Part shown: piece after piece, positions 1-64,000 of the stretch
How the letters are laid out: every line of letters starts with the position of its first letter
Numbering within the stretch: position 1 is the stretch's first letter
Assembly (NCBI RefSeq): GCF_004010195.1
Contig: NC_057752.1
Location: 12,774,381 to 12,838,380, forward strand
Source: Chiloscyllium plagiosum
Lineage: Eukaryota
Length of the DNA stretch: 64,000 bases
Reading direction: 5' to 3'
Program-made: the position numbers and the translations under genes
The notes under the pieces: model-generated
The model's input: the letters and a program-made list of their open reading frames with translations, nothing else
Told to the model about the DNA's origin: nothing
The model's database searches: none

Positions 1-201
1 CCCTCTGCCCGGGATCCCGCTCTGAATATCCTCTTACTTCTATAAACACTAACGCCATTCCGGAGAGTCTCTCTAAATGCTGACGATGGCTCTGGAAAAC
101 TCCCAGGGACATCTCGTTCCTGATGTAGTTCTACACTGTGCTGCTTCAAGGAAAATGTTGGCCCTGTTTCTGAACTAAATGGTGTCCAGTGCAACATCCC
201 C
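1..201 (-). CDS. Candidate coding exon of an unidentified host gene (runs off the window edge)
   Basis: Acceptor ctttctgatgttgttacttaaag|G at 202/201. The frame stays open to the edge: GMLHWTPFSSETGPTFSLKQHSVELHQERDVPGSFPEPSSAFRETLRNGVSVYRSKRIFRAGSRAE. Phase matches the 558-654 exon (AA+G=K). Confidence 0.55.
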
Positions 202-557
202 CTTTAAGTAACAACATCAGAAAGCTCTGCAGGTCTGTGGTGAGAAATCAGTTAACTTTTCAGGTAGTGTGAGCCTTAGAACACTCCCTCAGTGCTGTAG
301 AGGGCTTATCAGCTCAGATTATAACCCCAAACCTCTGGAATGGGATATAAACCTCTCCGGCACACCTTTCTCCTCCCTACCCACACTAAGATCTGTCTGT
401 TGTGATAGTAACTCCAGCCTTACCACTAGATGGTGGTATTGGATAATAAATGGCCTCTCTGGTCAGCCATGCAGCTCTGTGTCAGTCCCTACAACAGGCA
501 TTACTTATTTCAGGAGGATTTACTGTCTAGGCTTCCAGCCCAGTCTGGATTGCTCAC

Positions 558-654
558 TTGCTGGCAGTCTGAAATGCCTCCTGCAGTTGAACAGTCATGG
601 AAGCAGGGAATAAGCTTGCCTCTGGGTCAGAAACCCACTCCAGGCCTTGATGGT
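558..654 (-). CDS. Candidate 97-bp exon of the same minus-strand gene
   Basis: Acceptor gatatttctag|ACC and donor CAA|gtgagc. Open frame HQGLEWVSDPEASLFPASMTVQLQEAFQTASK splices in frame to the 1-201 exon. Confidence 0.55.
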
Positions 655-1290
655 CTAGAAATATCGACCAAAGATGCTGATTAACAACGTGCAAATCCTT
701 CCAACATGTACAAATGGCAAGCAGAAAAAGTGTGAGAGATTTCTACTCACGATGTGACAGAAAGACAATTAAAAGCTCCCTCCATCCCTATCCATGGATT
801 CAGAATACAACACGCATAGGAAAGTGTACGTTGTTACAGCACAAATGACTGGATATTGGGCACGACCGACGCAGCGTTAAGGGATTCATTGTTGATGAAC
901 TGGATATTGAACAGGGATGGTGAAACTCTCAGAGACTTATAGTGAGTGGACCAGATATTGGGTGGGAAAACTGCCTATTGAAATGATTTTGGAGAGGGAA
1001 AAGATTTAAAAGTTAAACCGATGAAGGGGGAATGATCCAAAAGCTTGTGATTCCAAATAAACTTGGAGTATAGCCTGGTGTCGTCTGACTTCTGATGTTG
1101 TCCACTCCAGGCACCTCCATTGTGCAGGGATGGGGCCGCTTGAAGGGATTTATGGTCGATGGACCAGATATTGGGCAGGGATAGTGCTACTTCAAGGGAT
1201 TTATAATCAATCGAACGATATTGGGCTGGGGGGGCTGTTACTGCTTTAAGGGATTTGCAGGCGATGGACTAGATGTTGGGCAAGGATAGG

Positions 1291-1530
1291 TTCATAAGAT
1301 TTTGGGCAGAATTAGGCGGTTTGGCCCATCGGGTCTGCTTCACCCTTTGATCGTGGTTGATATGCTCCTCCCCCCCCCCCCCCCCCCCATTTTCCTGCTT
1401 TCTCCCCATATCCCTTAAACCCATTACCAATTAAAAATCTGTCTAACTCCTCCTTAAATGTATTGTCGCAGCATCCACTGCATTTTGGGACAGTAAATTC
1501 CATTGATTCACAATCCTTTGGGAGTAGTTT
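1291..1530 (-). mobile_element. CR1 LINE 3' end fragment
   Basis: Minus strand reads TFKEELDRFL-like RT C-terminus followed by a CR1-type 3' tail. Confidence 0.75.
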
Positions 1531-1544
1531 TTCCTTCTGTTTAG

Positions 1545-1695
1545 GGTGGCACGGTGGCTCAGTGGTTATCACTGCTGCCTCACAGCACCAGGGACCTGGG
1601 GAATGGGTCTGGGTGGGTTGCAGTTCGGAGGGTCAGTGTGGACTGGTTGGGCCGAAGGGCCTGTTTCCACACTGTAGGGAATCTAATCTAATCTA
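1545..1695 (+). mobile_element. Internally deleted HE1/V-SINE-type SINE
   Basis: tRNA-like head ggcacggtggctcagtgg joined directly to the tail gggccgaagggcctgtttccacactgta and (aatct)n. Confidence 0.85.
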
Positions 1696-1726
1696 CTCTA
1701 CCCTATCATCCTAATCCTGGATAGTG

Positions 1727-1906
1727 GAGAAAGTGAGGACTGCAGATGCTGGAGATCAGAGCTTAAAAACGTGTTGCTGGAAAAGCGCAGCAGTTCAGGA
1801 GAATCGACGTTTCGGGCATGAGCCCTTATTCAGGAATCTTCAGGCTCATGCCCGAAACGTCGATTCTCCTGAACTGCTGCGCTTTTCCAGCAACACATTT
1901 TCAGCT
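1727..1906 (-). mobile_element. Fold-back Penelope-derived hammerhead mini-element
   Basis: 16-bp TSD ctaatcctggatagtg (1711-1726 and 1907-1922). Internal inverted repeat around gggctcatgcccgaaacgtc. Confidence 0.85.
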
Positions 1907-1991
1907 CTAATCCTGGATAGTGCCACTTTCAAGGATTTCCGGTCAATGGACCAAATATTGGACAGGAATGGTGATGCTTTAAGGGATTAAT

Positions 1992-2154
1992 AGATTAGAG
2001 ATTCCCTACAGTAACCCACCCCCCTCTGCCTAACGCACCTAACACCACGGGCAATTTAGCCTGGCCAATCTATCTGGCCTGCACATCTTTGGACTGTGGG
2101 AGGAAACCCACACAGTCACCTGAGGCTGGAATCAAACCTGGGACCCTAGTGCTG
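1992..2154 (-). mobile_element. HE1/V-SINE-type SINE, truncated by assembly gap
   Basis: agattagattccctacagt tail and cctgcacatctttggactgtgggaggaaacc core. Confidence 0.85.
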
Positions 2155-5100
2155 NNNNNNNNNNNNNNNNNNNNNNNNNNNNNNNNNNNNNNNNNNNNNN
2201 NNNNNNNNNNNNNNNNNNNNNNNNNNNNNNNNNNNNNNNNNNNNNNNNNNNNNNNNNNNNNNNNNNNNNNNNNNNNNNNNNNNNNNNNNNNNNNNNNNNN
2301 NNNNNNNNNNNNNNNNNNNNNNNNNNNNNNNNNNNNNNNNNNNNNNNNNNNNNNNNNNNNNNNNNNNNNNNNNNNNNNNNNNNNNNNNNNNNNNNNNNNN
2401 NNNNNNNNNNNNNNNNNNNNNNNNNNNNNNNNNNNNNNNNNNNNNNNNNNNNNNNNNNNNNNNNNNNNNNNNNNNNNNNNNNNNNNNNNNNNNNNNNNNN
2501 NNNNNNNNNNNNNNNNNNNNNNNNNNNNNNNNNNNNNNNNNNNNNNNNNNNNNNNNNNNNNNNNNNNNNNNNNNNNNNNNNNNNNNNNNNNNNNNNNNNN
2601 NNNNNNNNNNNNNNNNNNNNNNNNNNNNNNNNNNNNNNNNNNNNNNNNNNNNNNTACGGTGTGTAAGGACACACACGATACACTTCATACACATTACTGT
2701 GTGTCAGGACACACATGATACACTTTCTACACTTTACTGTGTGTAAGGCACACGTGACACACTTTATACACATTACTGTGTGTAAGGACGCATAGGATAC
2801 ACTTTATGCGAGTTATGGTGTGTAAGGACACACATGATACACTTCATACACATTACTGTGTGTAAGGACACATACGATACACCTTATTAACATTTCTGTG
2901 TGTGAGGAGACACGTGATACACTTTATACACATTACTATGTATAAGGACATATGTGATGCAGTTTATACACATTAGTGTGTGTAAGGATACGCGTGATAC
3001 ACTTTATACACATTAATGTGTGCAAGGATACAAGTGATACATTTTATACACATTACCGTGTATAAGGACAGATGTGGTACACATTATACATATGATTGTA
3101 TGGAAGGACACACGCGATACACTTTATACATTTTACTGTGTGTAAGGACACACACTATACATTTTATATGTGTTTCTGTGCGTAAGGACACACGTGATAC
3201 ACTTTATGCACATTACTGTGTGTAAGGACACATGCGATACACCTTATACACATTTCTGTGTGTGAGGAGACACGTGATACACATTATACACATTACTGTG
3301 TATAAGGATACATGTGATACATGTTATGCACATTAATGTGTACAAGGACACAAGTGATTCATTTTATACACATTACTGTTTGTAAGGAGAGATGTGATAC
3401 AAATTATACACATTACTGTGCGTGAGGACACACACAATACACTTTATACACATTACTGTGTGTAAGGACACACATGATACACTTTCTACACTTTACTGTG
3501 TGTAAAGCACACGTGATACACTTTATACACATTACTGTGGATGAGGATACACGTGATACATTTTATACACATTAATGTGTGCAAGGATACAAGTGATACA
3601 CTTTATACACTTTGCTGTGTGTAAAGAGAGACGTGATACACATTATACAGATTACTGTGTGTAAGGACACACGTGATGGACTTTATACACTTTACTGTGT
3701 GTAAGGAAACACACTATACATTTTATACGTGTTACTGTGCGTAAGGGCACACGTGATACACTTTATAAACATTCCTGTGTGTAAGGACACACAAGAAACA
3801 CTTTATACACATTACTGTGTGTAAGGACACACATGATACACTTCATACACATTACTGTGTGTAAGGACACATACGATACACCTTATACACATTTCTGTGT
3901 GTGAGGAGACACGTGATACACATTATACACATTACTGTGTATAAGGACACATGTGATATAGATTATACACAATACTGTGTATAAGAATACACGTGATACA
4001 TTTTATACACATTAATGTGTGCAAGGACACAAGTGATTCATTTTATACACATAACTGTGCATAAGGAGAGACGTGATACAAATTATACACATTACTTTGT
4101 GTGAGGGCACACACAATACACTTTATACACATTACTGTGTGTAAGGACACACATGATACACCTTCTACACTTTACTGTGTGCAAAGCACACGTGATACAC
4201 TTTATACATATTACTGTGTATGAGGACACACGTGATACAGTTTATACACGTTAGTGATACGTTTTATACATATTAATGTGTGCAAGGATACATGTGATAC
4301 GCTTTGTACACATTAATGTGTGCAAGGATACAAGTGACACATTTTATACACATTACCGTGTGTAAGGACAGATGTGATACACATTATACACATAAATGTC
4401 TGTCAGGACACACACGATACACTTTATACACTTTACTGTGTGTAAGGACACACACTATACATTTTATACATGTTACTGTGCGTAAGGACACACGTGATAC
4501 ACTTTATAACCATTCTCGTGTGTAAGGACACACATGAAACACTTTATACACATTACTGCGTGTAAGGATACACATGATACACTTTATGCACATGATTGTG
4601 TGTAAGGACACACGCGAAAGACCTGATACACATTTCTGTAAGTGAGGAGACACGTGATATAGATTATATACATTACTGTGTATAAGGATACACGTGAAAC
4701 ACGTTATATATGTTACTGTGGGTAAGCACACACAATACACTTTATACACATTATTGTGTGTAAGGACACAAACGATACACCTTATACACATTACTGTGTG
4801 TAAGGAGAGACGTGGTACACATTATATACATTACTGTGTGTAAGGACACACATGAAACACTTTATATATGTTATGGTGTGCAAGGACACATACTATACAC
4901 TTTATACACATTATTGTGTGTAAGGACACATGCAATACACTTTATACATATTACTGTGTGTAAGGACACAAGTGATACACTTTATACACATAACTGAGTG
5001 TAAGGACACACATAATACACTTTATACACATAACTGTGTGTAAGAAAACACACGTGATACACCTTATACACATTACCGTGTGCAAGGACACACGTGATAC

Positions 5101-8100
5101 TCTTTGTACACATTACTGTGTGTAAGGACGCACGTGATACAATTTATACACGTTACCATGTGTAAGGACACATGCAATCCACTTTATACACATTGCTGTG
5201 CGTAAGGACACACATGATAGACATTATACATATTACAGTGAGTAAAAACACACATAATACACTTTATACATATTGTGCGTAAGGACACACACAATACACT
5301 TTATACAGATTACTGTGTGTAAGGACACACGTGAAACAAGTTATATATGTTACTGTGGGTAAGGACACACAATACACTTTATACACATTATTGTGTGTAA
5401 GGATACAAACGATACACCTTATACACATTACTGTGTCAGGAGAGACGTGGTACACATTATACACATTACTGTGTGTAAGGACACACATGAAACACTTTAT
5501 ATATGTTACGGTGTGCAAGGACACATACGATACACTTTATAGACATTATTGTGTGTAAGGACACACGCAATACACTTTATACATATTACTGTGTGTAAGG
5601 ACACAAGTGATACAATTTATACACATAACTGAGTCTAAGGACACACATAATACACTTTATACACTTTACTGTGTGTAAGGACACACGTGATACGCGTTAT
5701 ACACTTTACTGTGTGTAAGGATACACACGTGATACACCTTATACACATTAATGTGTGCAAGGACACACGTGATACTCTTTGTACACATTACTGTGTGTAA
5801 GGACGCACGCGATACACTTTATGCATGTTACGGTGTGTAAGGACACACATGATACACTTCATACACATTACTGTGTGTCAGGACACACATGATACACTTT
5901 CTACACTTTACTGTGTGTTAGGCACACGTGATACACTTTACACACATTACTGTGTGTAAGGACACACGTGATACACTTTGTGCACATTACTGTGTGTAAG
6001 GACGCATACGATACACTTTAAGTGTGTTACGGTGTGTAAGGACACACACAATACACTTCATACACATTACTGTGTGTAAGGACACACGCGATACACATTA
6101 TAAACATTTCTGTGTGTGAGGAGAAGCGTGATACACTTTATACACATTACAGTGTATAAGGACACACGTGATGCAGTTTATACACATTAGTGTGTGTAAG
6201 GATACACGTGATACATTGTATACACAGTAATGTGTGCAAGGATACAAGTGATACATTTTATACACATTACCATGTGTAAGGACAGATGTGATACACATTA
6301 TACACATTACTGTGTGTAAGGACACACACGATACACTTTATACACATGACTGTGTGTAAGGACGCACACGATACACTTTATGCATTTTACGATGTGGAAG
6401 GACACACACAATACATTTTTACACTTTACTGTGTGTAAGGCACACATTATACCCTTTATATACATTACTGTGTGGAAGGACATACGTGACACACTTTATA
6501 CACGTTACTGCATGTAAGGACACAGGCAATACACTTTATACACATTACTGTGTGAAAGGACACACGCAGTACACTTTATACACTTTGCTGTGTGCAAGGA
6601 TACCCACATGATACACTTTATACACATTATTGTGTGTAAGGACACACATGAAACACTTGATATTTGTTACTGTGTGCAAGGACACACATGATAAACTTTA
6701 CACACATTACTGTGGGTAAGAACACACAATGCACTTTATACACATTACTGTGTGTAAGGACACACGTGATACACTTTATACACATTACCATGTGTAAGGA
6801 CACATGCAATACACGTTATACACATTGCTGTGTGTAAGGAGAGATGTGATACACATTATACACATTACTGTGTGTAAAGACACACATAATACACTTTATA
6901 CACATTACTGTGTGTAAGGACACACATGATACATATTATACACATTACTGTGTAAAAGGACACACACGATACACCTCATACACTTTACTGTGTGTAAGGA
7001 CACACGTGCTACACTTTATACACATTACTGTGTGTAAGAACACACATGATACACTTTATACATGTTACACACAGCAAGGATACATGTGATATATTTTATA
7101 CACATTACTGTGTGTAAGGACGCATACAATACACTTTATGCATGTTACGGTGTGTAAGGACACACATGATACACTTCATACACATTACTGTTTGTCAGGA
7201 CACACATGATACACTTTCTACACCTTACTCTGTGTAAGACACACGTGATACACTTCATATACATTACTGTGTGTAAGGACACACGTGACTCACTGTATAC
7301 ACATTACTCTGTGTAAGGATACACACGATATACTTTATACACATTACTGTTTGAAAGGACACAGTACACCTTATAAACGTTAGTGTGTGAAAGGATACAC
7401 GTGATACATTTTATACACATTTCTGTGTATAAGGACGCATACGATACACTTTATGCGTGTTATGGTGTGTAAGGACACACACGATGCACTTCATACACAC
7501 TACTGTGTGTAAGGACACACGCGATACACCTTATACACTTTCTATGTGTGAGGAGACACGTGATACACTTAATACACATTACTGTGTATAAGGACACACG
7601 TGATACAGTTTATGCATATTACGGTGTGTAAGGACACACACAATACACTTTCTACACTTTACTGTGTGTAATGCACTTTATACACTTTGATGTGTGTAAG
7701 GAAACCGACGTGATACACTTTACACACATTACTGTGTCAAGGATAAATGTGATACAGTTTATACACGTTACCATGTGTAAGGGCACATGCAATACACTTT
7801 ACTGTGCGTAAGGACACAGATGATAAACATTACACACATTACAGTGTGTAAGGACACACAATACACTTTATGCATGTTACTGTGTGTAAGGACACACGCG
7901 ATACACTTTATACACATTATCGTGTATAAGGCCACACGCGATACACCTTATACACATTACTGTGTGTAAGGACACATGTGATACATTTTTGTATACATTA
8001 CTGTGTGTGAGGTCACATGTAATACACTTTTGTATAAATTACTGTGTGTAAGGGCACATGTATACATGTGATACACACTACCGTGTTTTAGAACACATGT

Positions 8101-8492
8101 GAAACATGTGATACACATTAGTGTGTATAAGGACACACGATGCACTTTATACTTGTTATCATGTGTAAGGACAGAAGTGATACACTTTAGACACATTACT
8201 TTGTGTAATGACACATGTGATACACTTTATACATGCTACTGTGCGTAAGGACACACATGATACATATTACTGTGTGTAAGGATGCACATGATACTCTTTA
8301 CTGTGTGTAAGGACACACATGATAAACACTGTAAAGTGTATAAAGTGTAAGGACACATGATACATGTTACGGTGTGTAAACACATACATGATACACATTA
8401 TAGACATTACTGTGTGTAAGGATATGTGATACATGTTACTGTGTGTAAGGACACATATGGTATTCATTACTGTGTCTAAGGACACACGTGAT

Positions 8493-8785
8493 TTTCTCTT
8501 CAAAGATTTCAACCTACTGCGAATCCTCTTACAAGGATGCCTTCCCTGAAGAAGCTCTCTTTCTCCCTCTACAAAGGTTTCAGTGAGTCCCTCTCTCACT
8601 GCACCCCCCAGGTCATCTCCTCTGCACAGAAGCTCTTCAGCCACATTCGCCATTCCTGAAGAAGGGCTAATGCCCGAAACGTCGATTCTCCTGTTCCCTA
8701 GATGCTGCCTGACCTGCTGCGCTTCTCCAGCAACACATTTCCATCTCTGATCTCCAGCATCTGCAGACCTCATTTTCTCTTCAAA
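8493..8785 (+). mobile_element. Penelope-like pLTR monomer inserted in the satellite (ORF start, hammerhead, leader)
   Basis: TSD gacacacgtgat (8481-8492 and 8786-8797). Short ORF MPSLKKLSFSLYKGFSESLSHCTPQVISSAQKLFSH. Hammerhead core at 8656-8683. Confidence 0.8.
8651..8690 (+). ncRNA. Minimal hammerhead ribozyme motif
   Basis: CTGAAGA-a-GGGC-taat-GCCC-GAAAC-GTC; stem III is the self-complementary ACGT; stem I is weak. Confidence 0.7.
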
Positions 8786-10149
8786 GACACACGTGATATA
8801 CTTTATAACATTACTATGTGCTCGTTCATGTCTCTTTACATTGTATCCAGGACTCATATCATGTACTTTACACTATGCAATAACACACATGATGTATCTT
8901 ACAAACGTGCAAGAGCATGTATGGTGTTCTCTTAATTTCCCCTTTGAGACTTTGTCTGCCTCAGGAACAGTGGTATAAACAGATGTTACATTACAGTCCA
9001 AACCCCAGTAAATAGGGTTCATCCACAGTGAGGTGGTGGAGTGGGTGTTCCAGATGTGTGTCACCTACAACACACCCCATTAGGAATTCTCACCCAGCTA
9101 CGGTGGTAGAGTGGCATTTGGGGATCTGAATATCTGGTGGGCACTTTTGGGACCCTCTACCAGATGTGACATCCAATGAATATCATGTGGGTGGCAGTAT
9201 ACATGTGATCAGGGCATACGTAAGCCACTGCGTGTTGGGACCCCTGTTCTTTTTTTTAATTTCAAGGTAACTTTGCGTGACTCAGTATGATTGCCCTTCA
9301 AGCTTAGGCTGTGCACTTCTGAAACATCATGAAATAATCAAGTGCAGCAAGACGAGACGGCAAGACATTCCTGCGTAATATTCCAGATAGTGCCCAAAAT
9401 CCAACATAGTCATGTTTTATGTCAGTCCAAAATAACTTCTGGTAATTTGCTGCTTGCGATGACTTGTGGCGTTTGAAGAGATAATCTGTTCAGCTTGGTT
9501 TTATCAGTTATTTACACAAAAAAACCCAGCGAACACAAGGGTCAGAATGGAAGCACGCAGGGCTGTGGCTAAATGATACGAGTTTAGCAGGAACTATAAC
9601 AATTTGTTTTGCTGCAAATTCTGCTCACTGCAGAAAGGCACAGAGTCAAAACTAATTTTTATTTAAACGTGGAAAATTTCCAATCAGGGAAGAGGGTGGA
9701 GTGATGGGGTTTACAAGGAAAGGGGGTGGGAGATGTTTGTGGTTTTGACTGTTGCTCAGAGATTTTTTACAGTAATGTTCTGTCTACAAGCAGCAGAAAC
9801 TCTATTTGCTTTTTTGGAACACAATTATGTCTTCTGTATCCTTTCATGGGATTTGGGTTGCCCTTGGACTGAGTGACTTGGTCAGGCCATTTCGGTGGGC
9901 AGTTAAATGGATTGCTGCGGGTGTGGGAGAAAGGCAGGAGAATGGCACTAGCAAGTAGAGCCAGTGGAGGCACAGTGTACAGAATGGCCTCCGAATGTGC
10001 TGGAGCACTTCTGCGATTCTGGAGTCACATGTTGCCCAGACCAGATAAGGATGGTCAATGCGTTTTGTGAGGAAGGATGTGCCTTCAATCCTACATTCTC
10101 CACGCTCTCACACTTCTCCCGTCATGCTCAACTGCTCCCAGAGACCAAA

Positions 10150-11550
10150 CAAAGAACAAAAAACAAGATCAAAGAACAACACAGCACAGGAACAGGCCCT
10201 TCGGCCCTCCAAGCCTGCGCCGACACATGTTGCCCTTCCATACTAAAACTGTCTTCACTTTCAGGATCCATATCCCTTTACTCCCTTCCTATTCATGTAT
10301 TTGTCCAGGTGCTTCCTGAATGCTGCTATTGTGTCTGCTTCCACCACCTGGGCGGCACGGTGGCTCAGTGGTTAGCACTGCTGCCTCACAGCACCAGAGA
10401 CCTGGGTTCAATTCCCGACTCAGGCGACTGACTGTGTGGAGTTTGCACATTCTCCCCGTGTCTGCATGGGTTTCCTCCAGGTGCTCCGGTTTCCTCCCAC
10501 AGTCCAAAGATGTGCAGGTCAGGTGAATTGGCCATGCTAAATTGCCCGTAGTGTTAGGTAAAAGGGGTAAATGTAGGGGAATGGGTGGGTTGCGCTTCGG
10601 CGGGTCGGTGGGGACTTGTTGGGCCGAAGGGCCTGTTTCCACACTGTAAGTAATCTAATCTAAAAACCTCCTGTAGCAGGGTGTTCCAGGCACTCACCAC
10701 CCTTTGTGTGAAAAACCTGCCTTGCACATCTCTTTTAAATTCCCTTACTCGCACCTTGAACTGACCCCTCCACCCTGGAGAAATGCCTCATGCTCCTCAA
10801 TCTCTCCATGCCATTCACAACCTTATAAACGTCTATCAGGTCGCCCCTCAACCTCCTGTGTTCCAGTGAAAACAAACCCAGTCTATCCAACCTTTCTTCC
10901 GAGCTAAAATCCCCCTTACCAGGCAACATCCTGGTAAACCGTTTCTGTACCCTCTCCAGAGCATCCACATCCTTCTGGTTGTGTGGTGACCAGAACTGGA
11001 CACAATATTCCAAGTGTGGCCTAATTAAAGTTCTATAAAGCTGCAGCAGAACTTGTCTATCCTTATACTCAATGCCCCTTCCAATGAAGGGGAGCATGCC
11101 ATAGGCCTTTGTTACTCCCTTATCTCCTTGCGCTGTGACCTTCAGTGAGCTGTGGACCTGCACCCCCAGACCCATCTGCATATCAATACTCCTGAGAGTT
11201 CTGCCATTCACTGTATAATTTCCACCTGTACTTGACCTTCCAAAATCCATCACCTCACACCTGTCTGGATTAAACTCCATCTGCCATTTTTCAGTCCATG
11301 CCTCCAACTGATCTATATCCTGCTGTATCCTCTGACAATCCTCCTCACTATCCGCAACTCCACCAATCTTTGTATCCTCCACAAACTTACTAATTAAACC
11401 AGCCACGTTTTCCTCCAAATCATTTAAGAAGATGACAAACAGCAGAGGTCCCAGCGCTGATCCCTGTGGAACACCAGTGGTCAGAGCCCTCCATTCCGAA
11501 AAGCATCCTTCCACTGCTACCCTGTGTCTCCGATGATTAAGCCAGTTCTG
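10150..11550 (-). mobile_element. CR1 LINE, 5'-truncated RT region plus 3' tail, interrupted by a SINE
   Basis: GVPQGSALGPLLF, KFVEDTKIGG, RPHLEYCVQFWSP and ERVQKRFTRM motifs. Confidence 0.95.
10351..10663 (+). mobile_element. Full-length HE1/V-SINE-type tRNA-derived SINE
   Basis: A box tggctcagtgg, B box ggttcaattcc, central tgtggagtttgcacattctccccgtg domain, LINE-like tail and (aatct)n. Confidence 0.93.
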
Positions 11551-11690
11551 GATCCAAGGAAATAGAGGGATATGGATCTTGTACGTAAAGACAGTTTTAG
11601 TGTGGATGGGCAAAATGTGTTGGCACAGATTTGGTGGGCCGAATGGCCTGTTCCTGTGCTGTATTGTTCTTTGTTCCTTTGTTCTTCTTT
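11549..11690 (+). mobile_element. CR1 3' tail, inverted relative to the adjacent LINE
   Basis: Approximate reverse complement of 10152-10290. Confidence 0.8.
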
Positions 11691-11694
11691 GTCT

Positions 11695-12570
11695 CACAGA
11701 AGGCACTGTTTTGATAGTCAAATCCATGACAATTAAATGTAAAATGACCTACCAAGATTTTCAGATAGCTATGCCCAATTTATATGCTATTCCTCCAGGC
11801 AACGGCTTGCCCTCACTTGCACTCTCAGATTCCGAAGACAGATGACCACAATTCCTCCCTCCCACACTCTTGCCACCCAACCATATTGGCACAACATACT
11901 GTTAGGAAGGAAGGAGAAAATGGTGCATGATTAACAGGCATGGGTTGTCCCACTTCAAGCCAGGAGAAAACCGACAAGTTTGAAATTTTGATACGAGCAT
12001 GGAAAGATACAGTCTAGGATACATGATTTTGTCATGAACAATAATCAAGTGCAGTGCAGAAAATGACACCATTTCTGAACTGCACAACATTAACCATCCA
12101 CCACACAGAATGGTGACTCAGATACTGAAGACACCATGCTAGACAACAACCGCATGCCTACAACAAATGATACACTTCCATCCGTTAAGACAGAGACCAC
12201 ACAGCAGAGTGAAACTACATTGCCAAGCCATGATTTCTGTATACGGACTAGATCTGGTTATGTCATATGTGCACCAAGACATTATCTGACTGTGCAGAGA
12301 CAACTATAGATGCATTCTTGTAGACATTAAAGGGAAAAGGAGGGATACTGCATTATGGCATGGACTCCAGACCAGACAAAACCTGGATCTTTAAGACTGT
12401 TATATCACATCATGATGCATATTCTGATATAAAGGTCCAAGTCTCAACTTCAGCCAAACTCTCTGTGTCATCAACTCAGTGTAGGCAGCCAATTACATGT
12501 GTGTGTGAGGACAGTAACATTAGTAAACACAGCACCCAGACTATCTGTGTAAGTCTGAGATATCATAGCT
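11695..12570 (+). mobile_element. Decayed Gypsy-type LTR retrotransposon 3' remnant
   Basis: IVKSMTIKCKMTYQDFQIAMPNLYAIPPGNGLPS resembles an integrase C-terminus, followed by RTRSG (~12244) and a polypurine tract aaagggaaaaggaggga (~12329-12345). Confidence 0.55.
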
Positions 12571-12571
12571 G

Positions 12572-14350
12572 AGCTGGAATATTGTGAACAGTTTTGGGCC
12601 CTTCAGGTAAGGAAATATAGACAATGTGGATCCTATAGAAGTAAGTCCAATATATCAGGACTTGCAGAAGGTATTTGATAAAGTGCCACACCAAAGGTTA
12701 ATAGATAAAATCTGATCACAGGGGCCTTAGGGGTAATTTAGTAGCTTGGAGAGAGGATTGGATAACAAACAGAAAGCAGAGAGTCAGGATAAGTAAGTCT
12801 TTTTCTGGTTGGCAATGTGTAACTCGTGAGGTGCCACAAAGTTTGGTTCTCAGGCCCCAACTATTTACAATCTTTACAAAAGGCTTGGATGCAGGAATAG
12901 AAAGTACTATCGACAAATTTACAGATGACACTAAAATGGCTGGGAAAGGAAGTTGCAATGAAGAAATAAGACATTTACAAACAGATATGGATAAATTAGG
13001 TGAATAGGCCAAAATTTGGCAGAGGATGTTTAACAAATGTGAGGTTATCCATTTTGGTCAGAGGAACAGAAAGGCAACTTGTTATCTAAATGGAAAGAAC
13101 CTTCATCTTGCTTTGGTGCAGAGGAGATCTGGGTGTCCTTGTGCATGAATCACTGAAAGCTAGCTTGCAAATACAGCAGGTAATAAGGAAGGCACGTGGA
13201 ATTTTGGCATTTATTGCTAAAGGAATGAAGTATAAAATTAGGGAAATGTTGCTGCAACTGTGCAAGGCAATAGCGAGAGCCCATTTGGAGTACGGCATAT
13301 AATTTTGGTCCTCTTACTTAAGGGGGCATGTCGTTGTATTGGATACAGCTCAGGGAAGGGTCACTGCATTGATTCCAGAGATGAGGGGCATGCCTTATAA
13401 AGTGAGCTTGAATAGTTTAGCCGATACTCTTTAGAGTTTAAAAGAATGAGAGGAGATCTAACTGAAGTATATAAGATACTAAAAGAGATTGACAACGTAG
13501 ACGTAGAGAGGATATTTCCTCATGTGGGGAGTCCACAACAAGAGGTCACAGTTTTAGGATAAGAGGTAGCAGATTCAAAACAGAGCTGAGGAGGAATTAC
13601 CCCTCAGAAAGTGCCATGAATCTTTGGAATTCACTCTCCCAAAGTGCGGTGGATACTGAGGCACAGTAACTTTAAGGAGGAGGAAGACAGATTTTTAATG
13701 AGTCATGGGTTAGAAGGTGATGGAGAACAGGCAGGAAAATAGAGTTGAGGCCGTGATGGGATCGGCCATGATCATATTAAATGGTGGAGCAGGCTCCAGG
13801 GCCTGAAAGGCCTATTCCTGCTCATACTTCTAATGTTCTTATGAAAGACAAACTGACATTGGAGGCAGACCAGAGAAGGTTCACTTGGCTGATCCCGGGT
13901 ATGGAGGGACTCTCCCATGAGGAGAGGTTGAGGAGGTTGGGGTTTAGAAGAATGAGAGATGACCTTATTGAAACATCCACAATTCCCTGGGGGACTTGAC
14001 AGGGGGGATGTGGAGAGGTTGTTTCCCCTTGTGGGAGAGAGTCCAGGACCAGAGGGTGTAATCTCAGAATAGGGGATTGCCCATTGCAGACAGAGATGAG
14101 GAGGAATTTCTTCTCTCAGAGGGGAGTGAATCTGTGGAATTCTTTCCCACAGAGGGCTGTCGAGGCTGTGTCATTAAATGTATTTGAGGTGGAGATAGAC
14201 AGATTTTTAATCAGGAAGGGAATCGAGGGGTGATAGGGAAAAGGCAGGAAAGTGGAGTTGAGGATGATCAGATCAGCCATGACATCATTGAATGGCAGAG
14301 TTGCCTCGATGGGCTGAATGGCCTCCTGCTGCTCCTATGTCTTATGGCAT
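12572..14350 (+). mobile_element. Two adjacent decayed CR1 LINE 3' portions
   Basis: FDKVPH, KFTDDTK and HLEY motifs with stops; two separate 3' tails (~13830 and ~14345). Confidence 0.9.
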
Positions 14351-14880
14351 TCTGGGAAATAGTCAGCACTGTAAATAAACTTCAGATATCTGTCTCAGGT
14401 AGAATCTGGTTATCTGTACAGACTAACCATAGAAATCACAAACAAAGTCACTTTGGGTATCAGGGTCACCTTTCCCTGGAAGATAACAGCTCCCTTCCTT
14501 CCTTTCCTGCACATAATTACCCCTCGACCCATCTCATCCCCTCTGCCTAAGATGACAAAACCACACCTGTCCGATGGCCCTGACTAACCTATGCCCATTG
14601 CGCTTCCTTCTTGAGTTTGCCCACTATCCTGGCTTTGCCCAATAGCCTGATAGTCTCAAACTGGATTGGCTCAGACTGTTTGAGCTGCCAACCCGGCTAA
14701 AACTGGCCAACAGCTCTGGAGGGTGAGGTGCCCTGCCACTGAGGATGCACGATCCATTCTACATTCATTGAGTCAGACAGATGTACAGCACGGAAACAGA
14801 CCCTTTAGTCCAATTTACCAGATATCCTAGATTAATCTAGTCCCGTAGCTGCCTGCGGTGCATTATGGCTGTGTGGCAGG

Positions 14881-15182
14881 TTTAGATTAGATTCCCTACA
14901 GTATGGGGACAGGCTTTTTGGCCCAACAAGTCCACACCGACCCTCCCAGACCCATTCCCCAACCCTATATTTACCCCTGACTATGGGCAGTTTAGCATGG
15001 CCAATTCACCTGACCTGCACATCTTTGGACTGTGGGAGGAAACCAGAGCACCCGGAGGAAACCCAAGCAGACACGGGGAGAATGTGCAAAGTCCGCACAG
15101 TCAGTCTCCCGAGGCTGGAATTGAACCTGGGTCCCTGGCGCTGTGAGGCAGCAGTGCTAACTACTGAGCCACCGTGCCACCC
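14881..15182 (-). mobile_element. HE1/V-SINE-type SINE
   Basis: Reverse-complement match to 10351-10663. Confidence 0.9.
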
Positions 15183-15469
15183 ATAGTGGTTGGTTGTATA
15201 CTTATCTCCACCTGGTCTACTACAACTCAGCCATTCCAGGTATGAGCAATTCCTAGATTCCTACAGCCCTTTGTTTGTAAACCATTCTTGAATGGAATTG
15301 CTCTTCAATGTTATGGTTATGTCCCCTTGTTCTGGACTCCCTCACCAGAGGAAGTACATTTTTCATATCCATCGAAGCCAACTATCTCAACTGATGGAAA
15401 TACACATCTATTTGTGGCAACCTTCTGTTCAGGCAAGTGAACGACATTTTGGGAATGACTGGCACATTC

Positions 15470-16803
15470 TTGTTCAGATATACATGCATTTGGAAAGACA
15501 AAGTTTGATTAGGAGCAGTCAGCATGGCTTTATGCATGGGAGATCATGCCTCACAAGTTTGTTAGAGTTCTTTGATGAAGTGACCAGGAAGGTTGATGAG
15601 GGCAGGGCGGTAGATATAGTCTATATGGATTTCAGTAAGGCCTTTGATAAGGTTCCACATGGTAGGCTGCTCTGGAAGGTTAGATCGCATGGAATCCAGG
15701 GAGAGGTGGCAAACTGGATACACAATACTCTTGATGGTAGGAAGCAGAGGTTAATAGTGGAAGGATGCTTGTTGGACTGGAGGCCTGTGACTAGCGGAGT
15801 GCCTCAGGGGTCGGTGCTGGGCCCATTTCTGTTTGTTATCTATAACAATGATTTGGATGAGTAGGTACAAGGCATGATTAGTAAGTTTGCAGATGACACT
15901 AAAATAGGCAGTATTGTAGATAGCAAGGAAAGTTATCAGAAAATGTAGCAGGACCTTGATCAGCTGGGGAAGTGGGCCAAGAAATGGCAAATGGAGTTTA
16001 ATATAGATAAGTCTGAGGTCTTGCATTTTGGAAAGTCAAATCAAGATAGGAGTTTAGTGGTCAACGGCAGGGCCTGAATGAGTGTAGAGGAACAGAGGGA
16101 CCTTATTGTTCAGGTGCATGGTTCTCTGAAAGTGGAGTCACAGGTAGACAGGGCAGTGAAGAAGGCTTTTGGCACACTGGCCTTCATCAGTCAGGGTACT
16201 AAATTGCCCATAGTGGGAAATTACGTTGCAGTCGTACAGGATGTTGGTGAGGCCGCACTTGGAGTATTGTGTTCAGTTTTGGTCACTTTGTGATAGGAAG
16301 GATGTTATTAAACTGGAAAGAGTACAGAAGAAATTTACAAGGATGTTCCCTGGACTCAAGGGTCTGAGTTATAGGGAGAGGTTGGACAAGCTAGCACCTT
16401 TTTCTTTCGAGCGTACGAGACTGAGGGGGGATCTTATAGAAGTGTATAAGATCATGAGAGGCATGAATAGAGTAAATGTACTCAGTTTTTTTTCCCCAGG
16501 GTTGGGGAATCAAGGACTAAAGGGCATCAGTTTAAGGTTAGAGGGGAAAGAACAAAAGGGAACCTGAGGGGCAACTTTTCGACACAGAGGGTGGTACGCA
16601 TATGTAATGAACTGTCAGCGGAAGTGGTTGAAGCAGGTACATTAACATTTAAAAGGCATTTGGACAAATAATTTGGATCGGAAAGGATTAGAAGGATATG
16701 GGCCAAGTTCAGGGGAATGGGGTTAGTGTGGATGGATATTTTGGTCGGCATGGACCTGTTTGGGTCAAAGGGCTTGTCTCCATGCTGTAGGACTCTTTGA
16801 CTA
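15470..16803 (+). mobile_element. CR1 LINE RT region plus 3' tail
   Basis: [26 protein letters not shown] and [10 protein letters not shown] motifs, with in-frame stops. Confidence 0.95.
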
Positions 16804-16865
16804 TATCAGGAGGGATCATGACCCTGAGGCAGCATTCAAAGACCACCATCTTGTAAATCTAGAGA

Positions 16866-17194
16866 ATCATAAAACCCCAACAGTGCAGAAGGAGGCCATT
16901 TGGCCCATTGAGTCAGCACCAACTGTCAGAAGAGCATCCCACCCAGACCCATTCCATCCCCAGAACCCCACATTTCCCATGGCTAACCCACCGAGCCAAC
17001 ACATCCTTGGATACTATGGGCAATTTCTCACGGCCAATCCACCCTAACCTGCACATCTTTGGACTGTGGGAGGAAACCCACGTAGACACAGGAAGAATGT
17101 ACAAACTTCACACAGTCACCTGAGGCTGGAATTGAGTCCCTGGGTCCCTGGCACTGTGAGGCAGCAGTGCTAACCACTGAGCTGCCATGCCACC
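16866..17194 (-). mobile_element. HE1/V-SINE-type SINE
   Basis: Head, core and tail match 10351-10663 in reverse. Confidence 0.85.
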
Positions 17195-17249
17195 CAGTGT
17201 AAGATTCCTGAAAAGCTGCCCTTCTCAAAGACAATTAGGAATGGATAAT

Positions 17250-17520
17250 ACAGAAACAAAAACAGAAATTGCTGGAAAAGCTCAGCAGGTCTGGCAGCAT
17301 CTGTGGAGAGAAATCAGAGTTAACGTTTCAGGTCCAGTGGCCCTTCCTCAGAACTGATGGTAGCTGGGAAAATGTTGGTTTATATGCAGCAGATAGGGTG
17401 GGGGAAGGGATAAGGAGTAAACAATAGGTGGGGATATAGTCCAAAAAGACAAAAGAACAGGTGGACAGTCAAAGGAGTGCATAACAATCTGGCTGGGAGG
17501 GTGAATAGCTGTTAATGGTT
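17250..17520 (-). mobile_element. Penelope-like 3' terminal repeat with hammerhead at 17313-17358
   Basis: Minus strand AGTT-CTGAGGA-agggccactggacct-GAAAC-GTT-AACT; stem I AGTT/AACT pairs. Confidence 0.8.
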
Positions 17521-17812
17521 AAAAATCACACAACACCAGATTATAGTCCAACAGGTTTAATTGGAAGCACTAGCTTTCAGAGCACCGCTCCTTCATCAGG
17601 AGGTTATGGAGGACACAATTGTAAGACACAGAATTAATAGCAAAAATTTACAGTGTGATGTAACTGAAATTATACATTGAAAAATACCTTGATTGTTTGT
17701 TGAGTCTTTCATCTGTTCGAATATCATGATAGTTTCACTTCTTTCATGTGTAAATCACAAAACTTTTCTTTTAAAAGTTACATTCTCAGTTTAACTGTAA
17801 CAATTGGTGTTA
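17521..17812 (-). mobile_element. Second Penelope-like family terminal repeat with hammerhead at 17565-17603
   Basis: Minus strand CTGATGA-aGGAGC-ggt-GCTCT-GAAAG-CTA; stem III is the palindrome AGCT. Confidence 0.75.
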
Positions 17813-17814
17813 GT

Positions 17815-18560
17815 CGGGCAGAACATGATGTTGAACTCTTTTTCCGTCGACTCCGTGCCCATTTCATAGAAGTCCTAGTGTGGAAACAGGTCATTTGGCC
17901 CAATGGGTACACACCAACCCTCTGAAGAGTAACCCATCCAGACCCATCCCCCTACCCTATCCCTGCATTTCCCATGGCCAATCCACCTAACTTGCACATG
18001 TTCAGACTGTGGGAGGAAACCGGAGCACCCAGGAGAAACCTACACAGACACGGGGAGAACGTGCAAACTCCACACAGTCATCCACACAGTGGGATCGAAC
18101 CTGGGTCCCTGGTGCTGTGAGGCAGCAGTACTAACTACTGAGCCATTGTGTCATTTCTTTGGGCAAGGGTCCTCTTCCCATCCCACAGACCCCTTCGCCT
18201 ACCTCCAACACTCTCCCTCCAGCTGGAGCCCTCTCTCTGACCTTTTACCTGCACTTGGCCTGTTCATTGAGAACTGTTGACGTGACATAGTTCACCTCAA
18301 TGTTCTGCCCATCCCGCCTCACCTAATCCAACCTACCTTCCCGGGAACTGATTGCACTCTGTGCTCTCAGATTCAACCCTGACTTTGTTATTCATCCTGC
18401 TGATAAGGGTGGTGCTGTTGTTGCCTGCTGGACTAAACTCTACATTGCAGAGGCTGAGCATCAGCTCCCAGATACCTCCTCCTATCTCCTGCTGGACCGT
18501 GACCCCACCATGGAACATCAGGCCATTGTGTCTACTCCAGTCACCAACTCCAGCCTTCTG
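17815..18560 (+). mobile_element. Decayed Penelope-like ORF (region N-terminal to RT), interrupted by a SINE at ~17865-18150
   Basis: PADKGGAVV motif at ~18397, then LYIAEAEHQLPDTSSYLLLDRDPT. Confidence 0.75.
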
Positions 18561-20276
18561 GACTCATTATCAAGTTCAATAACGAGGGCTTGAGCTCTCC
18601 CATGTCCTTACACCTACCCCCACACACCAGGCCTTGTTATCACACAGGAGGTAAAAACAATGACTGCAGATGCTGGAAACCAGATTCTGGATCAGTGGTG
18701 CTGGAAGAGCACAGTAATTCAGGCAGCATCCAAGGACTGGCAAAATCGACGTTTCGGGCAATCAGATCACTGTCTCAAATAGTAGCCAGGCATGAAACAG
18801 ATGACTGTAAAAGTAATGAACTTTGATTAAGTCATAATTAATGAATTCATATAATGAATAAGTATATTAGAACGTCTGGATTTTCATTTAATGTCATAAT
18901 GTATAATGACTACGTAAGTTGAAGATCTTGAGGAATTTTAGCCACAGTTAAATGCTGTTTAAATAAAGGTATATTTCTGGAACACTGGTAAGGCACAGTA
19001 TACCATACCCTTGTAGAACACTGGTTGTGGAATATGGGAGCTGTTTAAAAGCAAGTTAAACTGGCTGAGCAAAGAAGTCTTCATACTTCTTAGGTGACAC
19101 TTAGCTCTTCCTTTAAATCATGTGTTTATCAACTGGAAGGTGTAATTAAGAACCAATGACATGTATTTAACAACAGGTAGAATCAATGTCTAAGTCAATT
19201 GACTCTGAGGGCTGTTGCGATATAGTGATGGTGTCCCCACTCTGAGCCAGGAAGTTCAAATGCACTTGCTCGAGAGCAGTGTGATGGCATTTCTGAACAG
19301 GTTGATTGAAAAATATTGAGCCTTACTCTGACATGGCGTGATGGTCATCCAGCGATTAAAAACTGTTTTTCATCTCCACAAATAGTTTGTCTTCAAGACA
19401 GAGTCCTGAGATAGTGGATTCTGACTTACATTTTGAGACAGTATGCAGCTGCTGAAGTCATAAAAGTCATAAGTTGGTTAAGAATACACTTTCTTTCATA
19501 AGCTCCTCAAATATTATTATCCAAAGGGTCCTGTTTTGCCTTTGTTGGTTAAGTCCAATCTGAACAAAAGTCATTTACAAATTACGAGCAAAGTGCAGTT
19601 ACTGAAACTAAATTAGTTGATTATGATAACAAAATCAGTGACATGTGCGCTCCCTCTCCATCATGACTCCTTTCCATCTGTGCCCAGGGGCCAGATTCGG
19701 TATTCAGGGAAGATATTAGACCATGACTAATAAGAGTGCTGTGTGTGAAGGTGCTAGCATTAAAGTGCTGCCCATCCCCTGACTGATGAGCAGCTCTTAG
19801 AGAGGGAGGAATTCTGGCTTTTTGGGGGCCTTGATCATGCTGGTTGCATTTTCAAGGGAAGGTAGATGGGATCTAAGTCAATATGTTTATTAATGGAGTT
19901 CTGGTTCACCAACGCTTCACTAGAGACTCTCACTGATGATTTTACCTCATCATGGTGACAAAATGTCTGAAAACAAACCTTCCAGCTCAGCAAGTTAACT
20001 TACATACTTACAATAAATACATCTTCACACATTTATAATTTCACTATGAATACCAAACAATAGAAATTGTCAGATCTTGTATTTGTGTGGGATGTGAATA
20101 ATGAGAAACTACAGGTGAAAAGATATCCCTGACATTTTATCAAATATGGAATGAAATTAATAACAGGTTTCCCCTTCAGCTTGCAAATGATCACAATAAT
20201 TTTGTATAAACATATAAAACTACCCCTCTGACCATACAATTAATACACTGAGTTATAAGTCATCAAACAAATAAGG

Positions 20277-20399
20277 GCTGAAGAAGGGCTTATGCCCGAA
20301 ACGTCGATTCTCCTGTTCCCTGGATGCTGCCTGACCTGCTGCGCTTCTCCAGCAACACATTTTCAGCTCTGATCGCCAGCATCTGCAGACCTCACTTTC
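20277..20399 (+). mobile_element. Hammerhead mini-element (123 bp)
   Basis: 17-bp TSD tcatcaaacaaataagg (20260-20276 and 20400-20416). Starts gCTGAAGAaGGGCttatGCCCGAAACGTC and ends ctcactttc. Confidence 0.9.
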
Positions 20400-20691
20400 T
20401 CATCAAACAAATAAGGCCTCATTCTATGTCATATTGGATACTGACTCTGTTGGTCAGTTTGATAGAATTGGCTTCAGTGGTCAAAGGTCAAGGAAGATAA
20501 AAGAGAAGTAGAGAGCATTTCAGTGTGGATCCCAAACTAGAAATATTAGCAGTAAGGATGAGACTAGGTTTAGCTATGTTTTGGTAGTTTAACAGTCACT
20601 TCAAGTTTTGGATTCAGCAATTAAGACTTTTATTTTACAAGCTCACACAGGCTGACAGAATTGTTATAGCACAGAAAGGGGCCACTTGGCC

Positions 20692-21228
20692 ATACAAAAA
20701 CTGAAAGAACTGCAGACGTTGGAAATCAGACACAAAAACAGAAAAATTCAGCAGGTCTGGTTGCATCTGTGGAGAGAAATCATAGTTAACATTTTGGGAC
20801 AAGTGACTGTTCTTCAGAACTGACAGCAGCTAGGGAAAAGAATCATAGAATCCCTACAGTGTGGAAACAGGCCCTTCAGGCCCAACAAGTCCACACCAAC
20901 CTTTCAAAGAGTAACCCACCCAGACCCATTCCCCTATCCTATTATCCTCCATTTATCCCTGACTAATGCACTTAACCTACACATCCCAAAACACTATGGG
21001 CAATTTAGTATGGCCAATATATAAATTTGCTCCTTACCCCCCTCCCCCCACCCTATCTTCAGCATATAAACTGACATTTTCCTAGCTACCATCAGTTCTG
21101 AGGAAAGGCCACTGGACCTGAAACGTTAACTCTGATTTCTCTCCACAGGTGCTGCCAGACCTGCTGAGCTTTATCCGCAACTTTTGTTTTTGTTTCTGAT
21201 TTACAGTATCCGTAGCTTGTTTGGTTTT
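20692..21228. mobile_element. Inverted pair of Penelope-like terminal repeats around a SINE tail; intact hammerhead at 21091-21136 (+)
   Basis: 20692-20835 is an approximate reverse complement of 21080-21228. AGTT-CTGAGGA-aAGG-ccactgga-CCT-GAAAC-GTT-AACT. Confidence 0.8.
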
Positions 21229-21504
21229 TGTGGGCAATAAATGCTGGCCTCGTCAGCGATACCCACATCCTCTGAATGAATACAAGCAAGGTGAGTGGAG
21301 GAGAGGAGGCCATTGGCACTTATTCAATGACTGGCGACAGGGTCCTAGATCTAAGCCTAGAGCAAGTGTGCTCTTTGCAAAGCCCAAAGCAGGAGAGCTG
21401 CCTGCAGAAAACTGAATGCTGCTTCGAAGCATCTTGAGAAGGTGCTATACAGGTTAAAGGTAAAGTTGCCATAATCCCAGGGCTGCTCTCTTATTAGAGA
21501 GATT

Positions 21505-22040
21505 GGAGTTTTGGAGAACTGTGTCCAGTTCTGGTTGCCCTGTTATAGGAAGGATATTATTAAACTGGAGACGGTTCAGAGAATATTTCCCAGGATGTTG
21601 CCAGGAATGAAGGGTTTGAGTTATAAGGAGGGGCTGGAGAGGCTGGGACTTCTTTCACTGGAGCATAGGAGGCTGAGGGGTGACCTTATAGAGGCTTATA
21701 AAATCATGAGGAATATAGATAAAGTGAATAGCAAGGGTCTTTTCTCTCGGGTGGGGAATTTCAAGTCTAGGGGTGAGAGGAAAAAGATTTTATAAAAGAC
21801 ATGAGGCGCAATTTTTTTACATGGAGAGTGGTTCATGTGTGGAATGAACTTCCTGAGGAAGGGGTGGATGTGGGGACAGTTACAATGTTTAAAAGACATT
21901 TGGATAAGTACATGAATAGGAAAGGTTTGGAGGGATATGGGCCAGGAGCAGGCAGGTGGGACTAGTTTAGCTTGGGATTAGGGTCGGCACGGACTGGTTG
22001 GACCGAAGGGTCTGTTTCTGTGCTGTATGATTCTATGACT
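21505..22040 (+). mobile_element. CR1 LINE 3' fragment
   Basis: LENCVQFWLPCYRKDIIKLETVQR motif and CR1 tail. Confidence 0.92.
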
Positions 22041-22289
22041 GATGATGGCTCAACCTGAGGTTCACCATGCCTCAGACGAGGGGAGAGGTTGAGAAGGAGA
22101 GTGCTTCCATGGTAACCTCAGCCAGTGTGGGGATTGAACCCTGCATTGCAGCCCCCAAGCTTTGAAGCTAACTGACCTCACTACATTAACTCTATCACGG
22201 TATTTGCCATTGTAGGTTAAGAGCGCTAAGGGGGAAGGCAAGTTGTTTTTGCCACTGGAAAGCTTGCCTTTTGCAGTATCACAACACTG

Positions 22290-22650
22290 CCAAACTTTGG
22301 AAGGCCAATGAAACCCTTTGGAAGCGCAACATGGGCAGTGCTGCCACCAACCTGTGCACAGCAAGATTCCACGAGCAGTATTGTGGCCAATGGCCAAATA
22401 ATCTGCAATGCTTTTGTCAAGAGACAAACATCAGTCAGGACCACCAAGGAGAATATCACCCCCCCACTTCTTTTTTGTAATCGTGGGATCCTTTCGCTGA
22501 GCGACCCGGGTAAGGGGCCATCAGACTAGAGAGAAGGCACTCCTGGCACTAGTTCACTCGACACTGGAGCGACTGCTTCAACTTTGTGCTGAAGACTTTG
22601 GAGTGGGTCTATGACTTTGTGACCTTCTGACTTTGAGGCAGGAGGGCTAC
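22290..22650 (-). mobile_element. Old SINE resembling Deu-domain SINEs (related copies ~30070-30330, 31090-31260, 45620-45890, 46860-47240, 54850-55070)
   Basis: Shared gtgggagcttgctgtgcacaaattggctgc-like motif recurs in these copies. The family name is recalled from memory and not verified. Confidence 0.5.
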
Positions 22651-22849
22651 CTATCGGGCTCTGGCTGACATTCACACACAAAGCCAAAACAGGAGGGAGG
22701 CTGTGAGTGCTCATTTTCTCTGCATGCAACACAAAAGGTGACTTGCAAAAGGAGGCAGTGCAACACACTGGGGGCTTTTTGTGAATGCTCAAATTTGTGA
22801 TATATCTGCCCTCCCATCTTGTACTTTGACAATACAAGCCCCAGGGCTT

Positions 22850-22895
<46 letters not shown>

Positions 22896-22898
22896 ACA
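22850..22898. repeat. Compound (CT)n(CA)n microsatellite
   Basis: Directly visible. Confidence 0.95.
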
Positions 22899-23014
22899 AA
22901 TTATCAGATCAAAACTAAATGTTACTTTCCTTACACAAAGTGCTCTTTTTCGATGCAAAAGGACCATTTGCAGTAAGAATGGAAGACCATAACTGCAGCT
23001 ATGAATGTAGCTAG

Positions 23015-23490
23015 GGGAGACTTAGTGGTATTATCACTAGACTATTAATCCAGAAATTCAACTCATGTTCTGTGGACTCGGGTTCAAATTCCACCATGGC
23101 AGATGGTGGAATTTGAATTCAATAAAAATCTGAAACTAAGAATTCACCGGATTTGAAATCAGGAAAAACATCTAGAACGATTACCATGAATCTACTGTCG
23201 ATTGGAAAAGCCCATCGGGTTCACCAACGTCCATTAGGGAGGGAAACTGCATCCTTACCTGGTCTGGCCTACGTGTGACTCCAGACACAAGGCAGTGTGG
23301 GTGACTCTCAGTTGCCCTCTGAAATGGCTTCGCAAGCCATTCAGTTGTATAAACAGGTATAAAATAGGACGTGGACTTCTGCGGTTCAAGATGGCAGTTC
23401 ACGACCACCTTCTCAAGGGGAAACTATGGTTGGGTGATAAATATTGGCCCAGCCAGCGACTCCCACGACCCACGAGTGAATAATTTAAAA
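23015..23490 (+). mobile_element. tRNA-derived SINE, second family (related copies ~30735-31070 -, 46440-46830 -, 56890-57230 +)
   Basis: tagtggtattatcactagact head and ggttcaaattcc B box. The tail (gggcaataaatgctggcc-like) is shared with the LINE end at ~32815. Confidence 0.75.
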
Positions 23491-23831
23491 GCCAGGCCTG
23501 CTGAGAAAAATAAAGCACAGAATTTATTGTAACTCTTTATTGCCCCTCAGAAGGTCTCAGTTTGCAGCTAAGGAGCAATTCTGAGGTGCAGTAATTGTCA
23601 GGTCACAATCACCACAGATAACATACACATCTTACAAACCAGATTACAAAACGAAATGTGCATTTATTTAGTGCCACTCACATCCTCGGGAGGTCCCAGA
23701 GTGCCTCATTGGTCAACAGGATGCTCAGTGGTGGCTCTGTAGCTAAGCATGTTTGCCCCACTGGATAAAGCAAAGTTCCAAAATCAAGCAGTTAAGATGG
23801 TCCACCAATTGTTGGCTTTCATAAGGAAAGG

Positions 23832-23953
23832 AGAAAGTGAGGACTGCAGATGCTGGAGATCAGAGCTGAAAATGTGTTGCTGGAAAAGCACAGCAGGTCA
23901 GGCAGCATCCAAGGAGCAGGAGAATCGACGTTTCGGGCATGAGCCCTTCTTCA
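23832..23953 (-). mobile_element. Hammerhead mini-element
   Basis: 14-bp TSD ttcataaggaaagg (23818-23831 and 23950-23963). Reverse complement of the 20277-20399 element. Confidence 0.9.
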
Positions 23954-24149
23954 TAAGGAAAGGCACAGCAACATTCCACCCCTTCTTTGAATATTGTTAT
24001 GGAAACATCAGCAGCTCCCGGAATCGTCAAGGGGTGGTAATCATAAGATGGTAGAATTTCAAATTAATTTGAGGGTGAGAAACCCGGGTCTCAGATCAGT
24101 GCCTTCAACTTAAATACGGACAATCACAGATGTATAAAGAAAGTTGTCT

Positions 24150-25560
24150 AAATTGAGCTGGGAACATATATTAAGAGAAAGGTCAGTGGGTGAGGAGTGG
24201 CTGATATTTAAGCAGATATTTCATAATGTTCAGTAAAAATTTATTCTCATCATAAAAAAAGACTGGGTGGTAAAGAAGGTGTATGGCATACTTGCCTTTC
24301 TTGGTCAGGGAATTGAATACAAGAGTCAGAATGGATTGCAATTTTATAAGACTTTAGTTAGGCTGTGTTTAGGGTACTGCATTCAATTCTGGTTGCCTTG
24401 CAGAGGGTGCAGAAGGGGTTTACCAAGATGCTACCTGGATTAGAGGGTATGAGTTCTAAGAAGAGGCTGGAAAAACTTGGGTTGCTTTCTCTTGAGCGGC
24501 AGAGGCTCAGGGGAGCCTTATTAGAAATCTATAAAATTATGAGGTATATAGATAGGGTTGACGGTCAGAGCCTTTTACCCAGAGTTAAAATGTCTAAAAT
24601 AGGGGGCATACATTTAAAGTGAGAGGGTGAAAGTTCACGGGAGATGTCAGGGGCAGATTTTTTTAAAATAGAGAGTGGTAGGAGTCTGGAACGAGCTGCT
24701 ATGGGTGCTGGTGGAGGCAGACACGATAGGGACGTTTAAGAGACTTTTAGATAAGCACATGAACATGTAGGGAATACAGGGATATGGGCCAAGGGCAGGC
24801 AGAGGAGATTAGTTTAATTTGGCATCATGTTCAGCTCAACATTCCTGTGCTGTACCGTTCTATGTTTTATTTTCTATGTACGATGTTCTACTCAGTGAGA
24901 GGGACGAACCACTCACAGTTAACAAAAATGGTCAAAGTGAGTATCCGGTCACAAACAAAAGCACATAAAGTAGTAAAAATTAAAGGCAAGCTGGAGGTTT
25001 GGAATGTTTTGGAAACCAGTCACAAATGAATAAGAAAATGAATAAAAAGCGAGAAAATTGATTGAAGTAAACTGGGAAGAGTTTACAGCGTGAGCTTCTA
25101 AAGCTATGTAAAATGAAAGTTGTTAAAGTAAGTGGAGGATGCGACTGGGGAGTGAATAATGGGATCAAGGAAATGGTAGATAATGTAAACCAATATTTTG
25201 GATCGGTCTTCATGTGGTGCAAACTGCAAACATCCCAGAGATAACAAATAACTGAGATGCTAATGGGAGGAAAGAACTTGTAACAGCCTCTACCGTGAGG
25301 GACAAAGTGTGTGACAAACTAAATGGTCACCAGGATTTGGTGGCCTGCATCCAATGGTTTTAAAGGAAGGGGCGGCAGAGATAGTGGAGACTTTGGTCAA
25401 AATATTCCCAAATCCACATATTTAGATTTTCAGAAGGCATTAGATAAAGGGCCACGTAAAAGGTTTTTACAATATATGGTAATACAATATATTAGTTTGC
25501 ATTGAGGATTGGTTCAAAACAGAAAACAGAGAGTAAAGATCAAAGGGTTTTTTCAAGACA
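24150..25560 (+). mobile_element. Old CR1 ORF2 remnant with a younger CR1 3' end (~24262-24890) nested inside
   Basis: YLDFQKALDK motif at ~25420; LQRVQKGFTKMLPG motif and tail in the nested copy. Confidence 0.8.
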
Positions 25561-25596
25561 TTGCTGGAATATCAGTACAGAGGTGTGATTATGCTG

Positions 25597-25968
25597 ATGG
25601 AGGGTCAGTGCTGAGGGAATGATACACTGACAGAATGTCAGTACTGAGGGAATACCGCACTGTCGGAGGGTCAGTGCTGAGGTAATACCGCACTGTCGGA
25701 GGGTCAGTCCAGAGGGAGTGCCGCACTGTCGGAGGGTCAGTGCAGAGGGAGTGCCGCACTGTCGGAGGGTCAGTACTGAGGGAGTGCTGCACTGTCAGAG
25801 GGTCAATACTAAGGGAGTGCTGCACTACCGGAGTGTCAGTACTGAGGGAGTGCCACACTGTCGGAGGGTCAGTGCTGAGAGAGTGCCGCACTGTCGGAGG
25901 GTCAGGACTGAGGGAGTGCCACACTGTCGGAGGGTCAGGACTGAGGGAGTGCCACACTGTCAGAGGTG
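25597..25968. repeat. 36-bp GC-rich minisatellite (about 10 units): GGAGGGTCAGTGCTGAGGGAGTGCCGCACTGTC-like
   Basis: Directly visible tandem units. Confidence 0.95.
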
Positions 25969-26369
25969 TTGCTGCTTGCATGGAATCTGACGCTGAGGAT
26001 CTAGCAGGTCGCTGGGAAAAGTACCATCAATCCCAAGGCACTGATTGGACGAACATTACTTTTCTGCCCAGTGTCTTGGCTGATCATTAGGAACCAACAT
26101 CACAAGATACAAATTATCTCATCATTATCACCTAACCATCTTAAAAGCTCTTGTGGTGTAGTGGTAGTGTCAGCCAAGAAGTCTGGGTTCAAGTCTCACT
26201 TACTCCAGAGGTGTATTATAACATTGTTGAACAGGTTGATTTGCAAAAATGAGCCATAAGGCTGTCTTGTGGGAGCTTGCTGTGTACAAATGAGCTATCT
26301 GACCACTTCGGAAATTGGTGGTAATGAAAAGGCCTCTCTGATTTGCAATTTTAAAAAAAAAAGTCTGCC

Positions 26370-26610
26370 AGCTCACCCCCGTTACAGCCCTTCTCATTGG
26401 CTGGAAAGCTCTTTCGTCGTGCAATGTCGCCACAGAAATGTAATTTTAACTTTGTAAGCATATGCCAAACTTGCCAGGCTCGATCTTTTGATGCTGCCGT
26501 GGGGGAGTATACAAACCGCGACTTGCAGCCGCGTATGTACGGCACATTACTCAAAACATATGGCTTTTCTCAAAGGCGAACTCTCACATGGAAGGAGACT
26601 GCGGGCAGGG
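26370..26610. promoter_or_regulatory. CpG-rich non-repetitive patch, possible promoter or first exon
   Basis: About a dozen CpGs in ~230 bp against a CpG-poor background. ATTGG at 26396. Minus-strand donor-like GG|gtgagc at 26376. Confidence 0.35.
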
Positions 26611-29256
26611 TTGTTCCAGTCCCAGCACTTGACTGTGTGAATTTCAGCCCTTGTCTTCTTTCGGGAATTAATGGATTTTTGCTGGGGCATCAACTTGTGA
26701 TCTAGCTCAAACCCTTCATCCCTCCCAACTTACATCAGGAGGACTTTTGAGGATCAGAGTGGAGTGCATCTGGAGTGTGGACTTTTTTGGAGAGTTGCTG
26801 TTCTCTAGACGCTATGATGTGGCAAGGCACAGGACCACGGGGCTGAGAGAAGATTTCAAAGGAACTTGAACCTTGTTTGATTGCTGTCATTTGGCTGATT
26901 GAAAGCTCCAAGCGTTTGTGAGCCAGGATTACCTTTTGCAGAAGAAGGGGTTGCCTCCAGCAGGGACACTGTGAATATCCCAGACCTCAATATGAAAGCC
27001 CCTCAGAGGAGCCCTGGCAGGGCAGAACAGATGCTAGGAGCCATGGCAGATATGTTGACATCTTTTGCTATACCCAGCCAGCAGTGGGTAGGTGATCATT
27101 TCAGTTCAGCTTTCGCTCTCTCTCTCTCGGTTGCAAGCCCCAGTTGTAGGCAAAGGGCTGAACATCGGTTGCCAACGCCCTCCAGCATTGCACTTGGAAG
27201 TCTCCCGGATTTAAAGGAGCCACTCCCGGTGCTTGCTGCAAATAATGTCAGGCAGAAATACCATGAGATTGAAGTTTCTTGCTAACTCCACCCTCCTATT
27301 TACTTGAACAGAATTAGGTTGGAAGGGGGAAAGGATATTTGACCAGGCGATGGGGAGACGGAATGTGATGAGACCTCCAGGAATCAGTCCTGATCAGAGT
27401 TGGTAACTCTCAGGTTGACTGGTCACTGGGTGAACATGCTTGACGATGTGGCACGTGAAGGTGAGGACTGGCACTGGACCTGGCTGTGCTGCCCACCCAG
27501 GTCAAATAGCCTTTGGCTACCTTCACTGTGCGGGCTGTCTCCATCGAGTGCCCAGCCTGTGGAAGCTAAGTCCAGCAGCTGAGAGAGCCATCAAGAATGG
27601 GGGTGGAATGGGGTAAATTGAGGGTACACAGATATAAAACAACAGGGTCTTTGTAAAATCTACTCTGTGTGGGTTTAATGCAGGGAGGAATGTTGCCTGG
27701 TTGCATGGGAGTTATGTCTGCCTTTGGCAGTCTGAAGTACTGTGGGAAAGCGGACCCGGAAAGCTCAGCTCGGTTGTTCCACTGGGCATTTGCTATAGCT
27801 GCATCAAATAGTCTCTTTAATAAATTCATTGGGTGATGTGTGCAGGAGAGAGGGTTTGGGGGGGGCACATGGTTTTGATTTGCCCCTTGAGACCAGAATC
27901 CATTGGCCTGCCATCCAGGCACAGCCAAACTAAACAATTCCGATCACAGATTGCCAAATACTCACTGGCTTTTAAGCATCCGTTCCAAGTAAAGGGTAGG
28001 GATGGCAACGTACCCTAATTTGGAAGGGGCTAGGTGATGGATTCAAATGGTTTAATGGAGGGGCTGGGTGGCATATATAGGAAGTATTTGTCATCTTGGC
28101 ACTGTTGAACATGGAACTTACTGAAATGCCGACTGTTGCTAAGCTTTTTTTCCCCCCTACAACAATTAGTTAAAAAGATTGCTTAGCTTGGGAAAACGTG
28201 AACAGAATTGTTCTTCTAATTCCATCTTGGCCTCCTGTCTATCCCTGATTTTAATTTCACCCCCCCCCCAATGGTGGTCATGCCTTTACCTACCAGGACC
28301 CCAACCCTGTCTGTGTCTCTGCCTTGTTCTCCTCCTTTAAGTCCCTCCTCAAATCCTACCTCTTTGTTCAAGCTTTAGCTGTCTAATTGAATTACTGTTT
28401 ACAGTATATGGCTCAGTGTAGTACTTTTTCAGTCACTCCAGCGGAACATTTGGGGGATTTCTTTGCTGCATTGAAGGTGCTGTGCAAATGCAGTTGGTTG
28501 TTATTGTGGCGCTGACTGTACCTTTTATATCAAATCCTGGGAAAGTGTGGTTGGGTGTCACAGTGAGGTTCAAACTGGGGGTCCATGTTATCGGGAGTAA
28601 ACCTTTCCTTTTACGAATGGTTGGGAGGGTGTTCCACAACTGTAATAAGTTGCATTCCAATTGTGCCTTAAGGTGCTGCTTTATAAATGAAAAATTGACA
28701 CCGAGCCAATTAAGGAGATACGAGACTGAAAGGTTGGTCAAGGAAGTGTCTTAAAGGAGATAGAGAATTGCAGGGGTTTTTTTCAGAAATACCTGAGCGC
28801 AGGGCCTAGGTAGCTGAAGGCATGGCTGCCGATGGTGCACTGATTAAAATCAGGGATGTTCCAGAGGCCAGAATTGGAAAGAAATGCAGGACACCAATTA
28901 ATCCAGTTCCCAGTGGGAGTGGCCTCAGAGTCTGTAAATACACCAGATGTGACACTGGGCAATAGATTTCTCGAGTTGCTCCAATGTTACCACACTTTTT
29001 TGACAAAAGATCATGAGTCTCAAACCCCAGAATTTCTCAGCGGACTGTGCCTGTTGACTTTCAAAATCTGCGCTCAAAGTCATAATTACCAAGCCCCCCT
29101 CCCTGAAGGAATTCCGCAAGATTGTATGACTTTGAAAAGTGTTTATTGGTGTTGGGGTTAACGTGCTGTTGAGATTGGGGAGACTGAGGTATGTTGTGGG
29201 GATGGTATTGGCAGACTATCAACATAAGAAGAGCTTAATGCCTACTATCAGGAAGA

Positions 29257-29403
29257 CAGGCAGGAGCCTGGAAGAACACAGCAAGCCAGTCAGGACTGAA
29301 GAAGGATTACACATGAAATGTCGACTTCTCCACCTCCTGATGCTGCCTGGCTTGCTGTGTTCTTGCCTGTCTTTTGGGTTCCAGCATCTGCATTTTTTTG
29401 TTG
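29257..29403 (+). mobile_element. Degenerate hammerhead mini-element with short 5' fold-back
   Basis: TSD ctatcaggaaga (29245-29256 and 29404-29415); ctgaagaagg...gaaatgtc core. Confidence 0.7.
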
Positions 29404-29454
29404 CTATCAGGAAGAGCTTGGTTCGCTTGGACTAAACCAACAAGATTTAATGGC

Positions 29455-29716
29455 TGGGGTGTTACAAGAGGTGCGGTGGCAAAGTCTCTCTGCGTAGTCT
29501 GTGTTGTAGGTCGACCTAAGTGGGTTCGTGACCGTAATCCTTTCGGGATCTTTCCTACTTGCCTGCATTCCTGTAGAAACTTGATGTCTGTGTCGATATA
29601 TGCAATCTTCTTGGAGATCCTCCCCACTTTAAGCCGGCGGTTAGTGGTGTCGATAGTAGTCATGATTTGGAGATGCCGGTGTTGGACTGGGGTCCAACAC
29701 CGGCATCTCCAAATTG
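29455..29716 (-). mobile_element. Penelope-like ORF N-terminus with terminal hairpin
   Basis: MTTIDTTNRRLKV...IKFLQECRQVGKIPKGL. TSD agatttaatggc (29443-29454 and 29717-29728). Confidence 0.75.
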
Positions 29717-31499
29717 AGATTTAATGGCAGCATTAATGAGTTTATTTGAGAAGTGCATTGACCAATCAGAGTCTGCTTGCCTGGTTTGAATTCAAACGAT
29801 GGCCTGACAGTCAACTGATCCTTCGCGCTCCATGGTTAGGGTTCTACCAATCTGAGACCACTTGCTAACCAATCAACAGCCTGTTTCATGCAGTGGAAAT
29901 TGTTGGTCTCTTCGAGATTTGGTATTCTTGCAATTCTGTCCTGATGAGGACAAGATCAAATGCTTCAACCTTCTGCTGTTTTAATTCCTCAATGCTGAAG
30001 CGTCATGCTACCAAATGACTTTTTTGAAAAGTTCTTTTGTGGTGTTGTCACTGTCGTGGTTTATAAGCATTTTGTGCATAGCAAGATTCCACCAGCAACA
30101 AATAAGGTCACGACCAGATCGTCGGTCATCAGTGATGTTGACACTGGGAGAGGACACCCCATCTCTTTTGAAATGGGTAGCTGAGAGGGCCTCAGTTTAA
30201 TACTTCACTCGACCAAGCAACACTCTCTCTGTTCTGCAGTTGGAATTCTCGGCCAAGTTGAGGTGTTTAATTCTCTGCAGCAGGATTTAAATGCACAACC
30301 TCCTGTGCCAGAGGTGAGAGTGATACTGTGGCTAATGCAATTCGAAGAGATCGACCTAGCGGTGGCAAAGGGCTGACAGTTAATGTGTAAGGCAGGGATT
30401 AGACAGATGTTGGTGTTTGACCTTGCTTTGGGCCCACTCTCAGATCTGTGCCTTCAGTTGGGAAGGAGGGGGTGGATTGCTGCACTAACAGGGAGCGCTT
30501 TGTGAGAAATCATGGGCAAACAGCCTATAAACTTTCCAGCCATCCCAATTAATTTTGATTTTTCACAGCACATTCCCTGAGAAGGCAGCTCCCTTTGGGC
30601 AGTGTGGGATCTGATGTATAATCATTGGATAGTTTATCCTGAGTGCTTCCAAAAACAAACTACAAGGGCTGTGGGTGGTGCAATAGTTTAGCAGTTTGTT
30701 TCCAGCTCTGGCTGGCGAGTGCTAGATTTATATTTTTAAAAAATTCATTCACAGGATGAGGGCATTGCTGGGTAGGCAGCATTTATTGCCCATCCCTAAT
30801 TGCCCAGAGGTCAGTTAAGAGTCAACCAGATTGCTGTGGATCTGGAGTCACATGTGGGCCAGACCAGGTAAATATGGCAGTTTCCTTCCTGAGAGGTCAT
30901 TCGTGAACCAGATGGGATTTTCCGAATAATGGTTTCATTAGACACTTAATTCCAGATTTCTTTTTAATTAATAAATCCATCTGCTGTGGTGAGACTCAAA
31001 CCCAGAACTTTATCTGGGTCCTTGGATTAACAGTCTAGTGATAATACCACTAGACCAGCACCTCCCCAATTAAGCTGTAACAGTCGGACCATGAAGTGTT
31101 TTTTTTTCTATAGCTACTTTCATGACCACAGGACATACATTGGCTGCAAAGAGCTTTGGAAGTATTTTCGAAGTGTTGCCACTGCCGCTACAGAGGAAGC
31201 ATGGCAGCCAATTTATGCACAGCACACTCCTAAAAACAGCAATCTGATAATGATCAGGAAAAACAACACCTTGAGTTTAAATTGCGTATTTATGTAAAAA
31301 GCCATTACAGAGGTAGAATGAAAATTGGGACTGAACCAAATAAAGAGTGTTTAAAATCAAACAAACAAGAATAGGACTTATACAGTTAATTTTTTTTTTA
31401 GATTAGATTAGATTAGATTACTTACAGTGTGGAAACAGGCCCTTCGTGAAAATTGGGACTGAACCAAATAAAGAGTGTTTAAAATCAAACAAACAAGAA

Positions 31500-32208
31500 T
31501 AGGACTTATACAGTTAATGATAGGGCCTTAGGCCGTAGTGTAGAAAAGAGAGATCTAGGGGTTCAGGTACACAATTCTTTGAAGTTTGCATCACAGGTAG
31601 ACAGGGTGGTTAGGAAGGCATTTAGCATGTTTACCTTCATTACTCAGACATTTGAATATAGGAGTTGGAACGTCATGTTGAGGTTGTACAGGACATTGGT
31701 GCGGCCTCTTCTGGAGAACTGTGTCCAGTTCTGGTCTCCCTGTTATAGGAAGGGTGGAGAGGGTTCAGAAGAGATTTATCAGGATGTTGCCAGGATTGGC
31801 GGGTTTGAAATATAAAAACAGGCTGGAACTTCTTTCACTGGAGTGTAGGAGATTGAGGGTGACCTTTATTAAATCATGAGGGTATAGATAAGGTGAATGG
31901 CAGCTGTCTTTTCCTGAGGATGGGGGATTTCAAGACTAGGTGAGAGGAGCAAGATTTTAAAAAGACAGGTGGGCATTTTTTTTTTACACAGAAAGTGGTT
32001 CGTGTGTGGAATGAACTGACAGAGAAAGTGGTGGATTGCAGGTACAGATACAACATTTAAAAGACATTTGGATGAGTACATGAATAAGAAATGTTTGGAG
32101 GGATATGGGCCAAGCGCAGGCAGGTGGGACTAGTTTAGTTTGGGATTATGATCAGTATGGACTGATTGGATTGAAGGGTCTGTTTCTCTGTTGTATGACT
32201 CTGACTAT
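31500..32208 (+). mobile_element. CR1 LINE 3' fragment
   Basis: LYRTLVRPLLENCVQFWSP motif and CR1 tail. Confidence 0.92.
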
Positions 32209-32811
32209 GGTCAAAGCTCAGTGTTTCAAAGGTGACAGGTTGGGGGTGGGGGAGGGATGAAGCTTTTCATACTTAAAGGAAGAGTGAAAGACAGAAACTT
32301 AAAAAAAAAACTGGAAAAAAGTTGATGGCGAGTGGAGTGGCATTGTTTTCAGGGTGAGTGTAGTTCATTCTTCAAGGGTAATGTCTTAATCAACTGGAGT
32401 TGATCTGCCTGGTTTAAATGTAAACAAAACTTGGCAGTTCACTGTCAGTCATCATTTAACTGGTGTATTCTGTGTGGTAATGCCTCAACCAATCAAAATC
32501 GCTTGCCAACAAATTAGCACTCAACTCAGACAGGATAAAATGTACCTGTGATGGTGGTATTCTTGTGAACTGTCCTGATGAGTGCAGGATGCAAATTTTA
32601 ACAAAATGGATTTTTTTTTCCATCAGTACTCAGGAAGTGCCAATGCAAGGACTGGGAAGGCATCAAGCAGGAATGATATAATAAATATAGATGAAGAGAT
32701 TCATTAATTATAGTGTGGAAAGATAACAGTAAGTAATTCCATGCTTCAAATTATTCGAGAGCAGCAATCAGGAAGGATTGTTTTTGAGAGCGATCTTAGG
32801 AGCTGATTAAA

Positions 32812-33400
32812 AAATTTTTCCATGGGATGCCAGCATCACTAGCTGTGCCCAGTATTTATTGCCCCGTCCCTCATTGCCCCTTGAGAAAGTGGGGGTGAAC
32901 TGCCTTTGTGAACTCCTGCAGTCCATGTGCTGTAGGTAGACCCACAATGCCTTTAGGGAGGGAATCCCAGGACTGTGTCCCAGCAACAGTGAAGGAACAA
33001 TGATATATTTCCAAGTCAGGTGGCTTGGAGGGGAACTAGCAGGGGTGGTGGTATTTATCTGCTGCCCTTGTTCTTGAAGCAGGAAGTGGCTGTGAGTTTG
33101 GAAGATGCTGTCTAAAGATCTTTAGTGACCTTTTGCAGTGTACCTTGTAGATGGTACACACTGCTGCGACTGAGCGTCAGTGGTGGAAGGAGTAGATGTT
33201 TGTGGATGTGGTGTCAATCAAGCGGGCTGCTTTGTCCTGGATGGTGTCAAGTTTCTTGTGTTGTTGGAGTTGCACCCATCCAGGCAAGTATTCCATCACA
33301 CTCCTGACTTGTTCCTTCCAGATGGTGGGCAAGCTTTGGGGAGTCAGAAGGTGAGTTAATTTCTAGAAAGATCACAATGTCTGATCTGCTCTTGTAGCCA
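32812..33400 (-). mobile_element. CR1/L2-group LINE 3' end
   Basis: RT C-terminal-like minus-strand sequence whose tail matches the second SINE family. Confidence 0.65.
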
Positions 33401-33404
33401 CAGT

Positions 33405-34905
33405 AAGATCATAAGACATAGGATTGGAAGTAAGGCCATTCGGCCCATTGAGTCCACTCCGCCATTCAATCATGGCCGATGGGCATTCCAACTCTACTTA
33501 CCCGCATTCTCCCAGTAGCCCTTAATTCCTTGTGACATCAAGAATTTATCAATCTCTGCCTTGAAGACATTTAACGTCCCGGCTTCCATTGCGCTGCGTG
33601 GGAATGAATTCCACAGGCCCACCATACTCTGGCTGAAGAAATGTCTCTTCGTTTCCATTCTAAATTGGCCCCCTCTAATTCTAAGGCTGTGCCCACGGGT
33701 CCTGGTATCCCTGCCCAACGGAAGCAATTTCCCAGCGTCCACCCTTTCTAAGCCATGCATTAACTTCTAAGTTTCTATTAGATCTCCCCTCAACCTTCTA
33801 AACTCTAATGAATATAATCTCAGCAGTTCATCGTATGTCAGGCCTGCCACTCCAGGGATCATCCGTGTGACTCTCCGCTGGACACGCTTCAATGCCAGTA
33901 TGTCCTTCCTGAGGTGTGGGGCCCAAAATTGGACACAGTATTCTAAATGGGCCCTAACTAGAGCTTTATAAAGTCTCAGAAGGACATCACTGCTTTTATA
34001 TTCCAACCCTCCTGAGATAAATGACAACATTACATTCACTTAGTCACAGACTCAACTTGCAAGTTAACCTTTAGAGAATTCTGGACTAGCACTCCCAGAT
34101 CCCTTTGTACTTCGGCTTTATGAATTTTCTCACCGTTTAGAAAATAGTTCATGCCTGTATTCTTTTTTCCCAAATGCAAGACATCGCATTTGCTCAAGTT
34201 GAATTTCATCAGCTATTTCCTGGACTACCTTCCTAAACTATCTAAATCTTTTTGCAGCCTCCCCACATCCTCAGTACTACCTGCCTGTCCACCTAACTTC
34301 ATATCATCAGTAAACTTTGCCAGAATGCCCCCAGTCCCTTCATCCAGATAATTAATATATAAACTGAACCCTGCGGGGCACCACTTGTCACCGGCTGCCA
34401 TTCTGAAAAAAACCTTTTATCCCAACTCTCTGGCCTTCTGTCAAACAGCCAATCCTCAATCCATATCAGTAGCTCAGCAGCCTCCCGTGAGGCACCTTAT
34501 CAAAGGCCTTTTGGAAGTCGAGATAGATAACATCCATTGGTCTAACCTACTTGTTACCTCTTCAAAGAATTCTAACAGGTTTGTCAGGCACGACCTCCCC
34601 GATCACAACCAATGCCTTAACTATTTCCTCAGCCACCTCTCTCAGAACTCTAGCATGCAGCCCATCAGAGTCAGGAGACTTATCAATTTTTAGACCTTTT
34701 AGCTTTTCTAGCACTTTCTCTTTTGTAATGGCTACCATACTCAACTCTGCCCCCTGACTCTCCTTAATTGTTGGGATATTACTCATGTCTTCTACTGTGA
34801 AGACTGATGCAAAGTACTTATTAAGTTCTCCAGCTATTTCCTTATCTCCCAGCACTAGCCTTCCTGCATCAATTTGGAGCAGCCCAATGTCTAGTTTTGC
34901 CTCTC
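33405..34905 (-). mobile_element. CR1 LINE ORF2 with internal deletions plus 3' tail
   Basis: LNKYFASVFT, KSPDSDGLH and HLEYCVQFWAP motifs. Confidence 0.93.
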
Positions 34906-35940
34906 GTGGGAGACCGTACACATGTAGTGTGTCGGGATTCAGCCACTGCCCAAATATATACCCGGCAGCCCTCTGCTCCTCGGTGTGGCATCTCCCTCTG
35001 CTGCACCTTTAAAACTGATCTTGTACCCTCCCTTCCCGCAGCCCTCACCTCTCTCCGTCCTCTCTCCTCACTGCTCTAAAAATGAAGGCCCGACTCCTGA
35101 GATAAGTCCCTTTTTAAGTGGGAAAACCTACCCTTCCCGGCAGCCCTTGGTTCTCTCCGCCCTCTCTCCTCGCGACTCTGTATTATACAGTATTTATATA
35201 GCTGGTCTATGTTGTATAAGATAATGATTTTGAAGGGGTTGCTGTTTATGTTACATTGGTTCCACCCATTCTACCAATGTCACACACAATCTGTGAGTGG
35301 AGCCAATGAATTTTACTCTTCCTTTGAGAGGGGAGATGGATCTGTACCAGTTCTCTCAGGGGCCAGGAATTTTGCCTGATCAAATGTAGTTGGCCTTATT
35401 CCAATAAACTTGTTATCTAAGAACAGCCTCTTCTGGAGATACTCTGTAATGGTGTATCCTCTAAACCTAAGCAACGCAAAGGCCCAACGCAAAGCAAAGA
35501 CAAAGAAGGGTTGATGGGTGTGGACCACCTCAAACAACCCCATCCAGTACCACACACCGACATAAGGTGTCAGGAATGATCATCTGGGGAAATGCCACAG
35601 TCTAGCTCGATTTCTGGCCAACAGTAACGCCAAGGATGTTGATAGCAGGGGATTCAGCGACAGTAACGCCTTTTAATGTCAAGCAAAGATGGATTAATTC
35701 TGTGAAGGTTGAATTTTGCCAGATCTCACTAAGTAAATGTTTGTGTGAATCGTTTATTCTGAAAGGATTTTGGAATAGCGATATCGTAAACCCTCCTCTG
35801 TGACATGTCCCTTTCTGTGGCAGCAAAATAACGTGTATAAAGAGGTTTGAATGATTCTTGATAGAAGCAGAGACCTAAGGCCACATTCCCTGTGTACATT
35901 CCAGCTCTGTCACCTATGCTGGATACCAATAAGGTCTGTT

Positions 35941-37624
35941 ATGGTTCTGTTCGCCGAGCTGGGAATTTGTGTTGCAGATATTTCGTCCCCTGTCTAGGTG
36001 ACATCCTCAGTGCTTGGGAGCCTCCTGTGAAGCGCTTCTGTGATCTTTCCTCCAGCATTTGTAGTGGTTTGAATCTGCCGCTTCCGGTTGTCAGTTCCAG
36101 CTGTCCGCTGCAGTGGCCGGAATATTGGGTCCAGGTCGATGTGCTTATTGATTGAATCAGTGGATGAGTGCCATGCCTCTAGGAATTCCCTGGCTGTTCT
36201 CTGTTTGGCTTGTCCTATAATAGTAGTGTTGTCCCAGTCNNNNNNNNNNNNNNNNNNNNNNNNNNNNNNNNNNNNNNNNNNNNNNNNNNNNNNNNNNNNN
36301 NNNNNNNNNNNNNNNNNNNNNNNNNNNNNNNNNNNNNNNNNNNNNNNNNNNNNNNNNNNNNNNNNNNNNNNNNNNNNNNNNNNNNNNNNNNNNNNNNNNN
36401 NNNNNNNNNNNNNNNNNNNNNNNNNNNNNNNNNNNNNNNNNNNNNNNNNNNNNNNNNNNNNNNNNNNNNNNNNNNNNNNNNNNNNNNNNNNNNNNNNNNN
36501 NNNNNNNNNNNNNNNNNNNNNNNNNNNNNNNNNNNNNNNNNNNNNNNNNNNNNNNNNNNNNNNNNNNNNNNNNNNNNNNNNNNNNNNNNNNNNNNNNNNN
36601 NNNNNNNNNNNNNNNNNNNNNNNNNNNNNNNNNNNNNNNNNNNNNNNNNNNNNNNNNNNNNNNNNNNNNNNNNNNNNNNNNNNNNNNNNNNNNNNNNNNN
36701 NNNNNNNNNNNNNNNNNNNNNNNNNNNNNNNNNNNNNNNNNNNNNNNNNNNNNNNNNNNNNNNNNNNNNNNNNNNNNNNNNNNNNNNNNNNNNNNNNNNN
36801 NNNNNNNNNNNNNNNNNNNNNNNNNNNNNNNNNNNNNNNNNNNNNNNNNNNNNNNNNNNNNNNNNNNNNNNNNNNNNNNNNNNNNNNNNNNNNNNNNNNN
36901 NNNNNNNNNNNNNNNNNNNNNNNNNNNNNNNNNNNNNNNNNNNNNNNNNNNNNNNNNNNNNNNNNNNNNNNNNNNNNNNNNNNNNNNNNNNNNNNNNNNN
37001 NNNNNNNNNNNNNNNNNNNNNNNNNNNNNNNNNNNNNNNNNNNNNNNNNNNNNNNNNNNNNNNNNNNNNNNNNNNNNNNNNNNNNNNNNNNNNNNNNNNN
37101 NNNNNNNTCGAATGAGACCATGGTTTCTTCCTTGTCTATGTGTATATTTCTGATGATGTCCAAGAATTCCTGTGTTGATTGTATAGAGTGTCTGGATCCG
37201 CTGATCAGGTGTTTCAGTTTCTGCTGTAGTTCTTTCGCCAGTTTGTGTGATGGTGTCCCTGGTAGTGATACTCTGGGTCTGAGTGGGATGTCTGGTTTGT
37301 GCACTTTAGGTAGTCGTCTGGGGGTGTTGTTGCTTTCAGGTTTCATTCTTTGTAGGTCAAACCTGGTTATCTGTCTGTTTTTTTTGTAGGTTCCTCAGTG
37401 CGTTGTTTATCCTATTGGTGAGCTGTGGGGGTGGGGTCAAACTCCCTCTTTTGGTAGGTGTTGGTATCTGCAAGTAGTTGTTGCGCTTTCTGGATGTACT
37501 CTGCTTTGTCCTCTGAGGATGTCACCTAGACAGGGGACGAAACGTCTGCAACACAAATTCCCAGCTCGGCGAACAGAACCACAACAACGACCTCCCGAGC
37601 TACAAATCTTCGCACAAACCATGA
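35941..37624 (-). mobile_element. Penelope-like element (RT to GIY-YIG C-terminus, centre in gap) with inverted terminal repeat
   Basis: LPKVHKPDIPLRP...MVSF and REFLEAWHS motifs. 16-bp TSD accaataaggtctgtt (35925-35940 and 37625-37640). Hammerhead cores at 35973-36013 (-) and 37513-37550 (+). Confidence 0.92.
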
Positions 37625-37939
37625 ACCAATAAGGTCTGTTCTGTGTGCACTACAAGCATCTTGTACTAACTCAAAAGTTGCTATTGGGAGGCAGAGAAAA
37701 TTGGAGGTTGATGAACAGTTGCATTTTAACACTGACCAAGGAAAAGCCTCTGATAAAGAAGCTGGTAGTAGCAGTCTGGGTAGGAATCTGAATGTTGTGG
37801 AGCAAGATTGTGAAGGATTTGAAAGGAGGATAAGGATCCTGACATTGGTTCACCCTGAGATGAATCATCACCTTCCAAATCTCATGCAAAACACAGGGTG
37901 TAATCTTATTAGGTTCAGAGTGACGTGGGTTATAGCAAG

Positions 37940-38990
37940 ATAGGTGGTTCTCTAATAGAAGGCAGAGAGTTGGGATAAGGGGGGCAATTTCAGGATAGCA
38001 ACCTGTAACTGGTGGAGTGCCACAGGGGTCAGTGCTGGGGCCACAATTATTTACGACATGTATTACTGACTTGAATGAGGAAAGTGAATGTACTGTAGCC
38101 AAATTTGAGAAAACACAAAAATATGTGGAAGGCAAGTGGTGAGGATGACACACAGACTCTGCAGAGGGATATAGAATGAAGCAAAATGACTGGTCAAAAA
38201 CTTGGCACATGGAATATAATGTGGGGAAAACTGTGAGGTTATTCACTTTGGCAGGAAGAGGAGGAGCTGAATATTATTTAAATGGAGAAAGACTTCAGTA
38301 AGCTACAGAACAGAGGGATTTGGGAATCCTCATCCATGAAGCACAAAAAGCGAGCATCCGAGTTCAGCAGGGAATAGGGAAGGCGAATGGAATGTTGCTC
38401 TTTATTCCAAAGGGAATGGAGTATAAAAATAGGGAGGATTTGCTAAAACTATACAAGGCACCGGTCAGACCACAGCTGGAATACTGTGAACAGTTTTGGG
38501 TCCCTTTATCTGAGAAAGACAAACTGACATTGGAGGCAGTCCAGAGGAGGTCCACTCGGCTGATCCCGGGTATGGAGGGACTGTTAGGGTTACAGACCCT
38601 TAGAAAATAGGCAACAGGTTTAGGTAGAAGATCTGGATTGGTGCAGGCTTGAATGGCTGAAGGATCTGTTCTTGTGCTGTAATTTTCTTTGTTCTCTTTG
38701 TTTCATGACGAGAGGTTAAGTAGGTTGGGCCTACACTTGTTGGAATTTAGATGAATGAAAGGTGACCTTATTGAGACATACAGGATTCTTAGTGGACTGG
38801 ACAGGGGACATGTGCAGAGTTTGTTTCCCCTTGTGGAAGAGTCTAGGACCAGAAGGTATAATTTCAGAATAAGGGGTCGCCCATTTAAGATAGAGATGAG
38901 GAGGAATCTTGTCTCTGAGATCAGTGAATCTGTGGAATGGTGGAGCCTATTCAATGGGCTGAAAGGCCTATTTGTGCTTCAGTGTCTTAT
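37940..38990 (+). mobile_element. Decayed CR1 LINE RT and 3' region
   Basis: [10 protein letters not shown] and RPQLEYCEQFW motifs. Confidence 0.9.
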
Positions 38991-39339
38991 TGTCAACTCA
39001 GTAGGGGTTGCAATCTTACCAAACCTGCCACACAAACTAACCATCAGGAAGGCTTGACATTGAAACCAGAGTGGGCTTTTAGTAGGTTCAACTCACCAAT
39101 TGATCCAAAAGACCTCCATATGGGATACCAAACAGTTGGACAGGCTCCAAGGGCATCAGTCACATGCAGCCTGCATTTCAGTTACCAACTGGCCTCTTCT
39201 CTTTCCCACCCCCAAATTCCCCAGCTGTCAGGGACACCAACGTTACCCTTCTTCCCACCATTTCCCTGCTGGAGCCTGAAAGTTGCCGGCTTTTGATTGG
39301 CTGGCAAGTCTCAGCCTTTCAAGGTCTCCAGGGTCTTGA

Positions 39340-39900
39340 TTTTAGGGGAAGGCTCCGCTGGTGGTTTTGGCGTCGCTTGATTGGTTTGTGCTTTGGCGGT
39401 TTTCCCCCCCGCGAGGCGCTCTCTGCTGGCTTTGCAGCCGGGGTCCCTGACAGACAACAATATTCTGGCATGTACTTTATACCGCTAACTTAGGAAGTCG
39501 AATCCCACAGTCTCGCAACTGTCGGTGTGAAGAGGTTTTTTTTCCCACATCCAAATGTCTCACGTTGAACTTTGTACCTATAGCCCCTTCACTTTAGATC
39601 CTTTTACGTTATCTATAATGTCGTCGAATTATTCCCTGAGAGAGAGGCCTTTGCAGATGTAGCGTTCGTCTTATCAGCGAAACGTAAAGAATGTCACTCT
39701 CGTTTCGAATAGTAAAACCCGTCATCCTCCACCTCGAAGTCTATAAGGCAAGTCGCACCAGTCTCTCTGTCGCCAGTTTCCTGGTTATTTCTGTATGGTC
39801 GCTGTTCAGCCTGTTGGATGGGCGCAATGCTGCAGGAGCTGAGTGATGGACACCCCAGGGGCGGGTTACACAGTGGGAGAGAAGGAGATTCCGAAATGTG
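39340..39900. promoter_or_regulatory. CpG-island-like promoter candidate
   Basis: About 30 CpGs in ~550 bp of non-repeat sequence. Inverted CCAAT (gattgg ~39379), GGAAGT ~39493 and TATA-like words at ~39476 (-) and ~39742 (+). Confidence 0.55.
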
Positions 39901-40128
39901 AAAGAGAAGTTTCTATGACTTAAAACCCGGCCAGATTTACCAAAACATTTCAATGTGAAGTAAAGTTAGTGTTATTTTCTAACCACCCTGTTCAAGGATG
40001 TTATGACACGCCTCTAGAGCAAGTGGGTCTTGAACCTGGGCTTTCTGGCTGTGACATTACCAATACAGCACAAGAGTCCTTGAAGTATCATTTTAAGCAT
40101 ATTCAGCTATAAGCTTATTTAAGCATCA

Positions 40129-40327
40129 CACAACACCAGGTTATAGTTCAACAGGTTTATTTGGAAGCACTAGCTTTCAGAGTGCTGCTCCATCATCACA
40201 TAGCTAACTGATGAAGGAGCAGTGCTCTGGAAGCTAGTGCTTCCAAATAATCCTGTTGGACTATAACCTGGTGTTGTGTGACTTTTAACTTTGTCCACCC
40301 CAGTCCAACACTGGCACCTCAACATCA
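40129..40327. mobile_element. Fold-back Penelope-derived mini-element (AGCT-type hammerhead family)
   Basis: 13-bp TSD tatttaagcatca (40116-40128 and 40328-40340). ~75-bp inverted arms, each with a mutated CTGATGA..GAAAGCTA core. Confidence 0.85.
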
Positions 40328-40639
40328 TATTTAAGCATCAGCATTAACACTTCCACTAACAGGAGTCAGTACCCACAGTCCAAAGATGTACAAGTTAGGT
40401 GGATTAGCCATGGTAAATTCACGGTTACAGGGATAGTTTTGTTTGGATAGTTGATGTAGACTCGGTGGGCTGAATAGCCTGCTTCCACACTGGGGATTCT
40501 ATGACATGGGGTTGAAGTTGAAGAAACAGCAGGGAGTTGAGAATTTTTTTTCATGTGCAGTCCTCCACTGAGAGTAGACTAAATGCTGACTGAGTTTCCC
40601 TCCAGTCAGTCTCTGGTATGAACCTCAGCTCCTGGTCAC

Positions 40640-41062
40640 CAGCCCACTGTGAGCTTTCTGTTCTTTACTTCCTGCACTGGTCTAATGAGGCTCAACTGCA
40701 AACTTGAGGAAAAACACCCCCTCATTCAATTGGGGCATCTTCCAGCCTTGAAAACTAACATTGAATTCAAAAACTTCAGATGTCAATCTGTAGTCCATAT
40801 GTTCTGGAGGCAGTTGTCTGTTATGAAACAGTTTGTCCCCCCATACCCATTTTCACCTACGTGCACGTTTCTTGTTTCTCTACTGCTTCCATTATCAGCC
40901 CCTGTAGCCTTGCACCATTGTCCCTTTTGTTATAGAATCCCTTCTCTCTTCCATCCAATTCCAAACCTTCCCCTTGGCCTCTTTTCCTGCTTCTGACCAT
41001 GCTTGAAATGAATCATTTGTTTTTCCTGTCCTGATGAAAGGTCATCGACCTGAAACATTGGA
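40640..41062 (+). mobile_element. Old Penelope-like 3' end with hammerhead at ~41028-41060
   Basis: KLEEKH..IQLG..NIEFKNFR C-terminus; CTGATGA-aAGGTC-atc-GACCT-GAAAC-ATT. Confidence 0.7.
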
Positions 41063-41479
41063 TGGAATCATGGCGGGTGTCTCTCTCACTGCCTGGAAAA
41101 GCGCTGAGGTGTTTACTCTTGGACAGATGGGCTTCCAGGGTGTTTTTCAAACAGGCATTAAAGAGGACGCCAGTTGGCCTTCTTTCTGACTGAGGATCCC
41201 AGGATTGAAAAGCTACCCATTGAAGTTGGCTGTTCTTGGGGCGTGGGGGAAGAGAGGTTTAAGGTTACAGGGAGAGGGTGGGGGTGTTAGCTGCCAGCAG
41301 CCACCCCTGCCCCATATCCCTACCCTCAATCATGCAAAAATTGCGACAGATTGAGGAACTGTCCCTCTTCCCTAACTCCTGTGCAGCCCGTGCAGTTTAC
41401 CAGCCAAGTAGGTTGCCAGCCGTTGTCTGACCTGGAACAGTGCAAATTGTAGCCCAGGCCCTGAATTGCTCTTAAACTC

Positions 41480-43320
41480 TGGGAAAGGGGGAGGTGCAAT
41501 GAGACCTGGGTGCCCTTGTACACCAGTCACTGAAAATAAGCCTGCAGGGGACAGCAGGAGGTGAAGAAGGTAAATGGGATGTTGGGTCTTCACAGTGAGA
41601 GGGTTCGAGTACAGGAGCCAAGAGTGTGGTGCTGGAAAAGCACAGCTGGTTAGGCACATTCGAGGAGCAGGACAATCGACGTTTTGGTGGGACTGGGGTA
41701 AGGTGGGGGGAGGGGAAGTGAGGAAACTGGTGAAATCCACATTGATGCCATGGGGTTGGAGGGTCACAAGGTGGAAGATGAGTTATTCTTCCTCAAGGCA
41801 TTGGGTGGTAAGGGAGTGGTGATGGAGGAGGCCCAGGACCTGTATGTCCTTGGCAAAGTGGGAGGCAGAGTTAAAGTGTTTGGCCACGGGGTGGTGGGAT
41901 TGGTTGGTGCGGGTGTCCCAGAGATGTTCTCTGAAGCGCTTTATAATTAAGCGTCCAGTCTCCCCAATGTAGAGGACTCTGCATCAGGAGCAACAGATAC
42001 AGTAAATGAGGTGTGGAAATGCAGGTGAAACTTCGATGGATGCGGAAGGCTCCTTTGGGGCCTTGGATGGAGGTGAGGGGGGAGGTGTGAGCGCAGGTTT
42101 TGCAATTCCTGCAGTGGCAGGGGAGGGTGGGTTGTTAGAGGATGTGGACCTGACAATTAGTCATGGAGGGAATGGTCTTTACGGAAAGCGGATAGGGTGG
42201 GGAGGGAAAGATATCTCTGGTGGTGGCGTCCGTTTGTAGGTGGCGGAAATGGCGGAGGATGTTACGATGTACACGGAGATTGGGGTGGAAGGTGAGGACC
42301 GGGGTGGGGGTGGGGTGGCTGGTTCTGCGATTGTTGCGGTTGGAAGTGTGCGGTTCGAGGGCGGAGGTGCAAGATGTGGATGAGATGTGCTGGAGGGCAT
42401 CATTAACCACGTGGGAGGGGAAGTTGCAGTCTTTAAAGAAGGAGGCCATCTGGTGTGTTCTGCGATGGGACTGGTCCTCCTGGGAACAGATGAGGTGGAG
42501 GAATTGGAAATAAGGGATAGCATTTTTGCAGGAGGCGGGATGGGAGGAGGTGTAATGCAAGATGGCTGTAGGAGTCAGTGGGTTTGTAGAAAATGTCAGT
42601 GTTGAGTTGTTCACCGTTGATGGAGATGGAGAGGTCCAGGAAGGGGGGAAAAGGTGTCAGGTGGTCCAGGTAAATTTAAGGTTGGGGTGAAATGTGTTGG
42701 TGAAGTTGAGTGGAAGTACAGGAGCAGAGATGTCTTGCTGCAGTTGTACAGGGCTTTGATGATACCACACCTGGAGTATTGTGTGCAGTTTGGGTCTTCT
42801 TATCTGAGGAAGGGTGTTCTGGTGATGGAGGGAGTACAGCAAAGGTTTCCCAGACTGATTCCTGGGATGGCAGGACTGTCGCATGAAGAGAGACTGGATT
42901 GGTTTGGATTATATTCACTGGAGTTTAGAAGAATAAGGGGGCGAGATCTCATAGAAACCTGTAAAATTCTAACAGGACTAGACTGAGTAAACACAGGAAG
43001 GATGTTCCTGATGACCAGGGACTCTAGGACCAGGGGGTCACAGTTTAAGGACACAGGGTAGACCATTTCGGACTGAGCTGAGGAGGAATGTCTTCACCCA
43101 GAGAGTGGGGGAGCCTGTGGAATTCTCTGCCACAGCAAGTGCTTGAGACCAAAACCTTGGTTTTAAGGAGTTAGATATAATTGTTAGAGTTAAAGGAATC
43201 CAAGGCTATGGGATGAAAGCAGGAACAGGGGACTGTGTTGGATGATCAGACATGATCATATTGAATGGTGGGGCAGGCTCAAAGGGCTGAATGGCCTACT
43301 CCTGCTCCTATGTTCTGCGT
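41480..43320 (+). mobile_element. CR1 LINE 3' portion interrupted by a Penelope-like element
   Basis: PHLEYCVQFGS motif and tail; colinear with the 61590-62700 copy. Confidence 0.88.
41619..42714 (-). mobile_element. Penelope-like element, RT C-terminus plus GIY-YIG endonuclease
   Basis: Minus strand LIYCI...LYIGETGR (~41950-42010) and TLQPHGINVDFTSF. TSD agtacaggagc (41608-41618 and 42715-42725). Confidence 0.88.
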
Positions 43321-46300
43321 TATTGGCTAATTGGCCCCTTATGGTTTTCCTGCTCCTTAAGTTAAGGCTGGAAGGGTGGGTAGCCCACAGAAATGTCCAC
43401 CTCACTTGTGTGTAGGTAGGAAGGCCCAACTGTCTGTGCATCCAGCAGGCTTTGAAGATATTGCCTGTGAACTCTGTTGCTCTCTCCACAGGGCAGCCTG
43501 ACCTGCTGAGTGTTCCTAGCACTTTTTAATTTTGTTTTAATTTCTGATCTCTGGCATCCATGGCGTTTTGCTCTCATCAACATGAAGTGGACAAGGCTTA
43601 ATCTCTAGTTCTCCTGACTCCTTTAACTACAGGGGAAGAGTTGGAATGGTGTAAAACTTGCCGTTGATTGGCTAGCAACTGCTTTACACTGTTTTTGCAT
43701 TGAGTGAAAATTTAGTCTGTGTGAGACTCTGTTTGGATATTACAGTGAGGAATAGCAGAATGTTTCAATCTGGAGAGTGCCTTGGGTGAAAAACACAGGA
43801 TATTTTCACGTGGCCCAATACATTTTTATAGCAATTGAAGCATCTCATCAGGATGTTTACCAAACTGTTTTTGATTCATTGGCCAAACTTTGTAATGACA
43901 AAGCCCTTTTATCATGATGCTACTTCCCTCTGTTCTGGCGAATTGTACAAACAGATGGACAGAAGCAGTTTAGTAGCTTAAGCTTATCAAAATGCCAAGA
44001 GGAATTTCTAAGAGACCTTTTGACGTGCTTGTTTGACATTCCATTGTATTTTAACCGAGGCATTAACCCCTTCAATATAAATAGACAAAGGACCCCTAAA
44101 AACAAGTGATGCAGTAAGCATTTGCCAATTAATAAAATCATAGAGAATAGGAGCAAGAGGAGGCCATTCAACCTTTTAAGCCCAGTTTGCCATTCAATAT
44201 GATCATGTCTGATCATCCAACTCAGTCCCCGGTTCCCACTTTCTCCCCATATGCTTTGATCCCCTTAGCCCTAAGAGCCTTCTTGAAAACATTCAATATT
44301 TTGGCCTCAACAGCTTACAGAGAATTTCACAAGTTCGCCACTCTGGGTGAAGATATTTCTCCTTGTTTTAGTTTTAAATGGCCTACCTTAGACTGTGACC
44401 CCTGGTTCTGGACTCCTCAGTAATGGTGGAAGCAGGGTCAATAGTTACTTTCAGAAGACAATTGGACATTTTATTTGAAAAAGAGAAGACCTGCAGATAG
44501 TGATGAAGGTTCATAAAACATTGTTATTGTGTCAGAACTTAGTTTCTACTGAGGACAAATAATGTGTAGCTTTAAGTTTGATTAGTATCTTTTATGTTGT
44601 ATGTTAAGAAGAGGGAAGGCACAGATTTTAAATTAATTTTAGATGTGTTAAATGAGTGGTACTGAGATGTCTGGAGATCTGTTTTGTTTACAGGCAGTCC
44701 CTGTGTTATGATGGGTCCATTGATAAGTTGCTTTGTGAGCAAGTTGGAGTACAATGCAGTACAGTATAAAAGAGCCAGTTGTAAGTACTCGCAAACGTTC
44801 GCATGCCGGATGTTTAAAATAAATATTAATATACCCATATATGGGATCTCATTCATAAGTATGTGTGTGCATATAATGGCCATTTGTAAATCAGGGACCA
44901 TCTGTACATGCATTTCATTCAAGTCTTTAAATCCCTTGAAGTGAATAGATCAGTGCATTAAGAAAAAGAAAAGAATGGAGAAAGACAACTGTTGTTTTCT
45001 AAATGTCCAACAACACAGGGGAAACAGAGACAGAGCCAGTTCAATTTGAAAGGTATAATGCAAATTCAGTCATAGGTCTGTAACAGCATAAATGCTGTTC
45101 ATAGCAGCCTCCAAAGCAGTCAGGGATGGTTTGGGGAGTTGAGAGAGTCCTGAATTGTTTGAAAGAAAATTCTAGAAGCAGAAGCCTGCAGAAGACATAA
45201 ATTTAAGGAATCCATGTTAAATTATGTGATCTTTCTTCTCAGTTTGTTTAAGGGTCTCAGGAGGGGACATTAACTAAAGAAATAGCTTTGAGTAAATGCA
45301 GAGATCTGTTGAAATGAAAACAATTGCAAAACTAAAATCTGTGCTGTATCAAACTAGGTTTCACTTTGGGGTCTGACTTGTCCAGTATTACCCTCAGCTG
45401 CGATGATATCACAGGGGAAAGGGTAAGGGAATGGGAATAACTAGGTTGCTGTTTTTTCCTCAAAGAGATGGCACACGCCGGGTAGGCCAGTGGTGGCCTC
45501 CTGTGCTGTGTGATTTATATAACAGTAATCACACGATTTCTAGCCCTATGCCTTCAGAGAGTCAGCGGATATTGTTGCCGCTACTGAATCAGTTGCTTTG
45601 AAGACCAAGCAATCCAGAATCAAGGTGTTACTGAGGCAGTGCCATGCTATCAAAGGTGATACATTCTACCGCATCTATCCTCCATCTGGAGTGGATATTT
45701 TGCGGAGAGAAGTGTCCCTCAACCAGAATCTCTCGAAGCTGATGATCTAATCATGATTGCAATACTGTCTATGGGAGCTTGCTGTGCACACTATTGGCAG
45801 CTGCATTGCTGGAGTGAACTCCAAGTGTTTTATGGGCTGAGAAGTGCTTTGGGATGTCCTGGGGCGCTAGAGAAATGCGAGCTTTTTCCTTTCTCTTGGG
45901 GCTTTGTGAGGTTGGAAAGCTAAACGCACATGGAAGCGACAAGAACTACTTCATGGAAAGTATTTAATGCCGTGGCGTTCTGTCTCGCAGTCCCACACAT
46001 AGGGAATAAACTCCAGGCTCCCAGTGAGGAGCACATGGCTTCCTTTCAGGGTTATTGGGCCTAGAGTGATTAAAAGCCATTAATTTTACAAAGATTCACT
46101 GAGGAGCTTACAGAATGATTTCACAGTGATTGCTGTTTTGGATTTGGAGTAATGCAGAGTGCCATCTGCCCATCCAATATCATTTCTATCAAGAATCTCA
46201 GCCAACTTGCCTTCCCTGCTTAATCTTGCTGAAAGGCAAGTTGGCATGCCATTGTGTATTCTCCATATCTCCTGTGATCTTGGATGTGAGTGAGGGCTCC

Positions 46301-49300
46301 TTGCTGCTGAAAATTAGCCTTTTTACACACACGCAGCTTCCCCCCCCCTCCACCCCCACCTTTTTCCCAATCTTAGCTGGCCAAAATTCATGATGCAAAT
46401 GTCAGGAAATTGGTTACTGGGGTGTTTTTATCCTTGAGTTTTTTAACTTCTCTTGGGATGTGGGCATCAATGACAAGGTCATTGCCCACCATAATTGTCC
46501 TTAAACTGAGTGGTTTGCTCTGCCATTTCAGAGGGTGAGTAAGTGTCAATCACATTACTGAGAGTCTGGAGTCTCAAGTGGGCCAAACTGGGTAAGAACG
46601 GCAAATTTCCTTCTTTGAGAGAAACAGATTTGTTTTCAACAACCATCACCATAATTACAATAATTACCTGTGCACTCCATCCCTCTGGTGGGTACAGTGA
46701 GCTTTCAACTTCAGATTTTATTTGAATTTAAATTCTAGCAAGTACCTTGGTGGGGTTGGAAACAAATCATTACCCTGGGCCTCTGAATTATTTGTCCAGT
46801 GACATCATCAGTAAGCCACCACCTCCCTTGCTGTATGAGGTGATGGCAAGTTATAACACTTGACAAAGAAGATATGCTTGCATTCATTAAGTGCCTTCAG
46901 ACAGTTCAGGATGTTCTAAAGCACTGAACAGCTAATGAAGTGCCTGTAGGTAGTTCAGACACTAGGAGACTTGGCAGCCAATTTGTGCACAGCAATCTCC
47001 CACAAGCAATAATGTGATTATCATCAAATTTCTTTGGTTGAGGGGACAATATTGACAAGGCTGGTGGGGGGGGGGGGTGCGGACAACTCCCATGCTCCTC
47101 TTAAATGGTACCATGGAAATCTTTGAACCCAGCAAATGGGGCCTCAGTTTGACATCTTAGCAAAAACAGTGGACCTCAAACAGTGTAACACTCCCAACAC
47201 TCCCTCAGTACTGCATTGGGTAGAGAAAGCATTCTACTCTCAGCTTGGACTTGTATATCGCAAAGTCACTACTGGGAGGTAAGCTCCAACCGGTCTCAGT
47301 TCCTGGGCCATCTTAGAGAAAAGTTCACCAAATTTGCCTACTTAGCTGTGTACCACACTCGCATGGTGCCCCTCTTCTTTTACTCTCCCACTCTTTGCAA
47401 ACAGAGGTACAGATCACTGCTTGGACCTCCTGTGGCCCTGAGCATCGATGCCGTCTTTAAAACCAGCGGTGCACCCAGTCAAATGCTGACACTCTATGGC
47501 TGCCCTGCATGGTTCTTGTCAGTTGCCCCAATTATGGCAGGCAGAGATAGATTGGCACACTGCTTTGTCCTGGAGGTGCTGCTGGATGTAAGGGTAAGGG
47601 AATGTGTGGGCACTTGATGCCCAGGGAGTGGCATACTGGCTTTTATTGGTAGAGGAATTGAGTTCCAGAGTCCTGAGGTCATGTTGCAGTTGTTCGGCGG
47701 GTCGGTGTGGACTTGTTGGGCCGAAGGGCCTGTTTCCACACTGTAAAGTAATCTAATCAAATCTAATCTAAACCTTTTTCCACGTATGGAGGGGGTATAG
47801 ATTTAAATTAAGGGGTGGTAGGTATAGGTCAGATGTTCGGGGTAGATTCTTTACTCAGCGAGTCGTGAGTTCATGGAATGCCCTGCCAGTAGCAGTGGTG
47901 GACTCTCCCTCTTTATGGGCATTTAAACGGGCATTGGATAGGCATATGGAGGATAGTGGGCTAGTGTAGGTTAGGTGGGTTTGGATCGGCGCAACATCGA
48001 GGGCCAAAGGGCTTGTACTGCGCTGTATTTTTCTATGACCATTCTATTCTATGACTATAGTTGGTGAGCTGGAGTTGCCAGCTTACCGCTTTTGTCTTTC
48101 CTGCTTTGGAAAGCTCCTCACTGCCAATCTCACGCTATTCTCCCAACTGTCTTACAACTGCCCACATCGATCAGCGGCTGGGAGGATTCCACTTGCATTG
48201 GAACCCCTTAGGGAGCCCACAATGTGTCTGCCTGTGGAGTTGGCTGGATTACTACATGGGTAGTTGACAATACCCTGCACCATGCGAAACCAGCTGGTGT
48301 CGAAACCCGAGGTGCCTGCTAATTCGATTGCCATCATCACAAGTAATATTAACATATTGGCAACAATCCTGACCTCTGCATTATGGGTCACAGTGAGACG
48401 GTATGGCTTGGGTTGAACTCTGGAAGGATCTGGAGGCTAAAACACAGAGGATGGTAGTGACGGTGACCGTTGCTGGTAATGTTTGGCTGTCAGGTCTAGG
48501 TAGCAGGTGGTGAGTATATGCCATCTGATGCAATAACCAGAGTCGCTGGAAGCTGTACAGTTTAGGCAGGTTCAAGAAACCCCAGTCTCTGCTTATGACC
48601 CTAGAGAATGGATAATGCTTCTGGTGAGCTGAGTCCCTCTTTGCTCCTTCAATCTCTAATTTGCTCCCCATCTACCATTGACCCCCCTTCTCTGCCACTC
48701 TGCTCTCTGCTGCTTTCTTCCCTTCTTTTCCCCCTCTTTATTCTCAGCCATTTCCTCTGTATACTCTCCCTCCTGTCTGTGACATCCTGCCCCCTCCATG
48801 CTGCTCTCTCCCCTATCTGTTGCTCTTGCCCCGTTTTGCTGCTGCTTCCATGCTCTGTCATTCACCCCACTTTCGCTGCCCCTCCCCGTCCCTCCGTTCT
48901 CTCCCATTGGTGTTGGACACGGCCACGAGTTTGGATCTATTTAAGTGAGGCCAGAGGAGTTCAAATGGGCTGGGCCTCACATTGATGATTGAAACTAAGC
49001 TTGAAGCTTGCTTCATTGGTCTTAAGCTCATCCCTCACCTCTGGTTAAATTTGCGGCTTTACTCTGAGCCCAGTATATCCCAGTATTTCAGTAAGATTTC
49101 TAATTCCTCATTGGAGTGTATTGAAAATTACATTTTGTCCACTTGAGCTTACCACATAGACATGTACCAGCAGAGTGTGTCTGCTAGGAAGAGATTAAAA
49201 AGGGGTCCATACTTACTAGCTTTGGTAATTCTAATTATGAATGTCTCTATCTCTCCAAGAGATGCCCACGTGTCATGTGAAAACTCCACAGACTGGAGTT

Positions 49301-49454
49301 GCCTACCCTCTGGAGTACTCCAACATGCGATGTTAATCTTCAGGCCACTACTATGAGCAAAGCTGGGACAAAAATCACAGGGGCTTTTAAAACAGTTTTA
49401 TATTTAAAAGAAACTTGAATCATTTTGCTTAGTCAGAGTAGAAATGAAAGAATA

Positions 49455-52400
49455 AGCAGGATAAGAATGAGTGGCTTGAGAGATGGTGCAGGAGGGAGGG
49501 GTTCAGATTTTTGGATTGGGATCGGTTCTGGGGGAGGTGGGACTATTACAAATTGGACGGTCTACACCTGGGCTGGACTGTAACCAGTATCCTAGGAGGT
49601 GCTTTTGCTAACACCATTGGGCAGGGTTTAAACTAATGTGGCAGGGGGATGGTAAAGGAAGAGGTAGTAACTAAAGCCTGTAAGGAACTAGATAATGAAG
49701 TCAGCATGAATAAGGGGCATGAATAAAGGGAATAGTAGGCAGGGAGCAGATGATGAATGCAAAGGGACAAGTGGTCTGAGGTGCATTGGTTTTAAAGCTA
49801 GAAATGTAGATAAGGCATATGAACTTAGGGCTTGGATTAGTACCTGGGAGTACGATGTTATTGCTATTACTGAGACTTGGTTGAGGGAAGGGCAAGATTG
49901 GCAACTAAATATCCCAGGATACCAATGCTTCAGGTGGGATACAGAGGGAGGCAAAAGGGGGTAGAGGAGTTGCATTACTGGTCATGGAGGATATCGCACT
50001 ATGGAAGACTCAAGCAGTGAGGCAATATGGGCAGAGCTCAGAAGTAAGAAAGGTGCTGTAACAATGTTGGAGCTGTACAACAGGCCTCCCAATAGTGAGC
50101 ATGAGATCGAGGTACAAATATGTAGACAGATTATGGATAGATGTTTGTAAATAGTCCAACTCGGGAAGGGGCCATACTGTACCTGGTGGTGGGGAATGAG
50201 CCCAGCCAGGTGGTTGTAGTTTCAGTAGGGGATTACTTTGGGAATAGTGATCACAGTTCCATAAGTTTTAGAATACTCATGGACAAAGAAGAGAGTGGTC
50301 CTAAAGAACAAGTGCTAAATTGGGGAAGGCCAACTATAGCAAAATTCGGGAGGAGCTGGGGAATGTGGATTGGGAGCAGCTGTTTGAGGGTAAATCCACA
50401 TTTCATATGTGGGAGGCTTTGAAAGAAAGGTTGATTAGAGTGCAGGACACACTCTGTGCCTGTGAAAATGAGGGAAAGAAATGGTAAAATTAGGAAACCA
50501 TGGATGACAGGTGAAATTGAGAGACTGACTAAGAGGTGAAAGGAAGCATACGTAACGTCTAGGCGACTGAAAACAGATGAAGCTTTGAAAGAATATTGGG
50601 AATGTAGGACCAGTCCGAAACGAGGAATTACGAGGGTGAAAAGGGGTCATGAAATATCTTTAGCAAACAGAGTTAAGGAAAATCCCAAAGCCTTTTATTC
50701 GTATATAAGGAGCAAGAGGGTAACTAGAGAAAGGGTTGGCCCACTAATGGACAAAGGAGGAACGTTATGCGTGGTGTTAGAGAAAATGGGTGAGATTCTT
50801 AATGAGTACTTTGCGTTGGTATTCACTGAGCAGAGGGACACGATGGATGTTGAGGTTAGGGATAGATAGTCATAGTCATAGAGATGTACAGCATGGACCA
50901 GGACCCTTCGGTCTAACCCGTCCATGCCGACCAGATATCCCAACCCAATCTATCCCCACCTGCCAGCACCCGGCCGATATCCCTCCAAACCCTTCCTATT
51001 CATATACCCATCCAAATGCCTCTTAAATGTTGCAATTGTACCAGCCTCCACCACATCCTCTGGCAGCTCATTCCAAACACGTACCACCCTCTGCGTGAAA
51101 ACGTTGCCTCTTGGGTCTTTTTTATATCTTTCCCCTCTCACCCTAAACCTATGCCCTCTAGTTCTGGACTCCCCGACCCCAGGGAAAAAACTTTGCCTAT
51201 TTATTCTATCCATGCCCCTCATAATTCTGTAAACCTCTATAAGGTCACCCCTCAGCCTCCGACATTCCAGGGAAAACAGCCCCAGCCTGTTCAGCCTCTC
51301 CTTGTAGCTCAGATCCTCCAACCCAGGCAACATCCTTGTAAATCTTTTCTGAACCCTTTCAAGTTTCACAACATCTTTCCAATAGGAAGGAGACCAGAAT
51401 TGCATGCAATATTCCAACANNNNNNNNNNNNNNNNNNNNNNNNNNNNNNNNNNNNNNNNNNNNNNNNNNNNNNNNNNNNNNNNNNNNNNNNNNNNNNNNN
51501 NNNNNNNNNNNNNNNNNNNNNNNNNNNNNNNNNNNNNNNNNNNNNNNNNNNNNNNNNNNNNNNNNNNNNNNNNNNNNNNNNNNNNNNNNNNNNNNNNNNN
51601 NNNNNNNNNNNNNNNNNNNNNNNNNNNNNNNNNNNNNNNNNNNNNNNNNNNNNNCTTGAACACGGGTGAGGTCCCAGAGGACTGGAGAATTGTTAATGTT
51701 GTCCCCTTGTTTAAGAAGGGTAACACGGATAATCCAAGTAATTATAGACCGGTGAGCCTGACGTTAGTGGTAGGGAAGCTGCTGGAGAAGATACTGAGGG
51801 ATAGGATCTATTTACATTTGGAAGAAAATGGGCTTATCAGTGATAGGCAACATGGTTTTTTGCGGGGAAGGTCAAATCTTACCAACTTAATAGAATTCTT
51901 TGAGGAAGTGACAAAGTTGATTGATGAGGGAAGGGCTGTAGATGTCATATACATGGACTTCAGTAAGGCATTTGATAAGGTTCCCTATGGTAGGCTGATG
52001 GAGAAGTGAAGTTGCGTGGGGTCCAGGGGGTACTAGCTAGACGGATAGAGAACTAGCTGGGTAACAGGAGGCAGAGAGTTGTACTGGAAGGGAGTTTCTC
52101 AAACTGGAGACCTGTGACCAGTGGTGTTCCGTAGAGATCCTTGCTGGGACCACTATTGTTTGTGATATACATAAATGATCTGGATGAAGGCATAGGTGGT
52201 CTGATTAGAAAGTTTGCAGATGACACGAAGATTGGTGTAGGGGAAGATAGTGAAGGAACTGTCAGAGAGTGCAGCAGAATATAGATAGATGGAAGAGTTG
52301 GGCAGAGAAATGGCAGATGGAATTCAATCTGGGCAAATGCGAGGTGATGCATTTTGGAAGATCCAATTCCCAAGCAAACTAGACCGCAAATAGAAAAGCC

Positions 52401-53105
52401 CTGAGGAAAATTGATGTACAGAGAGATCTGGGTGTTCAGGTCCATTGCCACCTTCAAGGAACAACGCAGGTCGATAGAGTGGTCAAGAAGGCATACATCG
52501 GACGGGGTATTGAGTACAAGGGTTGGCAGGTCATGTTACAGTTGTATAGGACTTTGGTTCGGCTACATTTGGAATACTGCGTACAGTTCTGGTCGCCACA
52601 TTACCAAAAGGATGTGGATGCTTTGGAGAGGGAGCAGAGGCGGTTCACCAGGATGTTGTCTGGTATGGAGGGTGCTGGCTATGAAGAGAGGTTGAGTAGA
52701 TTAGGATTATTTTCGTTAGAAAGAAGGAGGTTGAGGGGGGTGACCTGGTTGAGGTCTACAAAATCATGAGCGGTTTAGACAGGGTGGATAGCAAGGAGCT
52801 TTTTCCCAGAGTGGGGGACTCCATTATTCGGGGTCACGAGCTCAAGGTGAGAGGGGAAAAGTTTAAGGGAGATATGCGTGGAAAGTTCTTTACGCACAGG
52901 GTGGTGGGTGCCTGGAATGTGTTGCCGGTAGAGGTGGGCACGATCGCGTCATTTAAGATGTATCTAGATAGATACATGATTGGGCAGGGAGCAGAGGGAT
53001 ACAGACCCTTAGAAAATAGGCAACAGGTTGAGATAGAGGATCTGGATGGGCGCAGGCTTGGAGGGCCAAAGGGCCTGTTCATGGGCTGGAATGTTCTTTG
53101 TTCTT
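49455..53105 (+). mobile_element. Long decayed CR1 LINE: ORF1 end, ORF2 endonuclease and RT, 3' tail
   Basis: WCRREGFRF..DGLHL (ORF1); YDVIAITETWL and SDH (APE endonuclease); VPEDWRIVNVVPLFKKG, NYRPVSL and KFADDTK (RT). Confidence 0.93.
50866..51419 (-). mobile_element. Younger CR1 3' end nested in opposite orientation
   Basis: Uninterrupted LEYCMQFWSP...FKRHLDGYM frame and tail; ends at a gap. Confidence 0.92.
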
Positions 53106-53109
53106 TATC

Positions 53110-54250
53110 AGCTCTAGTTTTTAGAAATGGAAATTGAATGCAGATTACAAGATTAAAGGCAGGATTCTTGGCAGTGTGAAGAAACAGAGGGATCTTGGGT
53201 TCCACGTCCATAGACCCCTCAAAGTTGTCACCAAATTGATAGGGTTGTTAAGAAGGCGTATGATGGGTTGGTTTTTATTAGCAGGGGGATTGAGTTTAAG
53301 AGCCACAAGGTTATGCTACAGCTCTATAAAGCCCTGGTAGACCACACTTGGAATATTGTGTTCAGTTCTGGTCATCTAGTTGTAGGAAGGATGTGAAGCT
53401 TTAGAGGGTACAGAGGAGATTTACCAGGATGCTGCCTGGACTAGAGGGGCATGTACTATGAAGAAAGGTTGAGGGAGCTAGGGCTTTTCTCATTGGAGCG
53501 AAGAAGGATGAGAGGTGACTTGAGACAGGTGATGAGGTACAAGATGACGAGAGGCATAGATGGAGTGGATAGCCAGAAGCTTTTTCCCAGGGCGGAAATG
53601 TCTATTACGAGGGGACATAATTTTAAGGAGATTATGAAGGTTAAGGGGAGATGTCAGAGGTCGGTTCTTTATGCAAAGGGCAATGGATGCGTGGAATGCA
53701 TTGCTGGCAGTGGTAGTAGACTCAGATACATTAGGAACATTTAAGTGACTCTTGGATAGGCATATGGAAGATAGTAAAATGAAGGGTATGTAGGTTAGTT
53801 TGATCTTAGATTAGGATAAAAGGTGAGCACAACATCGAGGGCCAAGGGGCCTATACTACGCTGTACTGTTCTATGTTAAATGAAGTAAATCTGTTTGACT
53901 AAGTGTCGCAATTCAACCAATCCGGTAGACCATAATACATTGGAGCGGAAGAAGGCCATTCAGCCCATTGAGTCTGCTCTGCCATTCAGTGAGGTCATGG
54001 CTGATCTGATCATCCTCAGCACCATTTTCCTGCCTTTTCCCCATAACCCTTAATTCGCTTGCTGTTTAAAAATTTATCTGAGTAATGACCCAGCCTTGAC
54101 AGCCCTTTGCGGTAAAGAATTCCACAGACTCACTCCCCTCTGAGAGAAGAAATTCCTCCTCATCTCTGTCTGCAATGTGCGAGCTCTTATTCTGAGCTGA
54201 TACCCTCTGGTCCTGGACTCTCCCACTAGGGGAAACAACCTCTCCACATC
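53110..54250. mobile_element. Two further CR1 3' fragments (+ 53110-53880; - 53925-54250)
   Basis: RT C-terminal motifs and tails. Confidence 0.88.
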
Positions 54251-55074
54251 AGGATTTCATGAAAAAGGACGTTGAAAATCTCTGTGCAAAATATTGGTTC
54301 ATCAAGGCTGAGGCCCTGATATAAAGTACCTGAAGCTACCTGATCAGTGCAGAGATAATTTTAAGAACTAAGCATTACAGAATTTGGGGTGTTGGGGTGG
54401 GGGGTGGTGGGCCATGTGATGAAGCCTTCCGGAATATTCACAACCAGAGGTGGGAGCCAGACTGGACACTAGGGATCAGAAAGTAGCAAGCTGCTGAATT
54501 CTTGGCACTCGAGGTTGAATGACTGCAGGCGTTAACTTAGTGTTCTGTTTTGCAGTGATGTGTTCAAAACACCCTGCCAGTTCAAATTCAATCCTTTAAA
54601 CTCTGAGGAAATCCGATATGTTCTCTTTTTCAATCAGTGTGTTATTTTTACAGTATTGGTCTTGAAACCTCTGAAAGGCCTGAGGGCCCAGGGCACCCCA
54701 GAAACCTTAAAATTAAACACTGCCGTGTGTTTTGGTTCCAAAATTAAACTTGGCTCCTATTTCTTTAAATCACAGAATGATTGTGGCTTCGAGGCCTCAT
54801 CCAGAGGCTGCACACAGCATATAATACTGCAGCAAAGGATTAGCCTTTATCAGGAGAATGCTTTAGTGATGGAGGTGCTGTCTTTGGGATGAGGTGTTTA
54901 AACTGAAGCCTCTGTCTGTCCCCTTGAGTGGCTGTAAAGGATCCCATAGCACTGTTTCAAACAAAAGAGGGAAGTTCTGCCCATTGTCCGAGCCGATATT
55001 TAACAAAAACCTATGTCTGTCATTGCTGCCTGTGGGAGCTTGCTGTGAACGAACTGGCTATGTTTCCAGCAGTA

Positions 55075-55420
55075 GCTGCGGAAAGGCAGCTAACATTATC
55101 AAAGACCTCTCCCATCCGGTAATATGCTCTTCCAACCTCTTCCGTAGGGCAAAGGGGACAGAAGCTGAACCAACACGTACCAACAGGTTCCAGAACAGCT
55201 TCTTCCCTGCTGTTATTAGACTGCTGAATGGAGTGCTCAAATTTCGAATCCAATTTTGACCTCGCTTTGTGCACCTCCTGCAGTGTAACTGATCTGCATC
55301 GCTCTGTCTGAGCACCCTATGATCTGTATGACCTTGTTTGCTATGATCTGCCTGTATTCCTTGCAAAACAAAAGTTTTTGCTGTACTTGAGTACATGTGA
55401 CAACAATAAATCAAATCCGA
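55075..55420 (+). mobile_element. Rex1/Babar-type LINE 3' end
   Basis: KAANIIKDLSHP...RTNRFQNSFFPAVIRLLN, then caataaatcaaatc tail. Confidence 0.8.
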
Positions 55421-55424
55421 TCAA

Positions 55425-56030
55425 CCTGAGGTTGTGAGAGGCACTATGAGTGCACAGTTATTTCTTGTCACATCAATGATGTATAACTTCGAGCAATCCC
55501 TGGCTAAAAGTGCTGCATGTTTTATGTGTGAGCGGAGTAGGAGAGTGGGGCACAATAGCAACCTGACTGAGAACTCCAAACTGCGTACCGACCAAGCTTG
55601 CGTCCTCAACACACTCATCTACAGTGGTGAGACCTGGACTGCAAAGAAAGCTGGGTGCTTCCTACTTTCACTGGCTTGGACATATCCTTGGCGACCTTGT
55701 GCTTCCAAGAGATGCTGAGATCCTGAAGTTATTTTTATTCGTTTTGCGGGACATGGGTGTCACTGGCTGGGCCAGCATTTATTGCCCATCCCTAGAGTTG
55801 AAGAGAAGCAGGAAGCTTGGCTGGTCGGGAAGATGGCCCAGAGAAAACAAAGGCCACAGGATTGTGCACCTTCTCAGCTTAATGTCTCCCTCTGCAACAG
55901 AGACCGACATATCATGGCAAGCAATGCTTAACATGGATATAAACACCACCGAGCAAATCATCATCTTACAGAACAGAAGAGATAAGACTTGCCCTTCGTC
56001 AGTGACAGACCATCATTTTAAATGTAACTG
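55425..56030 (+). mobile_element. Decayed RTE-type LINE 3' region
   Basis: LTENSKLR..QACVLNTLIYSGETWT motif. Confidence 0.65.
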
Positions 56031-56267
56031 ATCTGGCGGCTATATAATGTCTTTGTATAATGTGACAGTAAGTACGTGTGACTACACACTGAGCAGAATG
56101 TTATAGGGTCCTGGGCTATATTAAGATTTGTGTCAGAATTAAGAAGTCTGGTCAGACCCCTCTCAGTAAGATAATCTCACACCATCTTTCATCCTTTTGA
56201 TGGGGATGGTGAGGAGTGCCTCGGTAGGGTGTATTGAAATAAGGCTCATTTACCTTATCTCTACCAA

Positions 56268-56436
56268 GGAGAAAGTGAGAACTGCACATGCTGGAGATCA
56301 GAGTCGAAAAGTGTGGTGCTGGAAAAGCACAGCAGGTCAGGCAGCATCCGAGGAGCAGAGGAGTCGACGTTTCAGGCATAAGTCCTTCCTCATTCCTGCC
56401 TGATCTGTGCTTTTCCAGCGCCACACTTTTCGATTC
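56268..56436 (-). mobile_element. Hammerhead mini-element with partial fold-back
   Basis: Same leader as 23832-23953; degenerate core; 56395-56436 is an inverted copy of ~56303-56343. Confidence 0.8.
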
Positions 56437-57704
56437 CTGTCTTGCCAATCCCACCAAACAAGCGTCGGGAACGTCGCCATGGAAACTAGAGTGGGTATCT
56501 GGCAGATTTACCCTCTCTACCTGTTCTGAGTGGCCTTCTTGGCGGACACTGGGCACCAACATCTCAGCGCCTTCCTCCATGGGCACCAACCTCACCCACC
56601 ACACATCCATGGACATTGGCATCTGACCTGTACCAACCTCAAATTAGGATATGGTGAGAGATCTTACCAGGCCTCAGGGCGAGAAACCCTCCAAGAAAAC
56701 ACATCACAATTCGGACGCAAGTTGAATCTTGCGTTTTTTGGCTATGCTGCAGCAGAGGACGTTATTTCAAAATGAAACTTTGTTTGTGTGAACGAGGAAG
56801 CAGTGATTGTTTTTGTCTGCATGGGAGCAGAGTGTGCCTGTATTGCAACTGGTGTTTATATATTTGTCATGTGCACCATGGACATAGCAGGGAAGTGATG
56901 GCCCAATGATATTATCTTTAGACTTAGAAGCTCAGAGAATGTTCTGAGGACCTGGGTTTGAATCCTGCCACAGTAGGTGGTAGAATTTGAATTTAATTTT
57001 TAAACAAAGTCTTAAAATTAAAATCTAATTAAAATGTTGAATTTAGAGCATAATGTTGACCATGAATCCATTGTTGATTGGTGGGGAAAACCCATTAGGG
57101 GTTCACTAATGCCCTTTAGTTAAGGAAACAACTGCTGCAATGTAATTGACTCTTAACTGCCATCTGGGATGGGCATAAATGCTGTCTAGCCCCAGCGATG
57201 CCTTCAACCCATGAATGAATTTAAATAAAAAATACAGATATCAGTGTTAGCTTTAGCCTTTGCTATATTCTTGGTGCAGTTTTACTTGCATCTCTTCCAC
57301 CATTTAATTTCTTTGTCTGCCCATAGCCCTCAGTCAGTGCCAGCAAACAAACTTTGCCTTGCTATCATAACAAAGCTCAGAACAGGATTTGTAGCCATAT
57401 TCAGAAAGCATTTGGCATAAGAACCTGGGAAAGCTGGTGCTGCTCATGCTCACATAAAACCGAAAAACTGTGTGGACGCTGGAGATCTGAAACCAACACC
57501 AAAGATAGAAATTGCTGAAGAAACTCAGCAGGTCTGGCAGCATCTATGGAGAGAGAAAAACAAAGGTAGCGTTTTGAGTTTAGTGACCCTTTGCCTGAGC
57601 TAGAAGCAGTGAGGAGGTGGTCCCTGTCACTTCAACACACCAATGCGTTCCCTGGCCAATATTCTGATTTCTGGTTTGCGGCAATGCTCCACCAATTATC
57701 TTTG

Positions 57705-57996
57705 GTGAGGTGAGAGTGATAGCCCTTGACATCAAGGCCACAGTCGACTGAGTGTGACATCAAGGAGCCCTGGCAAAACTGGAATTAATGGGAATCGGGG
57801 GGGCAATCTCCGCTGGTTGGAGTCATACCTGGCACAAAGGAAGATGGTTGTGGTTGTTGGAGGTCAGTCATCTCAGCTCCAGGACATCTCTGCAGGAGTT
57901 CCTCAGGGTAGTGTCCCAGGCCCAACCATCTTCAGCTGCTTCATCAATGACCTTCCCTCCGTCATAAGGTCAGAGGTGGAGATGTTCGCTGATGAT
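57705..57996 (+). mobile_element. CR1/L2-group RT fragment
   Basis: WLESYLAQRKM, GVPQGSVPGP and FADD motifs. Confidence 0.85.
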
Positions 57997-58331
57997 TCAC
58001 TCCTCCTCCAAACTGTCTGCTCACTCCACACCACCCCCGCCCATCATCAGCATAAATGCCACCTTTTCCAAGCTGTTTCTAGCTCTGATGAAGGGTCACC
58101 GGACTCAACCTTAATTCTCTCCACTGATGTGGCCAGACCTGCTGCATTTCTCCAGTAATTTCTGTTTTAGTTAGTTAATACTGTCTGCCTAAATGGCATC
58201 AGAGTCAGGCTTGGCTAAAAACAACCTTGTGATAATGTTTTGACAGCATTTGACTGAAGACTGGAGCGTCCTCGTGGGTAAGTTCTCTCACGAAGGGATA
58301 AGGTGATCTGGTGTGTTCTTTGTTCCCACAG

Positions 58332-58575
58332 CTATCAGATCCGTGTGAAGTGACAGCAGAGCTGACGGAACGTGAGACCCTCAGTCCTGAGGGAGCGCAT
58401 TCAGGAGAAAGCAGAGAGGCCAAGAATGAACCAGGAGACCCCGAGACTGATTGGGCCCTGCCAGATGCAGCTGCTGCCCAGGGCTGTCCTGGGGCTTCAA
58501 GTCTAACAAGTGCTGCTATTTTTTCTGACTTCCCCAGCTCGCTTGCAACAGAATGCTCTTTCCCATTTGGTGAAG
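58332..58575 (+). CDS. Candidate internal coding exon (244 bp, phase 0 to 1) of an unidentified host gene
   Basis: Acceptor gtgtgttctttgttcccacag|CT and donor GAAG|gtaagg. Open frame LSDPCEVTAELTERETLSPEG...ATECSFPFGE. Non-repetitive sequence. Confidence 0.7.
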
Positions 58576-59165
58576 GTAAGGGAGATTGTCTCTGTCTCTG
58601 CTGTTGTTGATGTATTTCACAGACCTCCGGCCTCCTGGTTCCATCCTGTGTTTGTGTTGGCCTGGAGTACGAACAAGGATTCTAATACAGGACCAAAATT
58701 AGGATTCCAAAACCTAAAGGCCTGCAGCAAGCCAAGCTTGCCTTCAGTTGGGGATAGACCTGTGCCAATCTCCTTGGCTATGGTCCATCTCCCTGTTGAG
58801 ACCATGATCCTGGGTAGGGAATGTTTTTGCGCAACAGAACCCATAACTAGCTCAGTGCAACATCCTACACCAGTCACATTCTTTGCTCCAATTCTGCAGT
58901 GGAGGTTTGCTCTTGCCCAGGGCAGAATTTGATTTGGAGTCAAGCAATTATTGCAATCCAGTAAAAGGTGGCTGTGTTTTGCGCATTGGCACATGCGTTC
59001 AGACGTGTGTGTATGCATACGTATGTATCTGTGTTCGTCAGTGTGTGCGCACGCTCGCGTGTGTGCATATGTACATGTGTAGTAGAAGATGAAGTAGACG
59101 TTGGGACACTTGGCACCATTGTCTATTAAGTCCTTTTTTTGTTTGTATGGTGAAGATCCATGTGA

Positions 59166-59315
59166 GCTGAAACTTTATTGCTGGAACAATAAAGAAGGGC
59201 CTGTGCCCGAAACGTCGAATCTCCTGTTCCCTGGATGCTGCCTGACCTGCTGTGCTGTTCCAGCAATAAAGTTTCAGCTTTGATCTCCAGCGTCTGCAGA
59301 CCTCACTTTCTCCTC
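59166..59315 (+). mobile_element. Hammerhead mini-element with 23-bp 5' inversion
   Basis: 14-bp TSD gaagatccatgtga (59152-59165 and 59316-59329); aagaaGGGCctgtGCCCGAAACGTC. Confidence 0.88.
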
Positions 59316-60949
59316 GAAGATCCATGTGACGCATGTTTCAAAATGTCTGTAGGTTTGGATCTGCCCATTCATGAGCTGGAGGTTTGAGATCGAGAATGCT
59401 TCCATTTTCCCGCTGACACTGTCCCCAGCACAAATCTCAGACAGCAGCTCGATCCTTTAGCCCTTCCGAGTTTTAGATTTTATTGTCATGTGTACTCAAG
59501 CGTAGATGTTTAGTGAAAAGTGTATAATGTTGCCAGACGCAGTGCCATCTTAGGTACCAAGGTACAAAAAACTTTACAAAATAGTAAGAGATGTGAGAGT
59601 TAAAAAGTTTTGCATTATTTCATAGAACAGTAGAAAAATAAAGAAATAAGGTAATAGTTAATATTAATGTCCTTTGTAGTTTAAGCTAGGCATCCCCCAT
59701 TCCCCCTCTGCCCCCTTGATTGGGCCAGGAGGCTCCCAGACTTGAAGATTAATCTCCAGGGGACTGCTGTTCTGGAATCCAAATGAAACAGATTATCCTT
59801 GTTATTTTCTTTGACCATTGTCTTCACCCAGTAGAAAAAGATCAGTTGTGGAAAATGGAGTCTGGCTTCCATCATCCAATTGGGTAATGCAGCCAATTAA
59901 CGTAGGGAGACAGTATGTCACAAGGCGGACATGTTGGCTGACTGATGGCTGAAGTGAAGGGGCAAGATGTATGAGGAAATCTCCAGGAATTGCCTTAATC
60001 CCAGTTGGCAATCCAAATCACCCCCCCCCCCCCCCCCAGAACTCAACTTCTGATCGTTCTATCACCTCTGAGTCCAGTGCTCATCGTTATCATCAATTTC
60101 TCTCTCTTCTCAGGCATTATCTTTCCCTCCTTTACACAAATACCTTTGATCTTCATTATGAAGCTGACAAGGTCATGTGCTTGTTATGTATCCAGGTTTT
60201 GTTGTGACTGCTCCAGGAGACAGTGGAACAATGTACCGGTCACATGATAACTCCTTCAGAGGAAGATACACAGAGGCTGCAAAGGCATGAAGGCAGATTA
60301 TGGGTGGACAAGAACATGGGAGATGGAATATAACAGGACAACATGAAGCTATCCACTTTGGCAGGAAAGCTACTGATTAACTGGGAGATGTTGGTATTTA
60401 GAGGAATCTAGATGCCCTTACATATGTATCACACGCGCAGGTACAGCAAGCTATTAGAAAGTAAAATAGAACATTAGTTTTTGTTACAAATGAATTGGAG
60501 TATAACAGTATAGAAGTCCTACTGCAATTATACTGAGCATTGGTACTCATTGGTACTGTGTATTGTTTTAGCATCTGAGCTGGAAGAAGTGTATGAAAGT
60601 TCACTACATCGCATTAATGATCCAGTAATAAAACGCTCGGTTAACTCTGTGGGTTCATTTGTTTAAAACAGCAAAATACACGATCAGTTATGAACAGGCA
60701 TTACAGCAAAACAACTGAGTTTGATATGTGCAACTTGCAGAGCCACAGCAGACTGTCTACACACAGCACATGGAGTGCTTTCTAGTTGAACTTTCTTAAT
60801 AGCAAGGTGCAAAAATGGCACACAAGCCTGATACCTGTGAAAGAGATGATGAGGCTATACCTGTGTTTTAATATAGGCTTCACCTGTTCTCCAGATAAGC
60901 TCAGGCCACACTTTAAACTATTTGTTTAACTGGTGTTTATAAGCGAGGG

Positions 60950-61160
60950 GTGAGTTAGCTGATTTGCCATGCAGAGTGAGGCCAGCAACATGGCTTCAAT
61001 TCCAGCACTGCCTGAGGTTAGCATGAAAGTCACTTCTTCTTAATCTCTCCCCTCACCTGAGATGTGCTGATCCTCACATTAAACAACCACCAGTCATCTA
61101 TCTCTCTAATGAGAGAGCAACTCTATGGTCCTCGGGGACTATGGCAACTTTATCTTTATT
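60950..61160 (+). mobile_element. Third SINE family (related minus-strand copies ~21455-21500/22045-22190 and ~62845-62990)
   Basis: Shared ctctcccctcacctgag...taaac.accaccagtc and ggactatggcaacttta segments across copies. Confidence 0.6.
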
Positions 61161-61589
61161 TTTCAACAATAGAAACATGATTGTACAACGTGGTAAGCAG
61201 TGGTGTGCGTTTGATTTGACCATAGGTACACTGTCATCCAATGTTTTAAAAAACTCTATTGTAAGCTGCCCTCTTTCCGACCTTCTAGCAGAGGCTCTCT
61301 CACGTGACAGCCAAGGTCACATGCACCGTTACATCACAGCATAGTTTAGGCTCATCTGCCTATTCCTTTTAACCATATAGTCTACATTCTCTGGAGCTTA
61401 GACAAATGAGATCAAAACAAAACAGAGGGAATTCTTGAGGGACATGACAGGGTAGATGCTGAGAATGTTTCACTGTGGGCTGGAAAACCTAGAGTAGGGG
61501 GATAATGCAGGACAGTGGAGTTGAGGTAGAAATTCTGGCCTGATCCTGAATGGCAGAGCAGGCTTAAGAGGCCTACTCCTGATCCAAAT

Positions 61590-62700
61590 ATGTGTAATAT
61601 CTCCAAGTTTGCAGATGATACAAAGCTGGAAGGGAGGGTGAACTGTGTGGAGGATGCAGAGATGCTTCAGTGTATTTTGGACAGGATGAGTGAATGGGCA
61701 AGTACATGGCAGATGCAGAATATTGTGGGTAAATATGAGATTATCCACTTTGGAAGCAAAACCAGGAAGGCAGATTATTCTCTCAATCGTGACAGATTGG
61801 GAAAGGGGGAGGTGCAGTGAGACCTGGGTGCTCTTGTACACCAGTCACTAAGTAAGCCTGCAGGGGGCAGCAGGAGGTGAAGGAGGTCAATAGGATGTTG
61901 GCTGAAAATGTGTTGCTGGAAAAGCGCAGCAGGTCAGGCAGCATCCAAGGAACAGGAGAATCGACGTTTCGGGCATAAGCCCTTCTTCAGGAAGGGCTTA
62001 TGCCCGAAATGTTGATTCTCCTGTTCCTTGAATGCTGCCTGACCTGCTGCGCTTTTCCAGCAACACATTTTCAGCTCTGATCTCCAGCATCTGCAGTCCT
62101 CACTTTCTCCTCCTATAGGATGTTGGGCCTTCATAGTGAGAGGGTTCGAGTACAGGAGCAGGGATGTCTTGCTGCAGTTGGACAGGGCCTTGGTGAGACC
62201 ACACCTGGAGTATTATGTGCAGTGTGGGTCTCCTTATCTGAGGAAGGATGTTCTGGTGATGGAGGGAGTACAGCAAAGGTTTCCCAGACTGATTCCTGGA
62301 TGGCAGGACTGACGTATGAAGACAGACTGGATCAGTTAGGATTATATTCACTAGACTTTAGAAGAATGAATCCTCTAAAATTCTAACAGGACCAAATAGG
62401 GTAAACACAGGATGGATGTCCCTGAGGACCAGGGGGTTCAGAGCCAGGGTCGACAGTCTAAGGGTACAGACTGAGCTGAGGAGAAATGTCTTCACCCAGA
62501 GAGTGGGGAGCCTGTGGAATTCTCTGCCACAGAAAGCATTTGAGGGTGAAATATTGAATATTTTCAAGAAGGGGTTAGATATATTTCTTAGAGCTAAAGG
62601 GATCAAAAGGTATGGGCTGAGAAATGGGAACAGGGGACTGAGTTGGATGATCGTATTGAAGGGTTGAATGACCTCCTCCTGCTCCTATTTTCTGTGTTTT
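61590..62700 (+). mobile_element. CR1 LINE RT 3' portion interrupted by a fold-back mini-element
   Basis: ISKFADDTKL motif and CR1 tail. Confidence 0.9.
61902..62114. mobile_element. Fold-back hammerhead mini-element
   Basis: 12-bp TSD ataggatgttgg (61890-61901 and 62115-62126). ~85-bp inverted arms. Intact minus-strand CTGAAGA..GAAACGTC at ~61957-61992. Confidence 0.92.
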
Positions 62701-62999
62701 AATTACTTCTATTGCTTATGTTCTGATGAACCAAGTGGCTGTGACTGTTTGAAGTCAGACCTATGTCTGTTAACACATATCGTTAGGTAAAAGACAACTT
62801 AAGGACAAACGTAAAGTCAACCTAGGCTCACACTGTCATTATAACGATGGCTTAACCTGAGGACCATCATGCCTCAAGTTAGGGGTGAGATTGCAAAGGT
62901 GGAACCTTCGTGATGACTGATGCCAGTGTGGGAATTAAACCCATGCTGTTGACATCACTTTGTATCAGCAGCATCTAACCAGTGGAGCTAAGAGAGAGA

Positions 63000-64000
63000 G
63001 AAAGAAACTGACACCACAGAGAACTTGCACAGTTACTGCCTTTGCTGTTTGGATTCATGTATCGCTGGACATCGGAGTGCATCTGGGAAAATCAACAAAC
63101 AGTGAAATTTACAAATGATCTTGGAGGAACTGTTTGGGCGAAGTCACAGCACGGAAACAGATAAGTGAATAGTTTTAACCTGGAGCAGTGTTTTGTAGAG
63201 GAATAAGACGGTGTTATTTTCTGGTAGATTGTGAAGGAACAAAAATGGCCTTCAGTAGAGCGATATGCACTTCTCGTCAGATGTGGGAGTTTAAGGGTTA
63301 CTGTGAATCTGCAATAAATGCTGTTGGTTGCGAATCCTATCAGATCGAATGGATCGGTTGGGGAGACAGTTAGAGGCAATGAGGAGTTTGCAACAGCAAC
63401 GGTATGTGATGGATGGCAGTTATAGGAAGGGAGAAAAGTCACAGATACAGTCACATAGGTGGGTTAAATCCAGGAAAGGTAAGAGAGGGAGGCAGTTAGT
63501 GCAGGAATCTTCTATGGCTATCCCCATTTCAAACAAGTGTGCTGTTTTGGAAAATGTAGGGGGTGATGGATTCTCAGGGGAATGTAGCATGAACAGCCAA
63601 GTTTCTGGTATTGAGACTGGCTTTAATGCAACGAGGGGTATGTTGGCTTCCAAGAGATCGATTGTCGTAGGGGACTCTCTAGTCTGAGGAACAGACAGAC
63701 GTTTCTGTGGCCAGCAGTGAAAAAGCAGAATGATGTGTTGTTTCACTGGTGCCAGATCAAGGATGTCTCGGAGAAGGTGCAGAATGTTCTCAAGGGGGAG
63801 AGGGGCCAGCAAGAGGTCATTGTCCAAATTGCAACCAACGACATAGGAAGGGAAAAGGTTGAGATTCTGATTGGAGATTACAGAGAGTTAGGCAGGAATT
63901 TAAAAAGGAGATCCTCAAGGGTAGTAATATCTAGATTACTCGTGGTGCTACGAGCTAGTGAGGGCAGGAATAGGAGGATAGAGCAGATGAATGCATGGCT
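63000..64000 (+). mobile_element. CR1 LINE 5' UTR and decayed ORF1 (Cys-rich region plus SGNH esterase-like domain)
   Basis: MAFSRAICTSRQMWEF, PISNK.AVL and IVVGDSLV*GTDRRFCG motifs, with stops and frameshifts. Confidence 0.85.

What the first reader, a model, noticed from the sequence alone, without database searches (positions are those of the whole stretch)
8481..8797. Circularly permuted PLE terminal-repeat monomer with terminal redundancy
Seen: inside a 12-bp TSD the order is ORF start, hammerhead, leader. The 16-mer attttctcttcaaaga occurs at both ends (8491-8506 and 8772-8787), and the leader end matches the 3' end of the mini-elements. Inference: the insert reads as slightly more than one turn around a ~281-nt unit. 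This is expected from reverse transcription of a circular, retrozyme-like RNA, or of a tandem repeat transcript.
Basis: partly seen in the sequence, partly recalled or inferred. Interest (0 to 1): 0.72.

Follow-up and report, generated by a model that had tools for sequence, protein, structure and literature searches.

The report
Circularly permuted shark Penelope mini-insertion
A 300-base piece of a shark jumping gene was pasted in with its halves swapped and its ends overlapping, probably because the copying enzyme started inside the RNA and hopped from one end to the other; this hints at how these elements build their end repeats but does not show an RNA circle.

Summary
The structure is real. 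A 12-bp TSD in a 40-bp satellite flanks: tail end, 37 codons of a Penelope-like (PLE) ORF start, a minimal hammerhead, leader, and the same tail end again. The 16-mer overlaps the TSD by 2 nt on each side, so 12 nt lie strictly inside. Depth arithmetic suggests an empty site in a related species.

It is not the usual partial tandem, where the 3' UTR precedes the hammerhead. It also fails the retrozyme test: one hammerhead, no tandem, unstructured circle, and a junction about 33 nt upstream of the cleavage site. Public runs list nine other ORF-start-to-hammerhead joints among 15 shown (45 hidden). Their donors vary (8559-8576), they land at one edge (8649-8652), some carry extra letters, and solo copies begin at that same edge.

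Best reading (0.45): reverse transcription starts inside the tail, reaches the RNA 5' end, jumps to the 3' end of a short PLE RNA, and stops on its own start. Rivals: internal deletion (0.25), covalent circle (0.2), filler (0.1). No circular RNA is shown, and circles as more-than-unit PLE templates were already proposed in 2014. Variant of a known kind.

The parts
2655..8492 (+). 40-bp satellite array (degenerate at its right end) that received the insertion
   Evidence: TRF: period 40, 140.7 copies at 2655-8264; degenerate units to 8492
8481..8492 (+). Left TSD, 12 nt; its last 2 nt also match the element (microhomology)
   Evidence: empty site inferred in organism B
8491..8506 (+). First copy of the 16-nt tail end (terminal redundancy; 12 nt strictly inside the TSDs)
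8507..8536 (+). Leader between the tail and the ATG of the PLE ORF
   Evidence: ATG at 8537; multicopy in public runs (depth table)
8537..8648 (+). First 37 codons of the PLE ORF, broken off 112-114 nt after the ATG
   Evidence: 95% identity to P0001 residues 1-37, 68% to P0002; the N-terminal family is linked to PLE-type RT motifs in P0004 (motifs recognised by eye)
8649..8650 (+). Junction of ORF start and hammerhead edge; at least one base fits neither the codon implied by P0001 nor the 3' UTR consensus; a 5-nt word present on both sides is not collapsed
   Evidence: sequence, P0001, loose-end consensus
8651..8687 (+). Minimal type I hammerhead: core 8656-8662, extra A 8663, 4-bp stem II 8664-8675, 8676-8683 with palindromic positions 15.2-16.2, stem I 3 of 4 pairs; predicted cleavage after 8683
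   Evidence: read by eye against PMC4209133; stem II forms in the fold; no Rfam hit
8688..8740 (+). Rest of the pLTR; one cluster of family 3' ends lies at 8736-8740
   Evidence: loose ends in all four runs; 3 of 10 window arms end at 8737-8752
8741..8787 (+). About 40-nt 'tail'; main family 3' end at 8779; second copy of the 16-mer at 8772-8787
   Evidence: loose ends behind 8779 in all four runs
8786..8797 (+). Right TSD, 12 nt; its first 2 nt also match the element

Best explanation
A dead-on-arrival insertion made by a shark Penelope-like element (probably Neptune clade) in one target-primed event on a short, linear 5' piece of its own RNA. (1) The RNA begins at the front edge of the hammerhead, about 8652 (inferred from where copies end). 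(2) The protein nicks the satellite with a 12-nt stagger and starts reverse transcription inside the RNA at the tail, 8785-8787, helped by a 2-nt match (TSD and match shown; internal initiation taken from the lizard element PAc). (3) It copies about 135 nt to the RNA 5' end, where most events stop (solo copies) or fold back (inverted pairs). (4) Here it jumped to the 3' end of an RNA broken about 113 nt into the ORF, most simply the same molecule (inferred). (5) It copied about 160 nt back through the ORF start, ran 12-16 nt into the stretch it had already copied, and was sealed to the other target strand at a 2-nt match (inferred). The ribozyme takes no part: the uncleaved RNA is the template.
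For: 5' ends of 7 of 10 window arms map to 8649-8659, 3 to 8665-8674, none to the cleavage site 8683/8684. Loose ends in all four runs cluster before 8651-8653 (6 rows shown per run, 859 hidden). Of the 15 joints shown (45 hidden), 9 join ORF-start donors at 8559, 8560, 8561, 8564, 8565, 8568, 8571, 8574 and 8576 to 8649-8652. The 8574 joint is seen in both organisms and in one raw RNA read with 48 nt on its shorter side. Extra letters of 2, 4 and 16 nt lie between some sides. For R2 RT, template jumping needs untemplated additions (PMC8857657, passages). Random sequence would rarely mimic these joints: P of 3e-11 to 3e-9 per position for the 23-29-nt sides and 4e-17 for the 48-nt side. Both 16-mers carry a T at the position where 94% of depth in X2 shows C (8780/8499), which fits one template read twice. 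A random 5' end would fall in these 16 nt about 6% of the time. PAc initiates internally at two sites that bound the tail, needs RNA downstream of them, and uses mainly uncleaved RNA (PMC11167929). The shark family also shows two 3'-end clusters about 40 nt apart.
Against: Template jumping is not reported for PAc in the main text of PMC11167929; its authors invoke multi-copy read-through transcripts. The joint table gives no contig letters. Most short sides are under 30 nt at 85% likeness, which the tool flags as unreliable. 8545-8555 resembles the hammerhead start, so some 8559-8565 joints may be misplaced duplications. Five of the nine rows are marked 'between: not known', and two joints carry 5 and 26 nt of 3' UTR, which fits deletion as well. 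Joints landing further upstream in the 3' UTR cannot be seen on this reference, which biases toward a fixed landing site. I could not see where the other jointed copies begin, so the one-turn stop rests on this locus alone. The last 9 nt before the junction match the 3' UTR consensus at 6 of 9 places, so homology may have helped. LINE-1 chimeras are said to arise by RNA ligation before copying, not by jumps. The RNA start at 8652 is inferred, and no pile-up of RNA starts was found (table 6).
Confidence: 0.45

Rival explanations
1. Internal deletion: a full-length one-turn PLE copy (tail-ORF-3'UTR-pLTR-tail) lost nearly all of its ORF, either by RT skipping on a long tandem transcript or by later microhomology-mediated deletion in DNA.
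For: Partial match (6 of 9) between the bases before the junction and the 3' UTR consensus. Two other joints keep 5 and 26 nt of 3' UTR. Microhomology-mediated deletions are common in rotifer PLEs (PMC3846280, passages). A tail at either end of an insertion is described (PMC8557442, passages).
Against: A 5-nt word present on both sides of the junction (8644-8648 and 8651-8655) is kept twice rather than collapsed. Nine shown joints land at the hammerhead edge and one inside the pLTR (8752). That edge is also where solo copies begin.
Confidence: 0.25
2. Covalent circle: a 281-nt circular RNA, cut by two hammerheads from a tandem source locus or ligated end to end, was copied for one turn plus 12-16 nt.
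For: It explains the permutation, the redundancy and the shared rare base equally well. The unit size fits animal retrozymes (150-450 bp; PMC7229834, passages). Circles as more-than-unit templates were proposed for PLEs (PMC4209133). Retrozymes are reported in one chondrichthyan genome (bioRxiv 10.64898/2026.07.22.740005).
Against: One minimal hammerhead, of a type with no detectable activity as a monomer. No tandem at the locus. Junctions lie about 33 nt from the cleavage site and vary between copies. The circle folds like shuffles (46 of 200 as stable). No listed joint repeats a unit of this kind. Back-splicing is unlikely: the loose-end consensus shows no AG just before the landing site.
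Confidence: 0.2
3. Filler or second insertion: an ordinary solo pLTR insertion was sealed with a patch copied from another PLE molecule (genomic DNA or a second RNA), or a second cDNA entered at the ATT at the pLTR edge.
For: PAc cuts its own DNA at an ATT near the ORF-pLTR junction and starts RT 111-118 nt into its ORF. Here ATT sits at 8652-8654 and the donor at +112 to +114, which may be coincidence. Earlier unchecked notes describe other fillers at hammerhead edges in this genome.
Against: No other ORF-start copy exists in the sequenced part of the window (three N gaps). There is no second TSD. The patch beginning inside the insert's own last 16 nt, with the same rare base, would be chance.
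Confidence: 0.1

Closest known systems
Insertions of endonuclease-positive Penelope-like elements (pLTR, 30-40-bp tail, partial tandems; Craig et al. 2021 PMC8557442; Arkhipova et al. 2013 PMC3846280)
   Same: pLTR with hammerhead, about 40-nt tail, TSD with end microhomologies, tail sequence at both ends; inverted pairs among the neighbours
   Different: The ORF start, not the ORF end and 3' UTR, precedes the pLTR; the 5' end lies inside the insert's own tail
PAc (Poseidon of Anolis carolinensis; Frangieh et al. 2024, PMC11167929)
   Same: Two 3'-end sites that bound a tail; copies keep the whole hammerhead, so uncleaved RNA is the template; an ATT at the pLTR edge
   Different: In PAc the ribozyme overlaps the start codon and initiation is inside the ORF; here the ends lie upstream of the ATG. 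No jump or permuted product is described in its main text
Animal non-LTR retrozymes (Cervera and De la Pena 2020, PMC7229834; Li et al. 2026, bioRxiv 10.64898/2026.07.22.740005)
   Same: Unit of about 280 nt, type I hammerhead, PLE-derived, non-autonomous, long TSD
   Different: Single minimal hammerhead, no tandem, variable junctions away from the cleavage site, no circular RNA shown
Template jumping by R2 RT (Pimentel et al. 2022, PMC8857657)
   Same: End-to-end continuation with a few untemplated bases
   Different: Shown in vitro for a non-LTR RT; not shown for a PLE RT in the papers read

Membership tests
Penelope-like element (EN+) derivative | ORF with telomerase-like RT and GIY-YIG endonuclease in the parent element | tested here: inconclusive
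   The insert has only 37 codons. The N-terminal family reaches P0004, which carries PLE-type RT motifs by eye. A related window element (80% alike in the pLTR) carries RT-end, CxxC and GIY-YIG-like motifs by eye. Pfam gave no RT or GIY-YIG hit.
Penelope-like element (EN+) derivative | Minimal type I hammerhead in the pLTR (core, extra base after position 9, G10.1-C11.1 pair, palindromic 15.2-16.2) | tested here: met
   All four read in 8652-8687 against PMC4209133. Rfam has no hit. Cleavage not tested.
Penelope-like element (EN+) derivative | Optional 30-40-nt tail beyond the pLTR | tested here: met
   3' ends cluster at 8736-8740 and 8779 in four runs and in window copies
Penelope-like element (EN+) derivative | Insertion by target priming (TSD) | tested here: met
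   12-nt TSD; 6 of 8 other insertions examined have 12-17-nt edge repeats
Neptune clade | RT phylogeny; zinc finger between RT and EN (diagnostic recalled, from no call) | tested here: inconclusive
   A CxxC motif precedes the EN in the related element at 41.7-42.66 kb; no tree was built
Standard partial-tandem PLE | ORF 3' end and 3' UTR upstream of the pLTR | tested here: not met
   The ORF start is upstream; the usual upstream sequence is the 3' UTR
Non-LTR retrozyme | Tandem repeat with a hammerhead in at least two consecutive units | tested here: not met
   One hammerhead in the insert; no tandem row over it. A source array elsewhere could not be searched.
Non-LTR retrozyme | Canonical type I hammerhead with helix III | tested here: not met
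   Minimal form, no loop III, stem I 3 of 4 pairs. Li et al. 2026 also accept minimal forms.
Non-LTR retrozyme | Unit of 150-450 bp with GC under 50% | tested here: inconclusive
   281 nt; GC 50.5%
Non-LTR retrozyme | Fixed unit shared by a family of monomers and multimers | tested here: inconclusive
   Nine shown joints differ in donor point; this exact junction is collinear with the reference and is not tabulated
Non-LTR retrozyme | Expressed as circular RNA | not testable with these tools
   The only raw RNA run laid is poly(A) single-cell, 2 in 100 read

The most novel reading that the evidence does not exclude
PLEs routinely start reverse transcription near the 5' end of their RNA and then cross from the RNA's 5' end to a 3' end, by a jump or on a ligated circle. 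Solo stubs, permuted minis like this one and ORF-bearing copies with a 3' pLTR would then be outcomes of one reaction that differ only in where the RNA ends. The 8559-8576 donors (61-78 nt past the main start site) would mark the edge of the protein's footprint on trimmed RNA, and retrozyme units would be born from such products.
Probability: 0.25. Interest if true: 0.72.

Novelty: new variant of a known kind. Interest (0 to 1): 0.42.

Why it matters
How PLEs make their pLTRs, tails and tandems is open: circles were proposed in 2014 and multi-copy read-through transcripts in 2024. Permuted mini-copies with variable ORF donors and one landing edge are a natural readout of this step. A genome with this many stubs should hold enough of them to tell a jump, a circle and a deletion apart by counting. 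This single locus is a dead insertion with no sign of function.

Tried and rejected
Own-genome search: no genome is held. Pattern scans for the ORF start (metagenome and viral contigs) and for the hammerhead (metagenome, genome and viral contigs) gave 0 hits; these collections are not expected to hold shark DNA, so this is no evidence.

A protein search with the open antisense frame, meant to catch other copies spanning the junction, gave 4 candidates, none significant. Rfam: 0 hits at gathering score in the window; one chance lncRNA match near the insert. Pfam: no RT or GIY-YIG family for any peptide tried (5, 2, 2 and 3 proteins).

No RNA holder was on record. I laid 4 of the 24 listed runs. 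The RNA run shows no reads on the unique flanks (0 to 0.05 depth), 96 in 100 reads running on into unlike sequence, and at most 2 of 8 reads with the reference base at 8649. It is poly(A)-selected and 2 in 100 were read, so it says nothing on circles. Non-C depth at 8649 cannot count copies of the junction, because it is also present in organism B, where the site looks empty.

Folding: linear z -0.79, circular z -0.70; no rod-like structure. A 'goes back' joint across the 16-mer was rejected as a test for circles, because the ordinary element also reads from leader into ORF start (joints 8777 to 8515 and 8786 to 8574 fit this). The second hammerhead-like word at 8545 is not a ribozyme: 8546 is a near-private base (0.02% of depth) and no GAAA box follows at the right spacing.

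Look-ups of earlier findings by sequence, by words and for 'circularly permuted' returned nothing.

Full report
Setting. The window is repeat-rich animal DNA. The closest named proteins to the insert's ORF come from the carpet sharks Hemiscyllium ocellatum and Chiloscyllium punctatum. No whole genome is held, so genome-wide questions were put to public runs: 24 listed, 4 laid on 8411-9010 at 85% likeness.

Observation. The 12-nt TSD (8481-8492, 8786-8797) and the 16-mer (8491-8506, 8772-8787) are exact. The 16-mer shares 2 nt with each TSD copy, leaving 12 nt of redundancy inside; 21 of 2000 shuffles gave a repeat that long anywhere in the core, none longer than 14. The TSD word is part of a 40-bp satellite, but taking out the insert restores a satellite unit. 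In organism A a contig spans the left junction with no differences. In organism B a contig aligns only from 8786, and the half depth in bin 8471-8490 fits an empty site (inferred). TSDs of 12-17 nt are normal here: 6 of 8 other insertions examined have them.

Anatomy. 8537-8647 encodes residues 1-37 of P0001 (95% identity), whose sequence goes on where the insert breaks off. A 160-residue piece of P0001 found 4 proteins among 847 candidates; one, P0004, runs on into PLE-type RT motifs (by eye; no Pfam hit). A related element at 41.6-42.66 kb has RT-end, CxxC and GIY-YIG-like motifs followed by a pLTR about 80% like this one. The Neptune label rests on a recalled diagnostic. 8652-8687 has the features of the minimal PLE hammerhead of Cervera and De la Pena, with predicted cleavage after 8683. 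Family 3' ends cluster at 8736-8740 and 8779 in all four runs, which marks a tail of about 40 nt. The insert is therefore: tail end, leader, ORF start, junction, hammerhead, pLTR, tail.

Not the standard partial tandem. The sequence that normally precedes the hammerhead is a 3' UTR: loose ends before 8651 in the RNA run give one consensus (224 reads, agreement 0.7). None of the other window copies has the ORF start upstream, and the ORF start occurs once in the window.

Is it one-off? The exact junction cannot be counted. The type of junction recurs. Of 15 joints shown (45 hidden), 9 link donors at 8559-8576 to 8649-8652. The other 6 are one skip into the pLTR (8752), one local go-back, three strand changes and one leader-to-ORF link. 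Letters between the sides include 2, 4 and 16 nt that are not 3' UTR, and 5 and 26 nt that are. The 8574 joint appears in both organisms and in a raw read with a 48-nt short side. Random flanks would give about 0.6 to 6 matches of 23 nt over the whole ORF start for 1e5 to 1e6 copies, spread evenly rather than clustered, and fewer for longer sides; none was found in 114,705 background positions. Caveats: the contig letters are not shown, most sides are under 30 nt, five rows are marked 'between: not known', 8545-8555 resembles the hammerhead start, and landings further upstream are invisible on this reference.

Where templates end. 7 of 10 window arms begin at 8649-8659, 3 at 8665-8674 and none at the cleavage site; loose ends in the runs agree. 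Earlier unchecked notes on this genome say the same; I count them as leads only. Frangieh et al. found that PAc initiates internally at two sites bounding the tail, needs RNA downstream of them, uses mainly uncleaved RNA and cuts at an ATT.

Mechanism. Internal start at the tail, run to the RNA 5' end at the hammerhead edge, transfer to the 3' end of a broken RNA, stop on its own start site. Shown: the order of parts, the TSD, the end matches, the clustering of ends and the variable donors. Inferred: the RNA start, the jump, the same molecule and the collision stop. Both 16-mers share a base that 94% of depth lacks, and a 5-nt word on both sides of the junction is not collapsed; both favour end-to-end joining on one template, modestly. 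A covalent circle gives the same DNA, but a ribozyme-closed circle needs a tandem source with one fixed junction, and nothing here shows that. The unit folds like shuffles. An internal deletion of a full-length copy stays a serious rival. The RNA data are inconclusive.

Literature seen. PMC11167929: parts 1-2 of 4 of the text and a word search; supplements not read. PMC4209133: parts 1-2 of 4; it already proposes ligated circles as templates for more-than-unit reverse transcription. bioRxiv 10.64898/2026.07.22.740005: parts 1-3 of 5; it derives animal retrozymes from pLTRs and reports families in one chondrichthyan (mean 363 bp); its supplements were not seen and may hold a unit like this. PMC8557442, PMC3846280, PMC7229834 and PMC8857657: passages only. 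Six searches listed no title or abstract start describing ORF-start-to-pLTR-edge junctions in PLEs. The library lacks most subscription papers, so this is weak evidence of novelty.

Verdict. Observation confirmed with a small correction; interpretation partly supported. It works like a PLE target-primed insertion with an end-to-end transfer. It is not filed as a retrozyme, since the tandem criterion was tested and not met. New variant of a known kind, interest 0.42.

Noticed in passing
window 61890-62126 and 1711-1922: Head-to-head inverted pairs of the same pLTR with 12- and 16-nt TSDs; one arm ends at the pLTR end and the other carries the tail, and they meet at the hammerhead edge.
   Followed up: partly
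window 59152-59329 and 56269-56450: Solo copies with a short inverted pLTR piece at their 5' end; 59152-59329 has a 14-nt TSD and ends at the same place as the focal insert.
   Followed up: partly
window 35940-37630: A second PLE family (Poseidon-like by recalled motifs) on the minus strand across an N gap, with a 3' pLTR whose hammerhead is mutated in the GAAAC box and an inverted pLTR at 37507 with an intact-looking motif.
   Followed up: no
window 41600-42660 (minus): 5'-truncated PLE with RT end, CxxC motif and GIY-YIG-like region, frameshifted; its pLTR lacks the 5' half of the hammerhead.
   Followed up: partly
window 29217-29720: A hammerhead stub of a third family with an inverted piece and a 12-nt edge repeat, next to an antisense PLE-like ORF start.
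   Followed up: no
window 17351 (minus), 21098, 41025: Further minimal-hammerhead families; two copies share a C-rich 3' UTR upstream.
   Followed up: no
joints 8686 to 8652 and 8777 to 8651: Joints from inside the pLTR also land on the hammerhead edge, i.e. short direct duplications with 1-2 extra letters.
   Followed up: no
P0003 (Rhincodon typus model): A gene model for an acid phosphatase ends in the N-terminal region of this PLE family, either an exonised insertion or a prediction error. P0001, named mucin-2-like, also begins with this PLE ORF start.
   Followed up: no
window 25599-25966: 33-bp minisatellite, 11 copies.
   Followed up: no

Follow-up and report, generated by a model that had tools for sequence, protein, structure and literature searches.

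The 64,000-nt stretch of Chiloscyllium plagiosum DNA analysed here (the window) is crowded with hammerhead cores, which raises the question of whether it holds at least five unrelated families of dimer-dependent ribozymes, as the initial annotation proposed, or parts of some other element. The core motif CUGANGA occurs 71 times, against 41.1 ± 6.3 expected from 60 approximate dinucleotide shuffles. Three sites (17351-, 21098+ and 36010-) match a full descriptor (core, stem II of at least 3 bp, GAAA, loopless palindrome, UH and stem I of at least 3 bp), versus none in each of 60 shuffles. The motifs are real, but they are very probably tail ends, mostly broken, of Penelope-like elements (PLEs).

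Most hammerhead segments are incomplete

Profile searches of the window recovered 29 hammerhead-bearing segments in about 25 insertions (Table 1), belonging to families a (12), b (7), c (4), d (3), e (1) and f (2). CUGANGA is kept in 16 of the 29 and both boxes, CUGANGA and GAAA, in 10 (families a–e); eight also retain stem II and a Watson-Crick palindrome. Core counting overstates the number of working ribozymes, since only 3/29 segments keep all elements including stem I. The local motif density reflects PLE copy number.

All ten copies and five remnants named in the initial annotation were recovered in place, with the stem II sequences and cleavage triplets it gave (GUC in a, GUU in b, CUA in c, GUC/AUC in d). 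Its estimate of roughly 20 cores or remnants is if anything low, and the very high density it noted is true for this window. The description of the copies as intact did not hold, as only three of the ten contain all elements including a 3-bp stem I. The copies at 20278 and 37513 have lost the stem I 5' strand to flank or to an inverted ORF arm, and that at 40208 starts at the core and carries GGAA in place of GAAA. Stem I has one pair at 17599, two at 61990, and at 8656 two pairs followed by a U.U mismatch and one further pair; helix III at 41031 is the non-palindromic ACAT. A search with Rfam covariance models returned no hammerhead family in the window at E up to 5; its 16 matches were all miRNA or snoRNA models, each under its gathering score.

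Table 1. Hammerhead-bearing insertions and associated PLE fragments in the window; lineage assignments are putative.
Position	Strand	Feature	Details
41615..42710	-	Decayed Neptune-type PLE	RT thumb, CX4CxxC linker, GIY-YIG; family-a 3' end; hammerhead front half deleted, similarity resuming at 41686
20278..20401	+	Family a, solo end-piece	C3 to tail; 17-bp duplication; no stem I 5' strand
8493..8785	+	Family a, rearranged unit	Tail end and ~140 nt (putative ORF start) ahead of a hammerhead-to-tail segment (core 8656); 12-bp duplication; 16 nt of tail end at both ends
23831..23953	-	Family a, solo end-piece	Start +2 to +6; 14-bp duplication
59166..59315	both	Family a copy	Short inverted arm without tail; main arm from +4; 14-bp duplication
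56267..56433	both	Family a, older subfamily	Main minus arm from +2; short inverted arm; no target-site duplication found
61902..62114	both	Family a, head-to-head pair	Arms: minus, untailed, from C3 (61990) and plus, tailed, from +6; 12-bp duplication; single long hairpin when folded
1727..1906	both	Family a, head-to-head pair	Arms: minus, tailed, from -4 (mutated core, 1833) and plus, from +10; 16-bp duplication
29270..29400	both	Family a, old copy	Core 29296; short inverted arm; 12-bp duplication
18654..18760	-	Family a, old copy	Start +16; adjoins Neptune-type RT fragment at 18149-18548 (+)
17251..17421	-	Family b, complete minimal hammerhead	Core 17351; stem I 4 bp; stem II 3 + 1 pairs; ACGT; GUU
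21027..21230	+	Family b, complete minimal hammerhead	Core 21098
20695..20840	-	Family b remnant	No GAAA; core at 20817
58031..58173	+	Family b remnant	Stem II of 5 pairs; half of GAAA deleted; core at 58085
57462..57615	-	Family b remnant	Core decayed; E 2e-17
43467..43566	+	Family b remnant	Only the 3' part left; E 1e-11
210..305	-	Family b remnant	E 3e-8
35941..37624	both	Family d, Poseidon-type PLE insertion	16-bp target-site duplication at 35925 and 37625
37512-35941	-	Family d insertion, minus arm	5'-truncated RT...GIY-YIG ORF; complete hammerhead (core 36010); end without tail; N gap 36240-37107
37513-37624	+	Family d insertion, plus arm	Starts at C3 of core; bears tail
19850..20000		Old d-type remnant	Core 19933 (+)
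19850-19900	-	Inverted Poseidon endonuclease fragment	Beside core 19933; E 1e-4
40129..40327	both	Family c, inverted insertion	Minus arm without tail from +2 (40198); plus arm from C3 (40208), GGAA, with tail; 9-nt linker between arms; 13-bp duplication
17518..17599	-	Family c copy	Retains core, AGCT palindrome and all 5 stem-II pairs; 1 stem-I pair
1018..1110	+	Family c, old copy	Core broken; E 6e-15
29451..29693	-	Family-c tail end into Neptune-like PLE ORF start	Short inverted junction
40700..41060	+	Family e copy	Neptune-type endonuclease C-terminal remnant 40700-40792; pyrimidine-rich 3' UTR
41031	+	Family e hammerhead	5-bp stem II; helix III decayed (ACAT); 2 stem-I pairs
29860..29985	+	Family f remnant, unclassified	Core 29941; GAAA lost
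32495..32620	+	Family f remnant, unclassified	Core 32575; GAAA lost

The motifs very probably belong to Penelope-like elements

The motifs are very probably minimal type-I hammerheads in the pLTR of endonuclease-bearing PLEs. PLE fragments in the window match relatives bearing RVT_1 and GIY-YIG domains; a Pfam search of the window's own PLE fragments gave no match. Judged by sequence, family d appears to come from one Poseidon lineage and a/b/e and c from two or more Neptune-type lineages, while f is an unclassified old family. PLE membership had escaped the first reading, and subfamilies of three to four PLE lineages were consequently counted as five unrelated ribozyme families.

The physical links to coding sequence differ between families. 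In family d, an RT...GIY-YIG ORF lies inside one insertion bounded by a 16-bp duplication and is 88–95% identical in amino acids to Chiloscyllium punctatum PLE-type proteins. Its stop falls in loop II, an in-frame ATG stands at the stem II foot, 28 nt before the cut site, and there are two 3' ends about 35 nt apart with an AC-rich tail end. The CxxC linker motif is absent from P0001 and P0010, and the corresponding part of the window d copy is the N gap. The family-a ORF at 42710-41700 contains the CxxC linker and ends in an a-type 3' end. A CX2-5CxxC linker before the C-terminal GIY-YIG, as in Neptune-clade PLEs (PMC8557442), is seen in this a-linked ORF and in P0019; families b, c and e give no view of the linker. 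Such a linker is common to Neptune and Nematis (PMC8557442), and the ORFs are taken as probably Neptune, since the PLE groups with vertebrate records are Neptune and Poseidon. A Neptune-type endonuclease end precedes family e (E 0.003). In family c, the tail leads into a Neptune-like PLE ORF start, which matches P0026 (E 9e-11; P0026 against P0018, E 8e-12) and the N-terminal profile (E 4e-4). The first part of the rearranged family-a unit at 8493..8785 is probably also an ORF start, for which an N-terminal profile test gave no significant match. No copy of family b in the window is physically joined to an ORF, and family f has no ORF link in the window and lacks GAAA.

Family relationships and helix conservation

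The flanks had been described as unrelated, but profile cross-matches connect several families. The family-a profile matches b copies at E 3e-14 and 1e-11 via a common 3' flank, and the two are related. Family e probably joins them, as the b profile matches it weakly (E 0.032) and its upstream alignment to 21098 has a score attained by 1 of 1442 random segments. The two f remnants (29941 and 32575) align with each other at a score of 43, versus a best of 30 among 2877 random segments.

Stem II carries one bulged base after the core and varies compensatorily across families. Pairing across five family representatives holds in 18 of 20 cells, equalled by 2 of 120 permutations (identity included), although this test uses related families and its floor for the three independent ones (a, c and d) is 1/6; pairs 3 and 4 show three Watson-Crick types each. 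Within the a/b/e alignment (14 rows), covariation is scarcely above shuffles, five measures being reached by 81, 335, 10, 451 and 45 of 500 shuffles. Covariation is found for stem II across families and is weak within a/b/e. Stem I has 4 bp in b, 3 bp in d (pair 3 being G-C at 36010 versus U-A at 19933) and 2 bp, a mismatch and 1 bp in a; in c it is not visible, the 5' strand being missing or changed.

A loopless, palindromic helix III in minimal hammerheads, as the annotation recognized, agrees with the metazoan PLE consensus (PMC4209133, supplement Fig. S3). Of the palindromes it listed, ACGT (a, b and d) and AGCT (c) are borne out, while e has ACAT and the CpG has decayed in several copies. 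The ATAT at 36010 adds no independent support for selection of the palindrome, because the sister arm of the same insertion has ACGT and other copies carry TG or CA at the palindrome CpG. Methyl-CpG decay is the usual route from CpG to TG or CA.

Most short family-a copies start at the front edge of the hammerhead

Of 18 zones searched for target-site duplications, 9 have one of 12–17 bp, including 7 of the 9 family-a zones. The ~35-nt tail is present on one arm only, most copies lack the stem I 5' strand, and head-to-head inversions occur. This matches the PLE signature of 5' truncation, an adjacent inverted copy, a one-sided 30–40-bp tail and a hammerhead in the pLTR (PMC8557442, Craig et al. 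2021). The nine family-a arms that bear a tail all start within -12 to +16 of the core and none does so at the cut site (+29), although two (56393 and 18760) lack a duplication and their 5' ends are less certain. Under exponential-truncation nulls, none of 2,000,000 draws gave a start range up to 28 nt with all lengths at least 100 nt. The core front edge is also the start of the tail arms in c (40208) and in Poseidon d (37513); b and e copies show no 5' pile-up, with starts from -22 to beyond -300.

The family-a templates were apparently uncleaved, because no tail-bearing a arm starts at the cut site; starts at the front edge provide genomic support for insertion from uncleaved RNA. By extension from the anole Poseidon element, the PLE protein would nick DNA and prime reverse transcription on uncleaved RNA, at two internal sites ~75–125 nt downstream of the hammerhead, and a second priming event would give the inverted arm without tail. 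In family a and the tail arms of c and d, copying would mostly stop at the motif front edge. The best candidate for this stop, at just under an even chance, is that the template RNA begins there, at a start site or an end made by processing. A weaker possibility is that a protein-bound core causes arrest or template switching, short non-autonomous master copies are unlikely, and other causes have only a slim chance. Taken together, we tentatively suggest that in shark PLEs the hammerhead fold could mark the 5' boundary of the copied RNA, not a cut point: priming within the tail, with copying that runs off or is arrested on reaching the front edge of a hammerhead still uncleaved and bound by protein, would yield uniform, SINE-like end-pieces of ~125 nt from Neptune as well as Poseidon elements. 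The ribozyme of intact tandem masters would probably be a slow, protein-assisted or dimeric cutter of precursor RNA, and this cutting is probably not required for insertion. Most copies in the window are inert passengers.

Alternative explanations

The annotation had read the palindromes as the hallmark of dimer dependence, which stands for the class in the literature but not for these loci, where the ten named copies include seven incomplete ones and each of the four double-motif insertions has its motifs inverted, on opposite strands. It is very unlikely that the motifs are working dimer-dependent ribozymes of an independent, non-autonomous retrozyme-like family that pairs through palindromes, self-cleaves, circularises and reinserts. 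Loopless palindromes in eight copies would suit such a family, as would the permuted unit at 8493-8785, whose 16 nt repeated at both ends could come from a circular or tandem template, and the presence of non-LTR retrozymes in the only chondrichthyan sampled (preprint 10.64898/2026.07.22.740005). Non-LTR retrozymes, PLE-derived according to the same preprint, are likewise short and non-coding with a type-I hammerhead (PMC7229834; 10.64898/2026.07.22.740005). However, they are defined by head-to-tail tandem units with complete hammerheads, and none of the 10 Tandem Repeats Finder rows in the window is a hammerhead-bearing array. No same-family head-to-tail pair suited to a cis dimer occurs in the window, complete segments are few and the cut site is the start of no copy. 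The same-strand neighbours 17599 and 17351 have incompatible palindromes (AGCU and ACGU), and 20278, 820 nt from 21098, is without stem I. The 61902..62114 pair is predicted to fold into a -168.9 kcal/mol hairpin that buries the motif. In a nearest-neighbour model run without a positive control, the double-hammerhead fold lies 9–26 kcal/mol above the dimer minimum and the intermolecular helix III probability is at most 0.01.

Family a could instead be a SINE-like non-autonomous element of ~125 nt whose masters start at the hammerhead and are mobilised in trans by a Neptune protein, and its fixed 5' end would then simply be the element end. The uniform length of its end-pieces (110–138 nt, with duplications) and its 12 segments in 64 kb point this way, but one edge is common to subfamilies only 71–95% identical, the edge recurs in the c and d tail arms, the latter in an insertion with an ORF, a Neptune ORF carries an a-type end at 41686, and the starts are ragged; we consider this distinctly improbable. 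That the pattern is chance or a relic without structural selection, with the repeat families alone real, is hardly credible. The 41 CUGANGA expected by chance, the Rfam result, the weak within-family covariation and an energy model that disfavours the target fold are consistent with it. Against it stand the descriptor matches absent from all shuffles and the sharing of core, GAAA, spacing, bulge and palindrome by the unrelated Poseidon and Neptune lineages, between which stem sequences change compensatorily; the same motif is also published for PLEs of many animals (PMC4209133).

Comparison with known PLE hammerheads

Minimal hammerheads in metazoan PLE pLTRs were described by Cervera and De la Pena 2014 (PMC4209133). 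The motif comprises CUGANGA, one bulged base, stem II, GAAA, 2-nt palindromic 15.2/16.2, NUH and a short stem I; all families here fit this consensus. Genomes there have several consensus families each, and most motifs are single ones left by truncated PLEs, with second motifs close by on the opposite strand. This arrangement is the published norm for PLEs, and as a ribozyme discovery the window adds little. It adds a shark, with a very high local density, to the record of PLE hammerheads; the searchable supplements of that paper, file 1 excluded, name no shark. The density here (3 complete motifs per 64 kb, in one window) is ~8–30 times that from the 4,000 and 9,000 hammerheads per genome reported there for coelacanth and Xenopus, given the genome sizes of these two animals. 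The useful part is the record of insertion geometry. A 5' pile-up at the motif is not among the features described in the available part of that paper.

What the PLE hammerhead does is described as an open question (PMC8557442; PMC11167929). If it does act as a 5' boundary, it would gain a non-catalytic role readable from genome sequence alone, and end-pieces, unable to self-cleave, could serve as trans substrates or decoys for intact ribozymes. The high-copy shark genome makes the cause of the front edge directly testable.

The closest parallel to family d is the Anolis carolinensis Poseidon element PAc (Frangieh et al. 2024, PMC11167929). The PAc ORF starts at stem II with the cut 26 bp downstream (26–28 nt across the two elements), and PAc shares with family d two 3' ends ~35 nt apart, an AC-rich tail end and the absence of a CxxC linker. 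Cleavage by the PAc hammerhead was protein-assisted in vitro and dispensable for insertion, and insertion from uncleaved RNA fits the shark copies. Activity was shown in vitro for PAc only, whereas the window families are known from sequence. The genomic coverage of PAc (PMC11167929, Fig. S2) may already show a 5' edge.

Hammerhead motifs and their lineages

The core sequence CUGANGA occurs 71 times in the window against 41.1 ± 6.3 expected from 60 approximate dinucleotide shuffles, and a full minimal-hammerhead descriptor gives three matches in the window against none in each of 60 shuffles. The flank-derived stem I that the descriptor gave for the 20278 copy was rejected, being built from target DNA. 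Family profile searches of the 64-kb window, to which all counts refer and in which the training copies match by construction, delineate some 25 insertions that together hold 29 segments with a motif: 12 of family a, seven of b, one of e, four of c, three of d and two of a sixth pair, family f. The f pair is backed by a separate test, its alignment score being 43 against a best of 30 among 2877 random segments.

CUGANGA is kept in 16 of the 29 segments and accompanied by GAAA in 10. Eight have stem II and a Watson-Crick palindrome on top of both boxes, and three (17351-, 21098+ and 36010-; core positions with strand) additionally keep a 3-bp stem I. Three complete motifs in 64 kb are roughly 8-30 times the genome-wide coelacanth and Xenopus figures in PMC4209133, a ratio reckoned from a single window.

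The initial annotation had described at least five distinct hammerhead families of the dimer-dependent minimal type. Its observation holds in part: the motifs are real and every coordinate it named was verified, but of its 10 named copies only the same three are complete, and not all the families are unrelated. A 3' flank common to a and b brings b copies into the family a profile search (E 3e-14 and 1e-11), and family e is a weak match to the profile of family b (E 0.032). When the upstream sequence of e was aligned with those of 21098, 17351 and 58085, the scores were equalled by 1/1442, 2/1443 and 28/1439 random segments, respectively. Five unrelated families were rejected on the a-b and b-e profile matches, the latter link being weak; by sequence comparison, the hammerheads form three or four apparent lineages (a/b/e, c, d and f). 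The remnants named earlier were assigned to d (19933), a (29296), b (58085) and f (29941 and 32575); the last two had been listed merely as remnants.

Conservation of the stems

All the families fit the published consensus of minimal hammerheads from Penelope-like retroelements (PLEs), as given in PMC4209133. When five family representatives are anchored on both boxes, 18 of the 20 stem II cells are paired, a value reached by 2/120 permutations in a test limited to 1/6 for three independent families. In stem II, pair 3 occurs in three Watson-Crick forms, as does pair 4; one stem I pair is G-C in the young and U-A in the old family d copy. The covariation seen across families is weak inside the 14-row a/b/e alignment, where one of five measures stands out (10/500 shuffles; the others, 45 to 451). 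An Rfam scan of the window with a cut-off of E 5 did not return a hammerhead; its miRNA-model matches fall below threshold and coincide with inverted insertions and simple repeats. In an energy model run without a positive control, the double-hammerhead fold lies 9-26 kcal/mol above the dimer minimum for all five motifs tried.

TG or CA replaces the CpG of the palindrome at 29296, 61986, 20817, 19933 and 41031. The ATAT at 36010 is best read as a double CpG decay of ACGT, because the sister arm carries ACGT and TG/CA recur at that site; a compensatory palindrome was rejected on the same grounds.

Membership in Penelope-like elements

Cores 36010- and 37513+ sit on opposite arms of a single family d insertion with a 16-bp target-site duplication. 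The minus arm carries a 5'-truncated RT...GIY-YIG ORF ending within the hammerhead, and the matched parts of this ORF are 88-95% identical to Chiloscyllium punctatum proteins, which points to a bamboo shark or near relative as host. The plus arm begins at the conserved core base C3 and is in frame with the N-terminus of one C. punctatum protein; its ATG lies at the foot of stem II, with the cut site 28 nt downstream. The same layout is found in the anole Poseidon element, with 26 bp instead of 28 nt (PMC11167929). Coding constraints may shape the family d stems.

Families a, e and c are likewise linked to PLE coding sequence. Ahead of family e lies the remnant of an endonuclease C-terminus (E 0.003), similar in type to the decayed a-linked ORF. 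The family c tail continues into the start of a PLE ORF. The Heptranchias relative of this ORF matches the Neptune-type protein P0018 better (E 8e-12) than it matches the Poseidon-type P0003 (E 0.005). A CxxC linker marks Neptune and Nematis (PMC8557442), and preprint 10.64898/2026.07.22.740005 reports only Neptune and Poseidon from vertebrates. Target-site duplications of 12-17 bp were found in nine of the 18 zones searched. Main arms bear a tail of ~35 nt and inverted arms lack it, a PLE signature described in PMC8557442.

The permuted family a insertion at 8493-8785 is consistent with a jump between templates or with a small circular RNA, ~280 nt in size; an ORF start at 8537-8645 was not confirmed by an N-terminal PLE profile.

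Against metagenomes, the exact family a pattern had no match. With the stems left out of the pattern, 44 metagenome and 4 viral loci matched; they were dropped as chance because none resembled the window by blastn and their stems were inconsistent, stems I and II both reaching at least 3 pairs in 2/48. A literature search that covered few subscription papers found nothing on shark PLE hammerheads or on junctions piling up at the motif; its single match with sharks concerns the ribozyme's name only.

Dimer dependence and activity

The interpretation in the initial annotation is partly supported. Dimer dependence finds support for the class: cleavage is low as dimers and absent as monomers in PMC4209133, and review PMC6765202 agrees, citing Lunse et al. 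2016 on dimer cleavage. The anole element requires protein for cleavage, which is dispensable for insertion (PMC11167929). Retrozymes are defined by tandem units in PMC7229834 and in preprint 10.64898/2026.07.22.740005, whereas the window contains no motif-bearing tandem array. Its four insertions with two motif-bearing arms are all head to head, one of them with a predicted hairpin fold of -168.9 kcal/mol, and the palindromes of the same-strand neighbours 17599 and 17351 are incompatible. GUU, the triplet of family b, cuts slowly. The inverted pairs, the hairpin, the lack of a tandem array, the incompatible palindromes and the slow triplet together make it unlikely that the loci in the window are working ribozymes.

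The 5' edge of the copies

With C3 as +1, the cut site of family a lies after +28. For the nine tail-bearing arms of family a, the starts are about -12 (at most), -4, +1, +1, +2, +2 to +6, +4, +6 and +16; the tail-less ones have theirs at +1, at +10 and between roughly +50 and +66, and a start at +1 is shared by the tail arms in c (40208) and d (37513). The sample is small, boundaries were judged by eye from duplications and inversions, and two of the nine arms have no duplication. No arm examined, with or without tail, starts at +29; cleavage as the origin of the 5' ends was rejected on this ground, and the templates of these copies would have been uncleaved. Since the profile search detected arms as short as 38 nt, most shorter tail copies should have been picked up. 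A model of exponential truncation from 45 nt gives a range of at most 28 nt a probability between 0.018 and less than 1e-6 according to the mean, and 0/2,000,000 draws combined that range with all lengths of at least 100 nt.

That the RNA begins at this edge is the explanation to which we give most weight, at not quite an even chance; arrest or template switching at a protein-bound core is a less probable account. Short master copies are unlikely, and a single master would be at odds with the nine copies, which are 71-95% identical to one another. Any other cause seems very improbable. That the hammerhead marks the 5' boundary of the copied RNA and not its cut point is somewhat less likely than not.

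Copies of b and e begin anywhere from -22 to beyond -300. The five family b copies with upstream sequence were examined over the 40 nt preceding the core (17351-, 21098+, 20817-, 57596- and 58085+). In all five, the 5' strand of stem I includes YAG at -5 to -3; in four, an AG near -13 goes with a run of pyrimidines. These elements would fit a putative 3' splice site at helix I, resembling that described in Drosophila Penelope.

Sequence surroundings

The window consists of animal DNA rich in repeats and is interrupted by three N gaps. It contains RT fragments, including the ORF at 10735-11748, which we take to be CR1-type. Sixteen other ORFs of at least 100 aa had no Pfam match and provided no host-gene context.

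Features of the window
Position	Feature	Details
2655-8500	Array of 40-bp unit	~141 copies, 76% match; internal hairpins draw weak miRNA-model matches
8493-8785	Family a insertion, permuted order	At edge of 40-bp satellite; tail end and ~140 nt of presumed ORF start precede hammerhead; 16 nt repeated at both ends
10735-11748	ORF	RVT_1 match
25599-25966	33-bp tandem repeat	11 copies, 86% match; open in several frames
29663-29451	PLE ORF start	Continues family c tail
29670-29715	Short perfect hairpin	Family c tail meets its inverted copy, upstream of ORF start
29860-29985, 32495-32620	Two old homologous family f remnants	CUGAUGA present, GAAA absent
35997-36010 / 37513-37626	Family d hammerhead	Overlaps last codons of upstream ORF (stop in loop II) and first codons of downstream ORF
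42710-41700	Decayed ORF	RT thumb, CX4CxxC linker, GIY-YIG; terminates in a-type 3' end
41544-41615, 61830-61900	Copies of one CR1-type sequence	a-type ends at 41615 and 61901 in or beside them
58302-58610	Acidic/serine-rich 102-aa ORF	May be host exon; no Pfam match

The common CR1-type site of the two a-type ends possibly reflects a shared target preference, or possibly chance. PLE-derived stretches also occur in annotated shark and ray protein isoforms (P0004, P0007, P0013, P0014 and P0022) of NT5DC1, MAP3K7, WBP2-like, CUEDC2 and DIPK1C, as exonised elements or annotation artefacts.

Follow-up and report, generated by a model that had tools for sequence, protein, structure and literature searches.

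Among endonuclease-bearing (EN+) Penelope-like elements (PLEs), a zinc-finger linker between the reverse transcriptase (RT) and the endonuclease (EN) serves as the criterion for Neptune and Nematis (PMC8557442). TATA and initiator (Inr) motifs are known from PLE terminal repeats, or pLTRs (PMC3846280), and an internal promoter is described for the Drosophila Penelope element (PMC2377424). In vitro, the PLE protein of the anole nicks both target strands, starts copying at two internal priming sites that define the "tail," and uses RNA that is not cleaved; it also requires ORF sequence past the start sites, namely the first 172 nt of the ORF (PMC11167929). The minimal hammerhead motif is defined by a bulged base before stem II, a palindromic CG, and a short helix I, and no cleavage was reported for a single minimal motif (PMC4209133; this and the other papers are cited for the excerpts of their text that were available). 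At issue are the route by which a PLE gets from internal priming to full-length copies and the role of the PLE hammerhead. In LTR retroelements, which have a terminal repeat at both ends of the RNA, minus-strand strong-stop DNA is a short cDNA whose priming site is close to the 5' end of the RNA and whose synthesis ends by run-off at the cap.

We analyzed a 64-kb stretch of shark DNA ("the window") that contains several copies of a short cassette. This cassette is almost certainly the terminal repeat of an autonomous PLE and consists of a minimal hammerhead plus a tail. We number it from the C of CTGA, which is position 0 and lies at window position 20278. A preliminary description had listed six copies (at 1727, 20277, 23832, 56268, 59166, and 61902), and we found all six. 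The flagged copy (20277..20399, plus strand) has one extra G and then positions 0 to +121 of the PLE terminal repeat, and it is flanked by 17-bp target-site duplications (TSDs) at 20260..20276 and 20400..20416 (plus strand). Its tail (20363..20399, plus strand) lies between two fixed 3' ends, at about +85..+92 and about +120..+129. The roughly 95 nt that had been called a leader are a trailer, as they are placed 3' of the hammerhead.

The other five copies vary in form. Two are head-to-head: the copy at 1727..1906 (minus strand) has a tailed arm on the minus strand, a tail-less arm on the plus strand, a broken hammerhead, and a 16-bp TSD (1711-1726/1907-1922), and the copy at 61902..62112 (no overall strand) has a tail-less arm on the minus strand, a tailed arm on the plus strand, and a 14-bp TSD with one mismatch (61888-61901/62113-62126). 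The copy at 23832..23949 (minus strand) is a single mini that runs from +1 to the tail, with the first core base missing and a 14-bp TSD (23818-23831/23950-23963). A member of the CTGTG-loop subfamily (59166..59315, plus strand) runs from +3 to the tail and has a short inverted arm and a 14-bp TSD (59152-59165/59316-59329). The copy at 56267..56440 (minus strand) is older (about 85% identity to the young type), and its inverted arm has decayed. It is the exception to the claim that five of the six copies have their own TSD, since none was found near its ends; the TSDs of the others are 14–17 bp, and TSDs of at least 9 bp arise by chance at 0.5% of 400 random positions. The size range of 120–210 bp reflects the second, inverted arm that four of the copies carry (1727, 56268, 59166, and 61902).

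Three further copies were absent from the preliminary description. At 8493..8782 (plus strand), PLE positions +118..+273 (the start of the ORF region) are joined to a unit that runs from about -4 to the tail; we class this copy, which has an intact hammerhead and a 15-bp TSD with one mismatch, as a jump product. The other two are older fragments at 18664 and 41625. The latter is a long, old copy (41625..42656, minus strand) with a cassette remnant, the 3' UTR and GIY-YIG region, and an RT-thumb-like frame.

The pattern CTGANGA..GAAAC occurs eight times in the window, versus 1.21 expected. In the flagged copy, the minimal type I hammerhead core (20278..20305, plus strand) comprises CTGAAGA, a bulged A, stem II (GGGC/GCCC), GAAA, the palindromic CG, and TC, and the cut is predicted to fall after 20305, i.e., after +27. 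The 5' strand of helix I is absent from this copy, which has AGGG in place of the ATTC that helix I requires. The earlier reading of the six copies as hammerheads holds for the core and stem II in two of them (20277 and 61902), but helix I is present in none. An Rfam scan gave no hammerhead family at E ≤ 1, and the folding of four window stretches gave z-scores from -0.89 to 0.37, so their stability is not unusual. The minimal type I hammerhead (CUGANGA, stem II, GAAA, NUH, and helix I) is complete in the parent element. Across 156 insertions sampled from the genome, it is complete (including helix I) in 39, reduced to the core in 15, and broken in 102. The ATG in the stem II loop also opens a 26-codon cysteine-rich frame, MPETSILLFPGCCLTCCAFPATHFQL (window 20292-20372). 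It is not in register with the main ORF (for which the first ATG is near +160), and the predicted cleavage would drop the loop ATG.

The window contains other mobile elements as well. Hammerheads of older PLE families lie at 17325-17351 (minus strand), 21098-21124 (plus strand), 41031, 57512, 58126, and 29279; in the 17325/21098 type, CTGA is closely preceded by TATAAA and TCAGTT, and helix I is 4 bp long (AGTT/AACT). A different PLE (35994-37650) includes an RT/GIY-YIG-like frame on the minus strand, interrupted by an assembly gap, and at 37513 on the plus strand a hammerhead with a long stem II, which is apparently an inverted arm; related motifs are found at loci L102, L184, L097, and L153. 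Three regions (10735-11748, 15292-15864, and 50917-52009) presumably represent RT fragments of CR1/L2-like LINEs. A palindromic insert of about 120 bp (40143-40264) has a weak match to a miRNA family and is probably a MITE-like repeat; similar sequence adjoins locus L144. Finally, a locus on another contig (G000:C14:18546110-18549233; L002) shares its flanking sequence with the flagged copy (on C43), which indicates either a segmental duplication or an assembly duplicate.

As the preliminary description had proposed, the cassette derives from a PLE, and its mobilization by a PLE RT is supported along with this origin: longer copies continue into GIY-YIG, zinc-finger, and RT sequence. Six among the first 30 genomic matches to the cassette extend upstream with one common sequence. 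Walking outward from the cassette leads through a C-rich 3' UTR to a GIY-YIG domain, a CxxxxCxxC linker, and an RT. The GIY-YIG domain is C-terminal (PF01541 in Pfam, at 22.8 bits versus a cut-off of 22.6), and the RT motifs YIDD and MG are in one ORF with it. The linker lying between the RT and the EN, CNRRRCKTC, is zinc-finger-like, which is a trait of Neptune and Nematis. For a 162-aa translated piece, Pfam gave no family. In tblastn comparisons with a 902-aa homolog that has RVT_1 and GIY-YIG domains (P0005), the matches were colinear and covered amino acids 3-709 at one locus and extended to amino acid 899 at others. The nearest named proteins are from a bamboo shark (77%) and the whale shark (66%).

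The copy at 8493 revealed that the sequence 3' of the tail is the start of the ORF. We saw one near-full-length copy (G000:C99513:4646-7937, minus strand), which starts at -4, ends at +89 of a second cassette, and matches amino acids 3-709 of the 902-aa homolog in order; it has two assembly gaps, and no TSD is visible. From -4, the element is about 3.3 kb long and contains the hammerhead, the tail, the ORF (N-terminus, RT, zinc finger, and GIY-YIG, in that order), the C-rich 3' UTR, and the cassette again at the 3' end. On the basis of the ORF walk and the G000:C99513 copy, we conclude that an autonomous PLE bears the cassette at both ends. The pLTR traits found are the hammerhead, an optional tail of 30–40 bp, an inverted 5' copy, and a TSD. 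Judged from its sequence, the element is an EN+ PLE of the Neptune type by the linker criterion, with the linker trait being common to Neptune and Nematis. Two long copies (L143 and L272) lack the 3' UTR and the hammerhead core: their sequence breaks off close to the ORF stop, at a TTTCCTCAT-like site, and resumes at +17/+19.

For unselected counts, we sampled the large contigs at round coordinates, taking 120 stretches of 10 kb each (1.2 Mb, including 45 kb of N). This sample contains 162 insertions, which make up about 1.6% of the sampled bases and extrapolate to about 480,000 in the genome. We analyzed 156 of these insertions, as six at the edges of stretches were dropped, along with five arms beside gaps; the long class includes 14 arms from older subfamilies whose 3' UTRs differ, about three of which are doubtful. 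There were 119 single and 37 head-to-head insertions. TSDs of at least 9 bp flank 39 of the 156 (24 pairs and 15 singles), with a median of 15 bp and 33 of the 39 at 12–18 bp. Short arms predominate (145 of 188), and by insertion, 109 are mini-only, 43 are long, and four are unclear.

The ends of these arms are far from evenly spread. At the 5' side, 102 of the 188 arms end at -8..+10, versus 11 expected at the neighboring rate, and the density there is 0.049/nt, versus 0.0025–0.011/nt in six other bins. The clustering of 5' ends at the CTGANGA box, noticed before in the window, therefore holds genome-wide too, and the roughly tenfold peak at -8..+10 contradicts smooth 5' truncation and bears out the claim that the copies are not random debris. 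Counting against the run-off reading given below, the cluster is about 18 nt wide, and 43 of the 145 short arms have their 5' ends outside it. Among the 188 arms, there is no peak at the GUC cut (+28). Because the cut is some 30 nt downstream of the clustered 5' ends, and the cut site is without a peak, we rejected ribozyme cleavage as their source.

At the 3' side, 29 of 71 arms at 90% identity or more end at +118..+129 and 37 end at +74..+96. The shared 3' end at ctcactttc(tcctc) that had been described is thus seen genome-wide, but it is not the only one, as a second fixed 3' end lies about 35–40 nt upstream (+85..+92). Of the 37 head-to-head pairs, 33 combine a tailed and a tail-less arm, one has two tail-less arms, none has two tailed arms, and three are unclassified. 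The joints between the arms vary from copy to copy.

Thirty loci that carry the start of the ORF (+130..+290) were chosen by query and are not a random set. None of the 30 has the 3' UTR upstream in direct orientation. Twenty are tandems in which a unit that ends at X, within +268 to +680, is followed by a second unit that starts at about -6..-3; we write these as [..X][-4..end]. Of the other ten, one resumes at -77, four resume at +29..+37, and five have no second unit in the available sequence. Restarts at about +37 (L284, L295, and L306) or +31 (L303) are just past the predicted cut at +28 and possibly reflect a minority of cleaved, trimmed RNA. The spread of the junctions at X, from +269 to +677, also led us to reject a circular-RNA reading of the copy at 8493. 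Allowing for ORF-side letters, which mostly explain apparent starts at -5/-6, the second unit starts at -4 or -3 at the 18 [..X][-4..end] joints examined; in contigs of another run, eight of the 15 joints listed reach base -4.

Because the G000:C99513 copy starts at -4 and none of the 30 ORF-start copies extends upstream, -4 is likely the 5' end of the RNA. The surrounding sequence, TCA(-4)TTC, is initiator-like. As -4 is the first base of helix I, the RNA would begin with the ribozyme. In a sister family in the window, the corresponding sequence is TCA(-4)GTT, which lacks ATT, and TATAAA lies 29 nt upstream of it. Of 60 alignments of this family, 13 start at -9..-1, around TCAGTT, and 47 start at +2 or later; the latter are probably divergent subfamilies. 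If the RNA is capped, a copied cap would leave an extra G before the start. A G directly precedes -4 in 14 of 18 starts, which we noticed post hoc in the same sequences. In the unselected sample, it does so in only one of three such starts, and pooled over starts from -6 to +6, there are 14 of 35, versus 10.5 expected, with significance in no junction class. Several of these G's could derive from the partner strand. We treat the cap-G signature as a hint.

We think it probable that the minis are fresh run-off cDNAs of PLE RNA, copied from either of two internal RT start sites to the RNA 5' end. In this mechanism, -4 would be a Pol II start (the initiator-like TCA+1TTC). The PLE protein would nick the target strands about 15 bp apart, and the RT would start at +90 or +125 within the 5' copy of the repeat and run out of template at the cap, having copied about 95 or 130 nt; the cDNA end would then be joined to the other target end. 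If one target strand were primed, the product would be a single mini, and if both strands were primed, one per start site, it would be an asymmetric head-to-head pair. The [..X][-4..end] tandems would result if synthesis switched from the cap end to ORF RNA. The templates would be uncut by the ribozyme, and the hammerhead would be a passenger at the front of the RNA. By analogy to the anole enzyme, we infer that the two fixed 3' ends would correspond to the two RT start sites. The long copies could arise either from priming in the 3' repeat or by homologous transfer, and the data fit both.

A broader reading is possible, although on balance we doubt it: PLEs may use a strong-stop and strand-transfer route in which priming of each insertion takes place in the front repeat, synthesis continues up to the cap, and a jump to the identical 3' repeat is then needed for the ORF to be copied. 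If so, the complete protein-binding site would be present only at the RNA front. Minis would be failed transfers, the [..X][-4..end] tandems would be mis-transfers, and seamless long copies would be successful ones. Cleavage by the front hammerhead would be a switch that removes the cap and the promoter-proximal end, and the transfer step would be recorded in about half a million shark insertions.

The run-off products could also be explained by priming in the 3' repeat on read-through RNA, with the hot spot at -4 arising from nicking at ATT or from an RT stop at helix I. Combined with a stop at -4, such priming could yield the same products. The anole enzyme favors ATT near the ORF-pLTR junction (PMC11167929, from the excerpts available), and -4..-2 is ATT; -4 is also where helix I begins, and 43 of 156 insertions run seamlessly past it. 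We nevertheless consider this unlikely. The full-length copy has its first base where the ORF-start copies have theirs, and both are accounted for by a natural end of the RNA. In the sister family, the stop is at AGT instead, with a TATA box at -29. As for a stop at helix I, the RT would reach the 3' strand of that helix (+31) first.

Even less likely, in our view, is an independent SINE-like element whose minis are themselves transcribed and then re-inserted by the PLE protein. The preliminary description had favored a separate, non-autonomous, SINE-like ribozyme element; this is not supported, because the whole cassette aligns to the PLE repeat and long and short copies are mixed. The fixed ends and the predominance of minis (about 70% of insertions, 109 of 156) would suit a SINE, but fixed ends and high copy number alone do not make one. 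Also in its favor are the internal promoter of Penelope in Drosophila (PMC2377424) and the ability of pLTRs to act in trans (PMC3846280), each as given in the excerpts available. Two variants are present in 6–7 of 98 short arms and in none of 38 long arms. One junction is common to exactly two insertions, the copy at 8493 and G000:C12:54606495, whose 3' ends differ; this pair may represent a second-generation copy.

Most of the evidence points away from such a lineage. Six loop-defined subfamilies are represented in the sample by long copies, and each of them has short ones too (a seventh has two short and no long copies). There is no short-only clade: on a tree of 136 arms, the long and short labels change 31 times, versus 32.0 when shuffled, and 191 of 500 shuffles gave as few as 31 changes (75 columns, with a weakly supported tree). 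Such mixing is evidence against a SINE lineage of its own. The 22 matches around +273 show 15 different junctions, which indicates that the products were mostly made afresh, and the head-to-head joints differ between copies as well. If the shark protein is like the anole protein, the minis would also lack the ORF sequence past the tail that it needs. At the RNA level, 92–94% of reads continue into unrelated flanks; reads that pile up on the cassette but run into the flanks fit passenger transcription. No peak of RNA beginnings or ends was listed at the cassette in the reads covered, about 2% of a poly(A) single-cell data set, and a short RNA would be lost from such a library. Flank-carrying tandems, which would be a sign of transcribed minis, were not evident among the only 21 same-strand pairs within 1.2 kb.

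We give very little credence to ordinary smooth 5' truncation, despite long copies growing gradually fewer towards the ORF, given the peak at one site, or to antisense self-priming, which was proposed for the head-to-head joints of rotifer PLE palindromes (PMC3846280, in the excerpts available) but would have to account for the tailed/tail-less makeup of 33 of 37 pairs and for priming on the sense strand by the anole PLE in vitro (PMC11167929, likewise).

The kind of element described here is already known, and the run-off step is the new part. In the literature that we searched (subscription papers, Dfam, and Repbase were outside its scope), we found neither a shark PLE mini-element nor any account of fixed 5' ends at the start of a PLE or of a run-off or strong-stop model. 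The base-resolved ends imply that the templates are uncut, that most cDNAs stop at the first base of the element, and that priming starts at a different site on each of the two target strands. If true, the run-off reading exposes an unseen step in PLE movement, and it is directly testable in vitro. Counts of "genomic hammerheads" in such genomes would mostly be counts of broken run-off copies.

Unlike strong-stop DNA of LTR retroelements, the shark minis would be target-primed and integrated directly, with no tRNA primer; the transfer to the 3' repeat is something that we only infer. Non-LTR retrozymes are similar in being short, non-coding, derived from PLE pLTRs, and equipped with a type I hammerhead, but as described in the available excerpts, they form head-to-tail tandems that are cut at the ribozyme and are made via circular RNA (PMC7229834; bioRxiv 10.64898/2026.07.22.740005). 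The shark cassette does not fit this pattern: none of the 156 insertions is a direct tandem within 40 bp, the ends are not at the +28 cut, and X is variable in [..X][-4..end]. The isolated minimal hammerheads of metazoans have the same motif and are mostly single or in close opposite-strand pairs; in the excerpts available, they are interpreted as truncated PLEs, their ends are unmapped, and no shark is included (PMC4209133). The Poseidon element PAc of Anolis is alike in that its tail is set by two internal RT start sites, about 85–100 nt past the hammerhead cut, its template is uncleaved, and both strands are primed (PMC11167929). It differs in belonging to the Poseidon clade, and run-off products at the RNA 5' end and genome counts are unreported in the excerpts of that paper. 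The shark element resembles the EN+ PLEs of the Neptune/Nematis type, which share the RT, zinc-finger linker, and C-terminal GIY-YIG, as well as a pLTR with a hammerhead, TATA/Inr-like motifs, a 30–40-bp tail at one end, an inverted 5' copy, and a TSD (PMC8557442; PMC3846280). The excerpts available from these two papers describe 5' truncation without a fixed point; in contrast, the repeat alone is the main product in the shark, with 109 of 156 insertions, and the first base of the element is the fixed 5' end of this product.
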